A DNA stretch of 38,438 nt, from IMG/VR virus record IMGVR_UViG_2648501437_000025; one strand, written 5' to 3'. The notes under the pieces were generated by a model. The model saw only the letters and a list, made by a program, of their open reading frames with translations, ran no database searches and was not told the origin of the DNA. Shown here one piece after another: positions 1 through 38,438 of the stretch. Numbering within the stretch: the first letter of the stretch is position 1; the number at the start of each line of letters is the position of its first letter. Source of the DNA: a virus (taxonomy: Duplodnaviria; Heunggongvirae; Uroviricota; Caudoviricetes). The translations under genes were made by a program, and so were the position numbers.

Positions 1-1980
1 GGCATTTACGGGAGAAAAAATCGGCTCAAACATGAAGAAATGAAATGACTGAGTCAGCCGAGAAGTATTTCCCCGCTTATTCGCACCTTCCCTAGCTCTC
101 TGCTGCTCCCGGGTCTGATATTGTTTTGAAAAAGCATCTGCTCTCTGTCTGAGTTCAATTCCTTCCTGTTGTCGCTTGTTGTAATCGTTTATTGATGAAT
201 TTAGTACGTCCTGAGCAATTTTTTCTGCTTGAAGTATGCCCAATTGCTGCTTTAATCGTGCCAGCTTTTTATTTTGAGCTCCGCCATCTCCAATGCCACC
301 TAACCCGAAAACTCCGGGTCGGATATTTTTTTCTATTTCATCAATTTGACGGAGAACATCTGAGATTTTTTGATCAAGGGAGGCCTCACGGCCAATATCC
401 AGCATGGAATCCCATGCCCATTTTGCGGAGTCTGCGACAGCTTTCCATGCAGTCTCAAGATAACCAAGATTTTCTTTAATCTGGTTGGTGCGCTGGATCA
501 TTGAGGATGAGTATGCTTCTGTCGCAATGCGGGCGGCCTCCTGCTGGTTCCCTTCATCCTGTAGCGCCTTAATCTGGTTATAAATCGCAAGTGTCAGAAA
601 ATGGTACTGATCATTAAGTTTTGATATAGCACTGACAGGATCCTTTGCAATTTCATTGAAGTCATTAACCAGTTGTTCGGTTGATATTCCTGTTACTTCG
701 CTCGTTTTTACTATCGCTGTCGTCACTTGCTCCAGCGAACTGCTCGCTACCTTTCCCGAACGCACAAGCTGGTTTAATACTGCCGCCGCAGCGCCAGTTG
801 TCGAATCAGCCGCATTCCCGGCACGTTGAGCTATATCGGCCAATTGCCCGCTGGTTGTCCCCAACTGATTTCCGGTAAGAATAAGAGATTTATTAAATTC
901 GTCCTGCTCCTGAGAGCCTTTATAGTAAGCCAGCCCTAAGACGCCAACGGCTGCTGCGGCCAGGGTAAAAGGATTAATTAATCCCAGCACATAAGAACCT
1001 ACACCTTTGATCGCCGGGCCAATCCCACCGAACATATCTTTTAGCTGGCCGCCCTGCTGCATTAACACCATAAATGGCGACTGACCAGTGGACAACCCAA
1101 CAACAATATCCGTCATTTGTGCAGGCAACATGCGCATAGCAAAAGCCGTTTGTTTTGCCGACATTCCGGTTTTGCTTAATTGCGATTGAGTAACCTCAAG
1201 CTCACTCCGCATAGCACGAAGTTTTCCAGAAAGCTCCTCATACATTTCAGGAGAAAGCATCCCCTTAGCTTTTGCTTCATTGAGCTGTTTCTGTTGTTCT
1301 ACCAGACGATTAAAAGCAGTTCCGACAGGATCAAGTTGAGCAATCAGACGTTGCAAAGCAGCAACCTGTTCATCATGTGCTTTTGCTGCTTCTCGCTCTG
1401 CCTGAGCCTCTCCGGTAAGCTCTCGCCGTGTTTCCTGTATTTTTCGGCTATAATTCTCAAACTGAGAACCATTTATTTTCCCGGATGCAAACGCAGCATT
1501 AAGTTCATCCTGCTGTTGTTCAAGATTTCTTAGCGCCGCAGCCAGAGGGTCGATCTTGTCCAGCATTCTTTGAAAGGCCTGAGCCTGCGCTTCCTGCTGG
1601 GCGGCAGCAAGTTTTCCAGCCTTCTCGGCTTCTCTCTGCGCTTGCGCAACCCCGCTCAATTCCTCTGTGGTTTCATTAAGTTTACGGACAAGAAATTCAT
1701 ATTCTTCTTTATCAATAAGCCCTTTATCGAAAAATTTCTTTAATTCAGAATAGCGTCGACCGACAGTATCAATTGCGGCACCAACTGGATCAATAGCTGC
1801 TTTTAATTTTGCGAGCGCGTTCTTCTCATCTTCTGTTGCCTTAGTCACTTTCCCTGCGCTATTTGCAGCAGTTTCCCCAGCCTGCGTCATTTTGACTAAT
1901 GAGGAGGTCAGATTGTCAGCATTATTTTTCGCTCCAGTGCTATCAATAATTATTGCGAGACGCGAGGTTTGCTCTGCCAT
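1..1980 (-). CDS. Tail tape measure protein, 5' part only (ORF runs off the window start)
   Basis: Minus-strand ATG at 1978-1980 preceded by AGGAG; my translation of the first ~100 codons is Ala/Leu/Lys/Glu-rich and coiled-coil-like ([40 protein letters not shown]...); position directly downstream of the tail chaperone pair. Absence from the complete-ORF track is consistent with the frame staying open to position 1; I did not translate the full length. Confidence 0.7.
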
Positions 1981-2000
1981 TTATTAAAACTCCTGACAAC

Positions 2001-2020
2001 AAAAAACCCACCGAAGTGGG
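2001..2020 (-). terminator. Hairpin with cUUCGg loop followed by U-run on the minus strand, between tail chaperone and tape measure genes
   Basis: Plus strand aaaaaa-cccac-cgaa-gtggg; on the minus strand this is a GC stem with UUCG loop followed by U6, immediately upstream of the tape measure RBS. Confidence 0.45.
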
Positions 2021-2143
2021 TTTCAGGCGACATAATAGTAGAAATAGCGATTACGAGGCCACGCAATGCTTTTCTCCAGGAGCATCATCGATTTAATTAA
2101 AGACACCATCACATCTCTGTAACAGAGTGTACGTAATTAACAA

Positions 2144-2466
2144 CTACACACACTGCTCCTGAAAATACTGGTCATCCAGTGCAAAGATCACTGCTTCAAA
2201 TTCATCGCGCTCAATCAATACCGGATGAGTGGCTAAATATTCATTTATCTCTGTCAGAGATAAAGGCAAAGGCACCCCAGTCATTCCAGCATAACGTCGG
2301 GCACGGGATATTACCGAATAGGCGTACAACAATTCCTTAAGCACCGGGTCTATTTCTGGTTCCGGTATCGGTGGCAACCTGAGTTTTTCTCGCTTCCATC
2401 TTGCCTTTTCCCCCCTTTCTCCCCCGAACTCCGATAACCACCGTTGGGCGGCTATGGCTTTTTTAT
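2144..2466 (-). CDS. Tail assembly chaperone -1 frameshift extension (T portion of a G/GT pair)
   Basis: Frame open from the slippery site at the end of the upstream chaperone ORF through 2144; -1 frame relative to 2452..2913; no independent ATG or RBS. Confidence 0.6.
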
Positions 2467-2913
2467 CGTATCCTGCTTCTGCTGCTCTTTACCCTGGGCG
2501 ATGCTGGCTGCTTCTGCAAGGATCTGCCAGTACAACTCTGGATTCTGCTTAAGCAGCGCGATCCCTCGTTCTGGCGTATATTCCAGTGCAACCTCAACAC
2601 CATTAACCAGTTCACCAACCCCTTTCCAGTCTTTCAGCAGATAACGAGCGGCATTATCAATGAGTAAATCATCAACAGAATCCACCTCGGAAACCTTTGA
2701 AATATCAAACTCCTTCGTTCCGACGTGCAAACTGGCATCCATTTTCTCAATGTGGCGACGGATTAATGCATTACGGGAGCGATACTGATCGTTATCGCTG
2801 CTTGCCACCAACAGTTTTAACCCGTCTACAGGTTTTAAGTCCTTCATTGGCGTAAACCAGCGTTCTCCACCGATGATAATTTTCTGATTAAGAATAAACA
2901 TCCATAACCTCAT
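2452..2913 (-). CDS. Tail assembly chaperone (G-like)
   Basis: 153-aa ORF between major tail protein and tape measure; ends ...ATA AAA AAG CCA TAG, with the heptamer A AAA AAG in frame. Confidence 0.65.
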   Translation of the reverse strand: MRLWMFILNQKIIIGGERWFTPMKDLKPVDGLKLLVASSDNDQYRSRNALIRRHIEKMDASLHVGTKEFDISKVSEVDSVDDLLIDNAARYLLKDWKGVGELVNGVEVALEYTPERGIALLKQNPELYWQILAEAASIAQGKEQQKQDTIKKP

Positions 2914-2961
2914 TCAATGCGTCCCCCTGTAGTGCAGTACCACAGGGGGAATAACGGAAAA

Positions 2962-3924
2962 TCAACTAATCGCCTCAGCACTGGCTTTTGCGATCACGGC
3001 AGCCGGGGAGTTTTTTTTTCTGGTTATCGTAGGTGCTTCATCTGCTGCGGTAATGCTCAGTTGAACCTGGATAATGTCAGTATTACCACCGTCAGGCCAT
3101 TCACCTGACACCTGAACCTTCGGGAAACTGAAAGTGTATGCCCCCTCTCCATTCGAAAGCGTGAAGCTGAACGGAACTGTTTCTCCAGTCAGTGTTTTAC
3201 TCCAGATTTCCCACGCGGCTTTAGACCATGAAAGCGTCACCGTACCGGACGGTGTAAAAGTAGTCGGAATATTTGCTCCTGCATAAGGCGAGCCAGTCCC
3301 GATACAACGCTGTGTCTGGAGTTTGTTATCGAACTGAATATCAAAACTGTCGATACAAAAACCGTTACCTCCGGCAACACCATTCAGGCTTACTGCTGAA
3401 ACCTCCTTAAACGAATAACGTAGCTTTCCTGCACTATCCACAGGTTCGCCTTTGATAAAATTCGTATCATCGGCCTTTGATTCCCAGTCCAGTCCGGCAA
3501 AGGTTACGGTCGCTGTAATATCGCCGTCGTTAGGGATCTGCATTTTCCATGAGCCAACCTGCGCTCCTCTGACGACAGAGGCAATTCCGACATCGGACGC
3601 ATAGGTCGCCAGAGAAAATGTTATTCGCTCATTCCCCATTGTCAGAGAATCGCCTGACCATTCCGCGCCGAAACAGGATGCAAGAAAATCATCATGTTGA
3701 CCCCAGCGAAATTTGGTACCAACATCACCGCCGACATCCACAGTGCCAGGCGTCGCCCCCTGAGCCATCCGGGAGCCACCAATCTCATTATTTTCGCCTT
3801 TATTCTGGGTGGGTTTTACTCCCCAGCTTGTGCGTTTTAATAAACTCCAGTCACCACTTGCTGGCGTAGTGCCTGCAACCGTCTCCCGGATAAATGCCGA
3901 GATAACCTTTGCACCTGAACTCAC
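2962..3924 (-). CDS. Major tail (tube) protein
   Basis: 320-aa Gly/Thr/Ser-rich ORF upstream of the chaperone/tape measure genes; canonical siphovirus position. Confidence 0.6.
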   Translation of the reverse strand: MSSGAKVISAFIRETVAGTTPASGDWSLLKRTSWGVKPTQNKGENNEIGGSRMAQGATPGTVDVGGDVGTKFRWGQHDDFLASCFGAEWSGDSLTMGNERITFSLATYASDVGIASVVRGAQVGSWKMQIPNDGDITATVTFAGLDWESKADDTNFIKGEPVDSAGKLRYSFKEVSAVSLNGVAGGNGFCIDSFDIQFDNKLQTQRCIGTGSPYAGANIPTTFTPSGTVTLSWSKAAWEIWSKTLTGETVPFSFTLSNGEGAYTFSFPKVQVSGEWPDGGNTDIIQVQLSITAADEAPTITRKKNSPAAVIAKASAEAIS

Positions 3925-3950
3925 AGGAGCCTCCTATGTCATTAATTGCG

Positions 3951-4343
3951 CTAGAGCGCGCGATATGGAATTTGAAGATTAAGCTGGAACCAGCCATTCT
4001 TTTCGCCAACGGTTATTGAGGAAACAGCCTGGTAACTGAGACGGTCGTCATCCTGAAACTCAAACAGTTCCCGCAATTTATCGGCTGTCTCAGTAATGAG
4101 TTTTGAACCAGAACCTGCGGGGACAAATAACTGAATAATGATTATCCCCGTGCGATAAACAACCGGCCCCGCGCCAATTTCATTAACTCCAGCCTGCCCG
4201 GGAATATTACTTAACCGCGCCCAGATTAACTTACCGGAAGGATCGAACGTTGGCCCGTTCGGATACAATACGTCTTTTCCATTAATAACCGTCTGTGCCG
4301 TCATTCTGGAAATGACCGTATTTCTGATTTCAGTAAACGTCAT
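3951..4343 (-). CDS. Tail completion / tail terminator-like protein
   Basis: 130-aa ORF immediately upstream of the major tail gene; assignment by gene order. Confidence 0.4.
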   Translation of the reverse strand: MTFTEIRNTVISRMTAQTVINGKDVLYPNGPTFDPSGKLIWARLSNIPGQAGVNEIGAGPVVYRTGIIIIQLFVPAGSGSKLITETADKLRELFEFQDDDRLSYQAVSSITVGEKNGWFQLNLQIPYRAL

Positions 4344-4720
4344 TTGTAAGCCTGTAAAACACCATGAAAAGCGTTGGCATACACGCCAGTTGGCGCTTGT
4401 TGTGAATGACCGTTTTCAAGAGCCTCTGCATAAGGAAGGTTATTCTGGATATAAATAATTCCGTAATTTGCAGCTTTCGAAATAACCCCGATCCCACGCT
4501 GAACCGCAATCGTACCGTTCGGATCCACGTTATCAGATATACCAAAATCGGGATGCTGTAACGACACCATGTTGTTATTTCTGAAACGCCCGGTATCAAC
4601 CGGAGCAGCAATATCGATAGCAGTAAGAATCTGAATAGCGATGTAGCGAATTTTCAGCCCCACATCTTCCTCAATCATCCCGGCAAATATTGACGGTTCG
4701 ATATCCCATGCCTTTGCCAT
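4340..4720 (-). CDS. Head-tail joining / minor tail protein
   Basis: 126-aa ORF, stop/start overlap with neighbours in the structural operon. Confidence 0.4.
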   Translation of the reverse strand: MAKAWDIEPSIFAGMIEEDVGLKIRYIAIQILTAIDIAAPVDTGRFRNNNMVSLQHPDFGISDNVDPNGTIAVQRGIGVISKAANYGIIYIQNNLPYAEALENGHSQQAPTGVYANAFHGVLQAYK

Positions 4721-5107
4721 TTACGCTCTCCTTAACTGGATTGAGTAAACTGATGCGGAAGGATCTACACTCGCTGTAATTACCTCGTATCGTTGCAACT
4801 GCCTTGATACAGGATCATAAATCTCAATAATATGGCCGACAGCGGGTTTATCCGTAACCTCGCATACCAGAGCTGTTAATTTAAGGTCACCATGCAAAAT
4901 ATTAATCCCATCAATTCTGCCCAGCTTATAACGCGTCAACACGCCTCGCCCGGTATAGGTTGCTGTGGATTCGCCGCCAGTTTCCGTCACAGGATCCCAG
5001 TTCCGGTGCGTAACGTAAGAACCAGAAAAATCACTCACGGCGTCTGCTAAATCCTCATCAAAAGCAGCGGCAACCTCTGACTGAATCTCTTCACGAAGCC
5101 CCATCAT
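4721..5107 (-). CDS. Head-tail adaptor / head closure protein
   Basis: 128-aa ORF, tightly packed with flanking genes; assignment by gene order. Confidence 0.4.
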   Translation of the reverse strand: MMGLREEIQSEVAAAFDEDLADAVSDFSGSYVTHRNWDPVTETGGESTATYTGRGVLTRYKLGRIDGINILHGDLKLTALVCEVTDKPAVGHIIEIYDPVSRQLQRYEVITASVDPSASVYSIQLRRA

Positions 5108-5499
5108 CCCCCCCTCACAACCCTGACTTGTGAGCGACTAAGTCCGTACGGTTTCAGCAGTGCTATCGCAAGCTGTAAATCGGGTTCAAGCAATGCAGTG
5201 CTGTTTGCTGGCAATTCAGCAAATGATTTCGATACACTGACCCCGTCAGCCGACACGGTTTTACTGATAACAACGCCAGAATCATTTTTCTGCTGAAACA
5301 ACTTACCGACAGAGGCAATTCTGGCTGCATATGCTCCCGCAAGTTTTACCTCTTCCGGAATACGGGATGGGTTAATTTTCAGGCCGAAGCCATTAAGCCA
5401 GGCATTAGCCATTAAAACAGCTTTATTTTTAGCGTTCTCACTCGTCCAGGCGTTCCCAAACGCATTATCAACGTCATCACAGGTCACGTAAGTGATCAT
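5104..5499 (-). CDS. Head-tail connector protein (gp6-like)
   Basis: 131-aa ORF downstream of the capsid gene; N-terminal region resembles gp6-type connector proteins from memory. Confidence 0.45.
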   Translation of the reverse strand: MITYVTCDDVDNAFGNAWTSENAKNKAVLMANAWLNGFGLKINPSRIPEEVKLAGAYAARIASVGKLFQQKNDSGVVISKTVSADGVSVSKSFAELPANSTALLEPDLQLAIALLKPYGLSRSQVRVVRGG

Positions 5500-5502
5500 G
5501 TG

Positions 5503-5727
5503 TTACTCCTGAGTTTTCCAGCCCAGAGCCTTCCAGTTGTCAACTTCATCAGGATGAACATTAGCGATAGTTGGTGCGCAGGGAAACATCTGATAATCGG
5601 TCACCATAACCACTAACTCAATTTGCGTTTTTTGTGGCTCCTGAATTTGCTCCACATTTTGCTCCACCACTGCATTTTTTTGCGCGGCTTCACGCTGTGC
5701 TCTTTGCTCTTTAGTTAATCCGGCCAT
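5503..5727 (-). CDS. Small head-associated protein (function unknown)
   Basis: 74-aa ORF directly downstream of the major capsid gene. Confidence 0.35.
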   Translation of the reverse strand: MAGLTKEQRAQREAAQKNAVVEQNVEQIQEPQKTQIELVVMVTDYQMFPCAPTIANVHPDEVDNWKALGWKTQE

Positions 5728-5769
5728 ATACCCTCCATTAAAAATGGGGCCGAAGCCCCGTTTGGATGT

Positions 5770-6909
5770 TTAACCAAGAATCAGACAACCATGTGCCGGT
5801 TTCACTGACGAAACACCCCATGCCAGTCCAACTTCATAGCGCACCTGGCGATACTGACGATACAGTGCAATCTGGAACGTAATCCCTGAAATCGGGTCCG
5901 TAACATTCATTACATCATCAGCATTATCGCCACCTTCCGGCATTGCCGGAGTACGGGATGCCAGCAGAAACGCGTTGCGATCAAACGCCATATTTGCAGT
6001 AAAGGAGCCAACAACTGTGATTGCAGTATCATCGGCCAGATCCTGACGCAGTCCCGGTGCTGCAAGAGTAATCAGATTGCTGGTCGCTGCTGCCACAACA
6101 TACTGATTCGGATCGCCAGCGAACGTAACAATCTGACCTGCAGAAATACTCCCCGAACCTGTATCAATGGAAATAAGAACATCGCCTTCTTTTTTCTCGC
6201 CATTCACGAGATAACCAGTTGCTGCAACCTTTGGCGCTCGTTTTACACCTGCCGAACTGTGAATATTGAATCCCTCCAGACGCCCCAACACGCCCTCACG
6301 CAGTAGCTGTTCAGTGCCGGATTCATTCACTTTAAACAATACAGACTGTTTTCCGCGCAAATTAGCAATGGCAGTGGAACCAAGCACCATCTGCAGATCT
6401 GTTGTCGGTGCGCCGTTATCCTCCAGAACCTGACGAGCCAGAGCAGCATCAGAAAGATCATCTTTAACACCAAACGGCGTTGTCCCTGCGGTTCCCACGG
6501 CGCGGGAAGCACCGAAATACAACGCACCAAGATCAGCCTCAACCTCGTTTGCAAGGGCGCGAAAAGCCTGCTTGAACTGATCAGCCAGAATGGTGTTGTA
6601 AGTCCCTGAAGGGCCAAGAGCCAGTTGTTCTTCACCATTCCATTTAACCGGCGCCATTTTGGATTTAGTAATTTTTACATCAACAGTGCCAATATTTTGA
6701 TCACCGGTATTCGGAGCTGACGGCCCCGGTACGATATCTTCGGTTTTCGCCTCAGGCGCAACTGGCGCGGTTACCGTCTGATCTTTTGCTGCGGCGTCAG
6801 CTTTTGCGTTTTTTGCTACCGCAGGGATAAAACCTACCTGCTCACGGGATACAACATCCAGGGCGGTGTAAATAGTCGGGATCAACCCGGTCAGGGTATT
6901 TCCAGCCAT
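5770..6909 (-). CDS. Major capsid protein
   Basis: Long ORF in capsid position; start placed at ATG 6909 (MAGNTLTGL...) with AAGGA upstream; the ORF track extends to 7002. Confidence 0.6.
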   Translation of the reverse strand: MAGNTLTGLIPTIYTALDVVSREQVGFIPAVAKNAKADAAAKDQTVTAPVAPEAKTEDIVPGPSAPNTGDQNIGTVDVKITKSKMAPVKWNGEEQLALGPSGTYNTILADQFKQAFRALANEVEADLGALYFGASRAVGTAGTTPFGVKDDLSDAALARQVLEDNGAPTTDLQMVLGSTAIANLRGKQSVLFKVNESGTEQLLREGVLGRLEGFNIHSSAGVKRAPKVAATGYLVNGEKKEGDVLISIDTGSGSISAGQIVTFAGDPNQYVVAAATSNLITLAAPGLRQDLADDTAITVVGSFTANMAFDRNAFLLASRTPAMPEGGDNADDVMNVTDPISGITFQIALYRQYRQVRYEVGLAWGVSSVKPAHGCLILG

Positions 6910-7007
6910 AATTAAATATTCCTTAAAAATTTGCGTAATTGTGAATGGATTGAGTAGTGAGCTATCCAGCCCTGACACCAACTCCCATCCGGAAGCTGGC
7001 AAATGTA

Positions 7008-7772
7008 TTAATCAACGATTGTGATACCGTCTTTCAGTGCGTTTTGCTTACCTGCAACATCCAGTGCATCAAAAGCAGAGCGTTTCATCGTTTTCTGACC
7101 AATATCATGCTGTGTCGGACGGGAACCGCCGCCATTGTTGCCACTGGCTTTCAGGATGTAGTCTTTCTGAGGGTAATTTTCGACGAGGAACTCCAGCGCC
7201 TCATCAAACTGCGCCAGTTCTCCTGGCTTCGCGCGGGAATAAATTTTGTTGCCGGAAGCGTCATAAGCAACGATCTTCCCTTCTTCCACTTTGAATGCCT
7301 GTCCGAAGCGGGCTTGTAATAAATCTGCCGGGATCGCAATTTTATCGGCAATATATTTTGAACCTGCAAAACTACCGCCAATCATAGAATCGTAAAGCTG
7401 CTTCTCCAGCATCTGAGAGCGTTGCTTTTCTTCATCTAATTGCTGCTGAAAATTTTTCGTAATTTCTGCCTTAACCTGGTCAACCTGTCCCGCATCGATC
7501 AGCTTTTTCTGGTCGATTTTTGACAGCATTTCCAGTGCCTCAATCGCCTTCTTCGGGTCTTCGATAGCGGCAAACTTAGCCAGTTTTTCCTCTGCAGCTT
7601 CTTTAGCCAGGCGATGATTTTTTGCCTCGCCATTAAGCTCTGTAATTTTTTTTGTCGCCAGCGGTGCATCGAAGCCGATTTCTTTACCATCGTCGTGCAC
7701 ATAGACTGGCAGGCCAGCAGTATCAATTTCTGCGTATTGTTTTCCGTTAATCTCGACCGTTTTCAGTTTCAT
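7008..7772 (-). CDS. Putative head scaffolding protein
   Basis: ORF between the Mu-F-like head protein and the capsid gene; charged central region; start placed at ATG 7772 (MKLKTVEING...), alternative 7817. Confidence 0.4.
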   Translation of the reverse strand: MKLKTVEINGKQYAEIDTAGLPVYVHDDGKEIGFDAPLATKKITELNGEAKNHRLAKEAAEEKLAKFAAIEDPKKAIEALEMLSKIDQKKLIDAGQVDQVKAEITKNFQQQLDEEKQRSQMLEKQLYDSMIGGSFAGSKYIADKIAIPADLLQARFGQAFKVEEGKIVAYDASGNKIYSRAKPGELAQFDEALEFLVENYPQKDYILKASGNNGGGSRPTQHDIGQKTMKRSAFDALDVAGKQNALKDGITIVD

Positions 7773-7832
7773 ATTAGTACCTGGTTTAAGTCTTCCGACA
7801 GTTGCGCTGCTCACCATCCGGATCGCAGCAAT

Positions 7833-7856
7833 AAAAAAGGCCCCCCGAAGGGGGCC
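7833..7856 (-). terminator. GC-rich hairpin with UUCG-type loop plus U-run, between head morphogenesis and scaffold genes
   Basis: Plus strand aaaaaa-ggcccccc-gaag-ggggcc; on the minus strand a GC stem followed by U6. Confidence 0.45.
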
Positions 7857-7876
7857 TGTTGTAATAAATGATTTAT

Positions 7877-8992
7877 TTAAATCCCTGCTTTTCTGAATGC
7901 CTGTGCATCACGCTCTCGGAGTTGCTTCAGTGTCAGCCATTCGCCTTTATCGGTGTAAAATTCATCTGGCGACATACCGCCATCCCGAATCAGCTTTGCC
8001 CGGGTTTCCCCCACAATCTGTTTTTGTCTGGTGTAAGGCTGGCGCAAAAACCATTCCCTGTAGGTTGTATCTCCGGCCACCACGCCATCCATGCTGGCCC
8101 GCTCAGCCGGGGAAATATCACGAACATCAATACCCAGTTCCTTCGCTGATTTCAGAATGAACGTTTCCGTTGAGCGGCAGCAGAAATGAATTTTTCCCGG
8201 CCCCTGCAAATAAGGCACGCTGTGACCTACAGGTTTATTATCCAGCGTATATTTGAGGCGATCCCTGATTCGACATTGTGGCGTAGTACGATTATCAAGC
8301 GTTGATAACCATTGCTTACCCTTAATCAAATCATTATTCGCGCGTGCAAAACTCTCACGAGCAGTAGCAGCAAGATGTCCAACCGCTGTTTTTGCAATGC
8401 TGGCCGCATTAGCCCGGCTCATCTGCAATGCACCATCCTGAAATCCCTTACTGACATGTCCCCGAATTTTTCTTGCGATCTGCTCATTGGTATCCCCCAG
8501 CAAAAAACCCTGACGCACCGTATTTGTTATGCGTCTGAGCCGATCCGCCTCAAGATCTGAGGCCCACTCACTGAGCAGTCGTCCCTGGAATGGTCGCGCC
8601 ATTGCAGCGGCGTAAAGTGCATCAGAAGAGATACCAACCAGAGGGTGAACATCAGCAACAAAATCAGGTAGCAGAGAATTAAACAGACTTAACTGATAAC
8701 CAGCCTCATAAATTGCCAGCTCGTTCAGCTCTCCGGAGAGACTGGTAAACATGCTGTTAATAGCAGCGCGGTTAACTTCTCTGACACTCGCCAGAAGTGA
8801 CTCCAGGCGCGTAACGGTAAAACTACCAGGATCGAGGCTGTCCAGTGCTACCAGCAGGCGAGCTGTAAGCTCCGCATCGCTGTCATTCAGTATTTTCACC
8901 ATTCTGGCAGCCACACCAGTGCTATAGCGGGATATCCAGACTGCATGAGCAATTGATTCATCACGCAGCCGTTCATTCACGGTTTGCATCAT
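7877..8992 (-). CDS. Head morphogenesis protein (Mu gpF / SPP1 gp7-like minor head protein)
   Basis: 371-aa ORF immediately after the portal gene; C-terminal region with a Cys pair (...HFCCRS...) that I associate with this family. Confidence 0.7.
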   Translation of the reverse strand: MMQTVNERLRDESIAHAVWISRYSTGVAARMVKILNDSDAELTARLLVALDSLDPGSFTVTRLESLLASVREVNRAAINSMFTSLSGELNELAIYEAGYQLSLFNSLLPDFVADVHPLVGISSDALYAAAMARPFQGRLLSEWASDLEADRLRRITNTVRQGFLLGDTNEQIARKIRGHVSKGFQDGALQMSRANAASIAKTAVGHLAATARESFARANNDLIKGKQWLSTLDNRTTPQCRIRDRLKYTLDNKPVGHSVPYLQGPGKIHFCCRSTETFILKSAKELGIDVRDISPAERASMDGVVAGDTTYREWFLRQPYTRQKQIVGETRAKLIRDGGMSPDEFYTDKGEWLTLKQLRERDAQAFRKAGI

Positions 8993-10379
8993 TGATTTCC
9001 ATCAGCATTACACTCTGATTTTTTAATTCATCGATCACTTCCTCTGGACGGGAATCCTGATCGATAAATTTCAACGCCTGCAACACCCGAACCGCATCAA
9101 TCTGACGTATATCACCGCCCTGACGCAATGACTGAACAGCCAGCGCGGAGGATGAGTCAAACACCTGGGCAGATACATCCAGTTCAGTGCGCACATCCAC
9201 ATTGCCACCGCAACTCTCTCCGCTCCATTCCGCCATTATCTGGAGAATATTATCGAGGGCATCTTCGAGGGAGTTCGCCATTGTATAAAGCGGCGAGTGT
9301 TCCTGCATCCGCTCTTCATTAGTCTGATCAACAGATTTGGTGGATGTATTTTCAGCCCGCAGAAGTTTAGCGCCGGCATGACGCATCTGATTTTCCAGCT
9401 TCTCAAGTGATGTTTCGCCAGATTCTATCGCTGCGCCACTATGTTCAACATATTCGAGGCCATTTTTTGTTCTGTCCTCAAAAATTGTAGCGGTGGATGC
9501 ACCAACCGTCAGTTCTTCATTCCTGTCCAGCCCGTAGGCCACCAGCAATGGAACGCGGGCAACATGAAGAATATTGTCCTGCTCGCTCTGGCTTTGCCAG
9601 TGCTTGATATTCAGCAAGCCAAGATTAAGCAATGGCGGTGTACCACGCATAAACCCTGTTTTCTTCGTATACAGTGTTACCAGAGGAATATCATCACGGC
9701 TGGTATTCCATGACTCATGAAGCGTCCAGACAGATTCGCCATTAGTACCTTCGCTGCGTCGATAAATTTCAACTCGACGGGGCATAATATGGCGGATCTG
9801 CTCCACCTTCTTCTGCCCGAAATCATCACCATCAATAATGATGACCTCTTTTATACGCAAATCAGTGAGAACAACTTTCCCTTTTTCAACTTTCGATTTC
9901 CATCCAATAACCTGGCGTGGATTCAGCATCGTAACGTACGGGCGACCACCGGCCGCGTTTTCATCGGCTTTTGTCCGAATCTCTTTCATATCCGTTCGTG
10001 GATAGTCCACCAGCGCATGTGCCACACCATACTGAAATGCGAGACTGAAAAATTGCTGCGCCCACACATCCAGTCGGCTCCCCTCCATGTCGATATTTTC
10101 TGCATATTCCCTGATTTTTTCCGGCGTTTCCTCACTCAATACTGTCGGCTCTGCAAATATGCGCCCAATATTTTGTTTGATGCTTTCTTCATACACAGGA
10201 AGTAGCGTAGCCACAGACAGGCGTTTTTTATAAGCGTCTTCATCTTCATTAGGCCATTTGGGGAGATAATTTTCCCCCTGCCTGCGCATTTCAAGCGTAC
10301 CGCCCATCAATGCGTCGTTAATATCCCACGCCTCCAGCATATCGTTATAGTCGAGGTTGGGTGTTGATATATCAGCCAT
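8973..10379 (-). CDS. Portal protein
   Basis: 468-aa ORF directly downstream of the large terminase gene; size and position typical. Confidence 0.75.
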   Translation of the reverse strand: MADISTPNLDYNDMLEAWDINDALMGGTLEMRRQGENYLPKWPNEDEDAYKKRLSVATLLPVYEESIKQNIGRIFAEPTVLSEETPEKIREYAENIDMEGSRLDVWAQQFFSLAFQYGVAHALVDYPRTDMKEIRTKADENAAGGRPYVTMLNPRQVIGWKSKVEKGKVVLTDLRIKEVIIIDGDDFGQKKVEQIRHIMPRRVEIYRRSEGTNGESVWTLHESWNTSRDDIPLVTLYTKKTGFMRGTPPLLNLGLLNIKHWQSQSEQDNILHVARVPLLVAYGLDRNEELTVGASTATIFEDRTKNGLEYVEHSGAAIESGETSLEKLENQMRHAGAKLLRAENTSTKSVDQTNEERMQEHSPLYTMANSLEDALDNILQIMAEWSGESCGGNVDVRTELDVSAQVFDSSSALAVQSLRQGGDIRQIDAVRVLQALKFIDQDSRPEEVIDELKNQSVMLMEINDANRE

Positions 10380-10381
10380 AA

Positions 10382-11689
10382 TTAAATCCGAAGTGATGTG
10401 ACTCTTCCGGTCGGTTTGACAATAGGGAATTGCTTAACGATGAAATAACCTCCGGCATCATTCGGGTGATCATTGCCAGATTTTTTATCAGGCTCCCCCT
10501 TATCATCCCAGACCTGTTGCTCCAGAGATTCGGCATATACCGGACAACGCTTCACATTAACTTTATAGCGACGCTCACCATTGGCATTGCAGAACATTGC
10601 ATTCATTGAGTTAACGCGATCTTTTACTGGCGGGTTCGAGCTGTTCACCACAACGTTAAAACCAGCCTGCTTAAGCTGGGCTATATCCGTCGTACTTGCG
10701 TTACTTGATTTTCTGGAATCTCCGGAAGCATCTGGATAAATATAAATCTCCCTCACTTTCCGGTAATCATTCCCGTCATACAGCCAGAAGCGTTCTTTAA
10801 TGATGCGGATCATATCCGGCGTATCGTAGGCATTGATGATTTCAGTTACCGCACATGGAAGCCCCAAACGCAGCACATGGACGATCCCCGCCATCTTTCC
10901 AACGTTAAAATCCATCCCAATATAAATCGGCTCCCCTGGCTGCTCCACTTCTTCGCAATTATTCAGTTTCCGGTCAAACTGATGGTAAACAGTACCACTT
11001 GTCAGGTTAGTAAACTGTCCTCGAAGATAGGCTTTAATCAGCTCTGGAGGGTATGATTCAAGAAGCGAAGGAATGTAATCTGCTGGCAGGTTCTTTTCAT
11101 TATCGAAAGTAGATGCCTGCACCAGACCATACAGTGAGGCCAGCTCTGTTTTTTCACGCACGGCTTTAACAAACTGCTCGTAGACAAATTTGAATCCTTC
11201 CGGCGTGGTTGTAACGTCAATACCGTTGCGAAGTCCATCAATCTTATAACGCATACGCGCAATTATCTTGCGCCACGCCGTTCTGGCTTTTTCCTTCGGC
11301 AAAATGTCCAGTTCATCCACCAGCGCATTACCAATTTTGAAACCGACGATCGTTTGTGGCTTCTCCATCGATCTGCAGATAGTGGTTCCCCGATACTGGC
11401 GTCCGTAATAAAAGTGAACCTCTTTATTTCCCTCATTAATTTTTACGTTCAATCCCCAGTCAGCAGCAACTTCTTCCACTGTAGGGTAAAAAATATCGCG
11501 AATTTGGGGATACGTTGGCGCAAAATATCCCTGATTTATACCTGGATGCTCCCAAATCCCCTTGCATATGCCGCCACACCCAACCCATGTTTTGCCCGAG
11601 CCAAAACCAGCAATATAGGCTTTAAATTTATGGGGCATTGAAAGAAATCGCGCCTGAGGCACATTAAGCGTCGGAGAGATCATCTTCAT
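10382..11689 (-). CDS. Terminase large subunit
   Basis: Walker A-like GFGSGKT near the N-terminus, acidic nuclease-type C-terminal half; ATG at 11689 preceded by AAGGAG (track start 11692 is GTG). Confidence 0.85.
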   Translation of the reverse strand: MKMISPTLNVPQARFLSMPHKFKAYIAGFGSGKTWVGCGGICKGIWEHPGINQGYFAPTYPQIRDIFYPTVEEVAADWGLNVKINEGNKEVHFYYGRQYRGTTICRSMEKPQTIVGFKIGNALVDELDILPKEKARTAWRKIIARMRYKIDGLRNGIDVTTTPEGFKFVYEQFVKAVREKTELASLYGLVQASTFDNEKNLPADYIPSLLESYPPELIKAYLRGQFTNLTSGTVYHQFDRKLNNCEEVEQPGEPIYIGMDFNVGKMAGIVHVLRLGLPCAVTEIINAYDTPDMIRIIKERFWLYDGNDYRKVREIYIYPDASGDSRKSSNASTTDIAQLKQAGFNVVVNSSNPPVKDRVNSMNAMFCNANGERRYKVNVKRCPVYAESLEQQVWDDKGEPDKKSGNDHPNDAGGYFIVKQFPIVKPTGRVTSLRI

Positions 11690-12758
11690 CACTCCTTACT
11701 CTGGCATCAACCACATTAATATTGATCGCCACAGGCTGGGGATGTTCATTATCTTCCACCGTTTCGATCTCTTTGCGCAGCTTCTGGTTTTCCATTCTGC
11801 GTCGTTCAATTTCCAGTTCCTGTAGCCGCTTATCTGCACATAAAGCCCCGCCAGCAGAAAGCAAACGCAACAATTCACGCCGGGCGGCAGCCTTATCCTC
11901 CAGCAGGATCTCAACGCCGAATTTTCCGAGTTTTGCCCCTGCATATAATTGCCGCGCATCCCCATCAAGCAGAGTGGTATCAGCCATATAAAGCTGTCCC
12001 GTTCCCTCACCGCAGCACTTCGGGCAGTCCGGATTGGGTATGGCGTTATCAACAAAGCCGAGGCCTCCATATTCCGGTTCGGGTTTGCCATCTCTGGAAG
12101 CCTGCGCCGCTGCCTTGTCGAATTCTGCTATATCGCGCCACTGGTAGAGATGATTCTCGCCCCAGCAATAACGGCAGTTAACACGGCGAAATTGTGCAAG
12201 CTGATTGGGGTCGGCCAGGACAATGGCCATCAACTGACTCACCAGTAAATCCAGGTCTGCGGTATAGCGTTTCTGGTACTGATTGCGGAAGTAGCTGATA
12301 GCGCGAAAAACCCTGGCATTTCTAAGCATACGACTGGCGTTGCTGTTAGCTGTCGCACCTTGCCCCTCATAACCGGCTAGTCGGTACGCCTCTGTCGGCT
12401 TTTTCCCCTGAGCAACAAGCATCGCAAACTTAGCCTGCTGGTCAGAAATGCCGAATTCATCGGGACAGAACGAAAATTCCTCCGCGTCGCCCTCATTCAG
12501 GCCCGCATCGAATACTGGCTTTTTTTCCTGAGATTTTTCGTTCCGCTTTTGTGCAGTCTGCGCAGATTTTTTCTGCGCACTTTTTTGCGCAGTTTTGCGC
12601 ATTTCTGTCTGCGCATTTTTCGGAGGTTTTTTGATGTAACGACGGGCTGTTGCGTAATTCAGTCCCCTTGCTTCACACCATGCCACCGGAGATATACCGG
12701 AGCGGGTGTATTCAGCAATATACTCCTGCTGCAACGCCCCCCAGTCCGGTCTGCTCAT
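11664..12758 (-). CDS. Putative terminase small subunit / DNA-recognition packaging protein
   Basis: 364-aa ORF immediately upstream of the large terminase; basic N-terminal HTH-like segment and Cys cluster (CPKCCGEG). Confidence 0.5.
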   Translation of the reverse strand: MSRPDWGALQQEYIAEYTRSGISPVAWCEARGLNYATARRYIKKPPKNAQTEMRKTAQKSAQKKSAQTAQKRNEKSQEKKPVFDAGLNEGDAEEFSFCPDEFGISDQQAKFAMLVAQGKKPTEAYRLAGYEGQGATANSNASRMLRNARVFRAISYFRNQYQKRYTADLDLLVSQLMAIVLADPNQLAQFRRVNCRYCWGENHLYQWRDIAEFDKAAAQASRDGKPEPEYGGLGFVDNAIPNPDCPKCCGEGTGQLYMADTTLLDGDARQLYAGAKLGKFGVEILLEDKAAARRELLRLLSAGGALCADKRLQELEIERRRMENQKLRKEIETVEDNEHPQPVAININVVDARVRSDEDDLSDA

Positions 12759-12761
12759 CAG

Positions 12762-13013
12762 TTAGTCCTGATTTTTATCCACCCTGAGTAGTTCGCGCAG
12801 AGCAAAGGCATCCCCTTTTCTGGCAAGCTTAAACAATGCCGCTCGTAACTCGGCTTCACCTTTCGCTCTGCCCTTACGGATGGCCGCATAAAAATCTGTC
12901 ATTGCTTCCCGATTTTCTTTCAGTCGGTTCAGATCAACATCCAGAACGTCAGCGATTTGTTGTGCAGTCATCCGGCACGCTGCCAGAGACTCGACTTTCG
13001 AATACGGAATCAT
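12762..13013 (-). CDS. Small HTH-like protein upstream of the terminase genes
   Basis: 83-aa ORF with AGGGGTGA RBS; segment MTAQQIADVLDVDLNRLKE looks like a helix-turn-helix; overlaps the 3' end of the upstream gene by 65 nt. Confidence 0.4.
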   Translation of the reverse strand: MIPYSKVESLAACRMTAQQIADVLDVDLNRLKENREAMTDFYAAIRKGRAKGEAELRAALFKLARKGDAFALRELLRVDKNQD

Positions 13014-13881
13014 TTGTCACCCCTATTGATATGCAGGGTGTCTTCTTCCTGTATTTTTCGTGAAGGATTTTTACTGCAGCGTTGTTCCAGGTGACCTGAT
13101 GGTGAATGCGTTTATGGCTGGCACCCATCAGTGAGATTTTTACGCACGACGGCGCATACATGACGGAGTAAAAACTTTTAACGTAGGTTCCGGAATCCAG
13201 ATACAGCTCGGTCATTCCGCCGCTGTTTTTCTGCGTCTGTTTCTGCCCTAACTGGACAGCACCGATCGTCATAAACAATTCACCACAGCGACCGAGATTC
13301 GTGTACGTATTCACATCCTCGTTAATGCGCCCCATGAATGAGAACGGTCGATCAACCGAACAGATAAAGCTGTTCATTGCCTTGCGTTTCACCCACGAAG
13401 CATGGCCGCCATTGTCACCAAGAAAATCCCCGCCCTGCGACATAGCGATGGAAAGAGCAGGTATTGATTCGTAGTACGCCAGCATTTCAGAAAGGATCGC
13501 ATCCAGTTTCCTTATCGGAAAATAGGCCTGGTCATAGTTGCGATCCACCCGAAACTGGAACTCGTGATAATCATCATCGAGCTGAATGAAGTATTTACAC
13601 CCGACCAGTTTTGCCAGGTCGAAACAGGCATTACGGGCGTAAAAAATTGAGCGGCGGTCACCGAAATTATCGGCTTCGTCAAAACGACTGGCGATATCGG
13701 CTTTGGAAAACACCAGCACCTGTTCACCAAATTCAGCCATGTACTGATGCCGTGTCTTATCTTCATCATCAACAACGATAAAAATTTTCCCGGTATAGCC
13801 AGCACGACGCAACGTCCGGTAAGTCAGAACTTTGTCCGGTCGCCCGTGAGTCAGAATAAAGGCGCAAAAATCATCACGCAT
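12949..13881 (-). CDS. GT-A fold (family 2-like) glycosyltransferase-like protein
   Basis: N-terminal pattern FILTHGRPD...KIFIVVDDEDKT followed by LDDDYHEF (DxD-like) resembles GT2 signatures; ATG 13881 with GAGGAGGAGG RBS lies inside the end of the ParB-like gene. Possibly the intact counterpart of the K-12 Rac ydaY remnant (from memory). Confidence 0.5.
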   Translation of the reverse strand: MRDDFCAFILTHGRPDKVLTYRTLRRAGYTGKIFIVVDDEDKTRHQYMAEFGEQVLVFSKADIASRFDEADNFGDRRSIFYARNACFDLAKLVGCKYFIQLDDDYHEFQFRVDRNYDQAYFPIRKLDAILSEMLAYYESIPALSIAMSQGGDFLGDNGGHASWVKRKAMNSFICSVDRPFSFMGRINEDVNTYTNLGRCGELFMTIGAVQLGQKQTQKNSGGMTELYLDSGTYVKSFYSVMYAPSCVKISLMGASHKRIHHQVTWNNAAVKILHEKYRKKTPCISIGVTNDSVFESRVSGSVPDDCTTNR

Positions 13882-14665
13882 ATTCCTCCTCCTCACCACC
13901 ATGCATGATCTCCACCATGCGCTGCGTCATCCGGACAAATCCATTTTCAATAGCCTGCTGATAATCAATGATCACCAGCGCCGACTCCTCGAAAAAACAC
14001 TGAATTTCAGCGGGGGCGTGAGCGTAATAGTCCGCAATTCTGCTGAAATTAAACACCGTGTGACGTTCTGCCGCACACAGGAGGAATTTCTCAATATCAG
14101 GCTCAAGAGACGCCGAACGTATCCGGCTGATCAGCTCCTGAGTTTTCGTATCGTCGTACAGTTCACTGATATCCGGTTTACCGCCCGACGGCTCATAAAC
14201 AGGCGTATCAATTTTCGTCGTATACGGCTCCTCCTCATTTTCTGTACCGGGCAAAACATCCGTCAACAGTTCATCAATTTCTGTCGGGCTGAAGCCTGTC
14301 AGGGAGACATCAAAATCAGCATTGATTAGGTCCGACAGCTCCATCCGTAACAGATCTTCATCCCAGCCAGCATTCATCGGCAGGCGATTATCTGCCAGGC
14401 GGTACGCCTTTTTCTGATCATCCATCAAACCAGACAGAACGATGACCGGAATGGAATCCATTTTGAGCACTTCAGCCGCCATAACGCGACCGTGACCAGC
14501 AATAATTTCGCCCTTTTCATCAATCAGCACCGGATTAGTCCAGCCGAATTGCTTAATGCTTTCTACCAGTTGTGCCACCTGCTCAGGGCTGTGTGTCCTG
14601 GCGTTGTGTGCATACGGAGACAGTTCTTGTAAAGGGCGATAGACGATCTTCAATTTCTCGCTCAT
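13874..14665 (-). CDS. ynaK: ParB-like nuclease (ParB N-terminal / sulfiredoxin-like) domain protein
   Basis: N-terminal VYRPLQELSPYAHNARTHSPEQVAQLVESI...GEIIAGHGRV matches the ParB-N motif; acidic C-terminus; symbol by remembered similarity to the K-12 Rac YnaK fragment. Confidence 0.65.
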   Translation of the reverse strand: MSEKLKIVYRPLQELSPYAHNARTHSPEQVAQLVESIKQFGWTNPVLIDEKGEIIAGHGRVMAAEVLKMDSIPVIVLSGLMDDQKKAYRLADNRLPMNAGWDEDLLRMELSDLINADFDVSLTGFSPTEIDELLTDVLPGTENEEEPYTTKIDTPVYEPSGGKPDISELYDDTKTQELISRIRSASLEPDIEKFLLCAAERHTVFNFSRIADYYAHAPAEIQCFFEESALVIIDYQQAIENGFVRMTQRMVEIMHGGEEEEYA

Positions 14666-14802
14666 ACAGCCTTGCTTTATGAATAAAACGCACCCCAGCA
14701 GCCAGTGCTACTGGGGGCGGAGGTGTTGCTGGTAAAGTTAGGTATTGGATCAATGAGTGAGTCAATATAATATTAAACTCACAATTATAAATCAGCCATA
14801 TA

Positions 14803-16260
14803 TTAGGAGCGCCAAAAAAAACCTGAAAACAATATAATAACAGGATAAATTTCAAGGCGACCAAGAATCATAGCTATGCACATTAAATATTTTGCAATGT
14901 CATTAAGCACTCCGAATGACGATGCAGTAGCCCCAAAACCTAATCCCATATTATTAATACATGCAGCCACTGTTGCAAATGATGTAAGAAAATCATATCC
15001 CATACCATTTAACACCAGTATAAAAAACACCGTGAAGAGAGTATAAAGAAAAAAGAAACTCCATACAGACCTCATTACACGATCTGTAACTATCTTCCCT
15101 CCTACATTTACACTCAACAACGCTCTGGGATGAGAAAGCTGGTTTATCTCGTGTTTGCTTTGTTTGAAAAGTATAAGAAATCGAAGTGACTTAATTCCAC
15201 CACAAGTTGAACCTATACATCCCCCAAAGAAACTTGACAACAGCAAAAACACTATCGTGTGCGTGGGCCAGTTTGCATAATCCTGCGTAGCTAAACCATT
15301 ATCAGTGAGCATGGAGCTGGCAAGAAAAAACGAATGAATAAAACTTCCAGGCAAGTCATACATACCTATATGCCAGACCTGGAAAGAGGTAACAATGATC
15401 ACCCCTAAGGCTATTAACAGAAAGAAACGAAGTTCAATATCTCTGATTAAAGGTTTTAACGTTTTCCTGCTAATAACAATATACCAAAGGGTGAAGTTGA
15501 AAGCCGATAGCAGGGAAAAAGAACCAGCCACCAGCTCAACCAAATAGTTATTAAAATATCCGATACTCTCGCTATGAGTTGAGAAACCACCAAGCGAAAC
15601 TGTGGATATCCCGTGACAAATAGCATCAAACAAAGGCATTCCTGCAAGTCTATAACAGACAATACAAGCAATACCTAATAAAGAATAAGTTATCCAAAGT
15701 GTCCGTGACGTATCGGCCAGGCGGGGAGTAAGTTTGTCATCCTTAAATGGCCCTGGCATTTCTGACTGATAAAGCTTTGCACCACCAATACCCAATAATG
15801 GCAATACAGCAACCGCCAGAACAATAACTCCTAAACCACCTATAAAATTTAACTGCGACCGATAGTACAAATATGCCCGAGGTAATGAACTAACATCATC
15901 AATTACAGTTGCTCCTGTTGTTGTTATTCCAGAAACCCCTTCAAACAGAGCATCAATGAACGTTAAATTAAGTTCTGAGTCAATCCATAAAGGGAATGCA
16001 CTAATAACAGAAAACAAAATCCAAAACATTACAATTATAATAAACCCATCACGGGTACGTAATTGAATGCCAGATTTCTTAGTTGTATACCACGCTCCGC
16101 CACCAATGCAAAAAAATATAACGAAAGTTATAAAGAAAACGAACAGGCTTTTTTCTTTATAAAACAATGCTACAACCATTGGTGGCAACATTGAAAGACT
16201 ATAGAGCCAAACCAGGAACCCACACATATGAGTAACAACTCTTACATGAGATGTATTCAT
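14803..16260 (-). CDS. trkG: Trk-system potassium uptake protein TrkG (TrkH family)
   Basis: Polytopic membrane protein with repeated Gly-rich selectivity-filter-like segments (GITTTGATV, GGLGV, GLGFGAT); AT-rich gene between the lysis cassette and packaging genes as in K-12 Rac; ATG at 16260 (MNTSHVRVV...). Confidence 0.9.
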   Translation of the reverse strand: MNTSHVRVVTHMCGFLVWLYSLSMLPPMVVALFYKEKSLFVFFITFVIFFCIGGGAWYTTKKSGIQLRTRDGFIIIVMFWILFSVISAFPLWIDSELNLTFIDALFEGVSGITTTGATVIDDVSSLPRAYLYYRSQLNFIGGLGVIVLAVAVLPLLGIGGAKLYQSEMPGPFKDDKLTPRLADTSRTLWITYSLLGIACIVCYRLAGMPLFDAICHGISTVSLGGFSTHSESIGYFNNYLVELVAGSFSLLSAFNFTLWYIVISRKTLKPLIRDIELRFFLLIALGVIIVTSFQVWHIGMYDLPGSFIHSFFLASSMLTDNGLATQDYANWPTHTIVFLLLSSFFGGCIGSTCGGIKSLRFLILFKQSKHEINQLSHPRALLSVNVGGKIVTDRVMRSVWSFFFLYTLFTVFFILVLNGMGYDFLTSFATVAACINNMGLGFGATASSFGVLNDIAKYLMCIAMILGRLEIYPVIILFSGFFWRS

Positions 16261-16397
16261 ATCTAAATATTCTTTCAATTATAACCACCTTGCTGCAATA
16301 TTATGATTATACTGTATAAAATTTAACTCCTCTTAGATCTTACTTCACTGTTCCTTATGAAACAATCATCAAAATGAATCATATTGTAGTTAAGATT

Positions 16398-16862
16398 TTA
16401 CTTTAAACACTGTTCGGTTATGTATTGCTGAGCACCTTCAAGTTGGGCCTGCATCATTACCAGTCGTTCCCGGAGGGTGAAATAATCCCGTTCAGCGGTG
16501 TCTGCCAGTCGGGGGGAGGCTGCATTATCCACGCCGGAGGCGGTGGTGGCTTCACGCACTGACTGACAGACTGCTTTGATGTGCAACCGACGACGACCAG
16601 CGGCAACATCATCACGCAGAGCATCATTTTCAGCTTTCGCATCAGCTAACTCCTTCGTGTATTTTGCATCGAGCGCAGCAACATCACGCTGACGCATCTG
16701 CATGTCAGTAATTGCCGCGTTCGCCAGCTTCAGTTCTCTGGCATTTTTGTCGCGCTGGGCTTTGTAGGTAATGGCGTTATCACGGTAATGATTAACAGCC
16801 CATGACAGGCAGACGATGATGCAGATAACCAGAGCGGAGATAATCGCGGTTACTCTGTTCAT
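16398..16862 (-). CDS. Rz-like i-spanin
   Basis: N-terminal TM segment then coiled-coil periplasmic domain; ATG at 16862 overlaps the endolysin stop (ATGA). Confidence 0.8.
16457..16642 (-). CDS. Rz1-like o-spanin lipoprotein (embedded in Rz, +1 frame)
   Basis: Signal peptide with lipobox VVGC, proline-rich mature part (PPPPPAW...PPPDW), fully nested within the Rz gene. Confidence 0.7.
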
Positions 16863-17356
16863 TGCTGACCCCACAAACAGATTTCACGCTCAATCTCACG
16901 ACGAGTCATGAGACCTTTCCATTGCTTACCGCCAGCATATGTCCAGCGACGTAGCTGATCACATGCGCCTTTGATATCGCCCTGGTTTATTTTGCGAAGA
17001 AGCGTCGATGTTCTGAAATTGCCAGCACCCACGTTGTAAACGAATGAGTAAAGAGCGCCGCGCGTTGTTTCCGGTATATCGACTTTGATGTACGGGTTAA
17101 TTTGTCTGGCGACAGTGGCAAGGTCTTTATTCAAGAGTGCTTTGCATTCTGCTTTGGTATACGTTTTACCGAGCATGATGTCTTTTCCTGTATGCCCGTG
17201 ACATACAGTCCATACACCAACAATATCTTTGTATGGTATGTAGCTGACACCTTCCAGACCATCGTTACCACTTGGGCCAGTGATTAACACTGATGCTATA
17301 GCAATTGCTCCGCCACCAATAGCAGCAGCAACGGCTTTTCGTAATGATGGAGGCAT
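16859..17356 (-). CDS. SAR endolysin (phage lysozyme)
   Basis: N-terminal Gly/Ala-rich weakly hydrophobic segment ([18 protein letters not shown]) typical of signal-anchor-release endolysins, followed by a lysozyme-like domain; start overlaps the holin stop. Confidence 0.85.
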
Positions 17357-17571
17357 TATTCACCTCTCGCAGCCTTGCGCTTATCTTCTTTAATCTTGAA
17401 ATAAAGGTTTGTCAGGTACGTCAGCAGGCCAAAAACCAGACTACCCAGCACACCGATTGCAGCCCACTGTGACGGAGTTACTCTATCGAGCAACTGTAAA
17501 AACCAGTAGCCAGCACTGCCTGCGGAGGTGCCATAGGCGACACCCGTTGTTAACTTATCCATGGATTTCAT
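17356..17571 (-). CDS. Pinholin (phage 21 S-like), dual start
   Basis: [26 protein letters not shown]... closely resembles the phage 21 S pinholin from memory; two in-frame ATGs (17571 and 17562) as in holin/antiholin pairs; GAGGTGGGGG RBS. Confidence 0.85.
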
Positions 17572-17842
17572 AACCCCCACCTCGCAGATGCGGGCGCTGT
17601 GTAATGGAAACAAAAAATGGCCACCAGCGGCCCGTAAAAAACACCCCGCCAAAAGCACCGGCATCCGCAGATGCCCTTTGCGTGGCGTTATTTGATGCGC
17701 GCCAGATGTGGCGCAAAGAAATGAAATAAGACTTACCTGAAATTAAGGTTAATCTGAGGATTTAAACCATTTTTAAAGCTTAGTAATATCAACTCGTCTC
17801 CCGGAGGAGACCGATACTTACTCTTCTTCACGGACTTTGTCC

Positions 17843-17876
17843 CGCGGCGTTAATCCGACGGCCGCGCTTTTTTTTT
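17843..17876 (+). terminator. Plus-strand hairpin followed by T9 (intrinsic terminator-like) inside the non-coding leader
   Basis: cgcggc...gccgcg inverted repeat followed by nine T; no plus-strand ORF upstream. Confidence 0.4.
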
Positions 17877-17958
17877 GCGCCATATTCATCGCTAACTTAC
17901 ATGGCATTGCCACACGGGCATTATCAGTGTCCGTGTTTCTTTTTTTAGGGTTCAGAAT

Positions 17959-17984
17959 AAAAAAAACCGCCCGGTGGAGGCGGT
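17959..17984 (-). terminator. Minus-strand intrinsic terminator-like hairpin in the late leader
   Basis: Plus strand A-run then accgcc-cggtgga-ggcggt; on the minus strand a stem-loop followed by a U-run. Confidence 0.45.
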
Positions 17985-18251
17985 AAAGGATGTATTTCCA
18001 GGTTTTGCTTAATATATGATTAATCTCAATGTCATGGTGTTATTTACAACACCAGAATGATGCATCACCGACCCTGCCAGGAAATATAAAATCTCCGCCG
18101 AAAATGCACCATTCTGCTGCCGTAAAAAAATCAGCACTGCGGCTACACCCGACCCCAAATCATAGCCAGAGAACAGAATGTTTTTAACAATCTACCCCCA
18201 CGTAATAAAAAAATACGTCAGTGCCGTCACTATAAGGCGTATTTCAAATGT

Positions 18252-18326
<75 letters not shown>

Positions 18327-18332
18327 ATATGA

Positions 18333-18405
<73 letters not shown>

Positions 18406-18407
18406 AA

Positions 18408-18484
18408 TGGACCGTCACCGGGGACTCGAACCCCGCGCCATCAACTTCGAAGGCTGATGCTCTATCCGGATGAGCTAGTGACGG
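18408..18484 (-). tRNA. tRNA-Arg (anticodon TCG)
   Basis: Acceptor CCGTCAC/GTGACGG, D-arm GCTC...GAGC, anticodon stem TCAGC/GTTGA with loop CTTCGAA, T-arm CGGGG-TTCGAGT-CCCCG, encoded CCA. Confidence 0.8.
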
Positions 18485-18612
18485 TTTTATTGCCACATCC
18501 GTAACGACAGCCAGCGGGAATAATATGCATTCAGAATCAGCCGCCTTAGCTAATTGTGCAACCATCTGCTCTTTGCAAGTGCACTTAACGTCCTGCGCCA
18601 CTTTTCAGGCAT

Positions 18613-18635
18613 AAAAAAACCCGCAAAAAGCGGGC
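18613..18635 (-). terminator. tR'-like intrinsic terminator downstream of the Q gene
   Basis: Minus strand cccgc-uuuuu-gcggg followed by U7, about 100 nt downstream of the Q stop and upstream of the tRNAs and lysis genes. Confidence 0.55.
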
Positions 18636-18695
18636 TCTTTCAAATATCCATGTCTGCTATTCGCCTCGCGATACAGCTTTGCGAAGCGTACTGGA

Positions 18696-18724
18696 ATTAA
18701 AGCAGTTTGTTGCTCATTTTGCAA
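18696..18724 (-). promoter_or_regulatory. Candidate late promoter (pR'-like) between Q and the tR'-like terminator
   Basis: Minus strand TTGCAA, 17-nt spacer, TTTAAT, placed just after the Q stop codon; sequence-only prediction. Confidence 0.35.
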
Positions 18725-18731
18725 TGATTTT

Positions 18732-19268
18732 TTAAGCATAATCGAACGCTTCTCTCATAGGTGAATACAAAATGAACTCTGCAACACGCAACCACTGATC
18801 AACACGACGTCGGCATGTAATCAACGCCCACTCTGGGTACTGTTCGTTTAATAACTCGGCCATCCTTCTCTTACTCATCCCTCGCCCCACATAACGCTGA
18901 CTCAGGACATTTAGTAGTCCTGGATGATCCGCCAGAACTTCACCTATAACACTATCAATTTTTAGTGCCTCTGCATCAGTGCAGTGAGTTAACCAGCTTT
19001 TTTGCTTTCCTTCGATCATCTCACGCAAAAATGCTTCCAACTCTGGTTTATCAATTCCCGCTTTTTTCAATCTGCGCAGGGCTTCATTGATGGCTGTTTT
19101 TGTCATTTTTTGGGATGCCAGCAACTGGTTAAACATATTCCCTGACCTGCCGCCGCCAATATACGACCAGCGCCCCCACATACGTAGTTTTCCCTGAATC
19201 CAGACACTTTCCAGCGTGGTGAGACGAAGGTGTTCTCCGCTTTTTCCTGTATTCGTTGGGTAAATCAT
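18732..19268 (-). CDS. Late-gene antitermination protein Q-like
   Basis: Last gene of the nin block, directly upstream of the promoter/terminator/tRNA/lysis arrangement; ATG 19268 with AGGAGGG RBS (track ORF extends to 19388); family assigned by position and size, not a confirmed motif. Confidence 0.6.
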   Translation of the reverse strand: MIYPTNTGKSGEHLRLTTLESVWIQGKLRMWGRWSYIGGGRSGNMFNQLLASQKMTKTAINEALRRLKKAGIDKPELEAFLREMIEGKQKSWLTHCTDAEALKIDSVIGEVLADHPGLLNVLSQRYVGRGMSKRRMAELLNEQYPEWALITCRRRVDQWLRVAEFILYSPMREAFDYA

Positions 19269-19555
19269 AAATATCCCTCCTTTCTCCAGATTTCTTGTGT
19301 GCGAAAAACACCTTCTGCATGCATCAGGCGTAATTCTTCTTTGGTGTAATCGCTGGTTTTTACCCGCCCGTCGATTAAATCGTGGCACGAGCTACAGGCA
19401 ATTGCTGCCTGCATATCGTGTGGCTTTATCGCTGTTCCGCACGTACCCGCCAGTCGGTAATGAGCCAGTACAGACGTTTCAGGATTGTGATTGCAGTAGC
19501 CTGGGATTCTGACCTGGCACATCTGGCCCTGCGCCGCTTTACGTAAATTCACCAT
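19265..19555 (-). CDS. ybcO: YbcO-like (DUF1364) nin-region protein
   Basis: 96-aa protein with Cys pattern CQVRIPGYCNHNPETSVLAHYRL...CSSCHDLIDGR, closely resembling E. coli prophage YbcO as I remember it. Confidence 0.7.
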   Translation of the reverse strand: MVNLRKAAQGQMCQVRIPGYCNHNPETSVLAHYRLAGTCGTAIKPHDMQAAIACSSCHDLIDGRVKTSDYTKEELRLMHAEGVFRTQEIWRKEGYL

Positions 19556-20154
19556 TACGCAAACTCCAGCAGCTGCGCGGCCACATTTTCGACCTCCTCC
19601 GGAGAGGAAAACTTACGACACAGGATCCAGTTCCACAGTACGTTGAGTACTGCTTTATAAACCTGCTGAAACTCGGTTTCGTCCATATTCGCAAACGCGA
19701 TGGATTTCGCCCTGCGCCCACGGCTACCGTCCGGATAAAAATGCTCGGTGTAAAATCCGGCCTGAATGGTTACCCACTCGCGGAAAGCCTCAAACGACTT
19801 TAGCAATGCCGTATCCCGGGTTCTGCGTGTCGCAACGGTATTCAGATATTGCTCTGCGGCATCACTCAGGGCTGGAGTATGTTCCCGACCTACTGATTCG
19901 CACAGGTAATCAACGAAACCGGACACCAGTTCTCGTTCGCGAGGCGTGATCGCCCCACCGGCCGGAGTCCAGTAATCGAATCCCAATTGCAGGAGTTTGA
20001 AAAAACGCTTGTGGAATGCGTAGTTACGAACACGCTTAAAGTCAGCGTGTATCCACTCGCCTATTTTGATTTGATGCAGAAAATCGCAACTCTCCGGCGT
20101 CGCCGGGAGAAGTAATCCGGAAGAGGTTTGTTTGACCAGTTGTATATGCGCCAT
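19555..20154 (-). CDS. Nin-region protein (DUF1367-like)
   Basis: 199-aa ORF directly upstream of ybcO, one-nucleotide stop/start overlap; family from memory, low certainty. Confidence 0.4.
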   Translation of the reverse strand: MAHIQLVKQTSSGLLLPATPESCDFLHQIKIGEWIHADFKRVRNYAFHKRFFKLLQLGFDYWTPAGGAITPRERELVSGFVDYLCESVGREHTPALSDAAEQYLNTVATRRTRDTALLKSFEAFREWVTIQAGFYTEHFYPDGSRGRRAKSIAFANMDETEFQQVYKAVLNVLWNWILCRKFSSPEEVENVAAQLLEFA

Positions 20155-20225
20155 CGTAGTTCTCCGCTGGCGCAGTAGAATGGGTGTTCAGCCCGTTATG
20201 TAGTATATCAGAATTAATGCCAATA

Positions 20226-20477
20226 CTAACAGGATGCTCTGACTCGCAATTCATCCAGCAGTTTATCATTTCCCATAATGTCACTTACCCTCATCGGTAA
20301 AAAAATTGCCTTTCGACCATTACGATACATCATTGATTTTGGGGTTTCAGGGAAGTAATCCATTTCGACTATAACTGACAGGTCATCACGACGTATGACT
20401 GCGTATTTGCTACTAAATAGTTTCTTTATTTTTTCCACGATGCCTCCAGGTTTATAAGTACAAAAGGTTATATCCAC
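20226..20477 (-). CDS. Hypothetical 83-aa protein in an AT-rich segment
   Basis: ORF in a visibly AT-rich stretch between the Doc cassette terminator and the nin genes; no recognisable motif. Confidence 0.4.
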   Translation of the reverse strand: MDITFCTYKPGGIVEKIKKLFSSKYAVIRRDDLSVIVEMDYFPETPKSMMYRNGRKAIFLPMRVSDIMGNDKLLDELRVRASC

Positions 20478-20623
20478 ATAGAGACAAAAATATTAATCTG
20501 AAAAATATTTATTTCACGTCGTATATTTGATTGTTTAATGTGCAGGTACAATGACTTTTATTTTTGGCTGTGTATATAATCAAATATATGGTTATTTTTC
20601 ACCCTGCATATTCAGCACGCAAC

Positions 20624-20643
20624 AAAAAACCCGCCGAAGCGGG
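20624..20643 (-). terminator. Intrinsic terminator (cUUCGg-loop hairpin + U-run) after the Doc cassette
   Basis: Plus strand aaaaaa-cccgc-cgaa-gcggg; the same 22-nt element recurs at 21464. Confidence 0.6.
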
Positions 20644-20661
20644 TTTTCATTAGAAGCATCT

Positions 20662-21156
20662 TTAGTTTTGCTGTTCTATTTTAAGCTTGATAGTTTCATA
20701 CAAAACAATAGTTGCGCCTGTTTTACATAATTCCCGACTGTCATACGCACGAGACCAATAACACAACCAATTTTCAAGCTCTTCTCGTGTATAAATTTTA
20801 CAGGCCAGCCCCTCAGCCATCTCCACAACTTCATCGCCTGGTGCGGTTAATTCGTATCCATTTAACAATAAAAAAACCGCACCAGCCATCATTGCTGTGC
20901 GCTTGTTTGCATTGGCAAATGGATGATTCTGAATCAGACTTTCAATCAATACCGATGCCAGTACAAACATGTCGTTGGTTTGCTCATACCATCGAACCAT
21001 ACTGGGACGAGACTGAGAAGAACTTAAATTATCAACACTCAGCACACCAACAGGTTCATCTGGTGTTTGAAGCTCAATTAAAAGGCGATTAATTTCAGTA
21101 AGATCATCAACCGAAAGGTAGTGCACTCCTTCAACAATCTCAGCCATAGAGCACAA
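20662..21156 (-). CDS. doc: Doc-family toxin (Fic/Doc fold)
   Basis: Contains HPFANANKRTAMMAG, a variant of the Fic/Doc HxFx(D/N)(A/G)NKR active-site motif; preceded by a small partner ORF. Confidence 0.8.
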   Translation of the reverse strand: MCSMAEIVEGVHYLSVDDLTEINRLLIELQTPDEPVGVLSVDNLSSSQSRPSMVRWYEQTNDMFVLASVLIESLIQNHPFANANKRTAMMAGAVFLLLNGYELTAPGDEVVEMAEGLACKIYTREELENWLCYWSRAYDSRELCKTGATIVLYETIKLKIEQQN

Positions 21157-21167
21157 TACCCATCATT

Positions 21168-21344
21168 ACACTTTTGAAAGATCTTCCATTGCCTTCTCGT
21201 AACGAGAAAAACCGAAATCGAAAGCATTTTTCACCTGCTCACGATGAGTGCAATTTTCATCGATAGCCGGGCGCGGAGCTGCCACAACGCTTTTATCGCG
21301 AGGGGGAATAGTCAATCGCGGGTGTTTTTTTAGTGCGTAGCTCA
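21168..21344 (-). CDS. Putative antitoxin partner of Doc (58 aa, family not recognised)
   Basis: Small ORF (MSYALKKHPRLTIPPRDKSVVAAPRPAIDENCTHREQVKNAFDFGFSRYEKAMEDLSKV) with AAGGG RBS, ending just upstream of the Doc start; below the 60-aa track cutoff. Confidence 0.5.
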
Positions 21345-21463
21345 TTGGTGTACCCTTACTTCTCCGTCCTGTTCTTTAACAAAAATTAAGTCAATACAAA
21401 ATTAGTCAGGCTAATGTTGTTAGCATAGCCTAATACCAATCGTATTCACAACCACAGTACGTG

Positions 21464-21483
21464 AAAAAACCCGCCGAAGCGGG
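21464..21483 (-). terminator. Intrinsic terminator (cUUCGg-loop hairpin + U-run) at the 3' end of the hok locus
   Basis: Identical core to the 20624 element: aaaaaa-cccgc-cgaa-gcggg. Confidence 0.6.
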
Positions 21484-21553
21484 TTAAGTGCGGGTGCGTT
21501 GAGGATGCCTGACATATCAGAGGTGGCGGGAGATTACTCTCCCGCCCGGTCTC

Positions 21554-21709
21554 TTACTCCTCAGGTTCGTAAGCTGTGAAGACAGCGACCTCCGTCTGCC
21601 CGGTTCGGATTCGTACCTCGCAGAGGTCTTTCCTCGTTACCAGTGCCGTCACTATGACGGTTAAACAGATGACGATCAGGGCGACTAACATCGCCTTTTG
21701 CTGCTTCAT
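21554..21709 (-). CDS. hok: Hok/Gef-family type I toxin
   Basis: MKQQKAMLVALIVICLTVIVTALVTRKDLCEVRIRTGQTEVAVFTAYEPEE is near-identical to E. coli HokC/Gef as I remember it; AAGGAG RBS. Confidence 0.85.
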   Translation of the reverse strand: MKQQKAMLVALIVICLTVIVTALVTRKDLCEVRIRTGQTEVAVFTAYEPEE

Positions 21710-21766
21710 AGCCTGCATCTCCTTGACCTTTCGGTCCGTAAGAGGCAATCTATATGTGACGAGCAT
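21554..21766 (-). CDS. mok: Mok (in-frame N-terminally extended reading frame over hok)
   Basis: 70-aa ORF MLVTYRLPLTDRKVKEMQAMKQQ... matches the MokC-style extension; GAGG RBS upstream of the ATG at 21766. Confidence 0.6.
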   Translation of the reverse strand: MLVTYRLPLTDRKVKEMQAMKQQKAMLVALIVICLTVIVTALVTRKDLCEVRIRTGQTEVAVFTAYEPEE

Positions 21767-21806
21767 ATAGGGGCCTCACTTCGATTTATAGTCGGGTGGG
21801 GCTTTT
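21745..21806 (+). ncRNA. sok: Candidate Sok-like antisense RNA (approximate bounds)
   Basis: Plus-strand hairpin gcctcac...gtggggc followed by TTTT at 21773-21806, antisense to the mok translation-initiation region; 5' end not determined. Confidence 0.35.
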
Positions 21807-21949
21807 ATCTATCTGCCGTTGGTGTTCATGCCCGAGGCTGATAGCCTCAAGCACCCGCAGCAATTTTACTTAATTTCCCTTTAGTCAGAAATCATTTTTT
21901 AATCTATCTTGAAACAAGACTCAAATTCACAAATAAATTAAATATAAAA

Positions 21950-22852
21950 CTAAAACTCTATTTTTTGTGCCGGACGTGAGTTTAAAATCCAGCACTCCTG
22001 ATGTGTATGATGTATAGTTAGTAGATTGTCAAACTGAGATTTCTTAGCGTCAAATTCCATTTTATTTTTAAAGTCAACATTAAAATCTCCTGTTTCAATA
22101 GAGGCAAGAGCTTTGAGTCTATTGCATTCAGCATGCATATCAATTATATCGCTAAAACCTTCGCTTTTAATTCTTTTATTAACATAGTTCGTATAAATCC
22201 CTGCATGTTTATAAGAATCCATCACAGTGTATAATCCATCACCATCAATATCTGTAGGAGATGACATCCATTTAAAAACATGTAGAAGAAAAATATTTGC
22301 TGACCAAGGAAACACCACCCCATTAGCAAATGTTTCTGAAGTACCAGAACTAAGACTTTCATTAAGATTAGTCGCACCGATTAAGATCACATCGGTTTCA
22401 AACTCGTTCCGTTTACCAGCACCTACAAAATTAAAGGTCCCGGCATAGCATTGCCCAAGATAAACAACAGCATTTTTAAGATTTGGGGCTTCCTTCAAAG
22501 CCTTCAGTAATTGGCTTGGTGGGATAGGTTTCTGTGCATCAAGTCCATGAGGGCCACCATGACCAGTTACAAACATAACTATGTTATCATATGTATTATC
22601 ATTTAAGTCATTAAAAAAAACTGCTGATGGTTTTGACTTAAAAGGATATCTAGAAGCGAGTGCAAAAGCACCATCGTAATTCATTGAAGGGCTATCTATA
22701 TATATCGAAATATCATCTGGATTGATACCTGCCTTTTCGAGGCACATCACACCAAAGACTAAATCGACAACATGACGAAATTCCACTGCAGCTTTCGAAC
22801 AAGGCAAAAACATCACCCACCTTGTGCGTTCAGACCTAAGACTCATATACAT
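21950..22852 (-). CDS. Clan CD (legumain/caspase-like) cysteine peptidase-like protein
   Basis: Motifs NIVMFVTGHGGPHG and NAVVYLGQCYAG, 37 residues apart, follow the hydrophobic strand + His-Gly ... hydrophobic strand + Cys layout of legumain/caspase catalytic dyads; AT-rich gene; alternative start at 22813 with AAGGTGG RBS. Confidence 0.55.
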   Translation of the reverse strand: MYMSLRSERTRWVMFLPCSKAAVEFRHVVDLVFGVMCLEKAGINPDDISIYIDSPSMNYDGAFALASRYPFKSKPSAVFFNDLNDNTYDNIVMFVTGHGGPHGLDAQKPIPPSQLLKALKEAPNLKNAVVYLGQCYAGTFNFVGAGKRNEFETDVILIGATNLNESLSSGTSETFANGVVFPWSANIFLLHVFKWMSSPTDIDGDGLYTVMDSYKHAGIYTNYVNKRIKSEGFSDIIDMHAECNRLKALASIETGDFNVDFKNKMEFDAKKSQFDNLLTIHHTHQECWILNSRPAQKIEF

Positions 22853-22877
22853 CCTTGGTGGTTCGAAATGTACTTAA

Positions 22878-23174
22878 TTAAAGATTAAAATTATATCCAG
22901 AGAACACTGTATTACTGAGTGATGATGGTCTTGGTAAATCACTAAAATAAAACACTTCATCAATACTCAAGTGTTCGGTAATTTTTGTGGGCATAATCTG
23001 CCCTCGCTCATTCATGCCAAAGATATCATTACCGGTTTTTAGAAAAAATGTTATTTCCACGGTAATCCTGTAACTATTGGATTTGAAAAGCATCCATTGC
23101 CCAAGATTCACACACTCTTTTACTGCATCAGAGGTATCAGGCAACTCAGAAGATTGTAACCCCGTGAATTTCAT
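22878..23174 (-). CDS. Hypothetical 98-aa protein, first gene of the AT-rich island
   Basis: ORF with AAGGA RBS 8 nt upstream of the ATG at 23174; 25 nt upstream of the peptidase-like gene; no recognisable motif. Confidence 0.5.
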   Translation of the reverse strand: MKFTGLQSSELPDTSDAVKECVNLGQWMLFKSNSYRITVEITFFLKTGNDIFGMNERGQIMPTKITEHLSIDEVFYFSDLPRPSSLSNTVFSGYNFNL

Positions 23175-23302
23175 TTTCAGTCCTTATAGCTGCTTATGTA
23201 CTGAATTGCACTAAGCAACCTTTAATACCATTGCGACGAACAACAACCGTGTGATCGCTACCACGACCACACTGAAAATATAACTTTACATATTCATTAT
23301 CG

Positions 23303-23386
23303 TCAACCCCAGCGGCAAATCGAATACACCACCAGCGCCACCGCCATCGCAATTCCTACCGTAGTGAATGCCTCAGGCCAGGTCAT
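23303..23386 (-). CDS. 27-aa hydrophobic micro-ORF, translationally coupled
   Basis: MTWPEAFTTVGIAMAVALVVYSICRWG; ATG overlaps the stop of the upstream gene (ATGA) and is preceded by AGGAGGTGA at 5-nt spacing. Confidence 0.4.
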   Translation of the reverse strand: MTWPEAFTTVGIAMAVALVVYSICRWG

Positions 23387-23778
23387 TGATTCACCTCCTG
23401 CTCAATATTTTTCAGATCATTTTCCGCATACAGTATTGCTGTCCTGGCTGCTCGTAACCGGGCTTTGGCATTTTTCTCTTCACGTTCAAGTTTTGCCACA
23501 GCTTCACGAAGAGCATCCCGCTTTGCATAGAGTGATTTAATCTCAGTCACGATGTTTTCACCGTTTCTCGCACGGTCAAGAACAAGCTCGAACGGATCTA
23601 AAGCCAATCCACACCGTTTGCAGGTAATCGTACGATTCACTTCTGAAATTGTTGTACGGATATGCTGACAGCATTTTTGCTCGACACTTTTTTCGTCGGT
23701 TATCACAACGTTGAGGAGTCCTTCCTCCTCTGATTTTGGCTGCACCAGGGTGATAACATTGTCGCCTTCATTTTTCAT
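23383..23778 (-). CDS. Zinc-ribbon + coiled-coil protein (paralog A)
   Basis: CCQH...CKRCG...DPF followed by a charged coiled-coil (EREEKNAKARLRAA); shares this architecture with the ORF at 25529..25927. Confidence 0.5.
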   Translation of the reverse strand: MKNEGDNVITLVQPKSEEEGLLNVVITDEKSVEQKCCQHIRTTISEVNRTITCKRCGLALDPFELVLDRARNGENIVTEIKSLYAKRDALREAVAKLEREEKNAKARLRAARTAILYAENDLKNIEQEVNQ

Positions 23779-24290
23779 CAGTTCACCTCCTGCGGTGGTT
23801 CCGGTAGCGGCATCCAGTGAGTTGCCTGCTCAATACCATTACCCGGCTTAATCGTTGCTTCCCCTCGCCGGAATGTGCTTCCTGTATAGCGTGCGGAGCA
23901 TATTAGCGGTTCAACCAGAGAGCTATCGAAATTCACCGAAATAAGCACGTTCTGATTCTTTTCCGGCATTCGCTCACTACAGCTTATCCATGCATCCGGA
24001 GTTGCCGGCACTGGCTGGGCGGTGTAAAGTGGAACAACTCGCCCTCCCCATTGCTTAACACTACTCTCAGCGAACACTAAATGCTCAGTCCGATAATACC
24101 CAGGGGCATCAATATCTTTTCTTTCGCTATCCCACATGTAAACCACCGGCTCTGCTTCCAGCGATGCCAGTGCGATACGAAACACATTGGCAAGCAGGCT
24201 GTCTGAAGATTGGTTATCGTGCGCCGGGTCGCTCAGGAAACCAGTGATGAATGATTTAATCTCCGCTTTTTCTCTGGTAATAGTGGTCAT
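23778..24290 (-). CDS. DUF551-domain protein
   Basis: C-terminal segment WISCSERMPEKNQNVLISVN...THWMPLPEPP resembles the DUF551 signature from memory; start placed at ATG 24290 (MTTITREK...), 1 nt after the upstream stop. Confidence 0.6.
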   Translation of the reverse strand: MTTITREKAEIKSFITGFLSDPAHDNQSSDSLLANVFRIALASLEAEPVVYMWDSERKDIDAPGYYRTEHLVFAESSVKQWGGRVVPLYTAQPVPATPDAWISCSERMPEKNQNVLISVNFDSSLVEPLICSARYTGSTFRRGEATIKPGNGIEQATHWMPLPEPPQEVN

Positions 24291-24291
24291 T

Positions 24292-24510
24292 TCAGCTTTC
24301 CTTATATGGGTTGATTTTGTTGTGCAATGTGTTGAACGACGCCCATACCACGTCGTTATACAATTCAATAACTGGCTCAATTATTTTCCCGATTGCCCAG
24401 ACAAAAATTAGCGGGGATATCGGTATCATCAACACGATAAACAGAATGAGAAACAAAAATTCTGTCGCTCTACTTTTTCGCGGATATTCTTTTCTGAATA
24501 ATGTAGGCAC
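24292..24510 (-). CDS. Small membrane protein (72 aa)
   Basis: Hydrophobic core FLFLILFIVLMIPISPLIFVWAIG; stop immediately before the DUF551 start. Confidence 0.45.
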   Translation of the reverse strand: MPTLFRKEYPRKSRATEFLFLILFIVLMIPISPLIFVWAIGKIIEPVIELYNDVVWASFNTLHNKINPYKES

Positions 24511-24511
24511 A

Positions 24512-24727
24512 TCACTCTCCTTTGTTGCTTCTCAAAATTTTATGCCCTGGCGCAAAAGCACGCGTTTTGTCGACGCTTATTCGCCACCCATCTTTACGTG
24601 CCTCTTTTGCACTGCCAGCCCATGACGTACCGATATACTCACCAAAATCTGGCGACTGATATTTGCCATCCGTACACTGGCGGCAATCACAATAGAGATG
24701 CATGGTGTAACTTGCGGCAATACTCAT
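24512..24727 (-). CDS. Hypothetical Cys-rich 71-aa protein
   Basis: ORF with CDCRQC motif, packed in the nin operon. Confidence 0.4.
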   Translation of the reverse strand: MSIAASYTMHLYCDCRQCTDGKYQSPDFGEYIGTSWAGSAKEARKDGWRISVDKTRAFAPGHKILRSNKGE

Positions 24728-25087
24728 TCAGCCTCCTTTGATGCCTGTGTTTACAACCAGGCAGGCTTCCTTGAGTACCCAGTCAATAGCGTCTTTCCAT
24801 GCTCCGGTTTCAACTGGCGGATTCTCACGCCGTACCTGTTCATAAAAGCGCACAGCTTTAACCAGCCCTTCTGATGACACCGGGGCTGGCGGGGCCGTGA
24901 ATAACGCCTGAATTTCATAGTTCGGTCTGTCGTTACAATCTTCTTTTGTCGGGGCATATTTCCAGTCACCAAACCACGACTTACCCTGAGAGTCCGTAAC
25001 GCCTTTTTTCACGTAGCGATACCGCCATGCAACTGGTTTTGCCTGCCCTGCCGTTTCATGCCCTTCCTGATAATTAATCTCACTCAT
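24728..25087 (-). CDS. Hypothetical nin-region protein (119 aa)
   Basis: ORF with ATGA overlap to the upstream small ORF. Confidence 0.45.
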   Translation of the reverse strand: MSEINYQEGHETAGQAKPVAWRYRYVKKGVTDSQGKSWFGDWKYAPTKEDCNDRPNYEIQALFTAPPAPVSSEGLVKAVRFYEQVRRENPPVETGAWKDAIDWVLKEACLVVNTGIKGG

Positions 25088-25260
25088 TCATCGCCCCACT
25101 CATCACAATATGCTTCGACCGGAGTTTTTCCTGCTTCATAATCATCACGCCATGCTTCAGCATCAGCGGCACTTCCACCGCGTAACTCTGCATAATCCAT
25201 TAACAGTTCATGCCATTCTTCAAAACTGGCGTTATATTTAGTTGAACCAAAATCAGCCAT
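25084..25260 (-). CDS. Small acidic protein (58 aa)
   Basis: MADFGSTKYNASFEEWHELLMDYAELRGGSAADAEAWRDDYEAGKTPVEAYCDEWGDE from my translation; stop overlaps the next start; below the track cutoff. Confidence 0.4.
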   Translation of the reverse strand: MADFGSTKYNASFEEWHELLMDYAELRGGSAADAEAWRDDYEAGKTPVEAYCDEWGDE

Positions 25261-25435
25261 TTTGCTCTTCCTCTTCGTCTTTTATTTCGTGATATGAGTA
25301 ATTGCAGTAGTTAAAGAAAATTTCTTTTGCTTCGTCCTTTATTTCATCTGGTGTCGCATCATCATCCACTTCGAATACATCTTCAAAATCTCCACCAGCT
25401 ATTCCCGTTTCAATAATTATTTTGAACTTTCGCAT
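25253..25435 (-). CDS. Small highly acidic protein (60 aa)
   Basis: Asp/Glu-rich (FEVDDDATPDEIKDEAKE...KDEEEEQNG); a GC hairpin sits between a GGAGG element and its ATG. Confidence 0.45.
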   Translation of the reverse strand: MRKFKIIIETGIAGGDFEDVFEVDDDATPDEIKDEAKEIFFNYCNYSYHEIKDEEEEQNG

Positions 25436-25528
25436 TTCATTACCGCCCTTTCGGGCGGCCTCCTGATGTTCTGAGGGTGCAGAAATCCCTCCGGTTAAGG
25501 ATTAAATTTTTAACACTACTAAATTTAA

Positions 25529-25927
25529 TTATTCAGTTCTGGATTTTGTCGCTCTGCGTATCCGCGCTTTCGCGTTACGCTCAATCTGAATTAACTTTTC
25601 TATATTTTTCCGCCTTTCCTGTTCCTCCTGGCGCAATAGCCTTACATCATCTGCCAGTCTGGTTTCTCTTTTCGCCACTGAGAGCATCCAGTCAAACGGC
25701 TCCACAACTGCACCGCAGTTTTTACAGCGGACCTGACGCTCTTTTTCGTCAACCCGGACAGAAGCGTGATGGCAGTATGGTCTTTCCGATGGCTCATAAA
25801 GAAAATTAACCTGATTACGTGGGTCATCCTCTTTTACCGGAAATAAAACAATATTACTTAACTCATCTTCTGGATTTATTTCCACGTCACTCTCCTTTGA
25901 TGCGAATGCCAGCGACGCGTGGCACAT
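25529..25927 (-). CDS. Zinc-ribbon + coiled-coil protein (paralog B)
   Basis: YCHH...CKNCG...EPF then coiled-coil ERNAKARIRRA; start placed at ATG 25927 (track start 25966 is TTG). Confidence 0.5.
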   Translation of the reverse strand: MCHASLAFASKESDVEINPEDELSNIVLFPVKEDDPRNQVNFLYEPSERPYCHHASVRVDEKERQVRCKNCGAVVEPFDWMLSVAKRETRLADDVRLLRQEEQERRKNIEKLIQIERNAKARIRRATKSRTE

Positions 25928-26309
25928 TAACTTCCACAATGCGCACAGTTGGTTTGTACATCTCAATTGCTGTCAGCCAGTCAGCGCCAGTCATGCGCTT
26001 TTCTGCATCGCCATTAGTCCACTTAACCGGTACACCAATAGCCTTCATCGCGATTTCTATTTCCCCGGCAATGGCGCTTTTTCCACAACCAGTAAAACCA
26101 GAAACAACGACAAGAACTTCGCCTTTGGCTGGTTTTATTTCCCGTGCTTCCAGTTCTGCAATGCGCTTCTCTGCGGCTTCCAGCTCAACACGCAGCTTCC
26201 CTACCGTTAGCGCAATTTCCTCGTTCTCCTGATCGCGGCGTTTTATGTATTGCTGGTTTCTTTCCAGTTCATCCAGTAATGCCAGCACAACCTGAGGTGT
26301 GACCTTCAT
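25887..26309 (-). CDS. Hypothetical protein with P-loop-like GFTGCGKS segment
   Basis: Coiled-coil N-terminus, then VVVSGFTGCGKSAIAG; start uncertain (ATG 26309, or TTG 26426 per the track). Confidence 0.4.
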   Translation of the reverse strand: MKVTPQVVLALLDELERNQQYIKRRDQENEEIALTVGKLRVELEAAEKRIAELEAREIKPAKGEVLVVVSGFTGCGKSAIAGEIEIAMKAIGVPVKWTNGDAEKRMTGADWLTAIEMYKPTVRIVEVNVPRVAGIRIKGE

Positions 26310-26382
26310 ACGAAATGCCAGCAATTTTTGTGGTGTGGCTGCTATTTTTATTGCTTCTGCCGCCCCACGCAGTGCCTGATAG

Positions 26383-27126
26383 TCAATCTTGCTCACTGGT
26401 TGCCTCCTGGCAAAGTTGGGCGACAATATCGCGATATTTATTCAGCTCCCGCAGCGCGGCACATACTCGCTCCCATTTCCGGATATCACTTTTCGCCCGA
26501 CGCAGTTCGCGGTTTGCCTGTCGCAGCGATGGCAGAACCAGATTATCCACTCGCTTCTCAAGCGGCTGCACAATGCCCGCCACAGTTTCTGTTTTAATAT
26601 CTTCCTGTGTTGCAGCTTCCTGTACTGGTAACGCAACACATGCAGGCTGAGGAAAGGCTTTACCATCAGTTTCCGCTACCGATGCCGCTTTCGGCTCTGC
26701 TGGTAAATTACCGCCCGGCATGCAGTAACGAAATTTACCGTTCTGATTAACACGAATCAGACGACCTTTGCTGATTGCCATTGCCAGCGTTGAAGCCACT
26801 TTGCGTGATGTGGTGCCGAAAAACGTAGCCAGTTCATCCGCCGTTTGTGGGCCACGTTGTTCAATCGTCGCGGTTAAATCGCACTCTGAGATTTTCGCTA
26901 CTGTTGCCATGGTGGTTTCTTCCGGCAGCTCTGCCGGCGCTGGCTGTTCCTGCTGAACGTTGTTATCAGCCACGCGCCAGGTGTATACGCTTTTATCAAC
27001 GAAGCCAGCCTTTTTCAGTTCCCACAGCTCGTTCAGCACTTCTTCTCGACTGATATCAAGTCGCGTAGCCAGTTCTACCGACGTGGCTTTTCCCATCGCT
27101 TTCAGTGCGTCAAAAACGGTCTCCAT
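26383..27126 (-). CDS. Winged-helix DNA-binding protein (two WH-like segments)
   Basis: Repeated pattern of the [30 protein letters not shown] type; ATG 27126 with GGGAGGAAA RBS. Confidence 0.5.
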
Positions 27127-27148
27127 TAAAATTTCCTCCCGGTAAAAA

Positions 27149-27895
27149 TTACTTCTCAATACCTGGCTGACCAACATTCGGGCGCCAGCTCTCCCAGTTA
27201 AAATTCACCCAGCGCCCGCCGTTCATGGTCATGCGATCCATAATCCGCTCGCCGAGCAATGTTTTCATGGCCTCATAGTTCAGGTTTGTCAGCATCCCCA
27301 CGCTGCGCATCGACGCTGTCCGGCGATCAACAATCTGGTGCAGTACCACCTGCTCGTTTTTCGTCTCGCGCTGAATACCAATTTCATCAAGAACCAGCAG
27401 ATCAACTTCGCACAGTTCCCGCAAAAATTTTTCGCCTGACTGCCCGTCGTCATAGCTGGCGTGCAGGGCGCTCATAACATCAGCCACGGTAACCACAATC
27501 ACTGTCTGGCCATCTTTCAGCAGGCGATTCCCGATAGCCGCCGCCAGATGGTTTTTTCCGGTACCAGGTTTTCCGCTGAACGCGAAATTTGTGCATCCGG
27601 TAACCAGTTCGTCAGCGATAGATTTCGCCTGACTCAACGCGTATCGCTGGCCGTCGTTCTGCACCTGGTAATTCGCAAACGAGCATTTGCGGTGCAACGG
27701 CTGTATGCCGGAGCGATTCAGGATTTTTTCCACCCGCAACTGACGATTCTGACGGTTGATCTCCTCACAACGTTTCTGGCCTTCTGCAAGTTGCCACTCG
27801 CGCCACTCCGCCACCGTCCTGAATGGCGCGGTTACATGTGGCGGGGCCAGTCGGCGGATGCGTTCCAGAACGCCGCCTGTCGCAATATTTTTCAT
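27149..27895 (-). CDS. ydaV: DnaC-like replicative helicase loader (IstB-like AAA+ ATPase)
   Basis: Walker [16 protein letters not shown] and Walker [10 protein letters not shown]; position after the initiator-like gene. Confidence 0.9.
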
Positions 27896-27901
27896 GGTTC
27901 G

Positions 27902-28759
27902 TTACCCCCTGAAGCCTGGCGGGATCGCACTGTCCGGCAACGAGACGGTGTTAACCTGTCTGAGCAACGTCTCAGGCCGAACACCTTTCGGCGCGAACAA
28001 GCCCTGGTATTCATTGGCGATGCTATGTCGAATCACCTGCTCAGGGGTAAAACCCTGCTGGCGGAATTTTTCCAGCTCCCGTATCGCCCCGTTAGCGCCC
28101 TGCTCCGTTCGAATCGGTTTACGCAATGCATGGCGAAATTCAACCCACTCACGCCAAAGCGAGACAGAAATCCAGTTCGGCAAAGCAATATCCAGAGGGT
28201 CAAACTTTTTGACACCTCGATTCCCCCGGGGGGGATTTAGGGGGGGATCTGTTTTTAGATCTTTATCTGTATCTTTATTAGTTGCCTTTGTGTTGACATC
28301 ATGTTCAAACACCACTTCAACATCTGTTTGAACACCTGTTAAATTTCTCTCTTGTTTTGTTTGAACATCTGCTTCCTTTCTGCTTCTTCTGGCCTGAACA
28401 GATGCTTTTCCTGCGGCTGATTTTTTGGTTAATTTTTCCCTGACTGATGCCAGATCTTCCTCAATCCGAAGATGCACCCATTCCTCGCCGTTATCGCAAA
28501 AAAACTCCCGCAAGGATGGTTCAACATCAGCCCATCGCTCGTTAGTCAGACGGGCAATTTTTGCCAGCCTGTTTTTGGGTATTGGCTTTCCTGTTTGCCA
28601 GTAATTGAACATCAGCAACAAATACGCACCGTGCTCCTCTGCTGACAAATGCATGGTGTCAGCCAGGTAATCAGCTATGTACAGTTGCATGTATGGTAAT
28701 GCGGCCATAATTGCCCCGTATGATGCTGCCCGGTTGCTTAGAATAAGCACAAACAGCAT
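27902..28759 (-). CDS. ydaU: Replication initiation-associated protein (YdaU-like, DUF1376)
   Basis: N-terminal YIADYLADTMHLSAEEHGAYLLLMFNYWQTG pattern; 285 aa; located upstream of the DnaC-like gene. Confidence 0.7.
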   Translation of the reverse strand: MLFVLILSNRAASYGAIMAALPYMQLYIADYLADTMHLSAEEHGAYLLLMFNYWQTGKPIPKNRLAKIARLTNERWADVEPSLREFFCDNGEEWVHLRIEEDLASVREKLTKKSAAGKASVQARRSRKEADVQTKQERNLTGVQTDVEVVFEHDVNTKATNKDTDKDLKTDPPLNPPRGNRGVKKFDPLDIALPNWISVSLWREWVEFRHALRKPIRTEQGANGAIRELEKFRQQGFTPEQVIRHSIANEYQGLFAPKGVRPETLLRQVNTVSLPDSAIPPGFRG

Positions 28760-28771
28760 GAAAACTTTTGC

Positions 28772-29194
28772 TTAATGAACAATGACAGAATCGTCGGAAG
28801 ACCCGCCACCGCTGAAATATGCTTTACGGTAAACGGCCTGGACTGCATCATCATGCGCATCAATTGCCGTACTCAACGCTTCCTGCGCCGCCAGTAATGC
28901 ACGGCGTTCCAGGGTATCGAAGATGCAGAGTCGGTGACGCAGCTCGCGCGGAAGAATTGCCAGAACCGCAGGGATCAGTTTCTGAATTTTTTCCCTTTGC
29001 GCTTTCGTTTCACCTTTCAACCAACGGTGATAGATATTCTGCTGATTGTTCCAGTCCTTGCCTGGTACCAGGGGCAATTCGCCGCCCCCCTGGCGCAGAT
29101 ATTCTTCAGTAATTGCGTTAGCAACCCACGCCTGCCCTTTTTCGGCTGCTAGGGCTAACAACACTGATTCGATGTGCTCATGCCTGATTTTCAT
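28772..29194 (-). CDS. ydaT: YdaT-like protein
   Basis: 140-aa protein MKIRHEHIESVLLALAAEKGQAWVANAITEEY... closely resembles Rac YdaT from memory; start overlaps the Cro-like stop (ATGA). Confidence 0.7.
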   Translation of the reverse strand: MKIRHEHIESVLLALAAEKGQAWVANAITEEYLRQGGGELPLVPGKDWNNQQNIYHRWLKGETKAQREKIQKLIPAVLAILPRELRHRLCIFDTLERRALLAAQEALSTAIDAHDDAVQAVYRKAYFSGGGSSDDSVIVH

Positions 29195-29433
29195 GAATCA
29201 ACCGCTCCTATGCTGTTTTCGCTATGCTTACCGTCTGGGGGGAATACATCGTCAAGTCCACAATGAGCACCAAGCCGATTAAGGGTGGAAACAATTTTTC
29301 TGCACTCCTCTAGCCCAGGGGTACGAAAATTTGCTTCGTAATTTGCCAGTCGGCTTTGTATCCACCCTAGCTGAACAGCGAGTTGTCTTTGAGACAGACC
29401 AAGTTGTTTTCGATATGTTGAAATTTTGTTCAT
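29191..29433 (-). CDS. Cro-like XRE-family HTH regulator
   Basis: HTH segment LGLSQRQLAVQLGWIQSRLANYE; first gene of the leftward operon, GGAGG RBS; divergent from the repressor gene. Confidence 0.7.
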   Translation of the reverse strand: MNKISTYRKQLGLSQRQLAVQLGWIQSRLANYEANFRTPGLEECRKIVSTLNRLGAHCGLDDVFPPDGKHSENSIGAVDS

Positions 29434-29529
29434 TAAAAACCTCCGACGACAATTTTAAACACACCTTGTGTTTTACGGTCAAGCTATTTTGTGTTTTATA
29501 TAAATCACGATTCGTGATACAAGGACGAA
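29434..29529. promoter_or_regulatory. Divergent promoter/operator region of the immunity switch
   Basis: Two copies of TTGTGTTT(TA), a 15-nt perfect palindrome ATCACGA-T-TCGTGAT just upstream of the repressor RBS, and a minus-strand TTGACC/17 nt/TTTAAA promoter-like element. Confidence 0.55.
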
Positions 29530-29949
29530 ATGGAAAAAGAAAACGAAAAAATTGCCGCTAGTAGGCTCAATGACAAAATTGCAATGCGTCTTAAAGAGCG
29601 CAGGCAGAAGCTTGGTTTATCTCAAGGAAAACTTGCTGAAATCTGCGGATGGACGCAATCGCGTATAGGTAACTATGAGGCGGGCAGCAGAAATGTTGGA
29701 GTGCATGATGCTGTCGTCCTGGGAAAGGCGCTGGGCATATCTCCTCCTGAGCTCCTCTTTGGGGAAAAAGACTCTTCTGAATTGTGGTTAAATGAATCCC
29801 AACGAAAACTTCTTGAGTTGTTTAACCAGCTACCGGGCTCAGAACAACAACGAATGATTGAGCTATTTGAAGTCCGGCTAAAAGAAATCGACGAGTATGT
29901 AGAAAAATATTTGAGGGGCAGGCTTAAAGATACCCCCCCACCGGAGTAA
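29530..29949 (+). CDS. Prophage repressor (CI-like XRE HTH, no peptidase domain)
   Basis: HTH segment LGLSQGKLAEICGWTQSRIGNYEAG; divergent from the Cro-like gene; followed by its own terminator. Confidence 0.7.
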   Translation: MEKENEKIAASRLNDKIAMRLKERRQKLGLSQGKLAEICGWTQSRIGNYEAGSRNVGVHDAVVLGKALGISPPELLFGEKDSSELWLNESQRKLLELFNQLPGSEQQRMIELFEVRLKEIDEYVEKYLRGRLKDTPPPE

Positions 29950-29970
29950 TGATCTTGCTATCACAGTAAT

Positions 29971-29994
29971 ATGCCAATCAGCCCGCTATCAGCG
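29971..29994 (+). terminator. Intrinsic terminator after the repressor gene
   Basis: gcccgc-tatca-gcgggc hairpin followed by T7. Confidence 0.6.
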
Positions 29995-30041
29995 GGCTTT
30001 TTTTGTACCATCATCATATGACACGCCACCATAAAAACACA

Positions 30042-30076
30042 TTTTGTGTTGACATACAAAAACCCTTTGTGTTTAA
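30042..30076 (+). promoter_or_regulatory. PL-like early-left promoter with operator repeats
   Basis: TTGACA, 17-nt spacer, TTTAAT, overlapped by two TTTGTGTT repeats also present in the 29434-29529 region. Confidence 0.5.
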
Positions 30077-30251
30077 TAAGCATATCCAAACAACGCCCCA
30101 CCGGAGAACGGCAGGACAATACCTCGAGTTATCCAGCCACTGAACAGGGCTAAGTAGCCAGCCTGAGGCATACGAACATGACGGCAGTTGTTGATTGATA
30201 CAAAGCGCAGTAGATAAAACGTTCCGCCACCCGGCGTTAAGGGGAAAAAAG

Positions 30252-30386
30252 ATGGTGCATTACGAAGTAGTTCAGTATTTGATGGATTGTTGCGGTATCA
30301 CTTACAGCCAGGCTGTGCAGGCTTTACGTAGCAACGACTGGGATCTCTGGCAAGCAGAAGCCTCTATCCGCAACAACAAGATGTGA
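30252..30386 (+). CDS. ydaG: YdaG-like small protein (44 aa)
   Basis: MVHYEVVQYLMDCCGITYSQAVQALRSNDWDLWQAEASIRNNKM; ATG at 30252 with AAGGGG RBS; matches Rac gene order. Confidence 0.55.
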   Translation: MVHYEVVQYLMDCCGITYSQAVQALRSNDWDLWQAEASIRNNKM

Positions 30387-30396
30387 GGTGCGAAAA

Positions 30397-30552
30397 ATGC
30401 AAAAAATCGACCTCGGCAATAACGAATCCATGGTGTGCGGCGTGTTCCCCAACCAGGATGGAACGTTCACCGCCATGACTTATACCAAAAGCAAAACATT
30501 TAAAACCGAAACTGGTGCGCGCCGATGGTTGGAGAAGCACACAGTAAGCTAA
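30397..30552 (+). CDS. ydaF: YdaF-like small protein (51 aa)
   Basis: My translation: MQKIDLGNNESMVCGVFPNQDGTFTAMTYTKSKTFKTETGARRWLEKHTVS; RBS GAGGTG; below the track cutoff. Confidence 0.5.
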   Translation: MQKIDLGNNESMVCGVFPNQDGTFTAMTYTKSKTFKTETGARRWLEKHTVS

Positions 30553-31004
30553 CGATTAAAACGTCTACTCCTGCTGTTCCAGAATAACTTCATAAAATGG
30601 GAGTATTTTTCGGTGACGAGATAATAAGAACAGTTTGCGCTATCACTCTGATGTTGAATGATGCCCTTCCGTTCTAATTTTTTCATAACCGGGTTACGGC
30701 AAGGAGAAGTGATAATAAGATTTCCTGTTTTAAGGAAATCTTTAAATACAGCGATTTCTTTCTCAGATAAACGAAGCAACACTCGTTGCTCTGGTAGTAA
30801 TGAATAATGCTTTTGAATATGTGCTCGCAATCTTGAGAAGGAAATGGCGACCACGAAAGAAAAGGCAAAAACGATAATCTGAAAGAGCCAAGGTATTTCA
30901 GTATAAGCATTGAATGCGACAGTAAACTCTTTCGGTATCAGCCAGAGAGTGAGACCAAAAATGATAATCGTATACATAAGTCTTTCGATGTGGCTCGTTA
31001 GCAA
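30549..31004 (-). CDS. sieB: Superinfection exclusion protein SieB-like (membrane)
   Basis: Two N-terminal hydrophobic segments, opposite orientation to the flanking early genes as in Rac. Confidence 0.55.
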   Translation of the reverse strand: MLTSHIERLMYTIIIFGLTLWLIPKEFTVAFNAYTEIPWLFQIIVFAFSFVVAISFSRLRAHIQKHYSLLPEQRVLLRLSEKEIAVFKDFLKTGNLIITSPCRNPVMKKLERKGIIQHQSDSANCSYYLVTEKYSHFMKLFWNSRSRRFNR

Positions 31005-31468
31005 AAAGTTTCAACAATGGAGTAAATACATCCAACATATCAATAACTCTCAACTGTAAGGGTATTGAAATGTTAACACAAGCTCTCGCTGTAGGGGTAT
31101 AGCCGAGACCACCGAAGCCCGGAGGTGGTGAAATAAAACTGGGCGCAACACGAAGGCGCATTTCCGATATCCATAAAGAGTCGGTCTTGTCTGTTAAATT
31201 TAAATGGTGGGAGTGCGCCTCCGGTTGTAAATAACGACATTGCTGTGTGTAGTCTTGGCGGCATCAGTTTTTTCTTGAAGTTCGGCTGATGTCCGCCCTT
31301 TTTAAAGTGAATTTTGTGATGCGGTGAATGCGGCTAAGCGCACGCGGAACAGTTAAAAGCATCAGTGTTATGGGTGGATTATCCGGCGTTAATTGTTAAC
31401 TGGTTAACGTCACCTGGAGGCACCAGGCACCGCATCAACAAAGTTCATTTGTGAAAATGGAGATAATT

Positions 31469-31690
31469 ATGATTGCTCATCACTTCGGAACTGATGAAAT
31501 ACCTCGTCAGTGTGTGACTCCTGGTGATTATGTTCTTCATAACGGCCGGACATATATTGCCTCGGCAAACAATATTAAAAAGCGAAAGCTTTATATTCGT
31601 AACCTGACCACAAAAACATGCATTACTGACTGCATGATTAAAGTCTTCCTCGGTCGTGATGGTTTACCTGTAAAGGCGGAGTCATGGTGA
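31469..31690 (+). CDS. kilR: KilR cell-division inhibitor
   Basis: [46 protein letters not shown]... near-identical to Rac KilR as I remember it; GGAG RBS. Confidence 0.8.
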
Positions 31691-31860
31691 TGACTAAGAA
31701 AATAAAATGTGCTTACCACCTTTGCGATAAAGAAGTTAAAGAAAGCAAAAGCATTAAAAGACCACTTCATTTCATGCGTGGAGTTATCCCAACGACGGAA
31801 ATGAAAAAATATTGTAGTGAAATATGTGCCGAAAAAGACCAGATGGCACACGAACTTTAA
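31684..31860 (+). CDS. ydaE: YdaE-like small Cys-rich (zinc-binding) protein
   Basis: My translation: [58 protein letters not shown]; overlaps the kilR stop. Confidence 0.55.
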
Positions 31861-31934
31861 TTAACTGACTATGCGAAACTGAATTTATGCCAGCAATGGC
31901 AGGGATTCGCTCAACCTTAATTAAGGAGAAAAAC

Positions 31935-32210
31935 ATGATTACCAGTTATGAAGCCACTGTTGTAACTACTGATGACATTGTTCACGAAGTTAATCTGGAA
32001 GGAAAGCGTATTGGCTACGTGATTAAAACAGAAAATAAAGAAACCCCATTCACTGTGGTTGATATCGACGGTCCATCAGGCAACGTTAAAACACTTCACG
32101 AAGGTGTCAAAAAAATGTGCCTGGTGCATACCGGAAAGAATCTGCCCGCAGAAAAAAAAGCCGAATTTCTGGCAACTCTAATTGCAATGAAATTAAAAGG
32201 TGAAATCTGA
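31935..32210 (+). CDS. racC: RacC-like protein
   Basis: MITSYEATVVTTDDIVHEVNLEGKRIGYVIKTENKETPF...; AAGGAG RBS; directly upstream of recE as in Rac. Confidence 0.65.
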   Translation: MITSYEATVVTTDDIVHEVNLEGKRIGYVIKTENKETPFTVVDIDGPSGNVKTLHEGVKKMCLVHTGKNLPAEKKAEFLATLIAMKLKGEI

Positions 32211-32311
32211 AAGAAATAGCCTGCGTATGGCGCAGGCTATGAACAGTGTGTATCCGGCAAGATCATTCACTGAACAAAACGAATTTTAATCTGAGTTGAG
32301 GTTAAAAAACA

Positions 32312-35300
32312 ATGAGCACAAAACCACTCTTCCTGTTACGGAAAGCGAAAAAATCATCCGGTGAACCTGACGTCGTCCTGTGGGCAAGCAACGATTTTGA
32401 ATCGACCTGTGCCACTCTGGACTACCTGATCGTTAAGTCAGGTAAAAAACTGAGCAGCTATTTTAAAGCTGTTGCCACGAATTTTCCTGTCGTTAATGAC
32501 CTGCCCGCTGAAGGTGAGATCGATTTTACCTGGAGTGAACGCTATCAACTCAGCAAAGACTCCATGACATGGGAACTAAAACCGGGAGCAGCACCAGACA
32601 ACGCTCACTATCAAGGCAATACCAACGTCAACGGCGAAGACATGACTGAGATTGAGGAGAATATGCTACTCCCAATTTCTGGCCAGGAACTGCCCATTCG
32701 TTGGCTTGCTCAACACGGCAGCGAAAAACCGGTAACGCACGTTTCACGCGACGGACTCCAGGCATTATACATTGCTCGGGCTGAAGAACTACCGGCTGTT
32801 ACTGCCCTGGCTGTTTCCCACAAAACCAGCCTGCTCGACCCGCTGGAAATTCGCGAACTCCACAAACTGGTTCGTGACACTGACAAAGTTTTCCCTAATC
32901 CTGGTAATTCAAACCTGGGACTGATAACTGCTTTTTTCGAAGCATACCTGAACGCTGACTACACCGATCGAGGACTGCTGACAAAAGAGTGGATGAAGGG
33001 TAATCGTGTTTCACACATCACTCGCACGGCTTCCGGTGCTAATGCTGGCGGCGGAAACCTCACCGATCGCGGCGAAGGTTTCGTACACGATCTGACGTCA
33101 CTGGCGCGCGACGTAGCCACTGGCGTACTGGCCCGTTCAATGGATCTGGACATCTATAACCTTCATCCGGCACACGCTAAACGCATTGAGGAAATTATCG
33201 CTGAAAATAAACCGCCCTTTTCTGTTTTCCGCGACAAATTCATCACCATGCCTGGCGGGCTGGATTATTCCCGCGCCATCGTGGTTGCGTCCGTAAAAGA
33301 AGCACCAATTGGGATCGAGGTCATCCCCGCGCACGTCACTGAATATCTGAACAAAGTACTGACTGAAACCGATCATGCCAACCCTGATCCGGAAATCGTG
33401 GATATTGCCTGCGGTCGCTCCTCTGCCCCGATGCCGCAGCGAGTAACAGAAGAAGGAAAACAGGATGATGAAGAAAAACCGCAACCATCTGGAACAACGG
33501 CAGTTGAACAGGGAGAGGCTGAAACAATGGAACCGGACGCAACTGAACATCATCAGGACACGCAGCCGCTGGATGCTCAGTCACAGGTAAATTCTGTTGA
33601 TGCGAAATATCAGGAACTGCGGGCAGAACTCCATGAAGCCCGAAAAAACATTCCATCAAAAGATCCTGTCGATGCCGATAAATTGCTTGCTGCATCACGT
33701 GGTGAATTTGTTGACGGAATTAGCGACCCGAACGATCCGAAATGGGTAAAGGGGATCCAGACTCGCGATTGTGTGTACCAGAACCAGCCAGAAACGGAAA
33801 AAACCAGCCCGGATATGAATCAACCTGAGCCAGTAGTGCAACAGGAACCGGAAATAGCCTGCAATGCCTGCGGCCAGACTGGCGGGGATAACTGCCCTGA
33901 CTGTGGTGCGGTGATGGGCGACGCAACATACCAGGAAACATTCGATGAAGAGAGTCAGGTTGAAGCTAAGGAAAATGATCCGGAGGAAATGGAAGGCGCT
34001 GAACATCCGCACAATGAGAATGCTGGCAGCGATCCGCATCGCGATTGCAGTGATGAAACTGGTGAAGCGTCAGCTCCTGTAGCAACTGAAATCATGTGGC
34101 CGTCATATTTCGAGCCTGGCCGCTATGAAAACCTCCCGAACGAGGTTTATCACTCCGCCAACGGAATAAGCAGCACGATGCTGAAGGATGCCCGTATCAG
34201 CCTGATGTATTACCATGGACGGCACATTGCCGGAACTATTCCGAACGAGGAAAGTGATGCACTGCTGCGTGGGCGGATCATTCACAGCTATGTTCTGGAA
34301 ACGGATAAATTCGCTGATGAATATGCCATTCCGGTACCGGTTCCTGAATATGTGGTTACTACTTCTAACGAACTGATCGCCATCATTAAAAAACACAATG
34401 CCAGTCTGCCAGCACTGATGACACCAGAGCAGATGAAAGAGTGGATCGAAAGCTACAACAGCACTCTTATACAGCCACTGTCTGTAAGTGCCGGGGCCGA
34501 AGAAACAGGCATCCTTTACGGTTCGCTTCCGGTGGAATTTCGGCGTATTCCTGAGGGGGAAAAACACACAGCATCAGCAATGAAAGCCTGTATTAAAGAA
34601 TACAACGCAAGCCTCCCTCCTCTGTTGAAAACCAGTGGAGCACGGGAGCAGCTTCTGGATCAAATTGAAACTGTAGCCCCAGAACTAGCAAAAAAAGAAC
34701 GTGCTAAATCTTTGCCTTACAACATCAGTGGCACAAAAGAGCAATTAACCGAAATCGCACGGCAAATTCGCCCGGAACTGGTGACTCTGGAGGACTGGCA
34801 AAAACGCCAGCAAGAAGAAAACGCCGGGAAAACGTTTATCAGTCCGGATATGTATGAACAGGCAAAAAATATTCACGCGGCACTACAAAACAGTACCGAT
34901 GCAGCAAGGTTACTCAACCACCCGGATCGCAAATCTGAAATCAGCTATTTCGGGTTTGATGAAGAAACCGGGCTGGAAATCAGGGTCCGTCCTGATATCG
35001 AAATCCGGCTGCCATACGAAAGCATTTGCGCTGACGTGAAGTCAGTCAGCCTCGGTTATGTGCGACAGGAACGACTTAAAGATCGCCTGCACCGTGAAAT
35101 TATTGAACGTGATTATCATCTCAGCGCCGCAATGTATTGCGATGTGGCAAACCTGGACAAATTTTTCTGGATCTTCGTCAACAAAGATGCTGGCTATCAC
35201 TGGGTGGCAGTCGTGGAAGCCTCGCAGGAACTCCTGGAACTTGGTCGACAGGAATATCGCCGGACGCTACGCCAGATAAACGAAGCCCTGGAGACAAACA

Positions 35301-35383
35301 ACTGGCCAGCACCGATTACCGAAAGTTATACCGACGAATTAAACGACTTTGATCTTCGTCGTCTTGAAGCACTGAGCATCTGA
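32312..35383 (+). CDS. recE: RecE-like exonuclease VIII (long form, 1023 aa)
   Basis: C-terminal part carries acidic/hydrophobic segments consistent with a PD-(D/E)XK nuclease domain of RecE type; acidic low-complexity middle region; followed by an annealing-protein gene. Confidence 0.8.
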
Positions 35384-35394
35384 GGAAGGACACA

Positions 35395-36447
35395 ATGAAC
35401 GAATTAACTCAACAAGAAAATATTAACTCTAATGTTGCGGTTTTCAGCCCTCAGTCCCTGGCTGCAATTCAGACATTTTCCCAGGTAATGGCTTCCGGCA
35501 TGGCTACTGTACCGGAACACCTCCGGGGAAATCCATCAGACTGCATGGCCATCACCATGCAGGCGATGCAGTGGCAAATGAACCCTTACGCAGTAGCTCA
35601 GAAAACTTTCGTTGTGAATGGTGTGCTCGGATATGAAGCGCAACTGGTTAATGCCGTAATCAGTACTCGTGGGCCGCTAACCGGGCGTATTGAATATGAC
35701 TGGTTCGGGCCGTGGGAAAAAATTATCGGGAAATTTGAAATCAGGAAGAGCGACAAAGGGAAAGAATATCGTGTACCTGGCTGGAAGCTGGCCGATGAAA
35801 ACGGGATCGGTGTTCGTGTCCAGGCAACACTACGCGGCGAAAGTAAACCACGCGTACTGGAATTACTTCTGGCGCAGGCCAGAACACGTAACTCAACGCT
35901 ATGGGCCGACGATCCTCGCCAGCAGCTTGCCTATCTGGCGCTGAAACGCTGGGCGCGCCTTTATTGCCCCGAAGTGATTCTTGGAGTGTACACCAGGGAC
36001 GAACTGGACGAGCCACAGGAAAAAATCATTAATCCGGTTCAGGAACATAAAAACACTTCCGCTTGCCGCGCTGAACGTGAAACAACAATTATTGAGCAGG
36101 ATGCCGGGGAAAACTGGATCGATGCTTTCCGTGAACGTATTGAGCAGGCACAAAGCACCGGGGAAACAACAGCACTTCGCCAGGAAGTGGAAGATCATAA
36201 AAATACACTTGGCGCTCTCTATACGGAACTTAAAGGAAAAGTGGTTCAGCGTCATCACCGTCTCAATGCTATTGCCCGTATCGAGAAGATGATAAATGAC
36301 CTACCTTCTTCAGGTGATCCAGAAGCAGAACAAAAATTTACTGCTCTGGAAAATACGCTGAATGCTGCCCGGCCACATCTGGGTGAATTATATGAGGCGT
36401 ATAAAACGACACTGACAGATATGAAACCAGAATATATCGGCTCCTGA
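35395..36447 (+). CDS. RecT/Redbeta-family single-strand annealing protein
   Basis: N-terminal region (AITMQAMQWQMNPYAVAQKTFVVNGVLGYEAQLVNAVI) resembles the Redbeta/RecT annealing-domain layout; paired with recE. Confidence 0.6.
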   Translation: MNELTQQENINSNVAVFSPQSLAAIQTFSQVMASGMATVPEHLRGNPSDCMAITMQAMQWQMNPYAVAQKTFVVNGVLGYEAQLVNAVISTRGPLTGRIEYDWFGPWEKIIGKFEIRKSDKGKEYRVPGWKLADENGIGVRVQATLRGESKPRVLELLLAQARTRNSTLWADDPRQQLAYLALKRWARLYCPEVILGVYTRDELDEPQEKIINPVQEHKNTSACRAERETTIIEQDAGENWIDAFRERIEQAQSTGETTALRQEVEDHKNTLGALYTELKGKVVQRHHRLNAIARIEKMINDLPSSGDPEAEQKFTALENTLNAARPHLGELYEAYKTTLTDMKPEYIGS

Positions 36448-36510
36448 TATTGACTTTGGCGGTGTAGCCTCACCGCCATCACAAAATTTTATTTTATGAG
36501 AGAAAAGACA

Positions 36511-36705
36511 ATGCGGTATGAAAAAGTCAAACCATGCCCTTTTTGTGGTTGTCTATCAGTAACGGTAAAAGCCATTTCAGGATATTACCGCGCGAAGTGT
36601 AACGGATGCGAATCCCGAACCGGCTATGGTGGAAGTGAAAAAGAAGCACTCGAACGATGGAATAAACGAACCACTGGAAGTAATAATGGAGGTGTTCATG
36701 TATAA
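36511..36705 (+). CDS. ralR: RalR (Lar) restriction-alleviation protein / type I toxin
   Basis: MRYEKVKPCPFCGCLSVTVKAISGYYRAKCNGCESRTGYGGSEKEALERWNKR... matches Rac RalR from memory. Confidence 0.75.
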   Translation: MRYEKVKPCPFCGCLSVTVKAISGYYRAKCNGCESRTGYGGSEKEALERWNKRTTGSNNGGVHV

Positions 36706-36886
36706 AATTACCGCCACTATTGAAAAGGAAGGTGGCACTCCTACTAACTGGACAAGGTACTCAAAAACAAAATTAACCAAATCAGAATGCGAAAAAATGC
36801 TCTCAGGTAAAAAAGAAGCAGGCGGTTCCAGAGAGCAGAAAGTAAAACTGATAAATTTTAATTGCGAGAAACTTCAGTCGTCGTGA
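36698..36886 (+). CDS. ydaC: YdaC-like protein
   Basis: MYKITATIEKEGGTPTNWTRYSKTKL...; ATG overlaps the ralR 3' end, preceded by GGAGG. Confidence 0.55.
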   Translation: MYKITATIEKEGGTPTNWTRYSKTKLTKSECEKMLSGKKEAGGSREQKVKLINFNCEKLQSS

Positions 36887-36985
36887 ATTGCATTGTATTC
36901 AAATTAAAACTTCATAGCTGATTATTAATAATCAACATCGGGCGTCAATTTCAGTCTAACATTGGCGCCTGCCAGAGGTGATGCG

Positions 36986-37201
36986 ATGGCACAAGTAATC
37001 TTTAATGAAGAGTGGATGGTTGAATACGGCCTGATGCTTCGCACTGGTCTGGGGGCCAGACAAATTGAAGCATACCGCCAGAACTGTTGGGTGGAAGGCT
37101 TCCACTTCAAACGAGTATCTCCTTTAGGTAAGCCAGACAGCAAACGAGGGATTATCTGGTACAACTATCCAAAGATAAATCAGTTTATCAAAGACTCATG
37201 A
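36986..37201 (+). CDS. xisR: Excisionase
   Basis: [66 protein letters not shown]; directly upstream of int with 1-nt spacing. Confidence 0.75.
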
Positions 37202-37202
37202 T

Positions 37203-38438
37203 ATGTCTAAATTACCAACAGGTGTCGAGATTAGAGGTAGATACATTCGCATCTGGTTCATGTTTCGAGGAAAACGATGTCGGGAAACATTAAAAGGCTG
37301 GGAGATTACAAACAGTAATATTAAAAAGGCCGGAAATTTAAGAGCGCTGATAGTTCATGAAATAAACTCCGGTGAATTTGAGTATTTAAGACGTTTTCCC
37401 CAGTCCAGCACTGGGGCAAAAATGGTGACAACGAGAGTCATAAAAACGTTCGGAGAGCTTTGTGATATCTGGACAAAAATTAAAGAGACAGAGTTAACAA
37501 AAAACACAATGAAGAAAACGAAATCACAATTAAAAACACTCAGAATAATAATTTGTGAAAGTACCCCGATATCACATATTCGTTATAGCGATATCTTAAA
37601 CTACCGGAATGAACTGCTGCATGGAGAAACGCTTTACCTGGATAATCCAAGATCCAACAAAAAAGGAAGAACCGTGCGCACAGTTGATAACTATATCGCC
37701 CTGCTCTGTTCGCTGTTGCGTTTTGCGTATCAGTCGGGATTTATATCAACCAAACCATTTGAAGGAGTAAAAAAATTACAGCGAAACAGAATAAAGCCTG
37801 ATCCGTTATCTAAAACAGAATTCAATGCATTAATGGAAAGTGAAAAAGGACAGAGCCAGAACTTGTGGAAATTTGCCGTTTACTCAGGACTTCGTCACGG
37901 GGAACTGGCAGCTCTGGCGTGGGAGGATGTGGATCTCGAAAAGGGAATAGTGAATGTCAGAAGAAACCTGACGATACTTGATATGTTCGGTCCCCCAAAA
38001 ACAAATGCCGGGATCCGAACAGTAACACTACTGCAGCCTGCTCTTGAAGCACTGAAGGAGCAATACAAACTGACCGGGCATCATCGCAAAAGCGAAATCA
38101 CCTTTTATCATCGGGAGTACGGCAGAACCGAAAAGCAAAAACTGCATTTTGTTTTCATGCCCAGGGTGTGTAACGGAAAACAAAAACCTTATTACTCGGT
38201 AAGCAGTTTGGGGGCAAGGTGGAATGCAGCAGTAAAACGTGCTGGTATTCGCCGCCGTAATCCGTACCATACGCGGCATACTTTTGCCTGCTGGCTGTTG
38301 ACGGCAGGAGCGAACCCGGCATTTATAGCCAGCCAAATGGGGCATGAAACTGCGCAGATGGTGTATGAAATTTACGGTATGTGGATTGATGACATGAACG
38401 ACGAACAGATAGCCATGTTGAATGCGCGGTTATCGTAG
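37203..38438 (+). CDS. intR: Tyrosine integrase (lambda Int family)
   Basis: 411-aa ORF with C-terminal catalytic region (...RHTFACWLLTAGANPAFIASQMGHETAQMVYEIYGMW...); stop codon is the last triplet of the window. Confidence 0.9.
   Translation: MSKLPTGVEIRGRYIRIWFMFRGKRCRETLKGWEITNSNIKKAGNLRALIVHEINSGEFEYLRRFPQSSTGAKMVTTRVIKTFGELCDIWTKIKETELTKNTMKKTKSQLKTLRIIICESTPISHIRYSDILNYRNELLHGETLYLDNPRSNKKGRTVRTVDNYIALLCSLLRFAYQSGFISTKPFEGVKKLQRNRIKPDPLSKTEFNALMESEKGQSQNLWKFAVYSGLRHGELAALAWEDVDLEKGIVNVRRNLTILDMFGPPKTNAGIRTVTLLQPALEALKEQYKLTGHHRKSEITFYHREYGRTEKQKLHFVFMPRVCNGKQKPYYSVSSLGARWNAAVKRAGIRRRNPYHTRHTFACWLLTAGANPAFIASQMGHETAQMVYEIYGMWIDDMNDEQIAMLNARLS

Follow-up and report, generated by a model that had tools for sequence, protein, structure and literature searches.

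IS5 in the tail tape-measure gene of a Rac-family lambdoid prophage

The DNA analyzed here comprises 38,438 nucleotides of the Caudoviricetes record IMGVR_UViG_2648501437_000025; this whole stretch is called the window below. It ends with the stop codon of intR (37203-38438), whose product is 99.8% identical to K-12 IntR, and the preceding gene, xisR (36986-37201), encodes a protein 100% identical to K-12 XisR, so that the two form a Rac-type integration module. The ttcA gene lies about 50 bp after int in N1420, ECSC054, and K-12, and by analogy with such relatives IntR/XisR would be expected to integrate this element at ttcA. The same plus strand carries ydaG (30252-30386), ydaF (30397-30552), kilR (31469-31690), ydaE (31690-31860), racC (31935-32210), recE together with a RecT-family gene (32312-36447), the ralR toxin gene (36511-36705), and an rcbA/ydaC-like ORF (36698-36886). 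Two features are on the minus strand: the RalA antisense sRNA (36704-36882; Rfam, 212.5 bits) and sieB (30549-31038). The latter is frameshifted after codon 16, with K-12 SieB aligning in two frames, and the copy in N1420 is also marked as frameshifted (PGAP). RecE (1023 amino acids) is 84% identical to its K-12 counterpart over residues 1-734, whereas its C-terminal PD-(D/E)XK domain belongs to another type (29% identity). K-12 RecT had no match in the window, and a RecT-family protein of 350 amino acids (PF03837) stands in its place.

The putative immunity switch consists of an HTH_3 repressor gene (139 amino acids; 29530-29949, plus strand) and a Cro-like HTH gene (80 amino acids; 29191-29433, minus strand). 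They are separated by a divergent regulatory region (29434-29529) with three TGTGTTT(T/A)A-like repeats, which by inference are candidate operators. Neither K-12 RacR nor YdaS gave a tblastn match in the window. N1420 shares this repressor/Cro pair, and thus RacR/YdaS represents an immunity type rather than a family marker. A domain scan of the repressor detected HTH_3 and no S24 peptidase domain; induction would therefore need another route. Beyond the Cro-like gene, the minus strand encodes CII-like YdaT (28772-29194), YdaU (27902-28759), DnaC-like YdaV (27149-27895), and a full-length DUF1627 protein, YdaW (26383-27177).

Further along the minus strand is a group of accessory early genes for Ead/Ea22-like, DUF551, DUF7167, zinc-ribbon, and other proteins (23383-26426). 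It is followed by a low-GC two-gene cassette encoding a 98-amino acid ORF (22878-23174) and a 300-amino acid legumain/caspase-like protein (21950-22852), the hokD/sok type I toxin-antitoxin (21554-21856; sok, Rfam 99.9 bits), and a 59-amino acid ORF (21166-21345) upstream of a Doc/Fic toxin gene (20662-21156; Fic/DOC Pfam match). Genes for a DUF1367 protein (19555-20154), a YbcO nuclease (19265-19555), and a Q-like antiterminator (DUF1133, phrog_753; 18732-19268) come next. As an aside, we regard the mobile caspase-like cassette as more interesting than the prophage itself.

Three tRNA genes, for tRNA-Gly(TCC), tRNA-Thr(TGT), and tRNA-Arg(TCG), were detected at 18252-18484 by ARAGORN and Rfam, again on the minus strand. 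The lysis cassette contains the holin EssD (17356-17571), the endolysin RrrD (16859-17356), and Rz (16398-16874) with Rz1/rzoR embedded in it (16457-16642). Between the lysis and packaging genes lies trkG (14803-16260), a K+ transporter moron 99.2% identical to K-12 TrkG, over which (15-16 kb) the GC content drops.

Adjacent to trkG, an intact gene for a ParB_N-like protein of 263 amino acids (13874-14665) overlaps a second minus-strand ORF (12949-13902) whose product is a TAGT/GREB1-related GT-A glycosyltransferase-like protein (PF20691, 6.5e-35; phrog_842, 9e-104). The latter belongs to TAGT (PF20691) by its family HMM match, its GT-A fold matches in PDB, and an R...DDD...ED motif in which R14, D102-104, and E188-D189 are invariant, as described for TAGT enzymes (bioRxiv 10.1101/2023.12.21.572611). 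This family of DNA-glycosylating GT-A enzymes includes the T2/T6 beta-glucosyl-HMC-alpha-glucosyltransferase and JGT. The contexts of six distant homologues were examined: the ParB-like gene is directly upstream of the TAGT gene in all six, and in five of them terminase genes come right after the pair. Between contexts, these terminases represent several different Pfam families. One of the six contexts adds a nucleotide-sugar epimerase/dehydratase. No pathway for a hydroxymethyl-pyrimidine acceptor (TET/5mYOX with a C5-MTase, or a ThyS-like hydroxymethylase) was found among the window ORFs scanned. The pair might be a conserved two-gene module for late-expressed glycosylation of phage DNA, or of a protein involved in packaging or present in the virion, in phages lacking a 5hmC/5hmU pathway, with K-12 ynaK, which corresponds to the first 86 codons of the ParB-like gene, as its decayed remnant; we put this forward tentatively and consider it doubtful. 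The conserved occurrence of the pair just upstream of terminases is, in our view, of more interest than the prophage in which it was found.

The remaining minus-strand genes encode packaging, head, and tail functions. After a small ORF (12762-12971/13013), the terminase small (11664-12758; Terminase_2) and large (10382-11683; Terminase_6N/6C) subunits match phrog_51 and phrog_309. The head genes encode a DUF4055 protein in the portal position (8973-10379), a head-morphogenesis/minor head protein (7877-8992), a scaffold-like DUF6651 protein (7008-7772), and a P22-type major capsid protein (5770-6909), and these proteins (5770-10379) are 98-100% identical to those of N1420. A 74-amino acid ORF (5503-5727) is 16 residues longer than in N1420. 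PHROG matches identified the head-tail adaptor (5104-5499), head closure (4721-5107), tail completion/Neck1 (4340-4720), tail terminator (3951-4343), and tail tube (2962-3924) proteins. The tail assembly chaperone G, a YdaY homologue that terminates at 2452, and T, which extends it through a -1 frameshift, span 2144-2913 (phrog_313, 8e-47), and frame analysis revealed an intact slippery site, A_AAA_AAG, at 2464-2458. Apart from the tape-measure gene and the one longer small ORF, the late genes tested equal those of N1420 in length (94-100% identity), and the terminase, portal, capsid, connector, tail tube, G/G-T chaperone, and lysis genes are full-length, as in relatives annotated as intact.

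The tape-measure gene is not uninterrupted. Only its 5' part (92-1980, minus strand; codons 1 to about 630 of 1077) is present, and tblastn showed 99% identity to the N1420 tape-measure protein over residues 1-631. When the frame is read past base 92, the translation of positions 1-91 is not tape-measure sequence. These 91 bp are the terminal part of IS5, with the inverted repeat ...GCTTATTCGCACCTTCC ending at base 91, and are followed by CTAG, the 4-bp IS5 target site (YTAR), at 92-95. Positions 1-110 are multi-copy, in unrelated contexts, in 1,916 E. coli genomes. The IS5 end is collinear with positions 1389-1479 of the ECSC054 locus (L006), which lie just downstream of a gene annotated as IS5 transposase, and the whole IS5 there spans 285-1479. 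Two complete E. coli genomes, ECSC054 (NZ_AP024112) and 19KM1803 (NZ_CP151017), have the identical junction, covering window positions 1-110 completely at 99.1% identity. In both, the transposase adjoins, both IS5 flanks are CTAG, and beyond IS5 the tape-measure gene resumes with its 3' part, followed by the M-L-K-I-J genes; among the genomes with this junction, one tail-fibre gene is annotated as partial. The window itself holds only 91 bp of IS5 and the first CTAG; the rest of IS5, with its transposase and second CTAG, and the tape-measure 3' part lie outside. With tape-measure proteins of the lambda type, tail assembly cannot start without the C-terminal part. IS5 at codon 630 of 1077 would cut off this part, and tape-measure function is thus predicted to be lost; transcription of the distal tail genes would probably be disturbed as well.

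To compare the element with K-12 Rac (NC_000913.3, 1411899-1434958), the whole window was aligned to it. In total, 12,683 of the 38,438 bases aligned, forming five collinear blocks with 95-99% identity: 96-99% for the early-left operon and integration genes and 95% for ydaT-ydaW, with the blocks of the collinear early-left operon and ydaT-ydaU-ydaV at 95-98%. The gene order is the same, and K-12 Rac is located at ttcA, like the close relatives of the window. The order listed in the first-pass annotation is borne out on both strands (29530-38438 on plus, 29433 down to 26383 on minus, and sieB opposite to its neighbors), although that list omitted recT, for which a RecT-family gene is present. 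The trkG and ParB-like segment, Q-like gene, three tRNAs, holin/endolysin/Rz/Rz1, terminase subunits, portal, and capsid are likewise present. At the protein level, IntR, XisR, RalR/RalA, RcbA, RacC, KilR, YdaE, YdaF, YdaG, YdaT, YdaU, YdaV, and TrkG are 91-100% identical to K-12 (YdaE, 73%). This likeness does not extend to the repressor/Cro pair, which is not homologous to racR/ydaS; K-12 Rac has RacR/YdaS immunity, another RecE nuclease domain, and another RecT. In addition, two stretches of the window are missing from K-12 Rac: 2804-14411, with the packaging, head, and proximal tail genes, and 16843-26676, which holds the endolysin, holin, tRNAs, Q, and nin-like genes. Both joints map exactly, at 2803/14412 and 16842/26677, each with 2-bp microhomology, and these two deletions explain K-12 ydaW, ynaK, and ydaY as chimeric ORFs fused at the joints. 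A third deletion in K-12 starts at tape-measure codon 312 and extends into lom; K-12 ynaA matches the first 312 tape-measure codons (99%).

Full-size Rac-like prophages at ttcA with the same architecture occur in natural E. coli and include those of strains N1420, 042, and APEC O1, the GenBank phage records vB_EcoS-683R6 and Rac-SA53, Sp10, CP-933R, and KingRac, the last likened to the window by description and not by sequence; such prophages, one of them (KingRac) reportedly active, have already been described (PMC5917428, PMC4632033, PMC6731689). The window differs from them in its IS5-cut tape-measure gene, its extra tRNA-Arg, and its accessory block (21874-26422), which includes the caspase-like cassette. 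ECSC054, despite the identical junction, has IS1 in terL, RacR/YdaS immunity, a K-12-type recT, and an IteAS defence pair replacing the accessory block. Many genomes match 98% of the late region (88-20000) at 98-98.6% identity, and at least 80% of this region is present in 680 of the 5,426 complete E. coli genomes. In contrast, none of the complete E. coli genomes searched carries the right half as this exact mosaic (best coverage in one place, 75%). The order of int/xis, recombination, repressor/Cro, CII-like, O/P-like, Q, lysis, packaging, head, and tail genes is that of lambda, as are the G/G-T -1 frameshift in the tail chaperone and, in the relatives of the window, the tape-measure gene followed by M-L-K-I-J. 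Unlike lambda, the window has a P22-type capsid, a T4-type TerL fold, a DUF4055 portal, and a repressor without an S24 peptidase domain, and no N homologue was identified in it.

Based on these observations, the window very probably represents the greater part of a full-length lambdoid prophage of the Rac family that is defective through IS5 in its tape-measure gene. The first-pass annotation had instead proposed an apparently intact, potentially inducible Rac-type temperate phage, which would produce infectious virions. Every other visible late gene is full-length, no damage is apparent in the G/G-T frameshift site, lysis cassette, terminase, portal, or capsid, and KingRac shows that an active Rac-like phage exists, albeit one for which mitomycin C induction was weak (PMC6731689). 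"Intact" is nevertheless wrong, as IS5 splits the tape-measure gene at 91/92; the annotation had itself named damage to an essential morphogenesis gene as what would refute it, and inducibility as claimed falls with it. Nor is the tail module complete as stated: the window begins inside an IS5 end, and everything distal to the cut, like the att sites, falls outside. The repressor without an autocleavage domain also argues against an intact phage, although an S24 repressor is not strictly a defining feature, since induction by another route is conceivable. Taken together, we give this reading almost no credence.

From the window alone, a simple IS5 insertion looks the same as a deletion or rearrangement bounded by IS5. 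Deletions next to the element are a common consequence of IS5 activity. The visible end might thus mark a larger deletion or inversion, with the distal tail genes (M, L, K, I, J, and fibres) absent or elsewhere and the element a more deeply truncated remnant, all the more as K-12 Rac carries IS5 in lomR and is itself deleted from tape-measure codon 312 to within lom. Both complete genomes with the identical junction, on the other hand, show a simple insertion with duplicated CTAG and M-L-K-I-J following, which makes a larger rearrangement quite improbable, if slightly less so than an intact phage.

The layout of this prophage is lambdoid. It begins with genes for integration and recombination, the kil/sieB region, and the divergent switch of repressor and Cro, continues with ydaT (CII-like) and ydaU/ydaV (O/P-like), and then has nin-like accessory genes, with toxin-antitoxins and morons as cargo. 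Next come the Q-like antiterminator, the tRNAs, and the lysis cassette, then the trkG moron and the ParB-like/TAGT pair, and last the terminase, a head of the P22 type, and a non-contractile tail like that of lambda. Full-length prophages of the Rac type are a well-known and common kind, and the finding is in this respect an ordinary one. The element may still be repressed, excise, replicate, kill or lyse its host, and fill heads. Co-resident prophages can rescue defective lambdoid prophages by recombination; infectious tailed virions would not be expected here unless IS5 were lost precisely or tail genes were acquired by recombination with a co-resident lambdoid prophage. As for the suggestion that the element is ancestor-like, its architecture agrees, the two K-12 deletions having exact joints in the window, but the element is a mosaic, heteroimmune to K-12 Rac, and not its literal ancestor. 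K-12 Rac is very probably a further-decayed relative of the same architecture that arose via illegitimate deletions.

The prophage has a lambdoid layout, in the orientation opposite to that of K-12 Rac. Cro-like, replication, accessory, Q-like, tRNA, lysis, trkG, packaging, head, and tail genes lie on the minus strand from ~29.4 kb down to base 92, and the repressor, early-left operon, recE/recT, ralR, xis, and int lie on the plus strand from 29.5 kb to the window end. GC skew is negative over the first 29 kb and mostly zero or positive beyond ~29 kb, a change that fits this two-strand division of genes. The last base of the int ORF (37203–38438) is the last base of the window, and a minus-strand ORF is open across the left end. 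Rfam matches included RalA antisense to ralR/rcbA, sok adjoining hokD, and three tRNAs. Among the latter, tRNA-Arg(TCG) (18408–18484) is an extra gene beside tRNA-Thr and tRNA-Gly; the related elements N1420, ECSC054, and vB_EcoS-683R6 have only Thr and Gly.

Pfam and PHROG profiles identified holin, endolysin, Rz, and Rz1, a Q-like antiterminator, TerS (Terminase_2) and TerL (Terminase_6N/6C), a DUF4055 protein at the portal position, a head-morphogenesis protein, a scaffold-like protein, a P22-type capsid protein, and the adaptor, head closure, Neck1, tail terminator, tail tube, and tail chaperone. All late genes tested other than the tape-measure gene have the lengths found in the Escherichia coli N1420 prophage (94–100% identity), apart from one small ORF that is longer by 16 aa. 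The small ORF in the capsid-adaptor interval (5503–5727) encodes 74 aa; its counterparts in relatives and the PHROG profile are 58 aa long, a size difference caused by a 48-bp in-frame insertion. The chaperone gene has a slippery site, A_AAA_AAG (2464–2458), in the correct phase, at which a -1 shift gives a ~105-codon extension (G/G-T). In the early region, sieB has a frameshift after codon 16; this gene is dispensable for lytic growth. The repressor consists of an HTH alone and lacks the S24 domain, so RecA-mediated cleavage as in lambda would not be expected.

The tape-measure translation matches the 1077-aa N1420 protein up to residue ~630 and then runs into unrelated sequence, and nucleotide identity with relatives begins at base 92. 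Across 1,916 E. coli genomes, window 1–110 occurs in up to 42 copies per genome, in unrelated genes and on plasmids. Bases 75–91 are the terminal inverted repeat of IS5, and bases 92–95 are CTAG, the IS5 target. The identical junction was detected in two complete genomes, ECSC054 and 19KM1803, in both of which the PGAP annotation splits the tape-measure gene into two pseudogene fragments with an IS5 transposase in between, and M-L-K-I-J come next. The window itself stops short of the distal tail genes and the att sites. The IS5 copy in ECSC054 is 1,195 bp long with CTAG on either flank. A breakpoint at base 88, taken from the extent of a tblastn match, was rejected because the nucleotide alignment and the IS5 inverted repeat place it at 91/92. 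No exact match to the IS5/tape-measure junction was found in viral contigs. Judging from this junction, the tape-measure gene is broken by IS5. The first-pass annotation had described an apparently intact prophage, and such an insertion is the kind of lesion that it had itself regarded as contradicting that description. What it observed is largely right; its reading of the element as intact and potentially inducible is wrong, the tape-measure gene being cut by IS5. An element of which just 91 bp are seen, at the edge of the window, very probably disables a prophage whose genes, taken one by one, look complete.

Alignment of the window with K-12 Rac (blastn against NC_000913.3, 1409000–1437500) yielded five collinear blocks, together 12,683 of 38,438 bases: 1046–2803 (ynaA/ydaY, 99.2% identity), 14412–16842 (ynaK-trkG-rzoR, 98.1%), 26677–29200 (ydaW-ydaV-ydaU-ydaT, 95.2%), 30094–34081 (ydaG to the N-terminal part of recE, 96.1%), and 36457–38438 (ralR-rcbA-xisR-intR, 98.0%). 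The similarity to Rac therefore extends beyond a few genes, and the gene order proposed earlier agrees with that of K-12, except that recT had been left off the list. Protein identity to K-12 is 99.2% for TrkG, 99.8% for IntR, 100% for XisR, 98% for YdaU, 96% for YdaT and YdaV, 96% for KilR, and 97% for RacC.

K-12 RacR, YdaS, and RecT had no match in the window. RecE is 84% identical to its K-12 counterpart over residues 1–734, whereas its C-terminal nuclease domain is only 29% identical. In place of K-12 RecE/RecT, the window encodes a 1023-aa RecE with a DUF3799 PD-(D/E)XK domain and a 350-aa RecT-family protein. By these alignments, the window and K-12 have different alleles of the immunity region and of half the recombination module. 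The prophage next to ttcA in N1420 (NZ_CP176489) has the same repressor/Cro pair and recE/recT type as the window. The interval that separates the divergently transcribed repressor and Cro-like genes (29434–29529) contains three TGTGTTT(T/A)A-like repeats: a direct pair, 23 bp from each other, and an inverted copy. From short repeats alone, these are plausible candidate operators for this immunity type. A promoter scan gave signal at background level.

The ParB_N-like (ParB-like) gene (13874–14665) overlaps a gene for a 310–317-aa TAGT/GREB1-related GT-A glycosyltransferase-like protein (TAGT), the pair occupying 12949–14665 on the minus strand. TAGT matches PF20691 (6.5e-35) and phrog_842, "beta-glucosyl-HMC-alpha-glucosyltransferase" (9e-104), and its family has >7,900 matches with 60–84% identity across genera. 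The invariant residues R14, D102–D104, and E188–D189 agree with the R...DDD...ED(Y/F) active-site motif of DNA-glycosylating phage GT-A enzymes and trypanosome JGT (bioRxiv 10.1101/2023.12.21.572611). A sequence search of the PDB returned nothing for TAGT, and PADLOC gave no match. The AlphaFold model (mean pLDDT 66.7) is mostly above 85 in its N-terminal half and unreliable in its C-terminal half; with that limit, the predicted structure matches GT-A transferases in the PDB.

The pair recurs in distant phages: in all six distant contexts compared (L012, L013, L014, L095, L096, and L097), a ParB-like gene lies directly upstream of TAGT, and in five of them the pair is immediately upstream of terminases, whose Pfam domains differ. 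One of the six adds a nucleotide-sugar epimerase/dehydratase. A related-locus search of viral contigs recovered only near-identical Rac-type loci. Genes of a 5hmC/5hmU pathway (TET, C5-methyltransferase, ThyS-like) were not seen in the window. The same preprint (10.1101/2023.12.21.572611) mentions ParB-like and terminase neighbors of orphan glycosyltransferases in passing, and our literature search found no functional study. In full-length Rac-type prophages, RefSeq/PGAP lists the full 263-aa ParB-like ORF as a partial "ynaK" pseudogene (25786–26576 of the N1420 locus). This label was rejected, as the ORF has no interruption and is the same in both the window and N1420; the label probably stems from naming after the truncated K-12 ynaK.

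N1420 lacks the accessory block (21874–26422), and no genome matched more than ~60% of it; for the right half, no complete E. coli genome matched >75%. The block contains Ea22-like, DUF551, DUF7167, and zinc-ribbon genes. Separately, a Doc/Fic toxin gene and a small ORF upstream of it occupy 20662–21345. Within a low-GC (36%) stretch of the block is a two-gene cassette (21950–23174, minus strand) encoding a 98-aa ORF and a 300-aa legumain/caspase-like protein (21950–22852) with weak legumain/Peptidase_C13 similarity. The cassette had no PHROG or PADLOC match. The 300-aa protein has 237 homologs (45–77% identity) in Enterobacterales, Vibrio, Pseudomonas, Burkholderia, and Xanthomonas. The Pseudomonas copy is beside a prophage integrase, the Yersinia copy within a myovirus tail module, and another E. 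coli copy at the same Rac-type position; in these three contexts a homologous 92–98-aa ORF precedes the caspase-like gene, with 45–48% identity between genera. The contig with the closest caspase-like gene (L011) has a mosaic that differs from the window. Occurring with its paired ORF at three different genomic positions, the cassette behaves as a mobile moron. It is possibly a defense or toxin-antitoxin pair. Both this cassette and the ParB-like/TAGT pair are cheap leads for screens of phage DNA modification and defense.

The sister prophages carry other cargo at equivalent positions: a QueH-like gene in N1420, which also has the cdtA toxin gene just past the tail-fiber genes (1–300 and 33990–34655 of its locus), and the IteAS anti-phage pair in ECSC054, with sitABCD adjacent (22812–26205 of its locus). 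Full-size Rac-like elements at ttcA are known and common, and one is reported active. O157 Rac elements keep replication machinery and can infect K-12 (Liu et al.). Full-sized Rac-like prophages with LT-II toxin genes have been described by Jobling (PMC5917428), who took RacR/YdaS/YdaT as cI/Cro/cII equivalents. Frazao et al. (PMC6731689) described the Rac-like prophage KingRac, 46.8 kb long and located at ttcA; it displaces K-12 Rac in the mouse gut and forms tailed particles, with weak mitomycin C induction. The GenBank phage records vB_EcoS-683R6 and Rac-SA53 also have large parts in common with the window. To this known kind the window contributes a new mosaic combination and a defect.

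The alignment also shows a route from the full architecture to K-12 Rac. K-12 is without window 2804–14411 (11.6 kb) and 16843–26676 (9.8 kb), and the neighboring blocks abut in K-12, indicating that both segments are simply missing there. The former takes in the beginning of the tail chaperone gene, the genes for the tail tube, connector, head, terminase, and TAGT, and the larger part of the ParB-like gene. In the latter are the Rz start, the endolysin, holin, and tRNA genes, the Q-like gene, the nin-like genes, and the DUF1627 end. The exact joints are at window 2803/2804, 14411/14412, 16842/16843, and 26676/26677 and at 16630/16631 and 14201/14202 of the K-12 locus, with 2-bp microhomologies, TT and TA. 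Microhomology at joints is expected for illegitimate recombination. A third deletion in K-12 joins tape-measure codon 312 to lom. Among 5,426 complete genomes, the K-12-type joints occur in 335 and 348, and the full late region (at least 80%, ~98% identity) in 680. The prophage had been called ancestor-like, which holds for its architecture, into which the K-12 deletion joints map, but not for this particular mosaic.

These joints explain several K-12 genes. K-12 ydaW is codons 1–151 of the DUF1627 gene fused to Rz-internal sequence, ynaK is the ParB-like gene (263 aa) reduced to its 86 N-terminal codons, ydaY is the final 116 codons of tail chaperone G, and ynaA is tape-measure codons 1–312. 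On this sequence comparison, none of five K-12 ORFs is an original gene: ydaW, ynaK, and ydaY are chimeras or remnants left at the deletion joints, and ynaA and rzpR are what is left of truncated phage genes. Caution is therefore due before reading these five as genuine genes.

Follow-up and report, generated by a model that had tools for sequence, protein, structure and literature searches.

A probable lambda-like G/G-T programmed -1 frameshift signal in the ydaY-family tail assembly chaperone gene of a Rac-type Escherichia coli prophage

G-T frameshifting is widespread in long-tailed phages, and the -1 frameshift of lambda G / G-T has been reviewed (PMC5009743). The window analyzed here is a 38,438-nucleotide stretch of viral DNA (IMG/VR record IMGVR_UViG_2648501437_000025), in which a sequence-only reading had noticed a tail assembly chaperone gene that ends at a slippery heptamer and is followed by a long open -1 frame. 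This raises the question of whether the locus carries a working counterpart of the lambda signal or a fortuitous combination of a common motif and an open frame. The comparison of sequences described below indicates that the site is very probably a functional G/GT programmed -1 frameshift signal, the counterpart of lambda G / G-T. The chaperone gene is referred to here as G and the downstream -1-frame segment as T, with GT denoting the product of both.

Read on the minus strand, the end of G and the beginning of the downstream segment run ...AAG CAG GAT ACG ATA AAA AAG CCA TAG CCG CCC AAC GG..., and the earlier statement that the chaperone ORF closes with ATA AAA AAG CCA TAG was therefore borne out. 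The -1 frame is free of stops from 2488 to 2144. It offers 104 codons after the shift, 102 of which lie beyond the G stop, in keeping with the roughly 100 open codons down to 2144 that had been claimed. The two frames overlap by 34 nt, and A_AAA_AAG is the sole in-phase X_XXY_YYZ heptamer inside this overlap. Although the longest ORF opens at ATG 2913, the true start of G is probably ATG 2901, which yields a protein of 149 aa. The latter is preceded, at a spacing of 6 nt, by GAGG at 2911..2908; the frame of the first ATG is shut at once in seven related loci (ATG AGG TTA TAG), and deposited or annotated G homologues are likewise 149 aa long. The predicted GT fusion would comprise 252 aa from ATG 2901, or 256 aa from ATG 2913, with the junction ...DTIKK/AIAAQRW... 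(the slash marks the change of frame). Coordinates of these features and the shift codons of relatives are collected in Table 1.

Table 1. Features of the G/T locus in the window, with the shift codons found in the window's species and in relatives.
Feature	Position	Strand	Remark
Tail terminator gene	4343..3951	minus	5' of G, beyond tube gene
Major tail tube gene	3924..2962	minus	Directly 5' of G; Pfam Phage_tube_2, 1.4e-31
G, tail assembly chaperone gene	2913..2452	minus	Longest ORF, 153 codons from ATG 2913
-1-frame TAA stop	2491..2489	minus	Upstream bound of the interval in which a shift gives the long -1 product
SD-like AGGA	2474..2471	minus	6 nt 5' of heptamer; candidate stimulator
Slippery heptamer A_AAA_AAG	2464..2458	minus	0-frame codons [AT]A AAA AAG; X_XXY_YYZ phase
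T segment	2458..2144	minus	104 codons + TAG 2146..2144, -1 frame
G stop TAG	2454..2452	minus	One codon (CCA) past heptamer
Tape measure gene, 5' part	1980..1	minus	ATG 1980, AGGAG upstream; runs off window
Shift codon, E. coli			ATA AAA AAG
Shift codon, Klebsiella			GTA AAA AAG
Shift codon, Acinetobacter TRS1			GTG GGA AAG
Shift codon, Pseudomonas phages			CTG GAA AAG (G_GAA_AAG)
Shift codon, Erwinia phage			GCA AAG TAA (C_GCA_AAG then TAA)

In a single sequence, without comparison, the heptamer and the open -1 frame are suggestive only. The window contains 20 copies of AAAAAAG, compared with 14.4 +/- 3.3 in shuffled sequences; as the motif is not enriched, its count was dropped as evidence. 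For the 102-codon stop-free run, P is approximately 0.01 given the stop-trinucleotide frequency of the strand. Long -1 extensions beyond stop codons are frequent among the neighboring genes of the window, because downstream genes often lie in the -1 frame in this compact genome, and extension length was for that reason likewise dropped as stand-alone evidence. Since the heptamer and the open -1 frame do not clearly exceed chance when taken alone, the case must rest on context and comparison.

Profile searches placed G and T in a known family. G matched PHROG 313, 'tail assembly chaperone', over profile positions 13-149 of 258 (8.2e-47). The conceptual -1 fusion matched the same profile with a better score and in one colinear stretch, positions 13-246 of 258 (1.4e-51), and it also matched PHROG 8233 (tail assembly chaperone) across the junction. 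When searched alone, T matched PHROG 1189, a family of unknown function (1.8e-36) that evidently consists of separately called T ORFs, and gave a weak match to Pfam Phage_TAC_18 that fell below the cut-off (20.3 bits). The listed G homologues all carry a precomputed assignment to the recent Pfam family PF27119, Phage_YdaY; G itself had no match in NCBIfam or in a copy of Pfam lacking the PF27119 model. A sequence search of the PDB with G returned no match. The AlphaFold2 model of G, calculated with 26 homologues in the alignment, reached a pLDDT of 53.8, which is too poor to test the fold, and a Foldseek search of the PDB with this poor model gave nothing at E<0.9.

The window represents an E. 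coli prophage that is lambdoid and of Rac type; it extends from its integrase end at 38438 to a point within the tape measure gene at position 1. Of 5426 complete E. coli genomes, 1073 contain near-identical DNA, in which the chaperone gene is named ydaY. The order of genes is tail terminator, tube, G/T (2913..2144) and tape measure, which places the pair between the tube and tape measure genes, the position characteristic of the G/GT class. In RefSeq the tube gene bears the name 'phage tail tube protein', and in near-identical records the tape measure CDS, of which the window holds the 5' part, is 3234 nt long.

Several further observations concern this neighborhood. The gap between T and the tape measure gene holds, on the minus strand, a 28-codon ORF (MVSLIKSMMLLEKSIAWPRNRYFYYYVA, 2023-2109) without a clear SD, which precedes a strong terminator-like hairpin (2003-2024) of the form GAAACCCAC-TTCG-GTGGGTTTT plus a T run, situated 5' of the tape measure RBS. 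Relatives carry additional genes at this place (Ail/Lom in E. coli L003, a membrane protein in Klebsiella phages), so that the gap looks like a moron insertion site or the scar of one. On the minus strand at 18252-18484, the Q-like antiterminator and holin genes are separated by three tRNA genes of the prophage, Gly(UCC), Thr(UGU) and Arg(UCG); no tRNA-Lys is among them, and they therefore do not directly concern the A_AAA_AAG site. Just upstream of the terminase genes, a gene for a TET-associated glycosyltransferase (Pfam TAGT, 6.5e-35; 12949-13902, minus strand) adjoins one for a full-length ParB_N-domain protein (13874-14665, minus strand) that is the intact form of K-12 ynaK, an association that suggests a DNA-modification module. 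A TrkH-family potassium transporter gene, the equivalent of trkG (14803-16278, minus strand), has the lysis genes on one side and ynaK on the other, the same placement as in K-12 Rac. Rfam matches were obtained to the RalA antitoxin sRNA (212 bits; 36704-36882, minus strand) and to a sok-type antitoxin RNA (100 bits; 21707-21856, minus strand); a hok/sok-like module would therefore lie inside the prophage. The closest complete-genome relative, E. coli AF58 (NZ_OZ547038.1), carries an anti-phage pair, iteA/iteS. A comparison of AF58 22769-26162 with about 12100-26400 of the window showed that a deletion in AF58 joins a DUF1367 gene to the small terminase gene, where the window has the Q, lysis, trkG, ynaK and TAGT region. 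The difference between the two indicates that the early-late junction of Rac-type prophages is highly variable.

The same neighborhood bears on whether the signal could be intact in a copy that is itself defective or silent, with no frameshifting of consequence. K-12 provides an example of such an end state. There the match to the window begins only at 2803 and ydaY is fused to ynaK (K-12 DHB4 2493-2852), so that K-12 ydaY is a 5'-truncated chaperone remnant, and G is the intact form of this Rac gene. The remnant was left by a deletion of approximately 11.5 kb in which the head and proximal tail genes were lost. K-12 retains the heptamer and the T frame despite the lost 5' end of G, and its shift site is certainly a silent relic. 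Some related loci have T frames truncated to 39-61 codons, and the copy of another strain has lost the lysis genes and part of a terminase gene. Against a fossil signal in the window itself, the late region contains the Q-like antiterminator, holin, lysozyme, Rz, both terminase subunits, portal and capsid genes, followed by the tail terminator, the tube gene and full-length G and T; it is apparently intact, with the window ending inside the tape measure gene. Near-identical modules also occur in GenBank-deposited phage records. We therefore consider it improbable that the site in this copy is a relic.

The evidence that carries the functional reading of the site came from relatives. Searches by tblastn with the fusion protein gave two-piece matches in differing frames in Klebsiella (64% identity), Erwinia (55%), Pseudomonas (32%) and Acinetobacter phages. 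A scan of IMG/VR and of a single genome from each GTDB species contributed further loci from Shigella, E. ruysiae, four Citrobacter species, Raoultella, Siccibacter, Pantoea and Scandinavium. The junction was compared across 168 analyzable related loci, which represent 19 distinct contexts. At all 168 loci the heptamer occupied the same codon, either as (A/G)TA AAA AAG (15 of the 19 contexts) or as GTG GGA AAG (4 of 19), with no mixed forms. The synonymous wobble base of the Ile/Val codon covaries with the codon that follows it in these 19 contexts. Because the site remains X_XXA_AAG even where Lys changes to Gly, selection acts on slipperiness and not on the protein. Relatives from 10 genera (among them Klebsiella, Citrobacter, Raoultella, Siccibacter, Pantoea, Scandinavium, Erwinia, Pseudomonas and Acinetobacter) keep a -1 ORF of 83-117 codons; the shift codon is aligned across their two frames and all sites end in A_AAG. 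The homologue in Acinetobacter phage TRS1, which is a viable phage (PMC5064099), was deposited as a joined two-piece, that is, frameshifted, CDS. The comparative data put the frameshift site far above chance.

The proximity of the stop codon was considered as a part of the signal and rejected. In relatives the 0-frame stop lies 3, 21, 75 or 105 nt past the heptamer while the heptamer stays in place, and in one E. coli copy the TAG has become TTG through an ATA to ATT change that is synonymous in the -1 frame.

A few sequences depart from the common form. The canonical heptamer is absent at the homologous codon of Erwinia phage Gungnir39 (about 1085-1097) and of Pseudomonas phiPSA1 and Aurca01; the Gungnir39 site consists of an A_AAG tetramer plus a stop. 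The Erwinia and Pseudomonas sites could operate by single-tRNA or near-cognate slippage. Providencia stuartii CP114582.1 reads ATA AAA AAA GTC at about 1930-1960, a run of seven A that places G and T in one ORF, and its junction ETIKK/VIEAQKW corresponds exactly to the product predicted for a -1 shift. This sequence may be a genuine GT-only variant or a homopolymer sequencing error. A natural variant, E. coli NB16F79_39920 (240 aa), has an out-of-frame deletion through which G runs into the -1 frame 12 codons ahead of the heptamer, and the resulting junction, …ILAEA/GYDKKAIAAQ…, represents a constitutive G-T fusion.

Marked slippage by bacterial RNA polymerase needs runs of approximately 8-9 nucleotides or more. 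Transcriptional slippage, in which the polymerase adds or drops an A in the A6 run so that a minority of mRNAs carry G and T in one frame and no ribosomal shift takes place, would nevertheless draw on the six-A run at the site and on the seven-A Providencia assembly, where a one-nucleotide change suffices to yield the fusion. Relatives whose sites read GTG GGA AAG, G_GAA_AAG or C_GCA_AAG keep the same arrangement with only 3-4 A, which argues against such a mechanism, as does the A6 length of the site, since the runs named for slippage are An with n>7 (PMC3711429). We regard transcriptional slippage as very improbable, and translational slippage on the heptamer remains the preferred explanation.

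The T segment was then considered as a protein-coding sequence. Between the window and Klebsiella phages, differences at -1-frame codon positions 1, 2 and 3 numbered 35, 24 and 68, a third-position bias showing that T evolves as coding sequence in the -1 frame. The first start-type codon in T occurs at codon 28 in the window, where a TTG directly follows AGG, at codon 49 in Klebsiella and at codon 77 in TRS1; across these three, T has no conserved start-type codon and none with a convincing SD. Among the 27 codons that precede the TTG of the window, 19 are identical to Klebsiella. Independent initiation of T as a small gene in its own right (from TTG 2377 or TTG 2329), with the heptamer incidental, would fit the 61-77 aa ORF called by ORF finders and depositors and entered in GenBank/RefSeq as 'hypothetical protein', but it is very improbable given the lack of such a start, the conservation as protein of the codons before those starts in an alignment that reaches up to the heptamer, and the covariation by which the heptamer remains slippery.

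Under the preferred reading, a programmed -1 frameshift, most ribosomes would read G as a 149-aa protein from ATG 2901 and terminate at its TAG. In a minority, tRNA-Lys bound to AAA in the P site and to AAG in the A site would slip back by one base in tandem and re-pair with AAA AAA. Translation would then continue as GCC ATA GCC... for 104 codons to the TAG at 2146..2144, producing a GT protein of about 252 aa. By analogy with lambda, the tape measure protein would be coated by G together with the G portion of GT, and the less abundant T domain would bring in the tail tube protein. The frequency of frameshifting would therefore set a fixed G:GT ratio. That frequency is probably low, somewhere from about 0.3% up to several per cent. 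The bare heptamer gave a shift of about 0.3% in a reporter (PMC4066793), two prophage chaperone genes of another family reached 6-7% (PMC3711429), and the lambda G:GT ratio is about 30:1 (PMC5009743).

Several known systems resemble this site in different respects. The lambda G / G-T pair is reportedly the subject of work by Levin, Hendrix and Casjens from 1993 and by Xu, Hendrix and Duda from 2004, 2013 and 2014. In the G/GT class as defined by Xu, Hendrix and Duda (2004), G and a scarcer GT fusion are both required for tail assembly but do not occur in virions. As in lambda, the gene pair here has the major tail gene on one side and the tape measure gene on the other, the -1 shift falls at X_XXA_AAG shortly ahead of where G terminates (by a few codons), the segment beyond it is without a start codon, and strong stimulatory RNA structure is absent. 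Unlike lambda, the heptamer is A_AAA_AAG instead of G_GGA_AAG and T comprises 104 codons instead of about 144. An hhalign comparison of the G family alignment with lambda G gave a probability of 0.1%, that is, no detectable similarity, and the resemblance to lambda gpG is one of arrangement and presumed function only. All of the sequence-level features of a G/GT pair set out by Xu, Hendrix and Duda (2004) were found at this locus; position, family, -1 coding and conservation of the heptamer agree with the G/GT arrangement that had been proposed from the single sequence.

A system related by descent is gp18/gp19 of Acinetobacter phage vB_AbaS_TRS1 (NC_031098), a homologous family that tblastn matched in the T part, in which both G and T can be aligned and the shift codon lies at the aligned position. 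TRS1 differs in that it uses G_GGA_AAG and its G extends 26 codons past the heptamer, and its chaperone is only about 30-40% identical. ECs1801 of the E. coli O157 Sakai prophage Sp9 is similar in layout, being a chaperone that ends ...AGA AAA AAG TAG with the heptamer beside the stop, but it belongs to a different family (124 aa; hhalign probability 0.2%). Sharma et al. 2014 (PMC4066793) placed that gene in the cluster A_AAA_AAG_25 and deemed its frameshift safely inferred; their list does not include the ydaY family. The sequence-only reading had likened the heptamer to that of E. coli dnaX. This comparison stood insofar as the heptamer of dnaX gamma/tau is identical and is decoded by the same tRNA-Lys, whereas a dnaX-like downstream stem-loop found no support. 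In dnaX, a strong upstream SD-like element and a downstream stem-loop accompany a shift of about 50%, and the shifted product is the shorter one; the window has only the 4-nt SD-like AGGA, no supported stem-loop, and a shifted product that is longer.

Sequences flanking the heptamer were examined for possible stimulatory elements. Downstream of the site we found no significant or conserved structure, with shuffle fractions of 0.11-0.79, and Rfam returned nothing at the shift site. A 9-bp hairpin begins 2 nt past the heptamer in E. coli; it is weaker in other E. coli copies, is missing from Klebsiella and further relatives, and largely mirrors the conserved AAQRW coding. The downstream hairpin was rejected as a stimulator, being no better than shuffles (fraction 0.12-0.78) and not conserved.

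The upstream side is less clear-cut. AGGA or AGGAG stands 6 nt before the heptamer in 18 of the 19 contexts, and AGGA located 6-17 nt upstream was counted as stimulatory by Sharma et al. 2014 (PMC4066793). Pantoea and Scandinavium retain AGGA though the codon involved is AAG and not CAG. The motif coincides with (Q/K)(D/E) codons and is absent in Siccibacter, Erwinia, Providencia and Pseudomonas. The general view is that phage G-T sites do not require a stimulator. It is conceivable, though rather doubtful, that AGGA(G) acts as a stimulator through anti-SD pairing and sets the G:GT ratio in the ydaY chaperone family; if it does, this element would be unusual among phage G-T sites.

Current annotation of the gene does not reflect the arrangement described here. 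On intact copies RefSeq places a truncated 119-aa model that starts at TTG 2811, with no frameshift annotated, and in copy L003 it flags the gene as 'missing C-terminus'. The truncated model therefore misses both the true start and the GT frameshift product. A literature search for ydaY or Rac together with a chaperone frameshift returned nothing relevant, and the ydaY-family site is an instance of the long-known G/GT frameshift. As a mechanism it adds nothing new to that paradigm. The alternation between GTA AAA AAG and GTG GGA AAG is a clean natural covariation that preserves slipperiness and could help to train frameshift predictors. Should the AGGA reading prove true, K-12 ydaY and the unannotated frame that follows it would constitute a still frameshift-competent relic. 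The main value of the finding lies in the correction of ydaY, whose truncated model is applied to the intact prophages of roughly one in five complete E. coli genomes.

Follow-up and report, generated by a model that had tools for sequence, protein, structure and literature searches.

The window, which is the whole 38,438-nt stretch of DNA from a Rac-type E. coli prophage that was analyzed, carries a pair of overlapping genes on its minus strand. The upstream gene (13874..14665, including the stop codon) encodes a 263-aa putative adaptor protein of the ParB/Srx fold (hereafter, the partner), which was identified from the ORF call and from Pfam, PHROG and Foldseek matches and represents full-length YnaK. 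The downstream gene (12949..13881) encodes a 310-aa soluble GT-A glycosyltransferase of the TAGT family (PF20691), for which the PGAP name is "GREB1-related protein". Both ORFs were found on the minus strand at the positions claimed in the initial annotation, as judged by the ORF listing and a re-reading of the sequence. A longer ORF exists for the glycosyltransferase (12949..13902, 317 aa), but there was no support for that start, and the 310-aa start (MRDDF...) is both the choice of PGAP (WP_001204031.1) and the point where homologues begin. From this start, the ATG at 13881 shares 8 nt with the stop of the ParB-like gene (ATGCGTGA, 13874..13881, minus strand). A Shine-Dalgarno-like sequence, GAGGAGGAGG (13885..13894, minus strand), was read within the Glu codons of the ParB-like gene, and its GGAGG core is situated 6 nt 5' of the glycosyltransferase ATG. 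The minus-strand junction as a whole is GGTGGTGAGGAGGAGGAATATGCGTGA and the ParB-like protein terminates in ...MHGGEEEEYA, confirming the earlier proposal that the GGEEEEYA codons supply both the RBS and the overlapping ATG of the next gene.

The module follows the lysis genes in the late operon and is joined to the terminase genes, heading the packaging operon. The 3' end of the glycosyltransferase gene shares 23 nt with the gene for a small terminase-associated HTH-like protein (12762..12971; 69 aa according to PGAP; phrog_309 terminase small subunit, 8e-23), beyond which lie the genes for the terminase small subunit (11664..12758; Pfam Terminase_2; phrog_51, 1.7e-76) and the terminase large subunit (10382..11692; an ORF named "terminase large subunit domain-containing protein" by PGAP), all three on the minus strand. 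The upstream boundary is marked by a terminator-like hairpin (14693..14716, minus strand), the 10-bp stem of which includes 7 GC pairs and is followed by a T-rich tail. This hairpin closes the trkG moron and lies 28 nt ahead of the start of the ParB-like gene. The GC content of trkG is 0.31–0.40 versus 0.47–0.50 for the module. Three tRNA genes are also present in the prophage. The view that K-12 retains fragments of this pair as ynaK and ydaY was correct only for ynaK, which is the ParB-like gene cut off after ~85 codons; ydaY is not a glycosyltransferase remnant and instead maps to window positions 2452–2913, near the tail genes. The K-12 arrangement results from an 11.6-kb deletion that joins window position 14412 to 2803 and takes with it the rest of the ParB-like gene, the entire glycosyltransferase gene and the head genes. 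The one relevant paper found on ynaK concerns this truncated K-12 fragment.

TAGT stands for "TET-associated glycosyltransferase", a family that includes the second DNA glucosyltransferase of T2 and T6. The 310-aa protein was assigned to it by profile search, in which residues 8–222 matched PF20691 with 121.5 bits (cutoff 27.5), and it also matched phrog_842 (8.6e-104). The enzyme has the GT-A fold together with the R...DDD...ED catalytic/metal-binding motifs that define membership, and this set is invariant among homologues, including the DDD at residues 102–104; the same set is characteristic of phage DNA GT-A enzymes (bioRxiv 10.1101/2023.12.21.572611). Its maximum 19-residue Kyte-Doolittle mean was 1.08, and therefore it has no membrane segment. 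The original description of a soluble GT-A-type enzyme with a DDD motif thus holds, and the structure prediction that had been proposed as a check returned a GT-A fold for the glycosyltransferase and a ParB fold for the partner, with the C-terminal halves of both models being of low confidence. With a pN/pS of 0.115 and no stops in 33 alleles, the glycosyltransferase is under purifying selection. Its catalytic motifs are intact.

Three regions were distinguished in the partner. The first (aa 1–135; 14261..14665, minus strand) is a ParB N-terminal nucleotide-binding-type domain plus a helical segment, based on an AF2 model with pLDDT 75–91 and on alignment with Box II of Noc/ParB. This domain scored 27.9 bits against Pfam ParB_N (PF02195; cutoff 26.3), the partner matched phrog_620 (3e-89) and the PDB profiles of Noc/ParB (2e-5), and Foldseek identified Noc, ParB, KorB, PadC and Srx with a probability of 1.0; SerK and SbnI also belong to the ParB/Srx fold. 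The agreement among the Pfam, PDB-profile and Foldseek matches upholds the ParB-like assignment made from the sequence at the outset. Within aa 3–146 there were also matches to PADLOC MTase_II (1.8e-38) and phrog_498 (2.5e-50), and 453 phage records match the N-domain, the majority of them annotated as DNA methylases, with the N-terminal module of phage DNA methyltransferases being 40–56% identical to it. The Pfam scan found no methyltransferase domain in the partner, in which only aa 10–146 of the N-domain resemble the ParB-methyltransferase fusions. Box II of the partner is GHGR where GERR would be expected, so that neither the Glu nor the first Arg is conserved, but the Arg that is essential for NTP binding in other ParBs is retained. 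With a Box II of this composition, NTP switching by the partner is putative.

The second region is an acidic linker (aa 136–170; 14156..14260, minus strand) that is predicted to be disordered (pLDDT <50 for residues 137–170) and bears the motif Y148-T-x-K-I-x-x-P155-x-Y157-x-P. Residues Y148, T149, K151, P155, Y157, P159 and P164 were invariant in 34 enterobacterial sequences, and the motif was highly conserved across 117 diverse pairs and retained in a Vibrio partner that is without the ParB domain. The third region (aa 171–263; 13877..14155, minus strand) is a helical domain whose acidic tail is encoded by the codons that form the RBS of the next gene. It contains a block, FL..AA.RHT.F.F..IADYY...SALVIIDY..AI, that was strongly conserved in both the 34 enterobacterial sequences and the 117 diverse pairs, it was modeled poorly by AF2 (pLDDT 30–60), and in the Pfam scan it had no family, with PF23887 appearing below threshold only. 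This domain was found only with TAGT, and in five complete loci it occurs alone upstream of the TAGT gene with the ParB N-domain missing. The constant companion of the TAGT enzyme is, then, the unnamed C-terminal domain with its Tyr/Pro linker motif, rather than the ParB domain.

Full-length homologues of the 263-aa partner were found across Enterobacterales, with no internal stops in 17 alleles. The protein is acidic throughout (pI 4.5), and neither the Pfam scan nor the AF2 model revealed an HTH or any other recognizable DNA-binding domain. The label of "DNA-targeting domain" that it had been given is therefore not retained, and the partner looks like an adaptor or activator of the enzyme, not a DNA-targeting domain in its own right. 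A canonical partition ParB (TIGR00180; ParABS) was also considered and rejected, as the score against TIGR00180 was 36 bits versus a cutoff of 58.45 and the HTH is missing; in addition, there was no ParA in the prophage annotation and no parS-like inverted repeat of ≥12 nt in positions 12700–14900.

Distribution of the pair was determined from two IMG/VR scans, the first of which returned near-identical Rac prophages only, while the second, seeded with the enzyme of a Lactobacillus phage, returned a diverse set. In 170 of 170 related loci, an ORF homologous to the partner was identified directly upstream of the TAGT gene on the same strand and nearly always overlapping it, so the coupling of the two genes is not due to chance. 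These loci span Proteobacteria, Firmicutes, Actinobacteria, Bacteroidota and one haloarchaeal virus, and overlaps of 4–26 nt were present in independent gene calls and annotations of metagenomic phages and of Lactobacillus, Haloarcula, Nocardia and Porphyromonas phages. Consistent with the suggestion that the two genes form one functional unit, the pair is inherited and arranged together across phyla, and the pairwise identities of partners and enzymes were correlated (r=0.93). The module usually lies immediately ahead of the terminase genes, irrespective of terminase type (at least five terminase families). Of 5,426 complete E. coli genomes, 867 (~16%) carry it, and K-12 is not among them. 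Variants of the enzyme were found with a fused O-methyltransferase-type domain, a sulfotransferase, a second TAGT or a P-loop domain; every fused variant retains the upstream partner gene, and terminase genes follow wherever the locus is sufficiently long. Genes for an epimerase and a cytidylyltransferase are situated near some of the variants. Together, the fused and nearby tailoring genes resemble the accessory set of known DNA-glycan pathways. Natural fusions of partner and enzyme were limited to two singletons, which look like artefacts of frameshift or deletion and were discounted.

Among characterized enzymes, the beta-glucosyl-HMC-alpha-GT of T2 and T6 belongs to the same Pfam family (PMC13216743) and shares PF20691, phrog_842 and the predicted GT-A fold with the prophage enzyme. 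However, the T-even enzyme adds a second glucose onto glucosyl-5hmC that is produced by a dedicated pathway and has no reported ParB-type partner, whereas the prophage enzyme has no annotated hmC pathway and an obligate upstream partner; tblastn searches with members of the prophage clade did not identify any T-even phage, even at an E value of 0.01. The GT-As of C5-MT/5mYOX (TET) clusters (Burke 2021, PMC8256090; bioRxiv 10.1101/2023.12.21.572611) are similar in having the same motifs, frequent ParB-like and terminase neighbors and sugar-tailoring accessories, but they adjoin a methyltransferase and dioxygenase that make 5hmC or 5hmU, and the annotated loci of the prophage clade are without such enzymes. 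A parallel for the partner is provided by the pair 5mYOX176/ParB176, in which a phage ParB activates its cognate thymine dioxygenase and is required only on dsDNA (PMC13229309). As judged by the AF2 model and the published description, the partner has the same layout as ParB176, namely an N-domain, a disordered linker (~50 aa in ParB176), a C-terminal domain and no HTH, and, as in ParB-activated pairs, it is encoded beside its putative client enzyme (170/170). The clients differ, that of ParB176 being an Fe/2OG dioxygenase and the putative one of the prophage protein a glycosyltransferase. According to the preprint version of the ParB176 study, ParB-dependent dioxygenases go with kinase and amino-acid-transferase pathways, while GT-linked dioxygenases are ParB-independent.

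Other ParB-fold proteins are also linked to DNA modification. Phage fusions of ParB with N6/N4 DNA methyltransferases, which are enriched in prophages (PMC12704722), have an N-terminal module of ~140 aa homologous to the partner (30–56% identity); in the fusions this module is joined directly to the enzyme, whereas the partner is encoded apart from its enzyme, which is a glycosyltransferase, and has an additional C-terminal domain. DpdB is a ParB-fold ATPase that acts with DpdA in 7-deazaguanine DNA modification (PMC10164549), and differs in its DGQQR motif, its SspE-like C-domain, its base-exchange chemistry and its location, which is a defence island of bacteria and not the late operon of a phage. 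The glycosyltransferase is, in turn, homologous to the GT domain of the animal O-GlcNAc transferase GREB1, but the latter is a 1949-aa multidomain cytoplasmic protein that acts on ER-alpha, and the phage protein is a bare catalytic domain with a different partner.

To our knowledge, all characterized DNA glycosyltransferases of the TAGT and related families need a hydroxyl handle, which may be 5hmC, 5hmU or a sugar already on the DNA. Neither a TET/JBP enzyme, a thymidylate-synthase-type hydroxymethylase nor a C5-methyltransferase was annotated in two Rac-type prophages and the variable region of the window or in phi jlb1 (a 38-kb phage; 48 of 54 features), and no TET/JBP, hydroxymethylase or C5-methyltransferase was annotated in ten Pfam-annotated metagenomic places; no hydroxymethylase was seen in 64 kb of Vibrio phage pv27. 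Likewise, no hydroxymethyl-pyrimidine or sugar-acceptor enzyme (TET/5mYOX, ThyS-type hydroxymethylase, alpha/beta-GT) adjoins the TAGT gene in the annotated loci. These results are drawn from the existing annotation of the listed loci, a minority of the 170, from which a very divergent enzyme could escape. A survey of phage glycosyltransferases considered GT contigs without acceptor-making neighbors "less likely" to be DNA-acting (bioRxiv 10.1101/2023.12.21.572611).

Given these findings, we tentatively propose that the pair is an adaptor-assisted, late, post-replicative DNA-glycosylation module that marks progeny DNA at packaging, a reading that we prefer while holding it with less than even confidence. 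In this scheme, the partner would dock the 310-aa enzyme, which would draw on a host nucleotide-sugar, through its linker motif and its C-terminal domain. The ParB-type N-domain of the partner would hold the complex on, or clamp it around, duplex DNA, possibly in an NTP-controlled manner. The DNA of the progeny would thereby be marked just before or during packaging, alongside expression of the late packaging genes, and would be shielded from nuclease attack once it enters the next host. Binding between partner and enzyme, DNA as the acceptor and the biological purpose of the module are all parts that we infer. DNA modification, one of the roles suggested in the initial annotation, is favored because the characterized viral TAGT enzymes act on DNA and the N-domain of the partner resembles the DNA methyltransferase module; it is held back to a proposal because no maker of a hydroxymethyl-pyrimidine acceptor is annotated in the phage. 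Packaged dsDNA would also be the obvious substrate common to carriers whose hosts have unrelated envelopes (E. coli, Lactobacillus, Nocardia, Porphyromonas and Haloarcula). A bolder version, which we regard as doubtful, has the module adding sugars straight onto canonical DNA that has not first been hydroxymethylated, be it at an exocyclic amine, on the backbone or at a DNA end made by packaging.

The main rival to DNA glycosylation is that the enzyme is a protein glycosyltransferase like GREB1, with the sugar going onto the Tyr/Thr of the YTxKIxxPxYxP motif of the partner (priming as in glycogenin) or onto a different protein of phage or host, and the partner serving as substrate or scaffold. 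The homologous domain of GREB1 does O-GlcNAcylate ER-alpha (PMC7968844), no hydroxylated-base pathway is encoded in the annotated prophages or phi jlb1, the invariant Y148, T149 and Y157 lie in a segment with pLDDT <50, the linker motif accompanies the enzyme even where the ParB domain is missing, and the fused methyl- and sulfotransferases are equally compatible with tailoring of a glycoprotein. We nonetheless consider a protein acceptor to be rather improbable, since the partner N-domain is common specifically to DNA methyltransferases, the nearest characterized viral relatives are DNA-acting, and the terminase, portal and capsid families vary among carriers such that no common virion acceptor is evident. 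An RNA, nucleotide or other small-molecule acceptor (for instance the ribose or a modified base of a tRNA, or a nucleotide used in defence signalling), in a late counter-defence role, would solve the acceptor problem in that hydroxyls are plentiful there, and it accords with the small-molecule- and protein-directed enzymes of the ParB/Srx fold (SerK, SbnI and Srx) and with the three tRNA genes of the prophage. It is, however, unlikely given that no family member is known with such acceptors, that there is no conserved tRNA-gene link among other carriers and that a gene pair which leads the packaging operon instead of lying among early anti-defence genes is hard to explain. Still less likely is a prophage-borne defence in which hydroxymethylated DNA of superinfecting phages such as T-even phages is glycosylated so as to block their replication or expose them to sugar-dependent nucleases. 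In that case the invader would supply 5hmC, the usual acceptor of the family, and the possibility of such a role has been raised for prophage GTs (bioRxiv 10.1101/2023.12.21.572611) and would suit a module that is very common among E. coli prophages; but a gene in the late operon, after the lysis genes and joined to the terminase, should be silent in a lysogen, the same position is occupied in phages of hosts without known hmC phages, and PADLOC gave no defence-protein match beyond the ParB-methyltransferase similarity.

Two further readings, along with that of a partition ParB, were ranked low. The existence of ParB N-domain proteins directly 5' of terminases without any GT, such as that of Yersinia phage vB_YpM_39, and the split or partial state of the glycosyltransferase gene in several Lactobacillus delbrueckii phages raise the thought that the partner is mainly a packaging or late-gene accessory (a nuclease or clamp for the terminase) and that the glycosyltransferase only travels with it, having a role that is unrelated or has been lost. 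This is very unlikely in view of the invariant catalytic motifs and low pN/pS of the enzyme, the restriction of the C-terminal domain to TAGT loci and its ability to dispense with the ParB domain, and the unbroken pairing in all 170 loci. We give the least credence of all to a lysogenic-conversion enzyme like Gtr or TarP that alters a surface glycan (O-antigen or teichoic acid), in which membrane association or an envelope polymer acceptor would be expected along with expression in the lysogen: the glycosyltransferase has no membrane segment, is placed in the late operon, and is paired with a ParB-type protein, and the identical module occurs in Gram-negative, Gram-positive and archaeal hosts that share no envelope acceptor.

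Previous studies left open the role of the "solitary" TAGT glycosyltransferases (PMC13216743), which account for 288 of the 753 phage genomes that encode a GT, and that of many orphan phage ParB-fold proteins (PMC12704722). The locus described here unites these two questions in one compact and strictly conserved gene pair, and its absence from K-12 provides a clean genetic background for testing. If direct glycosylation of canonical DNA were true, it would be a previously unknown modification, borne by prophages of about one-sixth of sequenced E. coli and by phages of at least four bacterial phyla plus haloarchaea, and such handle-free glycosylation would represent new nucleic-acid chemistry that could bear on evasion of restriction and defence, on artefacts in sequencing and on tools based on enzymes. 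A glycoprotein product would instead make the enzyme a counterpart of GREB1 in bacterial viruses. On either reading, the unnamed C-terminal domain and the Tyr/Pro motif would define a new glycosyltransferase adaptor.

The partner, a ParB-like protein of 263 aa (13874-14665, minus strand), and the enzyme, a TET-associated glycosyltransferase (TAGT) of 310 aa (12949-13881, minus strand), are encoded next to each other in an E. coli lambdoid prophage of the Rac family, which spans from the tail genes to intR. The initial annotation had described the two genes as translationally coupled, and this was borne out: at the junction (GGTGGTGAGGAGGAGGAATATGCGTGA) the Glu codons of the partner gene make a GGAGG core 6 nt upstream of the enzyme ATG, and there is an 8-nt overlap between this ATG and the partner TGA. 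The 310-aa start is the one chosen by PGAP and is also common to the homologues. Since 23 nt are shared between the enzyme gene and a small terminase-associated gene, and the genes for the small and then the large terminase subunit come next, the pair (the module) is the head of a single, tightly packed packaging operon. Upstream of it are a terminator-like hairpin of trkG (14693-14716) and trkG itself (14803-16278), a moron of low GC (0.31-0.40), inserted so that it separates the module from the lysis genes.

For genomes that match the window exactly, PGAP labels the intact 263-aa partner gene 'ynaK' and lists it as a pseudogene fragment of 258 nt with a 'missing C-terminus' (window 14408-14665, or 21709-21966 in two annotated E. 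coli Rac-type prophage loci, L001 and L002). Contrary to this label, nothing is missing from the ORF, and homologues of full length occur widely; the likely cause of the call is the use of the truncated K-12 YnaK (87 aa) as reference. In K-12, an 11.6-kb deletion has joined window position 14412 to 2803, removing the glycosyltransferase gene wholly and leaving the first ~85 partner codons as ynaK (2878-3141 in the K-12 locus), a fragment equivalent to residues 1 to ~85 of the ParB N-domain. Both ynaK and ydaY had initially been annotated as K-12 remnants of the pair; the former is indeed a fragment of the partner gene, whereas ydaY, located near the tail genes, is unrelated. Overexpression of the truncated K-12 ynaK fragment was reported to raise the MICs of six antibiotics in a screen (PMC12924614).

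Assignment of the enzyme to PF20691 ('TET-associated glycosyltransferase') was supported by profile (121.5 bits; cutoff 27.5), fold and motifs, and the protein also matched phrog_842 (8.6e-104); recent PGAP runs call the identical protein 'GREB1-related protein'. The association with TET for which the family is named was not found for this enzyme in the annotated loci. Residues R14, D38/D41, D102-D104 and E188-D189 were invariant among 31 homologues of 60-100% identity, and they form the same 'R...DDD...EDY/F' signature that has been described for phage DNA GT-A enzymes (bioRxiv 10.1101/2023.12.21.572611). The protein, with a pI of 8.0, is free of hydrophobic segments, and 33 E. coli alleles gave a pN/pS of 0.115 with 0 internal stops. 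The family comprises 1,495 representatives at 50% identity (E ≤ 1e-3), 712 of them at E ≤ 1e-30. Its best-known member is the T2/T6 enzyme, which adds a second glucose onto glucosyl-5hmC, and a 'solitary' homologue, without either T4-type GT, is present in 288 of 753 GT-encoding phage genomes (PMC13216743).

The partner could be divided into three parts. Residues 1-135 are a ParB/Srx N-domain with a short helical segment, and membership of this superfamily was indicated by profile and fold: the protein scored 27.9 bits against Pfam ParB_N, its N-domain matched Noc and ParB in a PDB profile search, and Foldseek matches included Noc, ParB, KorB, PadC, sulfiredoxin and a serine kinase. A partition ParB identity was rejected, as the TIGR00180 score was well under its cutoff; no HTH was found in the partner, no ParA gene in the prophage annotation and no parS-like repeat. 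Box II reads GHGR, not GERR, and the protein is acidic throughout (pI 4.5). The N-domain also matched PADLOC 'MTase_II' (1.8e-38, residues 10-146), phrog_498 'DNA methyltransferase' (2.5e-50) and 453 phage records at 30-56% identity, mostly annotated as DNA methylase. These matches identify it as the module found fused to DNA methyltransferases in phages; the partner itself is not a ParB-methyltransferase fusion. Disorder is predicted for residues 137-170, which nevertheless hold a conserved motif, Y148-T-x-K-I-x-x-P155-x-Y157-x-P, and residues 171-255 are a predicted helical C-domain with a strongly conserved core (FL..AA.RHT.F.F..IADYY...SALVIIDY..AI), for which no Pfam family was found.

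The pairing was examined in 170 loci. IMG/VR supplied 80 Rac-like prophages and a further 80 diverse contigs, the latter at 40-50% identity to the enzyme of the Lactobacillus phage; the rest were two annotated E. coli chromosomes, four cultured phages and four metagenomic places. An ORF matching the partner profile was directly upstream on the same strand in 170/170, and the two genes nearly always overlapped, the rare exceptions being a 12-nt gap or one intervening gene. Overlaps of 4-26 nt were also present in independent gene calls or annotations of three metagenomic phages, Lactobacillus gasseri phage phi jlb1, haloarchaeal virus HHTV-2, Nocardia phage NTR1 and a Porphyromonas gingivalis phage, the enzyme of which is just 27% identical. 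Pairwise identities of partner and enzyme were correlated (r=0.93, 117 non-redundant pairs). Both N- and C-domain were present in 158 loci, and five complete loci (L090, L101, L102, L105 and L106) had a partner of 121-145 aa with only the linker motif and C-domain; that of L090 (7459-7878, Vibrio phage pv27) is 52% identical over residues 136-244 (E 2e-39). An N-domain alone beside a TAGT was seen in no complete locus, and among the 453 phage records with an N-domain match, the C-domain was covered as well in only 23. Because of this distribution, the enzyme-specific part of the partner is the C-domain with its motif, and the ParB N-domain a frequent, generic add-on. Proteins with a ParB N-domain seem to be generally placed ahead of terminases. 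In Yersinia phage vB_YpM_39 (415-3418 of its locus), a 196-aa protein with an N-domain 56% identical to that of the window and without the TAGT-specific C-domain is encoded immediately ahead of a small HTH protein and then a GpA terminase, and a glycosyltransferase is absent.

The module usually lies after early/recombination genes (RusA and similar) and before the terminase. Several terminase families are represented: Terminase_2 with a P22-like head (window), Terminase_3, Terminase_4 with TerL, GpA and Terminase_6. The exceptions were one metagenomic contig without a recognised terminase nearby and 191-kb Vibrio phages in which the module is among replication genes, as it is in pv27, where a separate 'partition protein' is encoded ~11 kb away. 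At least 80% of the 2.1-kb region was present in 867 of 5,426 complete E. coli genomes, and the enzyme was matched by only 36 of 50,697 phage records. TAGT variants were fused to a Sulfotransfer_2 domain, a class I SAM methyltransferase, a second TAGT or an N-terminal Walker-A domain (P-loop; GASCAGKS) (variants P0286, L171 3418-5190; P0248, L172 7001-8755; P0266; and P0264, L174 1879-3270). One variant contig had added epimerase and CMP-sugar-type cytidylyltransferase genes, and in another a radical-SAM gene lay immediately ahead of the ParB-like gene. The partner gene stayed upstream in all variants, with terminase genes following where loci reach far enough, and the module resembles a core for building glycans to which tailoring can be added. 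The TAGT gene is in two pieces or partial in several Lactobacillus delbrueckii phages (KF188410/NC_022762, phiLdb; AY739900, LL-Ku; KJ564037, Ld17; KJ564036, Ld25A), which suggests that the module is decaying in some dairy phage lineages. Elsewhere in the window, three tRNA genes (Gly-UCC, Thr-UGU, Arg-UCG; 18252-18484) separate the lysis genes from the Q-like region, and a variable region (21873-26422), which differs from the two closest annotated Rac prophages, has a 300-aa ORF (21950-22852) that weakly matches Peptidase_C13 (caspase-like) as well as DUF551 and Ead/Ea22-like genes. A Fic/DOC protein is encoded just beyond it (20662-21156). The closely related Rac prophage of strain AH19B041 has an annotated epoxyqueuosine reductase QueH (L002, 29381-30046), where the window has other genes.

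The best explanation for the module, which we hold tentatively and at somewhat less than even odds, is an adaptor-assisted, late-expressed DNA glycosyltransferase: the partner would assist the enzyme as an adaptor, and the enzyme, expressed late, would add sugar to DNA. DNA is favored as the target because the characterized viral TAGT members all glycosylate DNA, because phage DNA methyltransferases use the partner's N-domain, and because ParB-fold partners of DNA-modifying enzymes have direct precedents. One such phage ParB is a specific activator of a thymine dioxygenase, required only on double-stranded DNA (PMC13229309), and shares with our partner the N-domain/linker/C-domain layout and lack of an HTH; DpdB, a ParB-fold ATPase, acts with DpdA in Dpd 7-deazaguanine DNA modification (PMC10164549). 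An older proposal, as quoted in PMC8256090, has phage ParBs bring modification enzymes to DNA at packaging. Given that the terminases, capsids and host envelopes of the carriers are unrelated, packaged dsDNA would be their obvious common substrate.

Confidence in DNA glycosylation is limited since the acceptor problem is real, the fold can, as GREB1 shows, act on proteins, the partner is acidic and any NTP binding is putative. Of the enzymes that would supply the usual acceptor, none (TET/JBP or 5mYOX, thymidylate-synthase-type hydroxymethylase, C5-methyltransferase) was annotated in the variable region of the window, in the two Rac-type prophages with full annotation, among 48/54 features of the 38-kb phage phi jlb1, or in ten Pfam-annotated metagenomic places; this search used existing annotation, with a minority of the 170 loci domain-scanned, and a very divergent enzyme could escape it. 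GT contigs without a dioxygenase or ThyS have been considered 'less likely' to act on DNA (bioRxiv 10.1101/2023.12.21.572611). The main rival, protein glycosylation, possibly of the partner's own invariant Tyr/Thr motif, draws on GREB1 having the same fold, and we regard it as unlikely. Less probable still are RNA or small-molecule targets, defence against hydroxymethylated invaders, a packaging accessory with a passenger enzyme, and surface-glycan conversion.

The literature on phage GTs makes merely passing mention of ParB-like neighbors, and glycosyltransferases are absent from the ParB-fold survey. Relative to the published work surveyed, the strict pairing of partner gene and enzyme gene, the C-domain and motif as the enzyme-specific partner, the module's independence from any annotated acceptor-making enzyme and its prevalence in E. 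coli all appear to be new. The chemistry of the module could also be new, and K-12, which is without intact copies of either gene, allows it to be tested directly.

Follow-up and report, generated by a model that had tools for sequence, protein, structure and literature searches.

In pathogenic E. coli, prophage small RNAs (sRNAs) at the PR′ moron site rewire the regulation of the host; they have hitherto been catalogued in EHEC and EPEC. In EHEC, this site carries convergent sRNA pairs, namely STnc100 (EcOnc27; Rfam RF02076) facing AsxR (RF02703), as well as AgvB (RF02702) and EcOnc03 (Tree et al. 2014, PMC4104026). AgvB antagonises GcvB and AsxR antagonises FnrS. In EPEC E2348/69, the corresponding RNAs are PasA and PasC (Pearl Mizrahi et al. 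2021, PMC8550237; Zhu, Shabalina & Storz 2026, bioRxiv 10.64898/2026.05.13.724894), and numerous Hfq partners are known for the Pas RNAs. Classical lambdoid morons consist of a promoter, a gene, and a terminator inserted downstream of PR′ (Juhala et al. 2000 as cited in PMC4104026).

The locus described here belongs to a virus of the Caudoviricetes (IMG/VR record IMGVR_UViG_2648501437_000025, a stretch of 38,438 nucleotides, hereafter the window). It is a gap of about 680 bp (17572-18251) between a tRNA-Gly gene, which forms its upstream border, and a P21-type holin gene. According to a domain search of the flanking genes, the holin is followed by a lysozyme gene, and a Q-family antiterminator gene is located at 18732-19388 (DUF1133; Phage_antitermQ at 29 bits, cutoff 26). 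The gap is therefore downstream of the Q antiterminator/PR′ region and upstream of the lysis and structural late genes, with the tRNAs between Q and the holin. We propose, with a probability of roughly 0.6, that it contains two convergent transcription units, an antisense small-RNA gene and a terminator-capped late-strand RNA, which together form a module travelling with the tRNAs. The features of the locus are as follows.

17356-17571, minus strand: P21-type holin gene (Pfam PF04971, E = 4.8e-35), the downstream border of the gap.
17605-17690, minus strand: leader sub-module with terminator-like hairpins (terminator scan).
17761-17789, plus strand: promoter-like box (-35 TTTAAA at 17761-17766, 17-bp spacer, -10 TAATAT at 17784-17789).
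17796-17876, plus strand: predicted small RNA of about 81 nt, antisense to the late operon (fold and alignment).
17795-17813, plus strand: 5′ hairpin of the predicted RNA.
17814-17831, plus strand: CU-rich single-stranded linker of about 18 nt, AUACUUACUCUUCUUCAC.
17832-17842, plus strand: small hairpin GGAC-UUU-GUCC.
17843-17876, plus strand: terminator T1, stem 17843-17867 with six G-C pairs and U9 at 17868-17876 (read from the sequence).
17912-17946, plus strand: intrinsic terminator T2, ACACGGGCA-UUAUCAG-UGUCCGUGU plus UUCUUUUUUU.
17958-17984, minus strand: intrinsic terminator T3, ACCGCCU-CCACC-GGGCGGU plus U8 (terminator-scan match).
17985-18035, minus strand: short 'type A' cassette before T3 (…UUGAGAUUAAUCAUAUAUUAAGCAAAACCUGGAAAUACAUCCUUU), largely unstructured.
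18043-18126, minus strand: long imperfect hairpin (about 33 pairs) that follows the tRNAs in the late-sense RNA.
18131-18251, minus strand: spacer from tRNA-Gly to the long hairpin, with an invariant box CATTCTGTTCTCTGGCTATGATTTG at 18180 down to 18156.
18252-18326, minus strand: tRNA-Gly(UCC) (ARAGORN, Rfam).
18252-18484, minus strand: tRNA-Gly(UCC), tRNA-Thr(UGU), and tRNA-Arg(UCG) (ARAGORN and Rfam).

The leader sub-module, T2, and the long hairpin had escaped the initial annotation, which rested on the letters and open reading frames (ORFs) of the window. That annotation had described the gap as free of long ORFs, which is correct: all ORFs overlapping it are at most 54 aa, except one of 102 aa (17356-17664, minus strand) that is merely the holin frame lengthened to an in-frame ATG upstream, the holin being annotated as 71 aa in relatives. 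Terminator-like sites are enriched in this region, with five between 17300 and 18800 versus 1.7 +/- 1.4 in shuffles.

Judged by its sequence features, the plus-strand stretch is probably a small regulatory RNA gene directed against the late operon. The plus-strand hairpin with T9 is present as first described, and the earlier suggestion that it ends an antisense or small regulatory RNA is supported by a conserved promoter-like box about 80 nt upstream, whose spacer measures 17 bp in all three divergent lineages (phage-type, K-12-type, and E. albertii-type). The -35 hexamer is invariant in all but a few contexts of the family (CTTAAA in two genome loci, TTCAAA in E. albertii), and the -10 hexamer reads TAATAT or TAGTAT in the phage copies, TATGAT in K-12, and TATACT in E. 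albertii. The conserved stretch AATTAAGGTTAATCTGAGGA lies directly 5′ of the box. Because it matches the consensus at only 8 of 12 positions, the box was not flagged by the promoter scan. At homologous sites, identity is about 100% in the hairpins and the promoter box versus about 85% in the flanks.

The predicted RNA folds into a three-part shape (z = -2.0), and its variation was followed in 26 distinct relatives (alignment A2). All seven pairs of the 5′ hairpin vary, two of them with compensatory double changes, and 94% of the cells are paired compared with 39-50% in slid controls. This covariation is modest, as it comprises two compensatory pairs among closely related sequences, and for two of the five whole-structure measures the value of the shuffle control is as good. 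The U-G pairs of the plus strand (9-22 in 10 sequences, 63-69 in all) correspond to mismatches on the other strand. The linker, the small hairpin, and T1 are nearly invariant. T1 is absent from the list of the terminator scan, as its loop and bulge geometry may fall outside the rule, and the hairpin by itself does not exceed shuffles in stability (z = -0.05); we nevertheless judge it to be real because its stem is invariant in all 26 relatives.

The second plus-strand terminator, T2, begins 35 nt past the U-run of T1. Its stem (17912-17936, followed by TTCTTTTTTT) matches the terminator scan, has a fold energy of -14.5 kcal/mol (z = -3.9), and is kept across variants by plus-strand G-U or compensatory changes (GGGCA/TGTCC, GGGTA/TGCCC, GGACA/TGTCC, and CGAGTAT/ATGCTCG). 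A promoter of its own for a short T2-terminated RNA was considered and rejected. Since there is no conserved -10 or -35 between T1 and T2, the simplest reading of T2 is as a back-up terminator or as the terminator of a longer isoform.

On the late strand, T3 consists of ACCGCCTCCACCGGGCGGT at 17984-17966 followed by T8 to 17958. The terminator scan and the fold (-11.1 kcal/mol, z = -3.05) confirm the minus-strand hairpin and U-run that had been placed at 17959-17984. In nearly all of 34 variants the element reads CCGCC-N(6-8)-GGCGG plus a T-run, while the loop varies. T3 faces T2, the two T-runs ending at 17958 and 17946, respectively, with 11 nt between them, and T1 ends at 17876. The first reading of the sequence did not see this terminator as part of a late-sense unit downstream of the tRNAs. 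The type A cassette that precedes T3 is nearly identical in 12 distinct variants, shows no conserved promoter, and bears a weak likeness to CyaR and a marginal one to PasA; elsewhere it is swapped for a structured cassette of about 160 nt or for one of about 500 nt, with T3 being kept.

Further upstream on the same strand, the long hairpin (-44.4 kcal/mol, z = -5.74) is found in nearly all loci that carry the module. Among 20 variants (alignment A3), 7 of its 33 predicted pairs show compensatory double changes and almost none are broken. Because many of its pairs are G-U on the minus strand, the fold is strand-specific. The CATTCTGTTCTCTGGCTATGATTTG box in the spacer is near-invariant, with single substitutions in 3 of 13 aligned variants, and its flanks contain indels. 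An independent late-sense promoter, TTAAAA-17-TATGAT, is not supported by these 13 variants because the -35 and the spacing vary, the TATGAT alone being conserved.

At the holin end, the leader sub-module contains the late-strand hairpins GGCATCTGCGGATGCC (17675-17660) and GGCCGCTGGTGGCC plus AUUUUUUGUU (17632-17619, T-run to about 17609). The segment 17575-17625 matches several lambdoid phages, one record of which labels the site 'terminator'. Recurrent homology junctions are found at 17605 (23 loci) and 17691 (24 loci).

Judged from the sequence, the architecture is one already known from pathogenic E. coli, and it is the sequence family that is without a match in Rfam or the searchable literature. 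As in the EHEC pairs, the module is located downstream of Q/PR′ and phage tRNAs and upstream of the late genes, late-sense and late-antisense RNAs are arranged tail-to-tail, and the members vary in their 5′ part while their 3′ part is constant. The antisense member likewise has its own promoter (predicted here) and an intrinsic terminator. In Sp5 of strain Sakai, the end of STnc100 is 2 nt from the 3′ end of AsxR, as checked in the sequence, compared with 11 nt here. On the other hand, AsxR and AgvB measure 51-60 nt and have a variable 5′ end of 14-18 nt, whereas the antisense RNA here has a predicted length of about 81 nt, outside that range, and begins with a 5′ hairpin followed by the 18-nt linker. 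Moreover, the present locus has two tandem antisense terminators, lacks a cargo CDS, and its late-sense member is composed of the long hairpin and a cassette of about 50 nt rather than the 206-nt STnc100.

The likeness to PasA is mainly one of position. PasA, itself antisense to the late genes, is found some 214 nt upstream of a holin, and the plus-strand unit (17796-17876) lies about 225 nt from the holin start in the same orientation, opposite to the holin. Of the two 3′ ends of PasA, which coincide with tandem terminators, the one at 85 nt is major and the one at 236 nt minor; this layout resembles that of T1 and T2, and PasA and PasC share the neighbourhood of tRNAs, RusA, TerB, and the holin/lysozyme operon. 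Like them, the unit is intergenic, adjoins the holin/lysozyme operon, is antisense to the late genes, and ends in an intrinsic terminator. At the sequence level, the plus-strand RNA scores 17-18 against PasA (shuffle means 14.6-18) and is not above chance against PasC under strict scoring. The late-sense T3 element shows a marginal likeness to PasA (22 vs 13.7 +/- 2.1, with 3 of 500 shuffles as high; nhmmer profile E = 0.064), which is significant only under gap-lenient scoring, and its orientation to the late genes is opposite to that of PasA.

With the classical morons, the locus shares the form of an autonomous unit with a promoter (predicted here) and a terminator between late-operon genes, which is exchangeable between phages and would be expressed independently of Q. 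Unlike them, it has no protein product, its direction is opposite to that of the late operon, and the genes to which it is physically tied are tRNA genes instead of a cargo CDS.

The covariance and structure search that the initial annotation had suggested gave a divided result: relatives contain covarying hairpins, and no Rfam family was matched at threshold by the two units. Sensitive Rfam scans of the window and scans of 15 related loci at the gathering threshold returned only tRNAs and unrelated phage RNAs at threshold. A sensitive scan of 17560-18260 returned no match to AsxR, AgvB, STnc100, or Esr41 even with the limit set to E <= 10, the same library finding AsxR at 88 bits in Sakai. 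CyaR/RyeE (RF00112) stayed below threshold at 17960-18029 on the minus strand (23 bits, cutoff 47), as did STnc100/PasD (RF02076) in a sister locus with the 160-nt cassette (19.9 bits, cutoff 47, E = 0.062). Matches to miRNA-like Rfam families were discarded, as they merely reflect the long hairpin. The EcOnc catalogue of Sakai contains no probe or sequence match, and searches of the literature by sequence and locus names, and for a published Hfq-CRAC or RIL-seq record of the phage-type unit, found nothing.

The block from about 17605/17691 to the tRNAs (18484) recurs in roughly 60 prophage loci next to differing holin genes, and it is common to most of 80 loci in which the holin differs. In all module loci from IMG/VR that were scanned with Rfam, the strand opposite the plus-strand unit carries tRNAs at a distance of a few hundred bp. 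The tRNA-to-holin spacer would thus be a linked tRNA and sRNA cassette moving between phages as a unit. The phage-type unit is present in 120 of 5,426 complete E. coli genomes, in none of which it is annotated as RNA, and from this low count it appears to be absent from O157:H7. A contig search with a 17-mer returned mostly chance matches in unrelated phyla, the real ones being only from Escherichia and Shigella. With these loci, the architecture would extend beyond EHEC and EPEC to lambdoid prophages, Rac-like and others, in commensal strains as well as in ETEC and EAEC.

Copies of the plus-strand unit are also found outside intact prophages. A paralogue between yodB and serU is present in 5,347 of 5,426 E. 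coli genomes (about 98%), and an orphan copy in E. albertii adjoins trkG; neither is accompanied by lysis genes, which argues for a function independent of the cis context. In both remnants the whole unit of about 130 bp is kept, promoter included. The last U of the K-12 terminator, the paralogue of T1, coincides with an orphan RNA 3′ end that was mapped by Term-seq at MG1655 2043181 (+) in LB at OD 2.0 with modest reads (2,241) and listed in one of three conditions (PMC7815308). This 3′ end could also be that of a long yodB 3′ UTR instead of an independent sRNA, and the minimum-energy fold of the K-12 copy is missing the three-part shape, its 5′ end pairing with the terminator sequence. Together with the compensatory 5′ hairpin, the two orphans and the mapped 3′ end support the small-RNA reading. 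Tentatively, the plus-strand unit may represent an undescribed phage-borne RNA family, in which a constant 3′ scaffold (the GGACUUUGUCC hairpin and the CGCGGC/GCCGCG terminator) would be combined with exchangeable 5′ hairpin/seed modules, and of which the yodB-serU copy would be a domesticated sRNA. If so, that copy, which is carried by about 98% of E. coli/Shigella including K-12, would be an unannotated stationary-phase sRNA gene of phage origin, that is, a candidate sRNA in the E. coli core genome whose 3′ end has already been mapped.

In the mechanism that we favor, the module would travel with the phage tRNA genes and would sit at the moron site, flanked by the Q/PR′ region on one side and the lysis cassette on the other. 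The first unit, on the plus strand, would be a gene for a small RNA, transcribed from a weak promoter of sigma-70 type that belongs to the unit itself. Its product of about 81 nt would present a 5′ stem-loop, an open CU-rich linker of about 18 nt as the probable pairing region, the small hairpin, and the terminator. An intrinsic terminator with a long U tail is the usual Hfq-binding 3′ end, and the RNA would be expected to depend on Hfq. Most likely, in the manner of the Hfq-bound sRNAs AgvB, AsxR, and Pas found at this position in EHEC and EPEC prophages, it would act in trans through the linker, with host or phage mRNAs or sRNAs as its targets. The second unit, on the minus strand, would be the 3′ trailer of the tRNA/late transcript, consisting of the long hairpin, the exchangeable cassette, and T3. 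In the lysogen, T1-T3, with the help of tR′ on the upstream side and of the leader hairpins on the downstream side, would insulate the lysis genes and the tRNAs from mutual transcription, and after induction the Q-modified polymerase would read through the terminators.

Among the other explanations, the best supported is a cis-antisense brake on lysis, which we consider unlikely. Here, the main role of the plus-strand RNA would be to pair with its perfect complement in the late transcript, some 240 nt before the start of the holin, and cleavage of the duplex by RNase III together with convergent interference would ensure that leaky read-through of tR′ or T3 yields no holin or endolysin. Antisense control of late and lysis-lysogeny genes has precedents in lambdoid phages, namely lambda OOP and PaQ and P22 sar. 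The RNA is indeed fully antisense to the late transcript, in intact prophages it is always located between the tRNAs and the holin, and the layered terminators indicate a pressure to silence the lysis genes. Moreover, a pattern search of the window for sites complementary to the linker returned only its own antisense locus, as is expected by chance. A brake in cis, however, does not account for the two chromosomal remnants, where the unit is kept without a holin or late transcript and where the K-12 copy still gives an RNA 3′ end. The adjoining holin varies by locus, the ribosome-binding site is distant from the paired stretch, and AgvB, AsxR, and the Pas RNAs, which occupy the same position, act in trans or with trans partners (PMC4104026, PMC8550237). 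The cis and trans modes are not mutually exclusive.

It is quite improbable that the locus is nothing but an insulator, that is, a set of boundary terminators of mosaic modules acting in both directions with the short RNAs as functionless by-products. Morons are typically flanked by terminators, and the homology blocks do end at T1, within T3, and at the leader hairpins; the retention of T3 next to a swapped cassette fits as well. Yet a plain terminator needs no promoter-like box conserved at a fixed distance, the near-invariant linker and the compensatory 5′ hairpin would be left unexplained, and so would the retention of the whole unit with its promoter in the K-12 and E. albertii remnants.

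The last explanation, offered as an option by the initial annotation, is that the gap is the leftover of a deleted or pseudogenised cargo (moron) gene; it could draw on the CDSs labelled 'hypothetical protein' that RefSeq places across the homologous stretch of some genomes and on the porin, Stx, or esterase genes of other lambdoid phages in the same general site, but it retains hardly any probability and is already contradicted by the present analysis, in which about 60 loci preserve RNA pairing and no reading frame, the hairpins and promoter box are the best conserved parts, and the sole CDS annotated in relatives over the stretch, of 103 aa in E. coli H2, crosses three terminators and is split in the window by indels in homopolymer runs into pieces of 49 and 31 aa. 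Alignment to related prophages, which had been suggested as a check, thus reveals no simple gene decay at the site, and on these comparative grounds the gap is to be seen as a conserved non-coding block rather than a dead gene. In the LT-IIb phage, the toxin cargo lies elsewhere, and the block is intact and present in two copies. A 7-codon ORF (MDFVPRL) of K-12 and some variants was rejected, its ATG being CAC in the window and others. With the non-coding reading, the 'hypothetical protein' annotations over the homologous stretch would be corrected as spurious.

The stretch of about 680 bp between the tRNA genes and the holin gene (17572-18251) is a real, structured, and conserved non-coding module. 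The prophage that carries it is lambdoid and Rac-like and has its late operon on the minus strand. The genes and sites that frame it are the following:

18732-19388, Q-family antiterminator gene (DUF1133, E = 1.8e-101; Phage_antitermQ, 29 bits against a cutoff of 26)
~18634-18613, tR'-like hairpin followed by T7, read from the sequence
18484-18252, three tRNA genes (Arg, Thr, Gly), upstream of the gap
17571-17356, P21-type holin gene, downstream of the gap, followed by lysozyme, an Rz-like gene, and trkG

The trkG gene (14803-16278, minus strand) immediately follows the Rz-like lysis gene, an order also found in the K-12 Rac prophage. The Q gene, tRNAs, holin, and lysozyme, which the K-12 Rac prophage, to judge by its gene order, has presumably lost, are all still present in the window. 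A weak IsrK-like match (19.8 bits against a cutoff of 50) falls at 18614-18687 (minus strand), the short stretch from the Q gene to the tR'-like terminator, and the equivalent site of two related loci (L018 and L059) gives full IsrK (~75 bits) plus C4 antisense RNA matches. This stretch may be a PR'-tR' short transcript, analogous to StxS.

The gap contains the following elements:

17796-17876, plus strand, predicted small-RNA gene of ~81 nt, antisense to the late operon
17843-17876, plus strand, its terminator T1 (hairpin and T9)
17912-17946, plus strand, second terminator T2 (z = -3.9)
17984-17958, minus strand, late-strand terminator T3 (hairpin and U-run; z = -3.05)
18126-18043, minus strand, long hairpin (z = -5.7)

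T1 and T3 lie where the initial annotation had placed them, and, as it also said, no ORF of at least 60 aa is found inside the gap, barring the holin frame mechanically extended upstream. T3 is matched by a terminator scan and folds better than its shuffles, whereas T1 alone is only as stable as shuffled sequence (z = -0.05) and needs support from elsewhere. T2, which is the stronger plus-strand terminator, the long hairpin, and terminator-like late-strand hairpins in the holin leader had been overlooked. Overall, terminator-like sites are enriched (5 observed against 1.7 +/- 1.4 in shuffles).

A family of the plus-strand unit was collected with a 17-mer from its small hairpin, yielding 75 IMG/VR prophage loci that represent 43 distinct contexts. 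All members share a box AATTAAGGTTAATCTGAGGATTTAAACC-N-TTAGTAATAT, read as a -35 (TTTAAA), a 17-bp spacer, and a -10 (TAATAT or TAGTAT), a 5' hairpin beginning 6-7 nt past the -10, a nearly invariant linker (GAURCUUAUKMUUCUUCAY), and two invariant elements, the GGAC-UUU-GUCC hairpin and the CGCGGC/GCCGCG terminator with its U-run. At 8/12, the box is a weak match to a promoter, one that the scan did not report; its spacing is kept nonetheless across three divergent lineages. Among 26 distinct sequences, each of the 7 pairs in the 5' hairpin is variable; two of the pairs show compensatory double changes (from C-G to U-A in 6 sequences and from U-A to C-G in 8), and 94% of the cells remain paired compared with 39-50% when the partners are slid. 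RNAalifold recovers the same three helices, and the fold is specific to the plus strand because of U-G pairs. The RNA predicted at 17796-17876 folds exactly into 5' hairpin, small hairpin, and terminator (z = -2.0). T2 follows T1 at a distance of 35 nt. No conserved promoter was found in this interval, and the variants of T2 preserve pairing via changes workable on the plus strand only; we read T2 as a putative back-up or long-isoform terminator.

The T1 region also matches, at 89%, a site in 5,347 of the 5,426 complete E. coli genomes, namely the K-12 yodB-serU spacer (2405-2550 in the E. coli DH1 locus L002; ~2043040-2043181, plus strand, in MG1655). This paralogue shares the promoter box and the 3' module but differs in its 5' hairpin and linker, and the MG1655 annotation holds nothing there. 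A third, divergent copy lies in E. albertii NBRC 107761 (locus L108, ~3520-3700), 600 bp from trkG, the two being divergent, as they are in the window; this copy shares the 3' module but has a -35/17/-10 of its own, and its 5' hairpin and linker differ. Since no tRNAs or lysis genes are nearby, this locus looks like a decayed Rac-like remnant that retained the sRNA and trkG. The family therefore consists of a constant 3' scaffold with variable 5' parts and outlives the surrounding phage. Adams et al. 2021 (PMC7815308, Supplementary file 1, sheet LB 2.0) list, from Term-seq of K-12, an 'orphan' 3' end at 2043181 (+) for LB at OD 2.0. The flanking sequence is the terminator of the K-12 copy, and the 3' end falls on its last U, which shows that an in vivo RNA 3' end maps to the U-tract of the family's terminator, the start of the RNA not being located by it. 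The earlier proposal that T1 ends an antisense or small RNA is thus strengthened by the conserved unit, the covariation, and the K-12 3' end, with the RNA from the window itself still a prediction.

The anatomy and conservation of the module are the part observed directly. As to function, the plus-strand RNA would be a constitutively expressed, probably Hfq-type, trans-acting regulator pairing via its CU-rich linker, for which the purine-rich 3' arm of the 5' hairpin in the same RNA is a further possible partner in the fold. T1, T2, T3, tR', and the leader hairpins would keep the tRNAs, the sRNA, and the lysis genes insulated as separate units until polymerase modified by Q passes through them. 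Orphan copies persist where no lysis gene remains, which favours a trans role over one that is purely cis-antisense; a cis-antisense role is compatible with a trans role and keeps appreciable weight.

Such an arrangement has precedents. Convergent sRNA genes were reported by Tree et al. 2014 (PMC4104026) from eight Sakai prophages, at the moron site that lies downstream of PR'; in Sp5, where we checked the geometry, the 3' ends of the late-sense STnc100 and the antisense AsxR are 2 nt apart. PasA of EPEC runs antisense to the late genes at a site ~214 nt upstream of a holin, and its tandem terminators give it a major and a minor 3' end. The window shares architecture, position, and orientation with these loci but none of their sequences: a sensitive Rfam scan of the gap returned no match to AsxR, AgvB, STnc100, or Esr41 even at E <= 10, the plus-strand RNA has no similarity to PasA or PasC, and the sequence of its unit was not found in the searchable literature. 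Judged by sequence, the module is a new family, although prophage sRNA loci of this kind are already known; the plus-strand unit has an interesting, unannotated sister copy in the E. coli core genome.

On the late strand, the spacer after tRNA-Gly contains a nearly invariant box, CATTCTGTTCTCTGGCTATGATTTG (18180-18156, minus), with single substitutions in 3 of the 13 module variants and indels in its flanks; no convincing promoter was found around it among the variants. The CATTCTG within the box is complementary to a CAGAATG of the long hairpin's 5' arm, and their potential pairing suggests an alternative structure. Compensatory double changes affect 7 of the 33 predicted pairs of this hairpin (20 variants), and its many G-U pairs exist on the minus strand only. 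T3 is retained in nearly all variants and is preceded by an exchangeable cassette of ~50 nt in the window, ~160 nt (structured) elsewhere, and ~500 nt, an additional tRNA-like gene included, in still other loci. The ~160-nt cassette (L012, 1332-1531, with equivalents in L013, L006, L025, L046, and L070) contains GGGAGGCACCCGACACC and may be a distant STnc100/PasD relative, given a weak match to STnc100 (19.9 bits, E = 0.062). The short cassette of the window gives a sub-threshold CyaR-like match (23 bits) and a marginal PasA-like signal. The late-sense T3 element (17958-18032, minus) resembles PasA (CAUAUA..AAGC..AAC.UG.GAARUACAUC…CUCCACCG), a resemblance whose significance varies with the method; relative to the late genes, the element is oriented the other way round from PasA.

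Alignment to related prophages shows conserved RNA folds and the same non-coding block at this site elsewhere. The closest E. coli matches are ~90% identical overall to the window and unevenly conserved, with 17820-18030 (all three terminators) almost 100% identical to strain H2 and the flanks at ~85%. The remnant of a deleted cargo gene, also proposed initially, is contradicted by this conservation peaking at the terminators, by the broken H2 ORF, and by the block moving as one. A BLAST map against 80 related loci showed that the plus-strand unit, T2, long hairpin, spacer, and tRNAs travel together in most of them, next to a holin gene that usually differs between loci. On the left, homology breaks off repeatedly at 17605 and 17691; on the right, it does so at T1, inside T3, or within the tRNAs.

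The frame of a 103-aa 'hypothetical protein' of H2 crosses the terminators and is split by indels in the window. 'Hypothetical protein' CDSs over the homologous block in H2 (L001, 2533-2658 and 2757-3068) and many RefSeq genomes are probably spurious gene calls, as they cross intrinsic terminators and their reading frames are not conserved. Of the 5,426 complete E. coli genomes, ~120 carry the phage-type unit, among them SE11, ATCC 8739, 042, and numerous ETEC strains, and it is either left unannotated or called a hypothetical protein; in a species-level genome collection, real matches are confined to Escherichia and Shigella. Phage SerU-LTIIb (L133, KU052038.1) carries the tRNA-to-holin block twice in tandem (3276-3842 and 4988-5748) with a partial holin duplication; both copies lie between tRNAs and a holin, and the LT-IIb toxin genes are located outside this site, downstream of the lysis genes, after the endolysin gene. 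In E. coli SE11 (L003, 3457-3514), a truncated or hybrid tRNA joins the 3' part of tRNA-Gly to the 5' part of tRNA-Arg, apparently through deletion between phage tRNA genes, and the module beside it is intact and 96-98% identical to the window.

Follow-up and report, generated by a model that had tools for sequence, protein, structure and literature searches.

In the Gifsy prophages of Salmonella, the SOS operon consists of a terminator, a LexA box with its promoter, dinI, an antirepressor gene with a non-ATG start (gftA, gfoA or gfhA) and an irsA homologue (PMC3121763). GfoA is the LexA-controlled antirepressor of prophage Gifsy-1, and both GfoA and GfhA act on GfoR as well as on GfhR (PMC3121763). 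Repressors of this DicA/GfoR type are non-cleavable and are controlled by antirepressors (PMC3121763; bioRxiv 10.1101/2023.04.14.536235). For Rem, encoded by the Qin prophage of E. coli K-12, expression of the gene was found to raise the activity of the DicA-repressed promoter dicBp 165-fold (Ragunathan et al. 2023, bioRxiv 10.1101/2023.04.14.536235). Tum of phage 186, AntC of N15 and Ant of P22 are described, in the works that PMC3121763 cites, as proteins made outside the immunity region that bind the repressor and remove it from DNA; according to the same citations Tum and AntC are LexA-controlled and all three are larger proteins, and it is only this logic that they share with the protein proposed here.

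The window analysed in this work, a stretch of DNA of 38,438 nucleotides taken at its full length, is a Rac-like lambdoid prophage; in its relatives one side carries intR, xisR, ralR, recT, recE and kilR, and the other carries replication, nin, Q-like, tRNA, lysis and trkG genes. Within its rightward early operon, all on one strand, a small gene lies between the replication genes and a Q-like gene, and it encodes a putative antirepressor of 70 aa (20226..20438, minus strand). We consider it probable that this protein is a GfoA-related antirepressor of the Rac-like prophage, acting on a repressor of the DicA type, a role to which sequence homology, gene order and the class of repressor all point.

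The likeness to GfoA goes beyond sequence homology. Both proteins are about 70-80 aa long and have a non-ATG start, both genes occupy a slot outside the immunity region, behind a terminator and directly upstream of an irsA/DUF1367 homologue, the window prophage also has a short, non-cleavable repressor of the GfoR/DicA type, and in both cases one type of antirepressor is found with heteroimmune repressors. On the other hand, identity to GfoA is about 21-33%, the best match of the window protein is PHROG 1813 and not PHROG 340, its gene has neither dinI nor a LexA box upstream, and the C-terminal GYRVTPPSD tail of GfoA is absent from it. Rem, also a small protein (83 aa) with a DicA-type repressor as its target, is encoded in a similar slot, after hok/TA genes and the same terminator hairpin and before late-regulator genes, and rem likewise has no dinI or LexA box (best score 3.0 bits). 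The two differ in that there is no pairwise similarity between the proteins, which are linked through intermediates (P0164, see below) and through the double PHROG match of GfoA, and in that rem is followed by ydfU (DUF968), not by DUF1367. Identity of the small gene with K-12 rem, considered for the same length and comparable slot, was rejected, as BLASTP found no similarity and only the flanks align.

GftA of Gifsy-2 resembles the proposed antirepressor in its operon slot (dinI, gftA, STM1020), in its GTG start and in its proposed action, but it belongs to PHROG 4847, and no significant sequence similarity to the window protein was detected. Direct homology to GftA found no support in sequence comparison: alignment of the family profile with single sequences by hhalign gave E=0.28 for GftA and E=0.04 for Rem, neither of them significant. 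FsoA of Fels-1 is relevant in another way, since it shows that control other than by LexA is possible (PMC3121763), with the difference that its gene belongs to the left operon of Fels-1. In the literature we found no experimental study on the window protein or on any member of PHROG 1813.

Gene model, family and neighbours of the small gene

An earlier note on this DNA had described a gene of 83 aa, and the open frame itself is real: the ORF list contains 83 codons on the minus strand, from a GTG at 20477 down to 20226 (20226-20477). Its length is not that of the conserved gene. Judged by comparison among alleles, the true gene is the 70-aa form, with its GTG start at 20438-20436 and its stop at 20228-20226, a model in which the ORF call, the conservation of Shine-Dalgarno sequence and start, the PGAP annotation and the match to phrog_1813 come together, and the 83-aa reading is too long. 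We prefer this model because the GGAGG-N4-GTG is invariant, because the sequence 5' of it has diverged, because a variant allele carries a stop codon there, and because PGAP and the starts of homologues agree with it. The GTG stands 4 nt past GGAGG (20443-20447), and when five diverged E. coli loci are aligned GGAGGCAT(C/A)GTG is unchanged, with the sequence 5' of this block diverging among the same loci. In the C41 variant, which is 72% identical, an in-frame TAG lies five codons ahead of the conserved GTG, and a 16-nt indel falls in the region 5' of the conserved Shine-Dalgarno sequence and start. PGAP annotates the 213-nt (70-aa) form, as do most database entries, and the start of divergent homologues coincides with it. 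The 83-aa reading adds 13 codons (20439..20477, minus strand), within which the GGAGG lies; they are not conserved in C41, where the stop codon falls here, nor in Salmonella ZC-S1, and most likely they are a non-coding 5' leader.

Comparison of the window with the C41 allele gave a pS of 0.77 (33.5 differences over 43.5 synonymous sites, saturated) and a pN of 0.19 (31.5 differences over 166.5 non-synonymous sites), that is, a pN/pS of about 0.25; by this measure the 70-aa frame is a real coding gene, kept by purifying selection. Interruption of the frame is not the rule in close relatives, among which intact copies dominate. A run of seven T inside the gene (20299..20305, minus strand) can gain one T, and the resulting shortened variants end in ...AIFFTDEGK and a stop (P0011, P0014, P0017) in place of the ...RVRASC at the C-terminus of the window protein. 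Judged from the sizes of protein clusters such frameshift alleles are rare, with 3 small clusters against one intact cluster of 277 members.

The earlier note had seen no recognisable motif in the gene and had called it an orphan. The first statement holds for Pfam, NCBIfam and PADLOC, in which we found no match to the window protein, but not for PHROGs, which assign it to phrog_1813 (function unknown) with E=1e-34, and with 1.7e-32 in a second search. Nor can it be called an orphan, since besides this assignment a profile of the family finds 390 clusters at 90% identity across Enterobacterales. One family protein, P0111, carries the precomputed label PF27490. In NCBI the name 'bacteriocin' stands on some 45-aa fragments of the family, which are truncated forms only.

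A GfoA-type ORF for comparison was recovered by means of the published gfoA 5' primer (PMC3121763) in IMG/VR, where we found 37 loci. This ORF has 82 aa and a TTG start, reads MSNSALQK ... RRLGYRVTPPSD... and lies between dinI and an irsA homologue. The exact 3' primer of 14028 gfoA has no match in the fetched GfoA-like loci, which differ from it by a synonymous change and by a 1-nt indel near the stop, giving 82 aa against about 75 aa inferred from the primer. The Gifsy-2 antirepressor is encoded by STM1020.1n (GTG start, MAEGVLS...), in agreement with the published primers.

BLASTP of the window protein against the GfoA-like ORF gave E=7e-5 over the N-terminal half, and a Citrobacter Chris1 protein bridges the two, matching the window protein at E=3e-14 and the GfoA-like one at 4e-17. 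In an alignment of ten sequences the GfoA-like protein retains all six invariant residues (R16, D19, P30, Y38, R39 and P48). Moreover, when a profile that combined the window protein with 86 relatives, but contained no GfoA, was run against 1.84 billion representative proteins, 46 clusters only were found at E<=1e-3, and among them are the GfoA-like clusters P0154 (E=1.5e-15; 48% identical to the GfoA-like ORF), P0159 and P0160 (E about 2e-11) and P0169. The profile also finds P0164 (4.9e-9), which over its C-terminal half shares 45% identity with K-12 Rem. Among PHROGs, the GfoA-like protein matches phrog_340 (7.6e-21) and also phrog_1813 (3.5e-11), Rem matches phrog_340 (4.4e-21) and the Chris1 protein falls in both; the window protein matches phrog_1813 only, with no match to PHROG 340 at E<=0.1. 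The window protein thus belongs to a sister family (PHROG 1813) of PHROG 340, the family that holds the proven antirepressors GfoA and Rem, and GfoA matches both. AlphaFold2, run with an 87-sequence alignment, predicts strands at residues 12-17, 20-26, 35-40 and 43-48 and a C-terminal helix at 60-69, with a pLDDT of 83; a Foldseek search of this model against PDB and BFVD gave nothing significant (best E=0.47). A resemblance to the VapB/AbrB-like fold was dropped, the matches to VapB antitoxins having E>1 and TM<0.4.

Downstream, a DUF1367 gene (19555..20154, minus strand; Pfam DUF1367, E=4e-98), which is irsA-like and 54% identical to STM1020 of Gifsy-2, begins 71 nt past the stop of the small gene, and these 71 nt contain no terminator or hairpin. 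The pairing of the small gene with DUF1367 is constant across window-type and GfoA-type loci, and the two genes are probably co-transcribed, which does not agree with the description of the small gene as standalone. What varies among relatives is the upstream neighbour, which may be hokD, a Doc toxin-antitoxin unit, or an ATPase with a methyltransferase. Presence and absence across relatives concern these upstream units and not the slot beside DUF1367/ydfU, which is fixed in more than 70 loci of many genera and is occupied by a family member or by an analogue (rem, gftA) in all loci examined. A type II toxin-antitoxin component was also considered for the small gene and rejected: it has no match in Pfam, NCBIfam or PADLOC, it is set apart from Doc by a terminator, and its downstream neighbour is DUF1367.

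Close copies of the gene are found in E. coli and Shigella only, and of 5426 complete E. coli genomes, 173 (~3%) carry the module of ORF and AT-rich leader in intact form, including O157:H7, O145 and APEC strains; the gene is labelled 'hypothetical protein' in them. Furthermore, tblastn against phage genomes detected proteins of 28-54% identity in Salmonella, Citrobacter, Klebsiella and Aeromonas phages. In SPN3UB, Chris1, pAEv1818 and ST846-OXA48phi9.1 the homologue directly follows dinI, and in SPN3UB, pAEv1818 and the dinI-less Salmonella ZC-S1 it directly precedes DUF1367.

The upstream region and SOS control

The AT-rich character that the earlier note had given to the upstream region was borne out: GC content is 28% over 20480-20620 and 30% over 20439-20625 (187 nt), against 46% for the whole window, and only 0.6% of segments of equal size are as AT-rich as the upstream stretch. 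The 83-codon ORF itself has 38.5% GC. The ORF and its AT-rich leader of ~190 nt, up to the terminator, travel together as a single conserved module. We also found the gene where it had been described, between a terminator of the Doc cassette and the nin genes. This predicted Rho-independent terminator (20618..20650, minus strand) contains a perfect inverted repeat of 9 bp (20626-20634 / 20639-20647), after which the minus strand has a run of T, and the Doc gene (20662-21156) lies upstream of the hairpin. The terminator would end the Doc transcript, or that of hok in relatives, and would insulate the small gene. The same hairpin stands before the LexA box and promoter of Gifsy-type and of Kluyvera loci, as it does before rem in K-12.

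Inside the leader we propose a candidate sigma-70 promoter (20489..20517, minus strand), with GTGAAA as its -35 element (20512-20517), a spacer of 17 nt and AATATT as its -10 element (20489-20494). The blocks CGTGAAA and ATATT are unchanged and equally spaced across the five E. coli loci, the 72% identical variant among them, leader blocks are partly conserved in the Salmonella sister too, and the candidate aligns with the position of promoter and LexA box in the Kluyvera locus L073. A scan for consensus sigma-70 promoters returned none on the minus strand, the candidate falling below threshold, and we infer it as a weak promoter only. The consensus scan returned two plus-strand sites only. 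An Rfam scan of 19900-21900 gave a single model above threshold, sok (21707-21856), and none in or beside the ORF.

Control by LexA was surveyed in 78 fetched loci with tblastn and a position-specific scoring matrix, which was made from 27 E. coli LexA boxes that themselves score 12.4-25.9 bits. The matrix appears to work, since the positives among relatives score 22-28.6 bits. All Chris1/SPN3UB-type and GfoA-type loci with enough upstream sequence (about 60) have a LexA box in this range of 22-28.6 bits, located 50-390 nt upstream of the gene, and in nearly all of these LexA-linked relatives dinI lies between the box and the gene; in L071 and L073 dinI is absent and the box stands directly before the gene. 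The picture is different for the window, five E. coli relatives, Salmonella ZC-S1 (54% identical) and rem, which have no dinI and a best LexA score of 3-7.5 bits. Over the 900 nt upstream of the small gene the best score is about 7 bits (6.6 with the background of the window, 7.4 with a uniform one), and over the whole 38-kb window it is 11.4 bits, below the 12.4 of the weakest reference box. A degenerate LexA-like sequence, GGCTGTGTATATAATCAAAT (20566..20585), scores 6.6 bits and was judged non-functional. LexA control through CTGTGTATATAATCAA (20568-20583) was rejected at the same 6.6 bits, with its CAG being CAA in most relatives, and at the position that matches the LexA box of L073 the window has unrelated sequence. 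By these scores the SOS link that is typical of the family is missing from the window gene.

The repressor, the proposed role and its alternatives

The small gene lies 9.1 kb from the repressor gene of the prophage, outside the immunity region. The repressor (29530..29949, plus strand) has 139 aa and is of the DicA/GfoR type: along its entire length it shares 30% identity with DicA (E=2e-15), Pfam shows an HTH_3 domain only, with no S24 peptidase domain, and its C-terminal LLxLFNQLPxxEQ is common to Gifsy repressors (46% over 35 aa). Divergent from it is a Cro-like HTH gene (29191-29433, minus strand; Pfam HTH_3), and a YdaT/CII-like gene (28772-29194, minus strand; Pfam YdaT_toxin) is also present, YdaS and YdaT being analogues of Cro and CII (PMC8630535); together these two genes make up the second half of the immunity switch. 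Between the repressor and cro-like genes there is an operator-like palindrome, AAACACA-N3-TGTGTTT (29457..29473), with further copies at 30035-30051 and 30058-30074; the three copies in the window have 0, 1 and 2 mismatches. No copy was found in 20400-20700, nor do we see evidence that this repressor controls the small gene directly. An arrangement like that of FsoA, with the small gene under the prophage's own repressor, was ruled out, the operators lying only at 29457, 30035 and 30058.

Among the surveyed LexA-linked relatives with at least 4.3 kb of upstream sequence, 27 of 27 loci have a repressor of the DicA/GtgR/GfoR type on the opposite strand, 4.3-9.7 kb upstream. In the prophages of O157:H7 17B6-2 and of C41 the repressor is that of the window (98%), and the antirepressors are 97% and 66% identical to the window protein, respectively. 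At the same time, in XH989 the antirepressor is 94% identical and the repressor only 21% identical, yet the C-terminal motif is kept. This loose pairing of antirepressor and repressor is like that of GfoA and GfhA, each of which acts on GfoR and GfhR, and it suggests that what is recognised may be the conserved C-terminal domain of the repressor.

We favour the antirepressor reading because of the homology to GfoA, the gftA/gfoA slot, the presence of a non-cleavable repressor, the maintenance of the gene and the occurrence of nearly one and the same antirepressor (94-97% aa) with two heteroimmune repressors. Points that speak against it are the missing LexA box and dinI, which are the hallmark of Gifsy regulation, the lack of a PHROG 340 match for the window protein, the non-significant profile alignments with Rem and GftA, the consensus scan that gave no promoter on the gene's strand, a predicted fold that matches nothing in PDB or BFVD, and the loose pairing seen in C41. 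We hypothesise that the 70-aa protein would bind the short non-cleavable repressor (29530-29949), probably through its conserved C-terminal domain, and would pull it off the AAACACA-N3-TGTGTTT operators, upon which the early promoters would be derepressed and the prophage would turn to lytic gene expression. The gene would probably be transcribed together with the downstream DUF1367 gene from the weak promoter in the AT-rich leader, behind the insulating terminator, and since neither dinI nor a LexA box is found upstream, its expression would not be wired to the SOS response. A further and more tentative idea, about which we have more doubt than belief, is that a sub-clade of GfoA relatives, made up of the window type in Rac-like prophages of E. 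coli and its Salmonella sister, has been rewired from LexA to another input through the AT-rich leader.

It is also conceivable, if rather unlikely, that the protein is an antirepressor but not a trigger, being made from the delayed-early rightward transcript once the repressor is lost and antitermination carries transcription through the 20626-20647 hairpin. Such a protein could lock in the lytic decision by feed-forward, or could induce in trans other prophages with DicA-type repressors. This would fit the position of the gene within the rightward early operon, on the same strand throughout, the fact that neither a strong promoter of its own nor a LexA box was found, and the association of one antirepressor allele with heteroimmune repressors, and it has a precedent in FsoA of Fels-1, which is controlled by the phage repressor and acts in trans on the repressor of Gifsy-2 (PMC3121763). 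It fits less well with the 190-nt AT-rich leader, which is conserved together with the gene and has invariant blocks that match a -35/-10 pair, or with the insulating terminator, which is kept in every relative and in LexA-controlled loci isolates an independent promoter; moreover, no operator of the prophage repressor adjoins the gene.

Another possibility, which we regard as improbable, is that the gene is a relic, an antirepressor gene whose dinI/LexA promoter has been lost and which is now neither expressed nor required. Several observations would suit a relic: dinI and the LexA box have been lost in comparison with about 60 relatives, unrelated sequence stands where L073 has its box, occasional frameshift alleles occur at the run of seven T, and many such prophages are defective. 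Against it are the purifying selection seen with the C41 allele (non-synonymous change low against saturated synonymous change), the invariant Shine-Dalgarno sequence and start, the conservation of leader blocks even in the Salmonella sister and the large majority of intact copies, and Rem, which also lacks SOS control, is still a potent antirepressor (bioRxiv 10.1101/2023.04.14.536235).

Least of all do we expect an unrelated moron of unknown function, as the earlier note had proposed, that is, a small protein carried as cargo beside the hok/Doc cassettes and acting as a toxin or antitoxin, in anti-defence or in exclusion: AT-richness (a leader of 30% GC and an ORF of 38.5% GC), an upstream terminator, toxin-antitoxin neighbours, the empty Pfam, NCBIfam and PADLOC searches and the 'bacteriocin' name speak for it, but the homology to GfoA is significant, the DUF1367/ydfU slot is fixed, the upstream neighbours vary and the small gene does not, no toxin-antitoxin partner gene is attached, and no model in our searches stands behind a name given only to truncated fragments. 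With a conserved family, a fixed lambdoid slot, and relatives such as GfoA and, more distantly, Rem that are antirepressors, the small gene is best read, on the sequence data, as a regulatory gene of the phage itself and not as cargo.

We would describe the window gene as an unannotated relative of already known antirepressors, in which the missing dinI/LexA input is the notable difference. The corrected gene model, of 70 aa and not 83, comes with a testable function for PHROG 1813. If the protein is the antirepressor of Rac-like prophages, it would provide the missing handle on the induction of prophages with non-cleavable repressors of the DicA/RacR type, such as Qin and Rac, and expression of the 70-aa protein would offer a simple genetic tool for prophage induction. 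It would also be a natural case of an induction module disconnected from SOS, and if the rewiring of the sub-clade is true, these prophages would have a route of induction that is independent of the SOS response. Finally, because nearly the same protein occurs with heteroimmune repressors of the DicA type, one gene could potentially activate several prophages, cryptic ones with toxic genes such as dicB or kilR among them.

Operator-like palindromes and an opposite-strand promoter-like site

The repressor gene of the DicA/GfoR type (29530-29949, plus strand) is flanked by three copies of the palindrome AAACACA-N3-TGTGTTT, at 29457-29473, 30035-30051 and 30058-30074, and these copies are likely to be the OR/OL operators. 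A second and distinct palindrome, ATCACGATTCGTGAT (29504-29518), adjoins the start of the repressor gene. Near the antirepressor gene, on the opposite (plus) strand, we found a promoter-like site, ATGACT-18-TATAAT (20551-20580), which faces a bidirectional-looking hairpin at 20626-20647; this site could drive a transcript of roughly 65 nt that runs divergently to the antirepressor gene. In the 72% variant from E. coli strain C41, the matching position carries TGGACA-18-TCTAAT. Rfam gave no significant match at the promoter-like site.

Toxin-antitoxin loci and other accessory genes

The features described below are, like the antirepressor gene, on the minus strand. Next upstream of the hairpin is a cassette (20662-21345) composed of a Doc-family toxin (TIGR01550, E=4e-35) and a 59-aa upstream partner, which belongs to phrog_2208, has no Pfam or NCBIfam match and is presumably the antitoxin. 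Upstream of the Doc cassette the window also has a type I toxin-antitoxin locus, hok/sok, with both components present: hok at 21554-21766 (Pfam HOK_GEF, E=1.7e-23) and sok at 21707-21856 (Rfam, 99.9 bits). In most relatives hokD is found immediately ahead of the terminator and the small antirepressor gene. Just downstream of hok, Rfam also reports a sub-threshold match (21464-21545; 25.7 bits against a gathering threshold of 50) to isrK, an sRNA known from Salmonella, which probably reflects terminator similarity only.

Further upstream, a very AT-rich pair of ORFs of 300 and then 98 aa (21950-23174), the longer with 37% GC, looks like true cargo and is possibly defence-related, but PADLOC gave no match for it. 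The 300-aa ORF has a weak match to Peptidase_C13 (E=3e-6). Two other ORFs, of 131 aa (23383-23778) and 145 aa (25529-25966), look like paralogues by eye: in both, a CxxC...CxxC motif precedes a coiled-coil whose end reads ...ERNAKAR(L/I)R.A. On the same strand, the Q-like gene is separated from the lysis genes by a tRNA cluster (18252-18484) with three members, Gly(tcc), Thr(tgt) and Arg(tcg); the tRNA sets at this spot differ among relatives.

Relatives of the antirepressor family

One relative, P0013, is a chimera: it begins with the N-terminus of a 60-aa ORF that the window has at 25253-25435 and finishes with the C-terminal 45 aa of the antirepressor family, which implies that in some E. 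coli prophage a deletion fused the two genes. Two 45-aa fragments of the family (P0015 and P0016) carry the NCBI name 'bacteriocin', which looks like a mis-annotation. In the loci of Enterobacteriaceae bacterium 89 (L071) and Kluyvera genomosp. 1 (L073), a strong LexA box (22-25 bits) stands immediately ahead of the antirepressor gene and dinI is absent, an architecture that is intermediate between the Gifsy type, with both LexA box and dinI ahead of the gene, and the window type, with neither.

Follow-up and report, generated by a model that had tools for sequence, protein, structure and literature searches.

A Doc toxin cassette with a putative non-Phd antitoxin in a lambdoid Escherichia coli prophage

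Genomic setting of the cassette

A two-gene cassette in a lambdoid, Rac-like E. coli prophage probably represents a self-contained type II toxin-antitoxin (TA) moron, composed of a Doc toxin and an unannotated cognate antitoxin that is not of the Phd type. Morons, sensu Hendrix/Juhala, are autonomous accessory cassettes of phages. The cassette region (20624-21485) was found in the record IMGVR_UViG_2648501437_000025, whose full stretch of 38,438 nt is here called the window, and its slot lies in the early-right (replication-to-nin) region of the prophage. The partner family is the new part and a modest addition, since the toxin and the type of system are already well known.

On the minus strand the hokD type I toxin locus comes first, followed directly by the partner and doc genes. 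The hokD-like toxin and its sok/leader (21554..21856, minus strand) are context outside the cassette; the name hokD is that of the RefSeq annotation, the Hok ORF (21709..21554) matched Pfam HOK_GEF at 1.7e-23, and sok was detected at 21707-21856 with Rfam RF01794 (99.9 bits, gathering score 59). This was the sole above-threshold match in the Rfam scan of the region, the remaining sub-threshold matches overlapping terminator hairpins. The two cassette genes probably form a type II TA module, stacked with the type I (hok/sok) module in one variable slot. A three-gene system including hokD or the downstream 83-aa gene was rejected, because both neighbours vary or are absent elsewhere.

A Doc-family toxin gene

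The doc gene (20662..21147, minus strand) encodes a putative toxin of the Doc family, with a Fic fold, which has 161 aa when read from the ATG (ORF 21147..20662); an in-frame TTG at 21156 would yield 164 aa. The presence of a Doc-like protein, claimed in the initial annotation, was borne out by matches to Pfam Fic (PF02661; 45.3 bits, cut-off 24, E = 1.6e-11), to NCBIfam DOC_P1 (TIGR01550; 120.7 bits, cut-off 38.65, E = 3.8e-35, profile positions 2-122 of 122) and to PHROG 577 'Doc-like toxin' (1e-48), as well as by the RefSeq label death-on-curing family toxin that the gene already carries. Sequence matches in the PDB also support the Doc identity, as Doc toxins are the nearest relatives of known structure: the chromosomal Doc of Enterococcus faecalis (9vzc_A, entry 9VZC; E = 6e-14; PMC13034048) was the closest, and P1 Doc (3k33) gave a weak phmmer match (E = 1.8e-4) over residues 53-115.

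The catalytic motif HPFANANKRT, read from the sequence, occupies residues 75-84 (20896..20925, minus strand). It had been described as a variant of the Fic/Doc motif, a description that did not hold, since HPFANANKR (residues 75-83) is an exact fit to the published Doc consensus HXFX(D/N)(A/G)NKR (PMC13034048). An alignment of 27 homologues showed H75, F77, N79, N81, K82, R83 and T84 to be invariant. The motif includes the Lys that replaces the Gly of Fic proteins and that makes Doc a kinase (PMC7180214).

In the same alignment, about 30 residues extend the protein at its C-terminus, and they include a conserved W-L-x-x-W-S-R-x-Y-D-S-R-x-L-C segment, which P1 Doc does not have. An AlphaFold2 model of the cassette Doc was too poor to use (pLDDT 52.8; the 27 homologues are all at least 63% identical). 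P1 Doc phosphorylates EF-Tu at Thr382, arresting translation; by homology, the cassette Doc is a predicted EF-Tu kinase that would act on the same residue with the same outcome. Screening against PADLOC-DB v2 yielded only weak partial matches of Doc (E at least 0.0016) to models of candidate systems (PDC), and the partner matched no defence-system model. This leaves a role of the cassette in defence conjectural.

A conserved 59-aa protein unlike Phd

The partner gene (21166..21345, minus strand) encodes a putative antitoxin of 59 aa, called so on the evidence of its ORF, selection and synteny. Two consecutive stop codons (TAA TGA) close the ORF (21345..21166), which shares its reading frame with doc and stops 18 nt short of the Doc ATG; in E. 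coli the doc start has an 18-nt spacer with a weak Shine-Dalgarno sequence. The initial annotation had given 58 aa, which was not correct, and had noted that the protein does not resemble Phd, which was upheld: hhalign of the partner against P1 Phd returned a probability of 1.4%, and neither Pfam nor NCBIfam contained a match. The profile search of the small protein that had been proposed with that annotation was run and retrieved no Phd chain from the PDB, where all matches of the partner-family profile were at chance level (best E = 0.94, a ribosomal protein). Foldseek with the partner model found no match in the PDB, and 35 family members were likewise devoid of Pfam matches at E<=1.

The partner matched PHROG 2208 ('unknown function'; E = 5e-42), and its name was 'hypothetical protein' in every source checked. 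Literature searches by RefSeq accessions, PHROG ids and keywords found no study of the partner-doc pair. Clustering of the family gave 36 representatives at 50% identity, of which 35 have 38-95 aa, and 61 clusters at 90% identity. Its consensus is M..A..K..rL.IP.RDK..vA.P.P...H..QV.NAF...F.RYEKA..eLSKV.

The dN/dS of the partner was 0.05-0.19, and saturation at synonymous sites ranged from half to complete (pN 0.03-0.23 against pS 0.39-0.98). Such strong purifying selection in the presence of saturated synonymous sites indicates a real, selected gene; going by these substitution patterns, the partner is a real protein-coding gene, whose amino-acid sequence is conserved from Enterobacterales to a Pseudomonas-named protein.

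AlphaFold2 predicted a single C-terminal helix at residues 34-57 (pLDDT ~95), which the family conserves more strongly than any other part, preceded by an extended N-terminus (residues 1-33) with no regular secondary structure. Only 33 residues precede the helix, and no DNA-binding fold was predicted. Within the N-terminus, an IPxRDK motif is nearly invariant, a degree of conservation that docking of the helix would not by itself explain. The sole conserved Glu of the family sits in the segment F-S-R-Y-E-K. Most type II antitoxins have a DNA-binding domain; lacking such a fold, the partner probably neutralises Doc without being a classical operator-binding repressor. Judged by its sequence, the partner most likely belongs to an antitoxin family that has no name and is not homologous to Phd/YefM.

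Linkage of the two genes

The partner was located directly upstream of a Doc/Fic gene in 93/93 loci examined, with gaps of 2-22 nt. These comprised 80 loci from IMG/VR, all of them with the partner 9-22 nt upstream of Doc (80/80); seven genomes of different genera including one Orbaceae (7/7), located with a subset of 11 partner-family sequences; and six diverged homologues with 41-50% identity, placed 2-5 nt upstream of Doc/Fic (6/6). One of the diverged homologues, to which NCBI gives the name Pseudomonas syringae, is located within a prophage tail module, and others occur in chromosomal settings without phage genes nearby. Two of the weakest partner-family matches (P0047 and P0052) had no Doc gene after them.

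Pairwise distances of the partner and of Doc were strongly correlated (r = 0.92 over 54 unique pairs), so that the two genes co-diverge while their flanks, and even their promoter regions, are shuffled. A small gene in first position, gaps of 2-22 nt, strict co-occurrence and co-divergence together constitute the canonical signature of a type II TA system.

It could be argued that the partner ORF is a chance ORF or a leader peptide, and that Doc is an orphan, either decaying or neutralised in trans, given that the ORF is a 'hypothetical protein' everywhere and that no family library recognises it. This explanation is effectively refuted, as far as sequences allow, by the selection data and by the conserved synteny in IMG/VR. 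Further points against it are the conservation of the protein as far as the one named P. syringae, its confidently predicted helix and the intact Doc motif, and no Phd/YefM homologue was found when one was sought across the window.

The cassette was detected in 125/5,426 complete E. coli genomes (~2%), chromosomal in every case; none was found in the E. coli plasmids searched. The carriers include the O104:H4 outbreak lineage and APEC O1.

Expression signals

An extended -10-like element, TGGTATTAG (TGnTATTAG), at 21430..21438 on the minus strand is a candidate for the cassette promoter and would imply a 5' UTR of ~85 nt. A conserved TGGTATTA element, also extended -10-like, was present in 31/49 distinct regions upstream of the partner, which span several genera with otherwise unrelated flanks; in the form TGGTATT[AG] or T[AG]GTATTA it lies 59-117 nt before the partner ATG, and at 93-117 nt in all but one. 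The hokD terminator lies a short distance upstream of the 21430..21438 element. A sigma-70 consensus scan flagged no promoter before the partner gene and did not pick out this element, whose promoter activity is predicted.

Overlapping this element and extending downstream of it, an inverted repeat AGGCTA-N12-TAGCCT was read at 21408..21431 (minus strand), which could be an operator or a hairpin of the 5' UTR. The inverted repeats found here in other variants of the cassette are different ones, and partner alleles that are nearly the same are preceded by unrelated promoter regions, with no conserved operator. This combination of near-identical alleles and unrelated upstream regions suggests that the autoregulation usual in type II systems may be absent from the cassette.

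Both genes would be transcribed from the cassette promoter and transcription would stop at the cassette's own terminator (see below), an arrangement that makes expression in the lysogen possible.

Comparison with other TA systems and proposed mechanism

Small antitoxins without a DNA-binding domain have a precedent in PaaA2-ParE2, from a cryptic prophage of E. coli O157:H7. PaaA2 is a largely disordered protein of ~63 aa that has no DNA-binding domain and neutralises ParE2 by wrapping its helices around the toxin, and regulation is left to PaaR2, the product of a separate third gene. The cassette is likewise prophage-encoded, with a small antitoxin candidate of the same kind, but it differs in the toxin fold (ParE in the O157:H7 system), in the antitoxin sequence and in having no conserved third gene, as its flanks vary.

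In class I Fic antitoxins (VbhA-VbhT, FicA-FicT), an alpha-inh helix with the motif (S/T)xxxE(G/N) inhibits AMPylation. As in the cassette, a small protein (~55-62 aa) is encoded upstream of a Fic-fold toxin, but the toxins have the Fic-type GNGR and the cassette Doc has the Doc-type NKR. An antitoxin of this type was rejected for the cassette, because no conserved position of the partner fits (S/T)xxxE(G/N), its Glu being that of F-S-R-Y-E-K.

Several traits are shared with P1 Phd-Doc (3K33, 3DD7): a Doc toxin of the Fic fold, whose HxFx(D/N)(A/G)NKR motif includes the kinase-type Lys, an upstream antitoxin in the same operon, a prophage-borne location and a C-terminal helix of ~25 residues, predicted in the partner, like the Phd 51-73 peptide. 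Unlike Phd, the partner has neither Phd similarity nor the N-terminal DNA-binding domain of Phd/YefM. The toxins also differ in length (126 aa for P1 Doc, 161 aa for the cassette Doc), and P1 is a plasmid prophage, whereas the cassette resides in an integrated lambdoid prophage.

The antitoxin of the chromosomal Phd-Doc of E. faecalis has no sequence similarity to P1 Phd either, and it binds the concave face of its Doc with a C-terminal helix that is bent (PMC13034048). The two toxin-binding segments, P1 Phd 51-73 (PDB 3dd7_B) and the bent helix of E. faecalis Phd (52-79), are dissimilar in sequence (PMC13034048). The E. faecalis antitoxin has in addition an N-terminal beta-sheet DNA-binding domain that recognises a palindromic operator (PMC13034048), unlike the 59-aa partner, which has no beta-sheet DNA-binding domain. 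With these unrelated C-terminal helices as the precedent, the amphipathic C-terminal helix of the partner (34-57) would most likely dock in the concave groove of Doc. The phd-doc pair of Dickeya dadantii was also considered as a relative and rejected, since its antitoxin is a canonical Phd-domain protein overlapping doc (PMC8198452).

In Corynebacterium doosanense, PanA (DUF4065) neutralises a Fic/Doc toxin that blocks translation (PMC8832971). This system shows that antitoxins other than Phd can neutralise Doc-type toxins; the partner differs from it in matching neither DUF4065 nor any other Pfam family. The PanA result also bears on a different role for the partner, that of an obligate cofactor, specificity adaptor or sensor serving a Doc-type kinase non-toxic to its own host, which would, for example, modify a phage or other non-essential target or act only during infection. 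The invariant IPxRDK segment, which has no counterpart in Phd-type antitoxins, would be compatible with such a role, as would the lack of a DNA-binding fold and of a conserved operator, and the two distant homologues without Doc would be at home in a general small binding module. We regard this role as quite improbable, considering that gene order, spacing, co-occurrence and co-divergence are those of a type II TA system, that the catalytic motif is that of EF-Tu kinases and that translation is what the PanA-neutralised toxin blocks.

As a TA module, the cassette would probably pay off through cells that die or stop growing once a labile antitoxin decays, either because they have lost the prophage or because their gene expression has been switched off, as an infecting phage might do.

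An elaboration of this mechanism, which we hold to be rather unlikely, is that the partner is a Doc antitoxin without a DNA-binding domain that works in a two-pronged fashion, with the helix as an anchor and IPxRDK(x)VxA as a plug of the active site, without classical autoregulation and in the service of an anti-curing or abortive-infection device. The IPxRDK(x)VxA peptide would then act as a pseudo-substrate in the active site of Doc; we take the partner segment KSVVAA to resemble the EF-Tu loop around Thr382 (GGRTVGAG).

To our knowledge, essentially all that is known of Doc neutralisation and regulation comes from antitoxins with a DNA-binding domain. If the partner is confirmed as an antitoxin, a minimal Doc antitoxin without such a domain would join the repertoire, annotation pipelines would gain a model for a gene that is now missed or left unnamed, and the inhibition of Doc kinases could be dissected in a compact system, made up of ~26 helical residues and one short conserved peptide.

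Boundaries and mobility of the cassette

The pair of hairpins reported in the initial annotation was recovered at both of its coordinates as an exact 22-nt direct repeat, AAAAAACCCGCCGAAGCGGGTT, at 20624-20645 and 21464-21485. The 18-nt core of the repeat was expected 0.00 times in 100 dinucleotide-preserving shuffles and was observed twice exactly; a further copy of this core, with 2 mismatches, is present at 2005-2022. Read on the minus strand, both copies give AACCCGC-UUCG-GCGGGUU followed by a U-run, that is, an intrinsic terminator with a UUCG tetraloop, and the 56-nt stretches that hold them fold at -18.5 and -15.4 kcal/mol. A consensus terminator scan missed both hairpins; judging from their sequence, base pairing of the stem can continue into the T-run, so that the tail examined by the scan would have fewer than 5 T.

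The downstream copy (20624..20645, minus strand) is the intrinsic terminator of the cassette itself and its 3' boundary. Its distance from the doc stop codon is 16 nt, and a hairpin with a T-run follows doc in 6/7 genome loci of other genera; the doc terminator keeps the same hairpin in hok-free contexts. A terminator of its own, here a GC hairpin with a U-run, is a moron trait that was thereby confirmed for the cassette. The upstream copy (21464..21485, minus strand) is the terminator of hokD, and marks the 5' boundary without being part of the cassette: it was found only where hokD is the upstream neighbour and was absent from hok-free loci.

The flanks of prophages lacking the cassette were compared, as had been suggested, and a precise empty site was found. 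Related prophages contain hokD, one copy of the hairpin and then the same downstream gene, and the joined flanks align to the empty site without interruption at 97% identity. The inference of moron acquisition, which had been drawn from the hairpins, is therefore sustained by the empty site, and the hairpins do not qualify as an insertion footprint. The exact 22-mer occurs in at least 120 viral contigs and 115 different sequence contexts, being a generic phage terminator and not an insertion scar. A target-site duplication was likewise rejected, since the hairpin is already there at hokD where prophages lack the cassette, and after doc where they lack hok.

These same occurrences of the 22-mer, at hokD, at hok-free doc and in at least 115 unrelated contexts, would also be in agreement with deletion as the origin of the presence/absence pattern, in which recombination or slippage between the identical terminators removed the cassette from an ancestral hokD-partner-doc arrangement. 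The empty site would then be the deletion product, and the hairpins would carry no information on acquisition: an exact 22-bp direct repeat with a spacing of 840 bp could plausibly undergo deletion, and a single copy would remain, as seen. We consider loss of this kind very improbable as the explanation, since the cassette was found in 125/5,426 genomes, as against 4,712 with hok-like matches, and since the pair occupies different slots. Gain at shared terminators does not preclude loss there, nor the reverse.

Mobility as a unit is clearly indicated by these differing slots and by the variety of downstream flanks. The same partner-doc pair was found elsewhere in a phage tail module, at chromosomal sites without nearby phage genes and in hok-free prophages. 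The flanks of different prophages diverge directly after the doc terminator hairpin, with at least 6 unrelated downstream flanks, and homology with the O104:H4 prophage begins exactly at the 20624 hairpin. The partner and doc genes hold as a discrete moron exchanged at generic terminators, and the locus illustrates cleanly how lambdoid phages swap modules in this way. The stacked type I and type II modules have a third one next to them in O104:H4.

Organization of the doc cassette

The cassette maps to the minus strand of a Rac-like lambdoid prophage, which also contains RecE/RecT-sized ORFs and replication, DUF1367, DUF1364 and lysis genes, in the order found in annotated E. coli relatives. 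Reading along the minus strand, a hokD-like type I toxin gene (21709-21554; Pfam HOK_GEF, 1.7e-23) is followed by a hairpin terminator (21485-21464), a 118-nt spacer, a 59-aa ORF here called the partner (21345-21166), 18 intergenic nucleotides containing tandem stop codons, doc (161 aa, 21147-20662) and, 16 nt past doc, a second hairpin terminator (20645-20624). The initial annotation had correctly proposed a small gene upstream of the toxin, but gave it 58 aa. Downstream, also on the minus strand, is an 83-aa ORF (20226-20477; PHROG 1813, unknown function, E=1e-34), 70 aa in its RefSeq version, which is kept at the empty site and is therefore outside the cassette.

The 161-aa protein is identified as a Doc toxin by all available sequence tests, as previously annotated. 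It matched Pfam Fic (45.3 bits, cut-off 24), NCBIfam TIGR01550 DOC_P1 (120.7 bits, cut-off 38.65, full profile covered) and PHROG 577 'Doc-like toxin' (1e-48), and the nearest solved structures were E. faecalis Doc 9VZC (6e-14) and P1 Doc 3K33 (1.8e-4). Its HPFANANKRT motif, initially regarded as a variant, fits the published consensus HXFX(D/N)(A/G)NKR (PMC13034048), and none of the motif residues varies among 27 homologues (Escherichia, Salmonella, Providencia, Morganella, Serratia, Pantoea, Dickeya, Xenorhabdus and others). It includes the Lys through which ATP binding is inverted, so that Doc acts on EF-Tu Thr382 as a kinase and not as an AMPylase (PMC7180214); by homology, the protein would phosphorylate Thr382 and stop translation. 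Members of this subfamily are about 160 aa long and share, in the alignment, a conserved C-terminal W-L-x-x-W-S-R-x-Y-D-S-R-x-L-C segment absent from P1 Doc (126 aa). The toxin is of a known kind, and RefSeq already names its gene 'type II toxin-antitoxin system death-on-curing family toxin'.

The partner family

The new element is the antitoxin candidate, which belongs to a family with neither a name nor a Pfam or NCBIfam model. The 59-aa protein had no match in Pfam, NCBIfam or PADLOC, 35 family members gave no meaningful Pfam match at E<=1, and the family profile found nothing among PDB sequences. Its PHROG assignment is 2208 ('unknown function'), and its public names, including those of all 61 clusters recovered with the family profile, are only 'hypothetical protein' or 'bacteriophage protein'. 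The suspected lack of resemblance to Phd was confirmed: hhalign against P1 Phd, with a Phd sequence identical to that in PDB 3HRY/3K33, gave a probability of 1.4%, and no Phd/YefM homologue was found across the whole window. The E. faecalis antitoxin, PanA, Phd/YefM and Fic alpha-inh antitoxins likewise show no similarity to the family.

A profile search, suggested in the initial annotation, was run exhaustively as an HMM search of 1.84 billion representatives and recovered 36 matches, 35 of them of 38-95 aa, with the consensus M..A..K..rL.IP.RDK..vA.P.P...H..QV.NAF...F.RYEKA..eLSKV. The partner is nonetheless a real gene: comparison of seven genera shows half to full saturation of synonymous sites (pS 0.39-0.98) against a low pN (0.03-0.23; dN/dS 0.05-0.19 where computable).

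In all informative loci the partner directly precedes a Doc/Fic gene. These comprised 7/7 genomes of different genera (Serratia, Citrobacter, Kluyvera, Hafnia, Rosenbergiella, Yersinia pestis and an Orbaceae genome), 80/80 IMG/VR loci retrieved by Doc alignment (gaps 9-22 nt) and six of six diverged partner homologues (41-50% identity, gaps 2-5 nt). Pairwise divergence of partner and Doc was correlated (r=0.92, 54 unique pairs) while the surrounding DNA is reshuffled; both genes are inherited as one unit. Gene order and spacing are typical of type II toxin-antitoxin operons, and by architecture the module is such a system, its toxicity, binding, lability, promoter activity and biological role being putative.

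In one diverged homologue, P0233 (loci L220/L221, 3001-3641; NCBI name Pseudomonas syringae), the pair lies within a lambda-like tail gene module of a prophage, in L220 after Phage_tail_L and an NlpC/P60 tail protein; this is a classical moron slot, different from that in E. coli. Others of the diverged homologues had chromosomal surroundings free of phage genes. A Doc neighbour was absent only at the two weakest family matches tested, P0047 (profile E 6e-5) and P0052 (7e-4; loci L091-L093 and L094-L095), both solitary, which are either false positives or an indication that the small protein is not confined to Doc partners. P0047 is preceded by an asparagine synthase gene and has a terminator behind it, and P0052 is on a high-GC contig among small genes without Pfam matches, two genes upstream of one for a 144-aa protein that has an HEVGH metalloprotease-like motif.

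Predicted structure and proposed neutralization

An AlphaFold2 model built from the family alignment contained a single confident helix (residues 34-57, pLDDT ~95), with no secondary structure in the N-terminal 33 residues. Outside the helix, the partner consists of a short extended stretch that carries a near-invariant IPxRDK motif and lacks a DNA-binding fold; the model shows neither space for nor trace of a Phd/YefM, RHH or AbrB-type DNA-binding domain. The antitoxin candidate is devoid of a DNA-binding domain, and its nearest functional analogue is a small antitoxin of that kind, such as PaaA2.

Two antitoxins of Doc are structurally characterised. Residues 51-73 of P1 Phd bind Doc as a C-terminal helix in its concave face, as do residues 52-79 of E. 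faecalis Phd (PMC13034048), and the two segments are unrelated in sequence. The invariant and amphipathic C-terminal helix of the partner would be their obvious equivalent, and we infer that similar docking is how the partner neutralises Doc. Pairing of Doc toxins with unrelated antitoxin families is established (PMC8832971), so that an antitoxin role for the partner is plausible rather than surprising to a specialist. No paper mentioning these partner or Doc proteins was found in the literature.

More speculatively, the conserved N-terminal motif could act as an active-site plug by substrate mimicry. Residues 16-23 of the partner, within this segment, are RDKSVVAA, of which KSVVAA loosely resembles RTVGAG in the EF-Tu loop around Thr382 (GGRTVGAG); the Ser of KSVVAA is not conserved across the family, so that mimicry is no more than a speculation.

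Upstream regions and putative regulation

The spacer contains an extended -10-like element, TGGTATTAG, at 21438-21430. Elements of this type precede the partner ATG by 59-117 nt (93-117 save one) in 31 of 49 distinct, otherwise dissimilar, upstream regions. The consensus promoter scan of the window gave no call there, and TGGTATTAG is for that reason only inferred to be the cassette promoter. In L003, L004, L062, L086 and relatives, the putative 5' UTR contains a palindrome (GGATGT-N3-5-ACATCC) ~60-40 nt before the partner ATG; it is conserved in several genera with a variable loop, and the E. coli window has AGGCTA-N12-TAGCCT (21431-21408) in its place. These palindromes could serve either as operators or as RNA hairpins.

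The promoter/5' UTR segment is mosaic in the E. coli variants L028, L034, L046, L044 and L057, with at least three unrelated upstream regions preceding ORFs 86-98% identical, and about 35 genomes lose homology to the window at the partner start codon. Partner alleles only 2-4 residues apart (for example window and L044; L059 and L064) have wholly unrelated upstream regions, which makes a conserved operator recognised by the partner unlikely; classical autoregulation of the cassette is questionable.

Terminators and cassette borders

Both hairpins fold as CCCGC-UUCG-GCGGG stems followed by U-runs and share an exact 22-nt repeat (chance expectation of its 18-nt core, 0.00). They had been interpreted as jointly bounding the cassette; the repeat stands, but the upstream copy is the hokD terminator, being seen only with hokD as neighbour and missing in hok-free loci. 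The downstream copy is the cassette's own terminator, because at least six unrelated flanks in IMG/VR loci start directly after its T-run and most loci of other genera keep a hairpin and T-run behind doc (in Citrobacter with an identical core, CCCGCTTCGGCGGG). Homology between the O104:H4 prophage and the window also starts exactly at the doc hairpin.

The proposed comparison with cassette-free prophages was done with a synthetic join of both flanks carrying a single hairpin copy, which several E. coli prophages matched in one piece (97% identity, 100% of length). Strain PEC148 has hokD, one hairpin and then the same 83-aa, DUF1367 and DUF1364 genes, with the 818-bp insert exactly missing. The cassette is thus a discrete unit, as first suggested, and a moron architecture is supported by its own terminator, its presence or absence among related phages and a candidate promoter of its own.

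Target-site duplication was ruled out as the origin of the repeat, since the hairpin is already there at hokD in cassette-free loci and behind doc in hokD-free ones, and at least 120 viral contigs contain the exact 22-mer, in 115 different upstream contexts (115 lack hok and doc). Identical generic terminators serve as junctions for exchange or deletion of modules. A third related hairpin (2005-2022, minus strand; AACCCACTTCGGTGGGTT), with two compensating stem changes, fits a generic phage terminator design.

Distribution and neighbouring genes

The cassette interior was present in 125 of 5,426 complete E. coli genomes (86-100% identity), including APEC O1 and the O104:H4 outbreak lineage, always on the chromosome; a search of the E. 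coli plasmids in PLSDB did not find it. Identical copies of the partner and of Doc each occur on about 1,000 public contigs or more.

The hokD gene is part of a complete hok/sok-type locus (21554-21856, minus strand), with the 51-aa Hok inside a 70-aa mok-like ORF and a sok/leader RNA (Rfam RF01794, 99.9 bits), so that type I and type II modules are stacked in one variable region. In O104:H4 FDAARGOS_349 (L010, 2413-3725) the cassette is back to back with a RelE/ParE-family toxin and an HTH protein on the opposite strand, placing three toxin-antitoxin modules (hokD, partner-doc and RelE-HTH) within ~1.7 kb.

Directly upstream of hokD, a 300-aa ORF (21950-22852, minus strand) showed a weak Peptidase_C13 match (clan CD, caspase/legumain-like; E=2.9e-6) and none in PHROG, NCBIfam or PADLOC. 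It contains His and Cys motifs (VTGHGGPHG ... YLGQCYAG) resembling a caspase-type catalytic dyad. The same slot is occupied by QueH in K56-43-un and by other genes in the PEC148 and O104:H4 prophages, and the ORF may be another moron or defence candidate.

Follow-up and report, generated by a model that had tools for sequence, protein, structure and literature searches.

On the minus strand between positions 21464 and 21900 of the 38,438-nucleotide stretch analysed here (IMG/VR record IMGVR_UViG_2648501437_000025, below "the window") there is very probably a complete toxin-antitoxin cassette of type I, a hok/mok/sok locus belonging to the HokD/HokW/Gef clade; it is set within the nin region of a lambdoid prophage of the Rac-like kind. 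The initial annotation, drawn from the letters of the DNA, had proposed such a cassette, and each of the items that it listed was recovered in its place, with hok on the minus strand. The messenger is numbered from the G at 21856 (minus strand) as +1, which is where the match to Rfam RF01794 starts, aligned with the conserved 5' ends of relatives. The genes of the sense strand and their expression signals are as follows.

21891..21863, minus: putative hok promoter; -10 TAAAAT at 21868-21863, 6 nt before +1, and a weak -35, TTTCTG/TTCTGA, at about 21891-21885
21856..21464, minus: full-length hok mRNA of about 392 nt, its 3' end in the U-run 21469-21464
21777-21774, minus: Shine-Dalgarno of mok, GAGG, nt 80-83, with 7 nt between it and the mok AUG
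21766..21554, minus: mok ORF, 70 aa, in frame with hok, with 19 additional N-terminal codons
21724-21719, minus: Shine-Dalgarno of hok, AAGGAG, nt 133-138, with 9 nt between it and the hok AUG
21709..21554, minus: hok ORF, 51 aa, MKQQKAMLVALIVICLTVIVTALVTRKDLCEVRIRTGQTEVAVFTAYEPEE
21571-21568, minus: UACG motif for TadA A-to-I editing, at Tyr47; the edited A, at 21570, would recode Tyr to Cys
21546-21525, minus: 3' UTR hairpin GGCGGGAGAG-UAAU-CUCCCGCC, nt 311-332, the expected 3'-terminal stem once the mRNA is processed
21485-21464, minus: intrinsic terminator of the hok mRNA, (AA)CCCGC-UUCG-GCGGG(UU), then the U-run

Reading frames, expression signals and setting

The 51-aa product scores 82.3 bits against Pfam HOK_GEF (PF01848; cut-off 22, E 1.7e-23) and matches the PHROG family phrog_251, 'MokW-like host killing', at 1.9e-32, which bears out its reading as a Hok/Gef toxin; the identical protein is named HokD by PGAP. 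The NCBIfam Hok subfamily model gives it 49 bits, under a 73-bit cut-off that fits R1-type Hok. The proposed Mok extension is likewise there, its ATG (21766) lying in frame 57 nt 5' of that of hok, and the Shine-Dalgarno elements of both frames are as good as had been claimed, the GAGG box being present 5' of the mok start of the R1-type locus also, and that of hok being partly sequestered in a predicted hairpin (nt 110-143). The mok frame is not constant in the family: it is in frame at 57 nt in the window, hokC, hokW and the R1-type locus and out of frame at 58 nt in Rac 442/2, hokB and others. The idea that an in-frame mok is unusual was thus rejected, as hokC, hokW and the R1-type plasmid locus have it too and close relatives are out of frame.

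Rfam family RF01794, which bears the name 'sok', matches 21856-21707 over its whole length (model positions 1-157 of 157; 99.9 bits with a gathering score of 59, E 1.2e-21). The match is on the hok-sense strand and the final three model positions align with the hok AUG, so the family describes the leader of hok mRNA and not the antisense RNA, and an antitoxin gene could be put on the wrong strand on account of it. The full-length hok mRNA has a predicted folding energy of -161.8 kcal/mol (z -6.45), and none of 100 shuffles folds as well. Taken together, the score of the leader match and the z-score of the fold place a real toxin-antitoxin locus far beyond chance.

Relatives used for alignment were the loci of SC418, PPompW, phage Rac, N1420, Stx2 phage I (hokW), K-12 hokD, hokC and hokB and an R1-type plasmid locus. 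The column of the hok -10 box is kept in aligned relatives as TAAAAT, TAGAAT, TAGGAT or TATAAT, and homology to other loci begins about there. A simple consensus scan of 21300-22000 listed neither promoters nor the hok terminator; its rule is 4-of-6, with both promoters of the cassette falling below it, so that the promoter assignments rest on homology and position rather than on consensus strength. Though absent from the scan, the terminator stands out both on inspection and in the folds, and our guess is that it was missed because extension of the stem by two A-U pairs leaves just 4 U in the tail. It consists of CCCGC-UUCG-GCGGG and six U (21483-21464), and it is kept in the alignment in SC418, PPompW, Rac, N1420 and K-12 hokD.

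The window is a Rac-like lambdoid prophage, its best matches carrying trkG, ydaT, ydaU and ydaV, and there is a match to the RalA sRNA. hok is on the same strand as the early-right genes, with a 300-aa ORF of unknown function and the replication genes to one side and a Doc-like toxin-antitoxin pair, a NinB-like gene, YbcO and Q to the other. The scan detected no terminator between the upstream ORF and hok.

Predicted RNA conformers and tac-fbi covariation

Predicted folding of the transcript turns on a few short elements, given here with the nucleotide in which the window differs from its relatives.

21856-21845, minus: tac, nt 1-12, GGGUGCUUGAGG
21854-21828, minus: 5' hairpin, nt 3-29, formed by tac and the nucleotides just downstream of it
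21839, minus: private substitution, A at nt 18 against U in all relatives, giving an A.A mismatch within stem 13-48
21804-21798, minus: ucb, or anti-SD box, AAGCCCC, nt 53-59; partner of the mok Shine-Dalgarno in the full-length RNA and of tac after 3' truncation
21763-21757, minus: loop of the mok-start hairpin, CUCGUCA, nt 94-100, which opens with a YUNR motif (CUCG)
21746-21742, minus: dcb, GCCUC, nt 111-115, pairing with GAGGC (80-84) in the truncated open conformer
21504-21492, minus: fbi, nt 353-365, CCUCAACGCACCC

In the predicted minimum free energy (MFE) structure of the full-length RNA, tac (nt 1-12) is joined to fbi (nt 353-365) by 12 pairs with one bulged C, and ucb, by the GCC... 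at nt 55-59, pairs with the mok Shine-Dalgarno (nt 80-84); forcing either alternative pairing on the full-length RNA costs about 11 kcal/mol. Folded by themselves, the first 35 nt adopt the 5' hairpin as their MFE structure, as do RNAs cut at nt 338-353; this hairpin corresponds to the metastable one of nascent plasmid R1 hok mRNA (PMC9841398). When the RNA is cut at nt 330, nt 1-8 pair with nt 53-59, and the consensus allele adopts this tac/ucb pairing as its MFE at all the truncations tried. In the tac/ucb conformer GAGGC (80-84) pairs with GCCUC (111-115) of dcb, with the mok-start hairpin on top, and the 5'-terminal 6 nt of the predicted Sok RNA are complementary to the loop of that hairpin. 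Closed, metastable and open conformers make up the plasmid R1 hok model (PMC9841398), and in the computed folds the sequence at 21464-21900 reproduces all three.

The initial annotation had spoken of fold-back hairpins 3' of the stop codon. There is a strong local hairpin (21546-21525), but the fold-back itself is no local hairpin; it is the long-range 5'-3' pairing of tac with fbi. The local hairpin aligns in all close prophage-type relatives while the sequences of its arms vary, and in K-12 hokC the corresponding stretch is interrupted by IS186.

For covariation, a pattern scan of species-representative genomes was combined with fetched loci. Most of the 120 matches to the pattern GCCTCTTAC-N(9-14)-CAAGGAG are chance occurrences in unrelated phyla, and on requiring a Hok-like ORF there were 33 usable hok loci, from Escherichia, Shigella, Photorhabdus, Kluyvera, Buttiauxella, Siccibacter, Pantoea, Kosakonia and others. 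For 20 of 31 loci, the segment that pairs best with the 5' end of the same locus is situated 41-55 nt past the stop codon. The 33 loci yield 13 distinct tac/fbi sequence types, every one of which keeps 11-12 tac-fbi pairs, and at three positions there are two-sided compensatory changes, the pair types being distributed over the sequence types as follows.

tac position 4 (13 sequence types): U-A 7, C-G 5, U-G 1
tac position 7: U-A 5, C-G 4, U-G 3
tac position 12: G-C 7, A-U 6

Bulges put the MAFFT columns of the inner half of the helix out of register, so the count was made on the outer 7 pairs only, and the full helix was tabulated from RNAduplex. In the outer helix 96.4% of cells are paired, a share that falls to 38-57% once the partner is shifted by 1-3 columns, and the covariation score is reached by none of 500 shuffles.

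The predicted antisense RNA and allelic variation

The putative antisense gene runs against the leader on the plus strand.

21723..21751, plus: putative Sok promoter; -35 TTGACC at 21723-21728, a 17-nt spacer and -10 CAATCT at 21746-21751
about 21758..21808, plus: predicted Sok antisense RNA, about 50 nt; a single-stranded 5' tail, GACGAGCAU..., that spans the mok start codon and is followed by a hairpin and UUUUAU

An antisense hairpin followed by a T-run had been pointed out on this strand, and at 21767-21808 it stands clear of shuffled sequence (z -4.3 to -4.9). The promoter was placed from the aligned antisense strands of the 33 hok loci, most of which carry TAxxxT at the -10 position. Its -35 agrees with the consensus at 5 of 6 positions and its -10 at 2 of 6, just as in annotated sokC; the -10 CAATCT is common to the window and the E. 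coli SC418 and PPompW prophages, with CACTCT as the K-12 sokC equivalent. Annotated sokC has its 5' end 7 nt past the hexamer and 9 nt inside mokC, and the Sok start is put at G21758 by analogy with it. The predicted RNA folds with -21.1 kcal/mol (z -4.9), and the predicted 51-nt Sok and the annotated 59-nt SokC share the same shape of tail, hairpin and U-run. Among prophage alleles the segment of Sok and its target (nt ~59-100) is the least conserved, with pairwise identities of 0.45-0.67 versus 0.83-0.94 in the coding sequence.

The substitution at nt 18 is in the leader itself. The nearest contig, 99.965% identical over 5.7 kb, has U at +18, as have the other relatives, and A18 is therefore either private to the window sequence or a sequencing error. 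That both leader SNPs are private was considered and rejected, the other, +140 A>U, being common to contigs in 69 index blocks: the exact 70-aa Mok, including the Lys-to-Met change that results from it, occurs in those 69 blocks with the same neighbours as in the window. A18 removes one pair of stem 13-48, at a predicted cost of about 5 kcal/mol. When truncated at nt 352, the window allele gives -135.6 kcal/mol with the 5' hairpin and -133.2 with tac/ucb, a gap of 2.4; the corresponding values for the truncated consensus allele are -135.8 and -138.3, so that, by prediction, the truncated RNA with U18A has the 5' hairpin as its ground state and no longer tac/ucb. Single substitutions in R1 hok that destabilise the open conformer abolish toxicity (PMC9841398), and since A18 disfavours the same conformer in the models, the window allele may be attenuated through it.

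The toxin itself is widespread in public assemblies. The exact 51-aa Hok is in 6905 assembly index blocks and, among the matches listed (6 places), is always upstream of DUF1367-YbcO-Q or of RusA and an antiterminator. By megablast the cassette is in 4707 of 5426 complete E. coli genomes, where it is usually annotated 'hokD' or 'Hok/Gef family protein', and also in 78 phage records; the 146-nt leader/Sok segment is covered in 608 of the 5426, at identities of at most 98.6%.

As far as sequence can tell, then, the hallmarks of hok/mok/sok are present at 21464-21900, with Sok as a predicted gene. By analogy with relatives of demonstrated activity the copy may be functional, with caution called for by the weak Sok -10 (CAATCT) and by the private substitution at 21839, which weakens a leader stem in silico.

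Regulation and probable role in the prophage

By the R1 scheme, a weak promoter would give rise to a stable hok mRNA of about 392 nt. In the nascent RNA the 5' tac box is predicted to fold into the local hairpin, and in the finished RNA, again by prediction, tac is paired with fbi and the mok Shine-Dalgarno held by ucb, a form that would be neither translated nor bound by Sok. Slow 3' trimming, as in plasmid R1, would strip away fbi, upon which, in silico, tac pairs with ucb and the mok Shine-Dalgarno shifts to a stem with dcb that presents the mok-start hairpin. The 5' tail of a short-lived Sok would pair with the loop and start region, blocking translation of mok and leading to RNase III decay. 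Should the supply of Sok stop, mok and the coupled hok would be translated and the 51-aa Hok would damage the inner membrane.

Editing by TadA of the UAC(G) codon for Tyr47 to Cys probably tunes toxicity, to judge by K-12 hokD. Transcripts from hokC, hokD and hokE are reported to be edited to Cys at the equivalent of Tyr47 (PMC12214031), and UACGAA is invariant in all 13 aligned alleles. A tRNA-like hairpin around UACG, of the tRNA-Arg type whose loop presents the motif in TadA-edited hok transcripts (hokB, hokC, hokD and hokE), found no support, the fold having a z of only -1.57 and the site lying in an unpaired junction instead of a hairpin loop.

The most likely role, by analogy, is that of the closest tested relative, hokW-sokW, in which Sok is lost on induction and Hok aids lysis and phage release, with retention of the prophage as a secondary possibility. 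Mitomycin C treatment of cells with prophage Sp5 leads to the disappearance of Sok and the appearance of HokW in a way that depends on RecA, and deletion of hokW-sokW halves phage release (PMC8621323). Prophages are approximately four-fold enriched in hok genes (bioRxiv 10.1101/2025.08.07.668861). A broader and rather improbable reading is that prophage hok/sok loci are induction-coupled lysis helpers with allele-specific antitoxins. The cassette is co-oriented with the early-right/nin operon and no terminator was detected between the upstream ORF and hok, so on this reading antiterminated read-through upon induction would hit the weak Sok promoter head-on and shut Sok off, which would explain the RecA-dependent loss of sokW; the variable Sok/target segment could then stop co-resident prophage copies from neutralising each other, and U18A would be a natural attenuated allele.

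Other explanations have to be kept in mind. That the resemblance is fortuitous or the ORF mis-called, and that there is no real toxin-antitoxin locus, has nothing on its side other than the empty consensus scan, and can be regarded as refuted by three independent model libraries, whose E-values range from 1e-21 to 1e-32, by the fold z-score and by nucleotide-level collinearity with known loci. It is a good deal less far-fetched, if still rather unlikely, that the main role is prophage retention or phage exclusion, by post-segregational killing or abortive infection as for R1, in place of help with lysis. R1 hok/sok is reported to mediate plasmid maintenance and partial exclusion of T4 (PMC8621323; bioRxiv 10.1101/2025.08.07.668861), and hok here adjoins a second toxin-antitoxin module, with the Doc-like toxin, in a variable region of accessory genes (morons); yet the PADLOC defence models give no match above noise on hok and its neighbours, and the sole direct test of a prophage hok/sok showed a positive effect on phage release (PMC8621323).

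The cassette might also be structurally complete but a silent or attenuated passenger that is never activated in vivo, whether from such loci being generally untriggered or from this allele being a hypomorph. According to the same preprint (bioRxiv 10.1101/2025.08.07.668861), chromosomal hok loci are unable to mediate killing or rifampicin activation, hokA, hokB and hokC being reported as without post-segregational killing. The U18A mismatch, which moves the predicted equilibrium of the truncated RNA to the closed 5' hairpin, points the same way in the light of the R1 substitutions that destabilise the open conformer and abolish toxicity (PMC9841398), and both the hok -35 and the Sok -10 are weak. 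Set against this, all elements are intact and compensatory changes keep the pairings across genera, the identical Hok protein is kept in thousands of assemblies, and hokW-sokW, with a 90% identical toxin in the same prophage position, is active (PMC8621323); U18A, moreover, is a single change that the closest relatives do not have and may be very recent or a sequencing error. We consider a silent passenger unlikely, and an induction-linked role like that of hokW-sokW remains the preferred reading.

The significance is mainly for annotation. Automatic pipelines annotate just the 51-aa 'HokD' CDS at such loci, with no feature under the leader, and mok, Sok and the regulatory RNA elements consequently go unrecorded. 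Otherwise the locus contributes a further intact copy of a cassette that is very common in prophages, and a natural leader variant, U18A, usable for testing the conformational-switch model outside plasmid R1. The mildly useful points are the caveat on the strand of the Rfam family, the private leader variant and the low conservation of Sok and its target.

Comparison with known hok systems

The cassette is collinear with intact prophage loci from the -10 box to fbi, and in the majority of relatives on to the terminator, with no large insertion or deletion; it combines a 5' half of the SC418/PPompW type with a 3' half of the N1420 type. Closest among the tested systems is hokW-sokW of Stx2 phage 933W and Sakai prophage Sp5, shown experimentally to be a toxin-antitoxin system of type I with a toxic HokW that SokW neutralises (PMC8621323). 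Its Hok belongs to the same clade, it occupies the corresponding place within a lambdoid prophage's nin region, and tac, fbi, the Shine-Dalgarno elements and the in-frame 57-nt mok are as in the window. The differences are that the leader of the window lacks a 21-nt segment present in the Sok hairpin region of hokW-sokW, that the Sok 5' tail is GACGAG... in the window and GUUCAG... in hokW-sokW with -10 boxes of CAATCT and TAACCT, respectively, and that hokW has a different sequence after fbi where the window has its terminator.

Plasmid R1 hok/sok (parB) has the same gene layout and three-conformer RNA logic, and the core GCCUCUUAC...CAAGGAG is common to the R1-type locus and the window. However, R1 hok/sok is plasmid-borne, its Hok is only 39% identical to that of the window, its tac is GGCGC where the window has GGGUGC, with fbi changed to match, and its Sok -10, TATCCT, is stronger than CAATCT.

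The initial annotation had contrasted this copy with the degenerate chromosomal loci, and the contrast holds, since K-12 hokD, hokC and mokA are all damaged. hokC (gef)/mokC/sokC of K-12 is chromosomal and not prophage-borne; it has an in-frame mok like the window, a Hok 84% identical and the same Sok promoter architecture (TTGACC, 17 nt, CAxTCT), but IS186, 20 nt past the stop codon, removes fbi and the terminator. K-12 mokA is a pseudogene abutting IS150. hokD (relF), in the Qin prophage of E. coli K-12, encodes a toxin that differs from the Hok of the window only at I9V, and its 3' UTR, fbi and terminator are nearly identical, but homology starts only at the hok Shine-Dalgarno, relBE taking the place of the promoter, tac, ucb, the mok start and the Sok gene. 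On alignment, therefore, K-12 hokD is a 5'-truncated derivative and the copy in the window the complete form, an ordinary and already known representative of a well-known family at its customary site in an E. coli Rac-like lambdoid prophage.

Strand and variability of the Sok segment

Two segments of the cassette bear on its antisense RNA:
21707-21856, minus strand, match to RF01794, the Rfam family named 'sok antitoxin'
21757-21798 (mRNA nt ~59-100), Sok gene/target segment, the cassette's most variable stretch among prophage-type alleles

The RF01794 match lies on the hok-sense strand and its end falls in the hok start codon, and so the model, its name notwithstanding, describes the leader of the hok mRNA; Sok itself is encoded on the strand opposite the match. 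Among the 12 complete E. coli genomes listed, no RefSeq feature is annotated beneath the 146-nt leader/Sok segment.

When ten prophage-type alleles are compared (that of the window and those of loci L001, L002, L003, L008, L009, L080, L083, L094 and L110), conservation within the cassette is lowest in the Sok gene/target segment, with pairwise identity of 0.45-0.67 there as against 0.83-0.94 for the hok CDS, and the Sok hairpin carries a 21-nt indel. The leader of the window has a private substitution at 21839, where mRNA +18 is A and all relatives have U, among them a contig with 99.965% identity across 5.7 kb. Either the mutation is recent or the base is a sequencing error, and with A at this position the leader stem 13-48 is predicted to be ~5 kcal/mol weaker.

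Tandem cassettes in Photorhabdus

Multiple copies are present in Photorhabdus luminescens DSM 3368:
L022 3467-6578, four tandem hok cassettes with a spacing of ~1 kb

Tandem cassettes were likewise noted for a second compared locus, L044. The tandem copies differ most in the Sok 5′ tail and the mok-start loop, the remainder being near-identical, and it is this distribution of sequence differences that hints at copy-specific antitoxin pairing.

Neighboring genes and further toxin-antitoxin modules

Other features of the window are:
21950-22852, minus strand, 300-aa ORF
20662-21345, minus strand, Doc/Fic 'death-on-curing' toxin and a 59-aa ORF
18252-18484, minus strand, three clustered tRNA genes, Gly(tcc), Thr(tgt) and Arg(tcg)
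36704-36882, minus strand, match to RalA sRNA (RF02694, full-length, 212.5 bits)

The 300-aa ORF directly precedes the hok promoter, a position that it keeps in the six closest contigs. Its sole match is a weak one to Peptidase_C13 (legumain/caspase-like; 2.9e-6), and PHROG, NCBIfam and PADLOC yielded no family. On the downstream side, the Doc/Fic toxin (164 aa; TIGR01550, 4e-35; phrog_577) and the 59-aa ORF upstream of it directly adjoin the hok terminator, so that two toxin-antitoxin modules stand back to back. The 59-aa ORF, which matches phrog_2208 and had no match in a Pfam search, is presumably the antitoxin. The same pair is found in E. coli N1420, a strain with an aligned prophage hok locus, and in all contigs whose Mok is identical to that of the window.

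The tRNA cluster lies beyond the Q antiterminator gene, on its downstream side; in related prophages only Gly and Thr are present. In Rac, RalA is the antitoxin of the type I system RalR/RalA, and with its match the window has at least three toxin-antitoxin modules.
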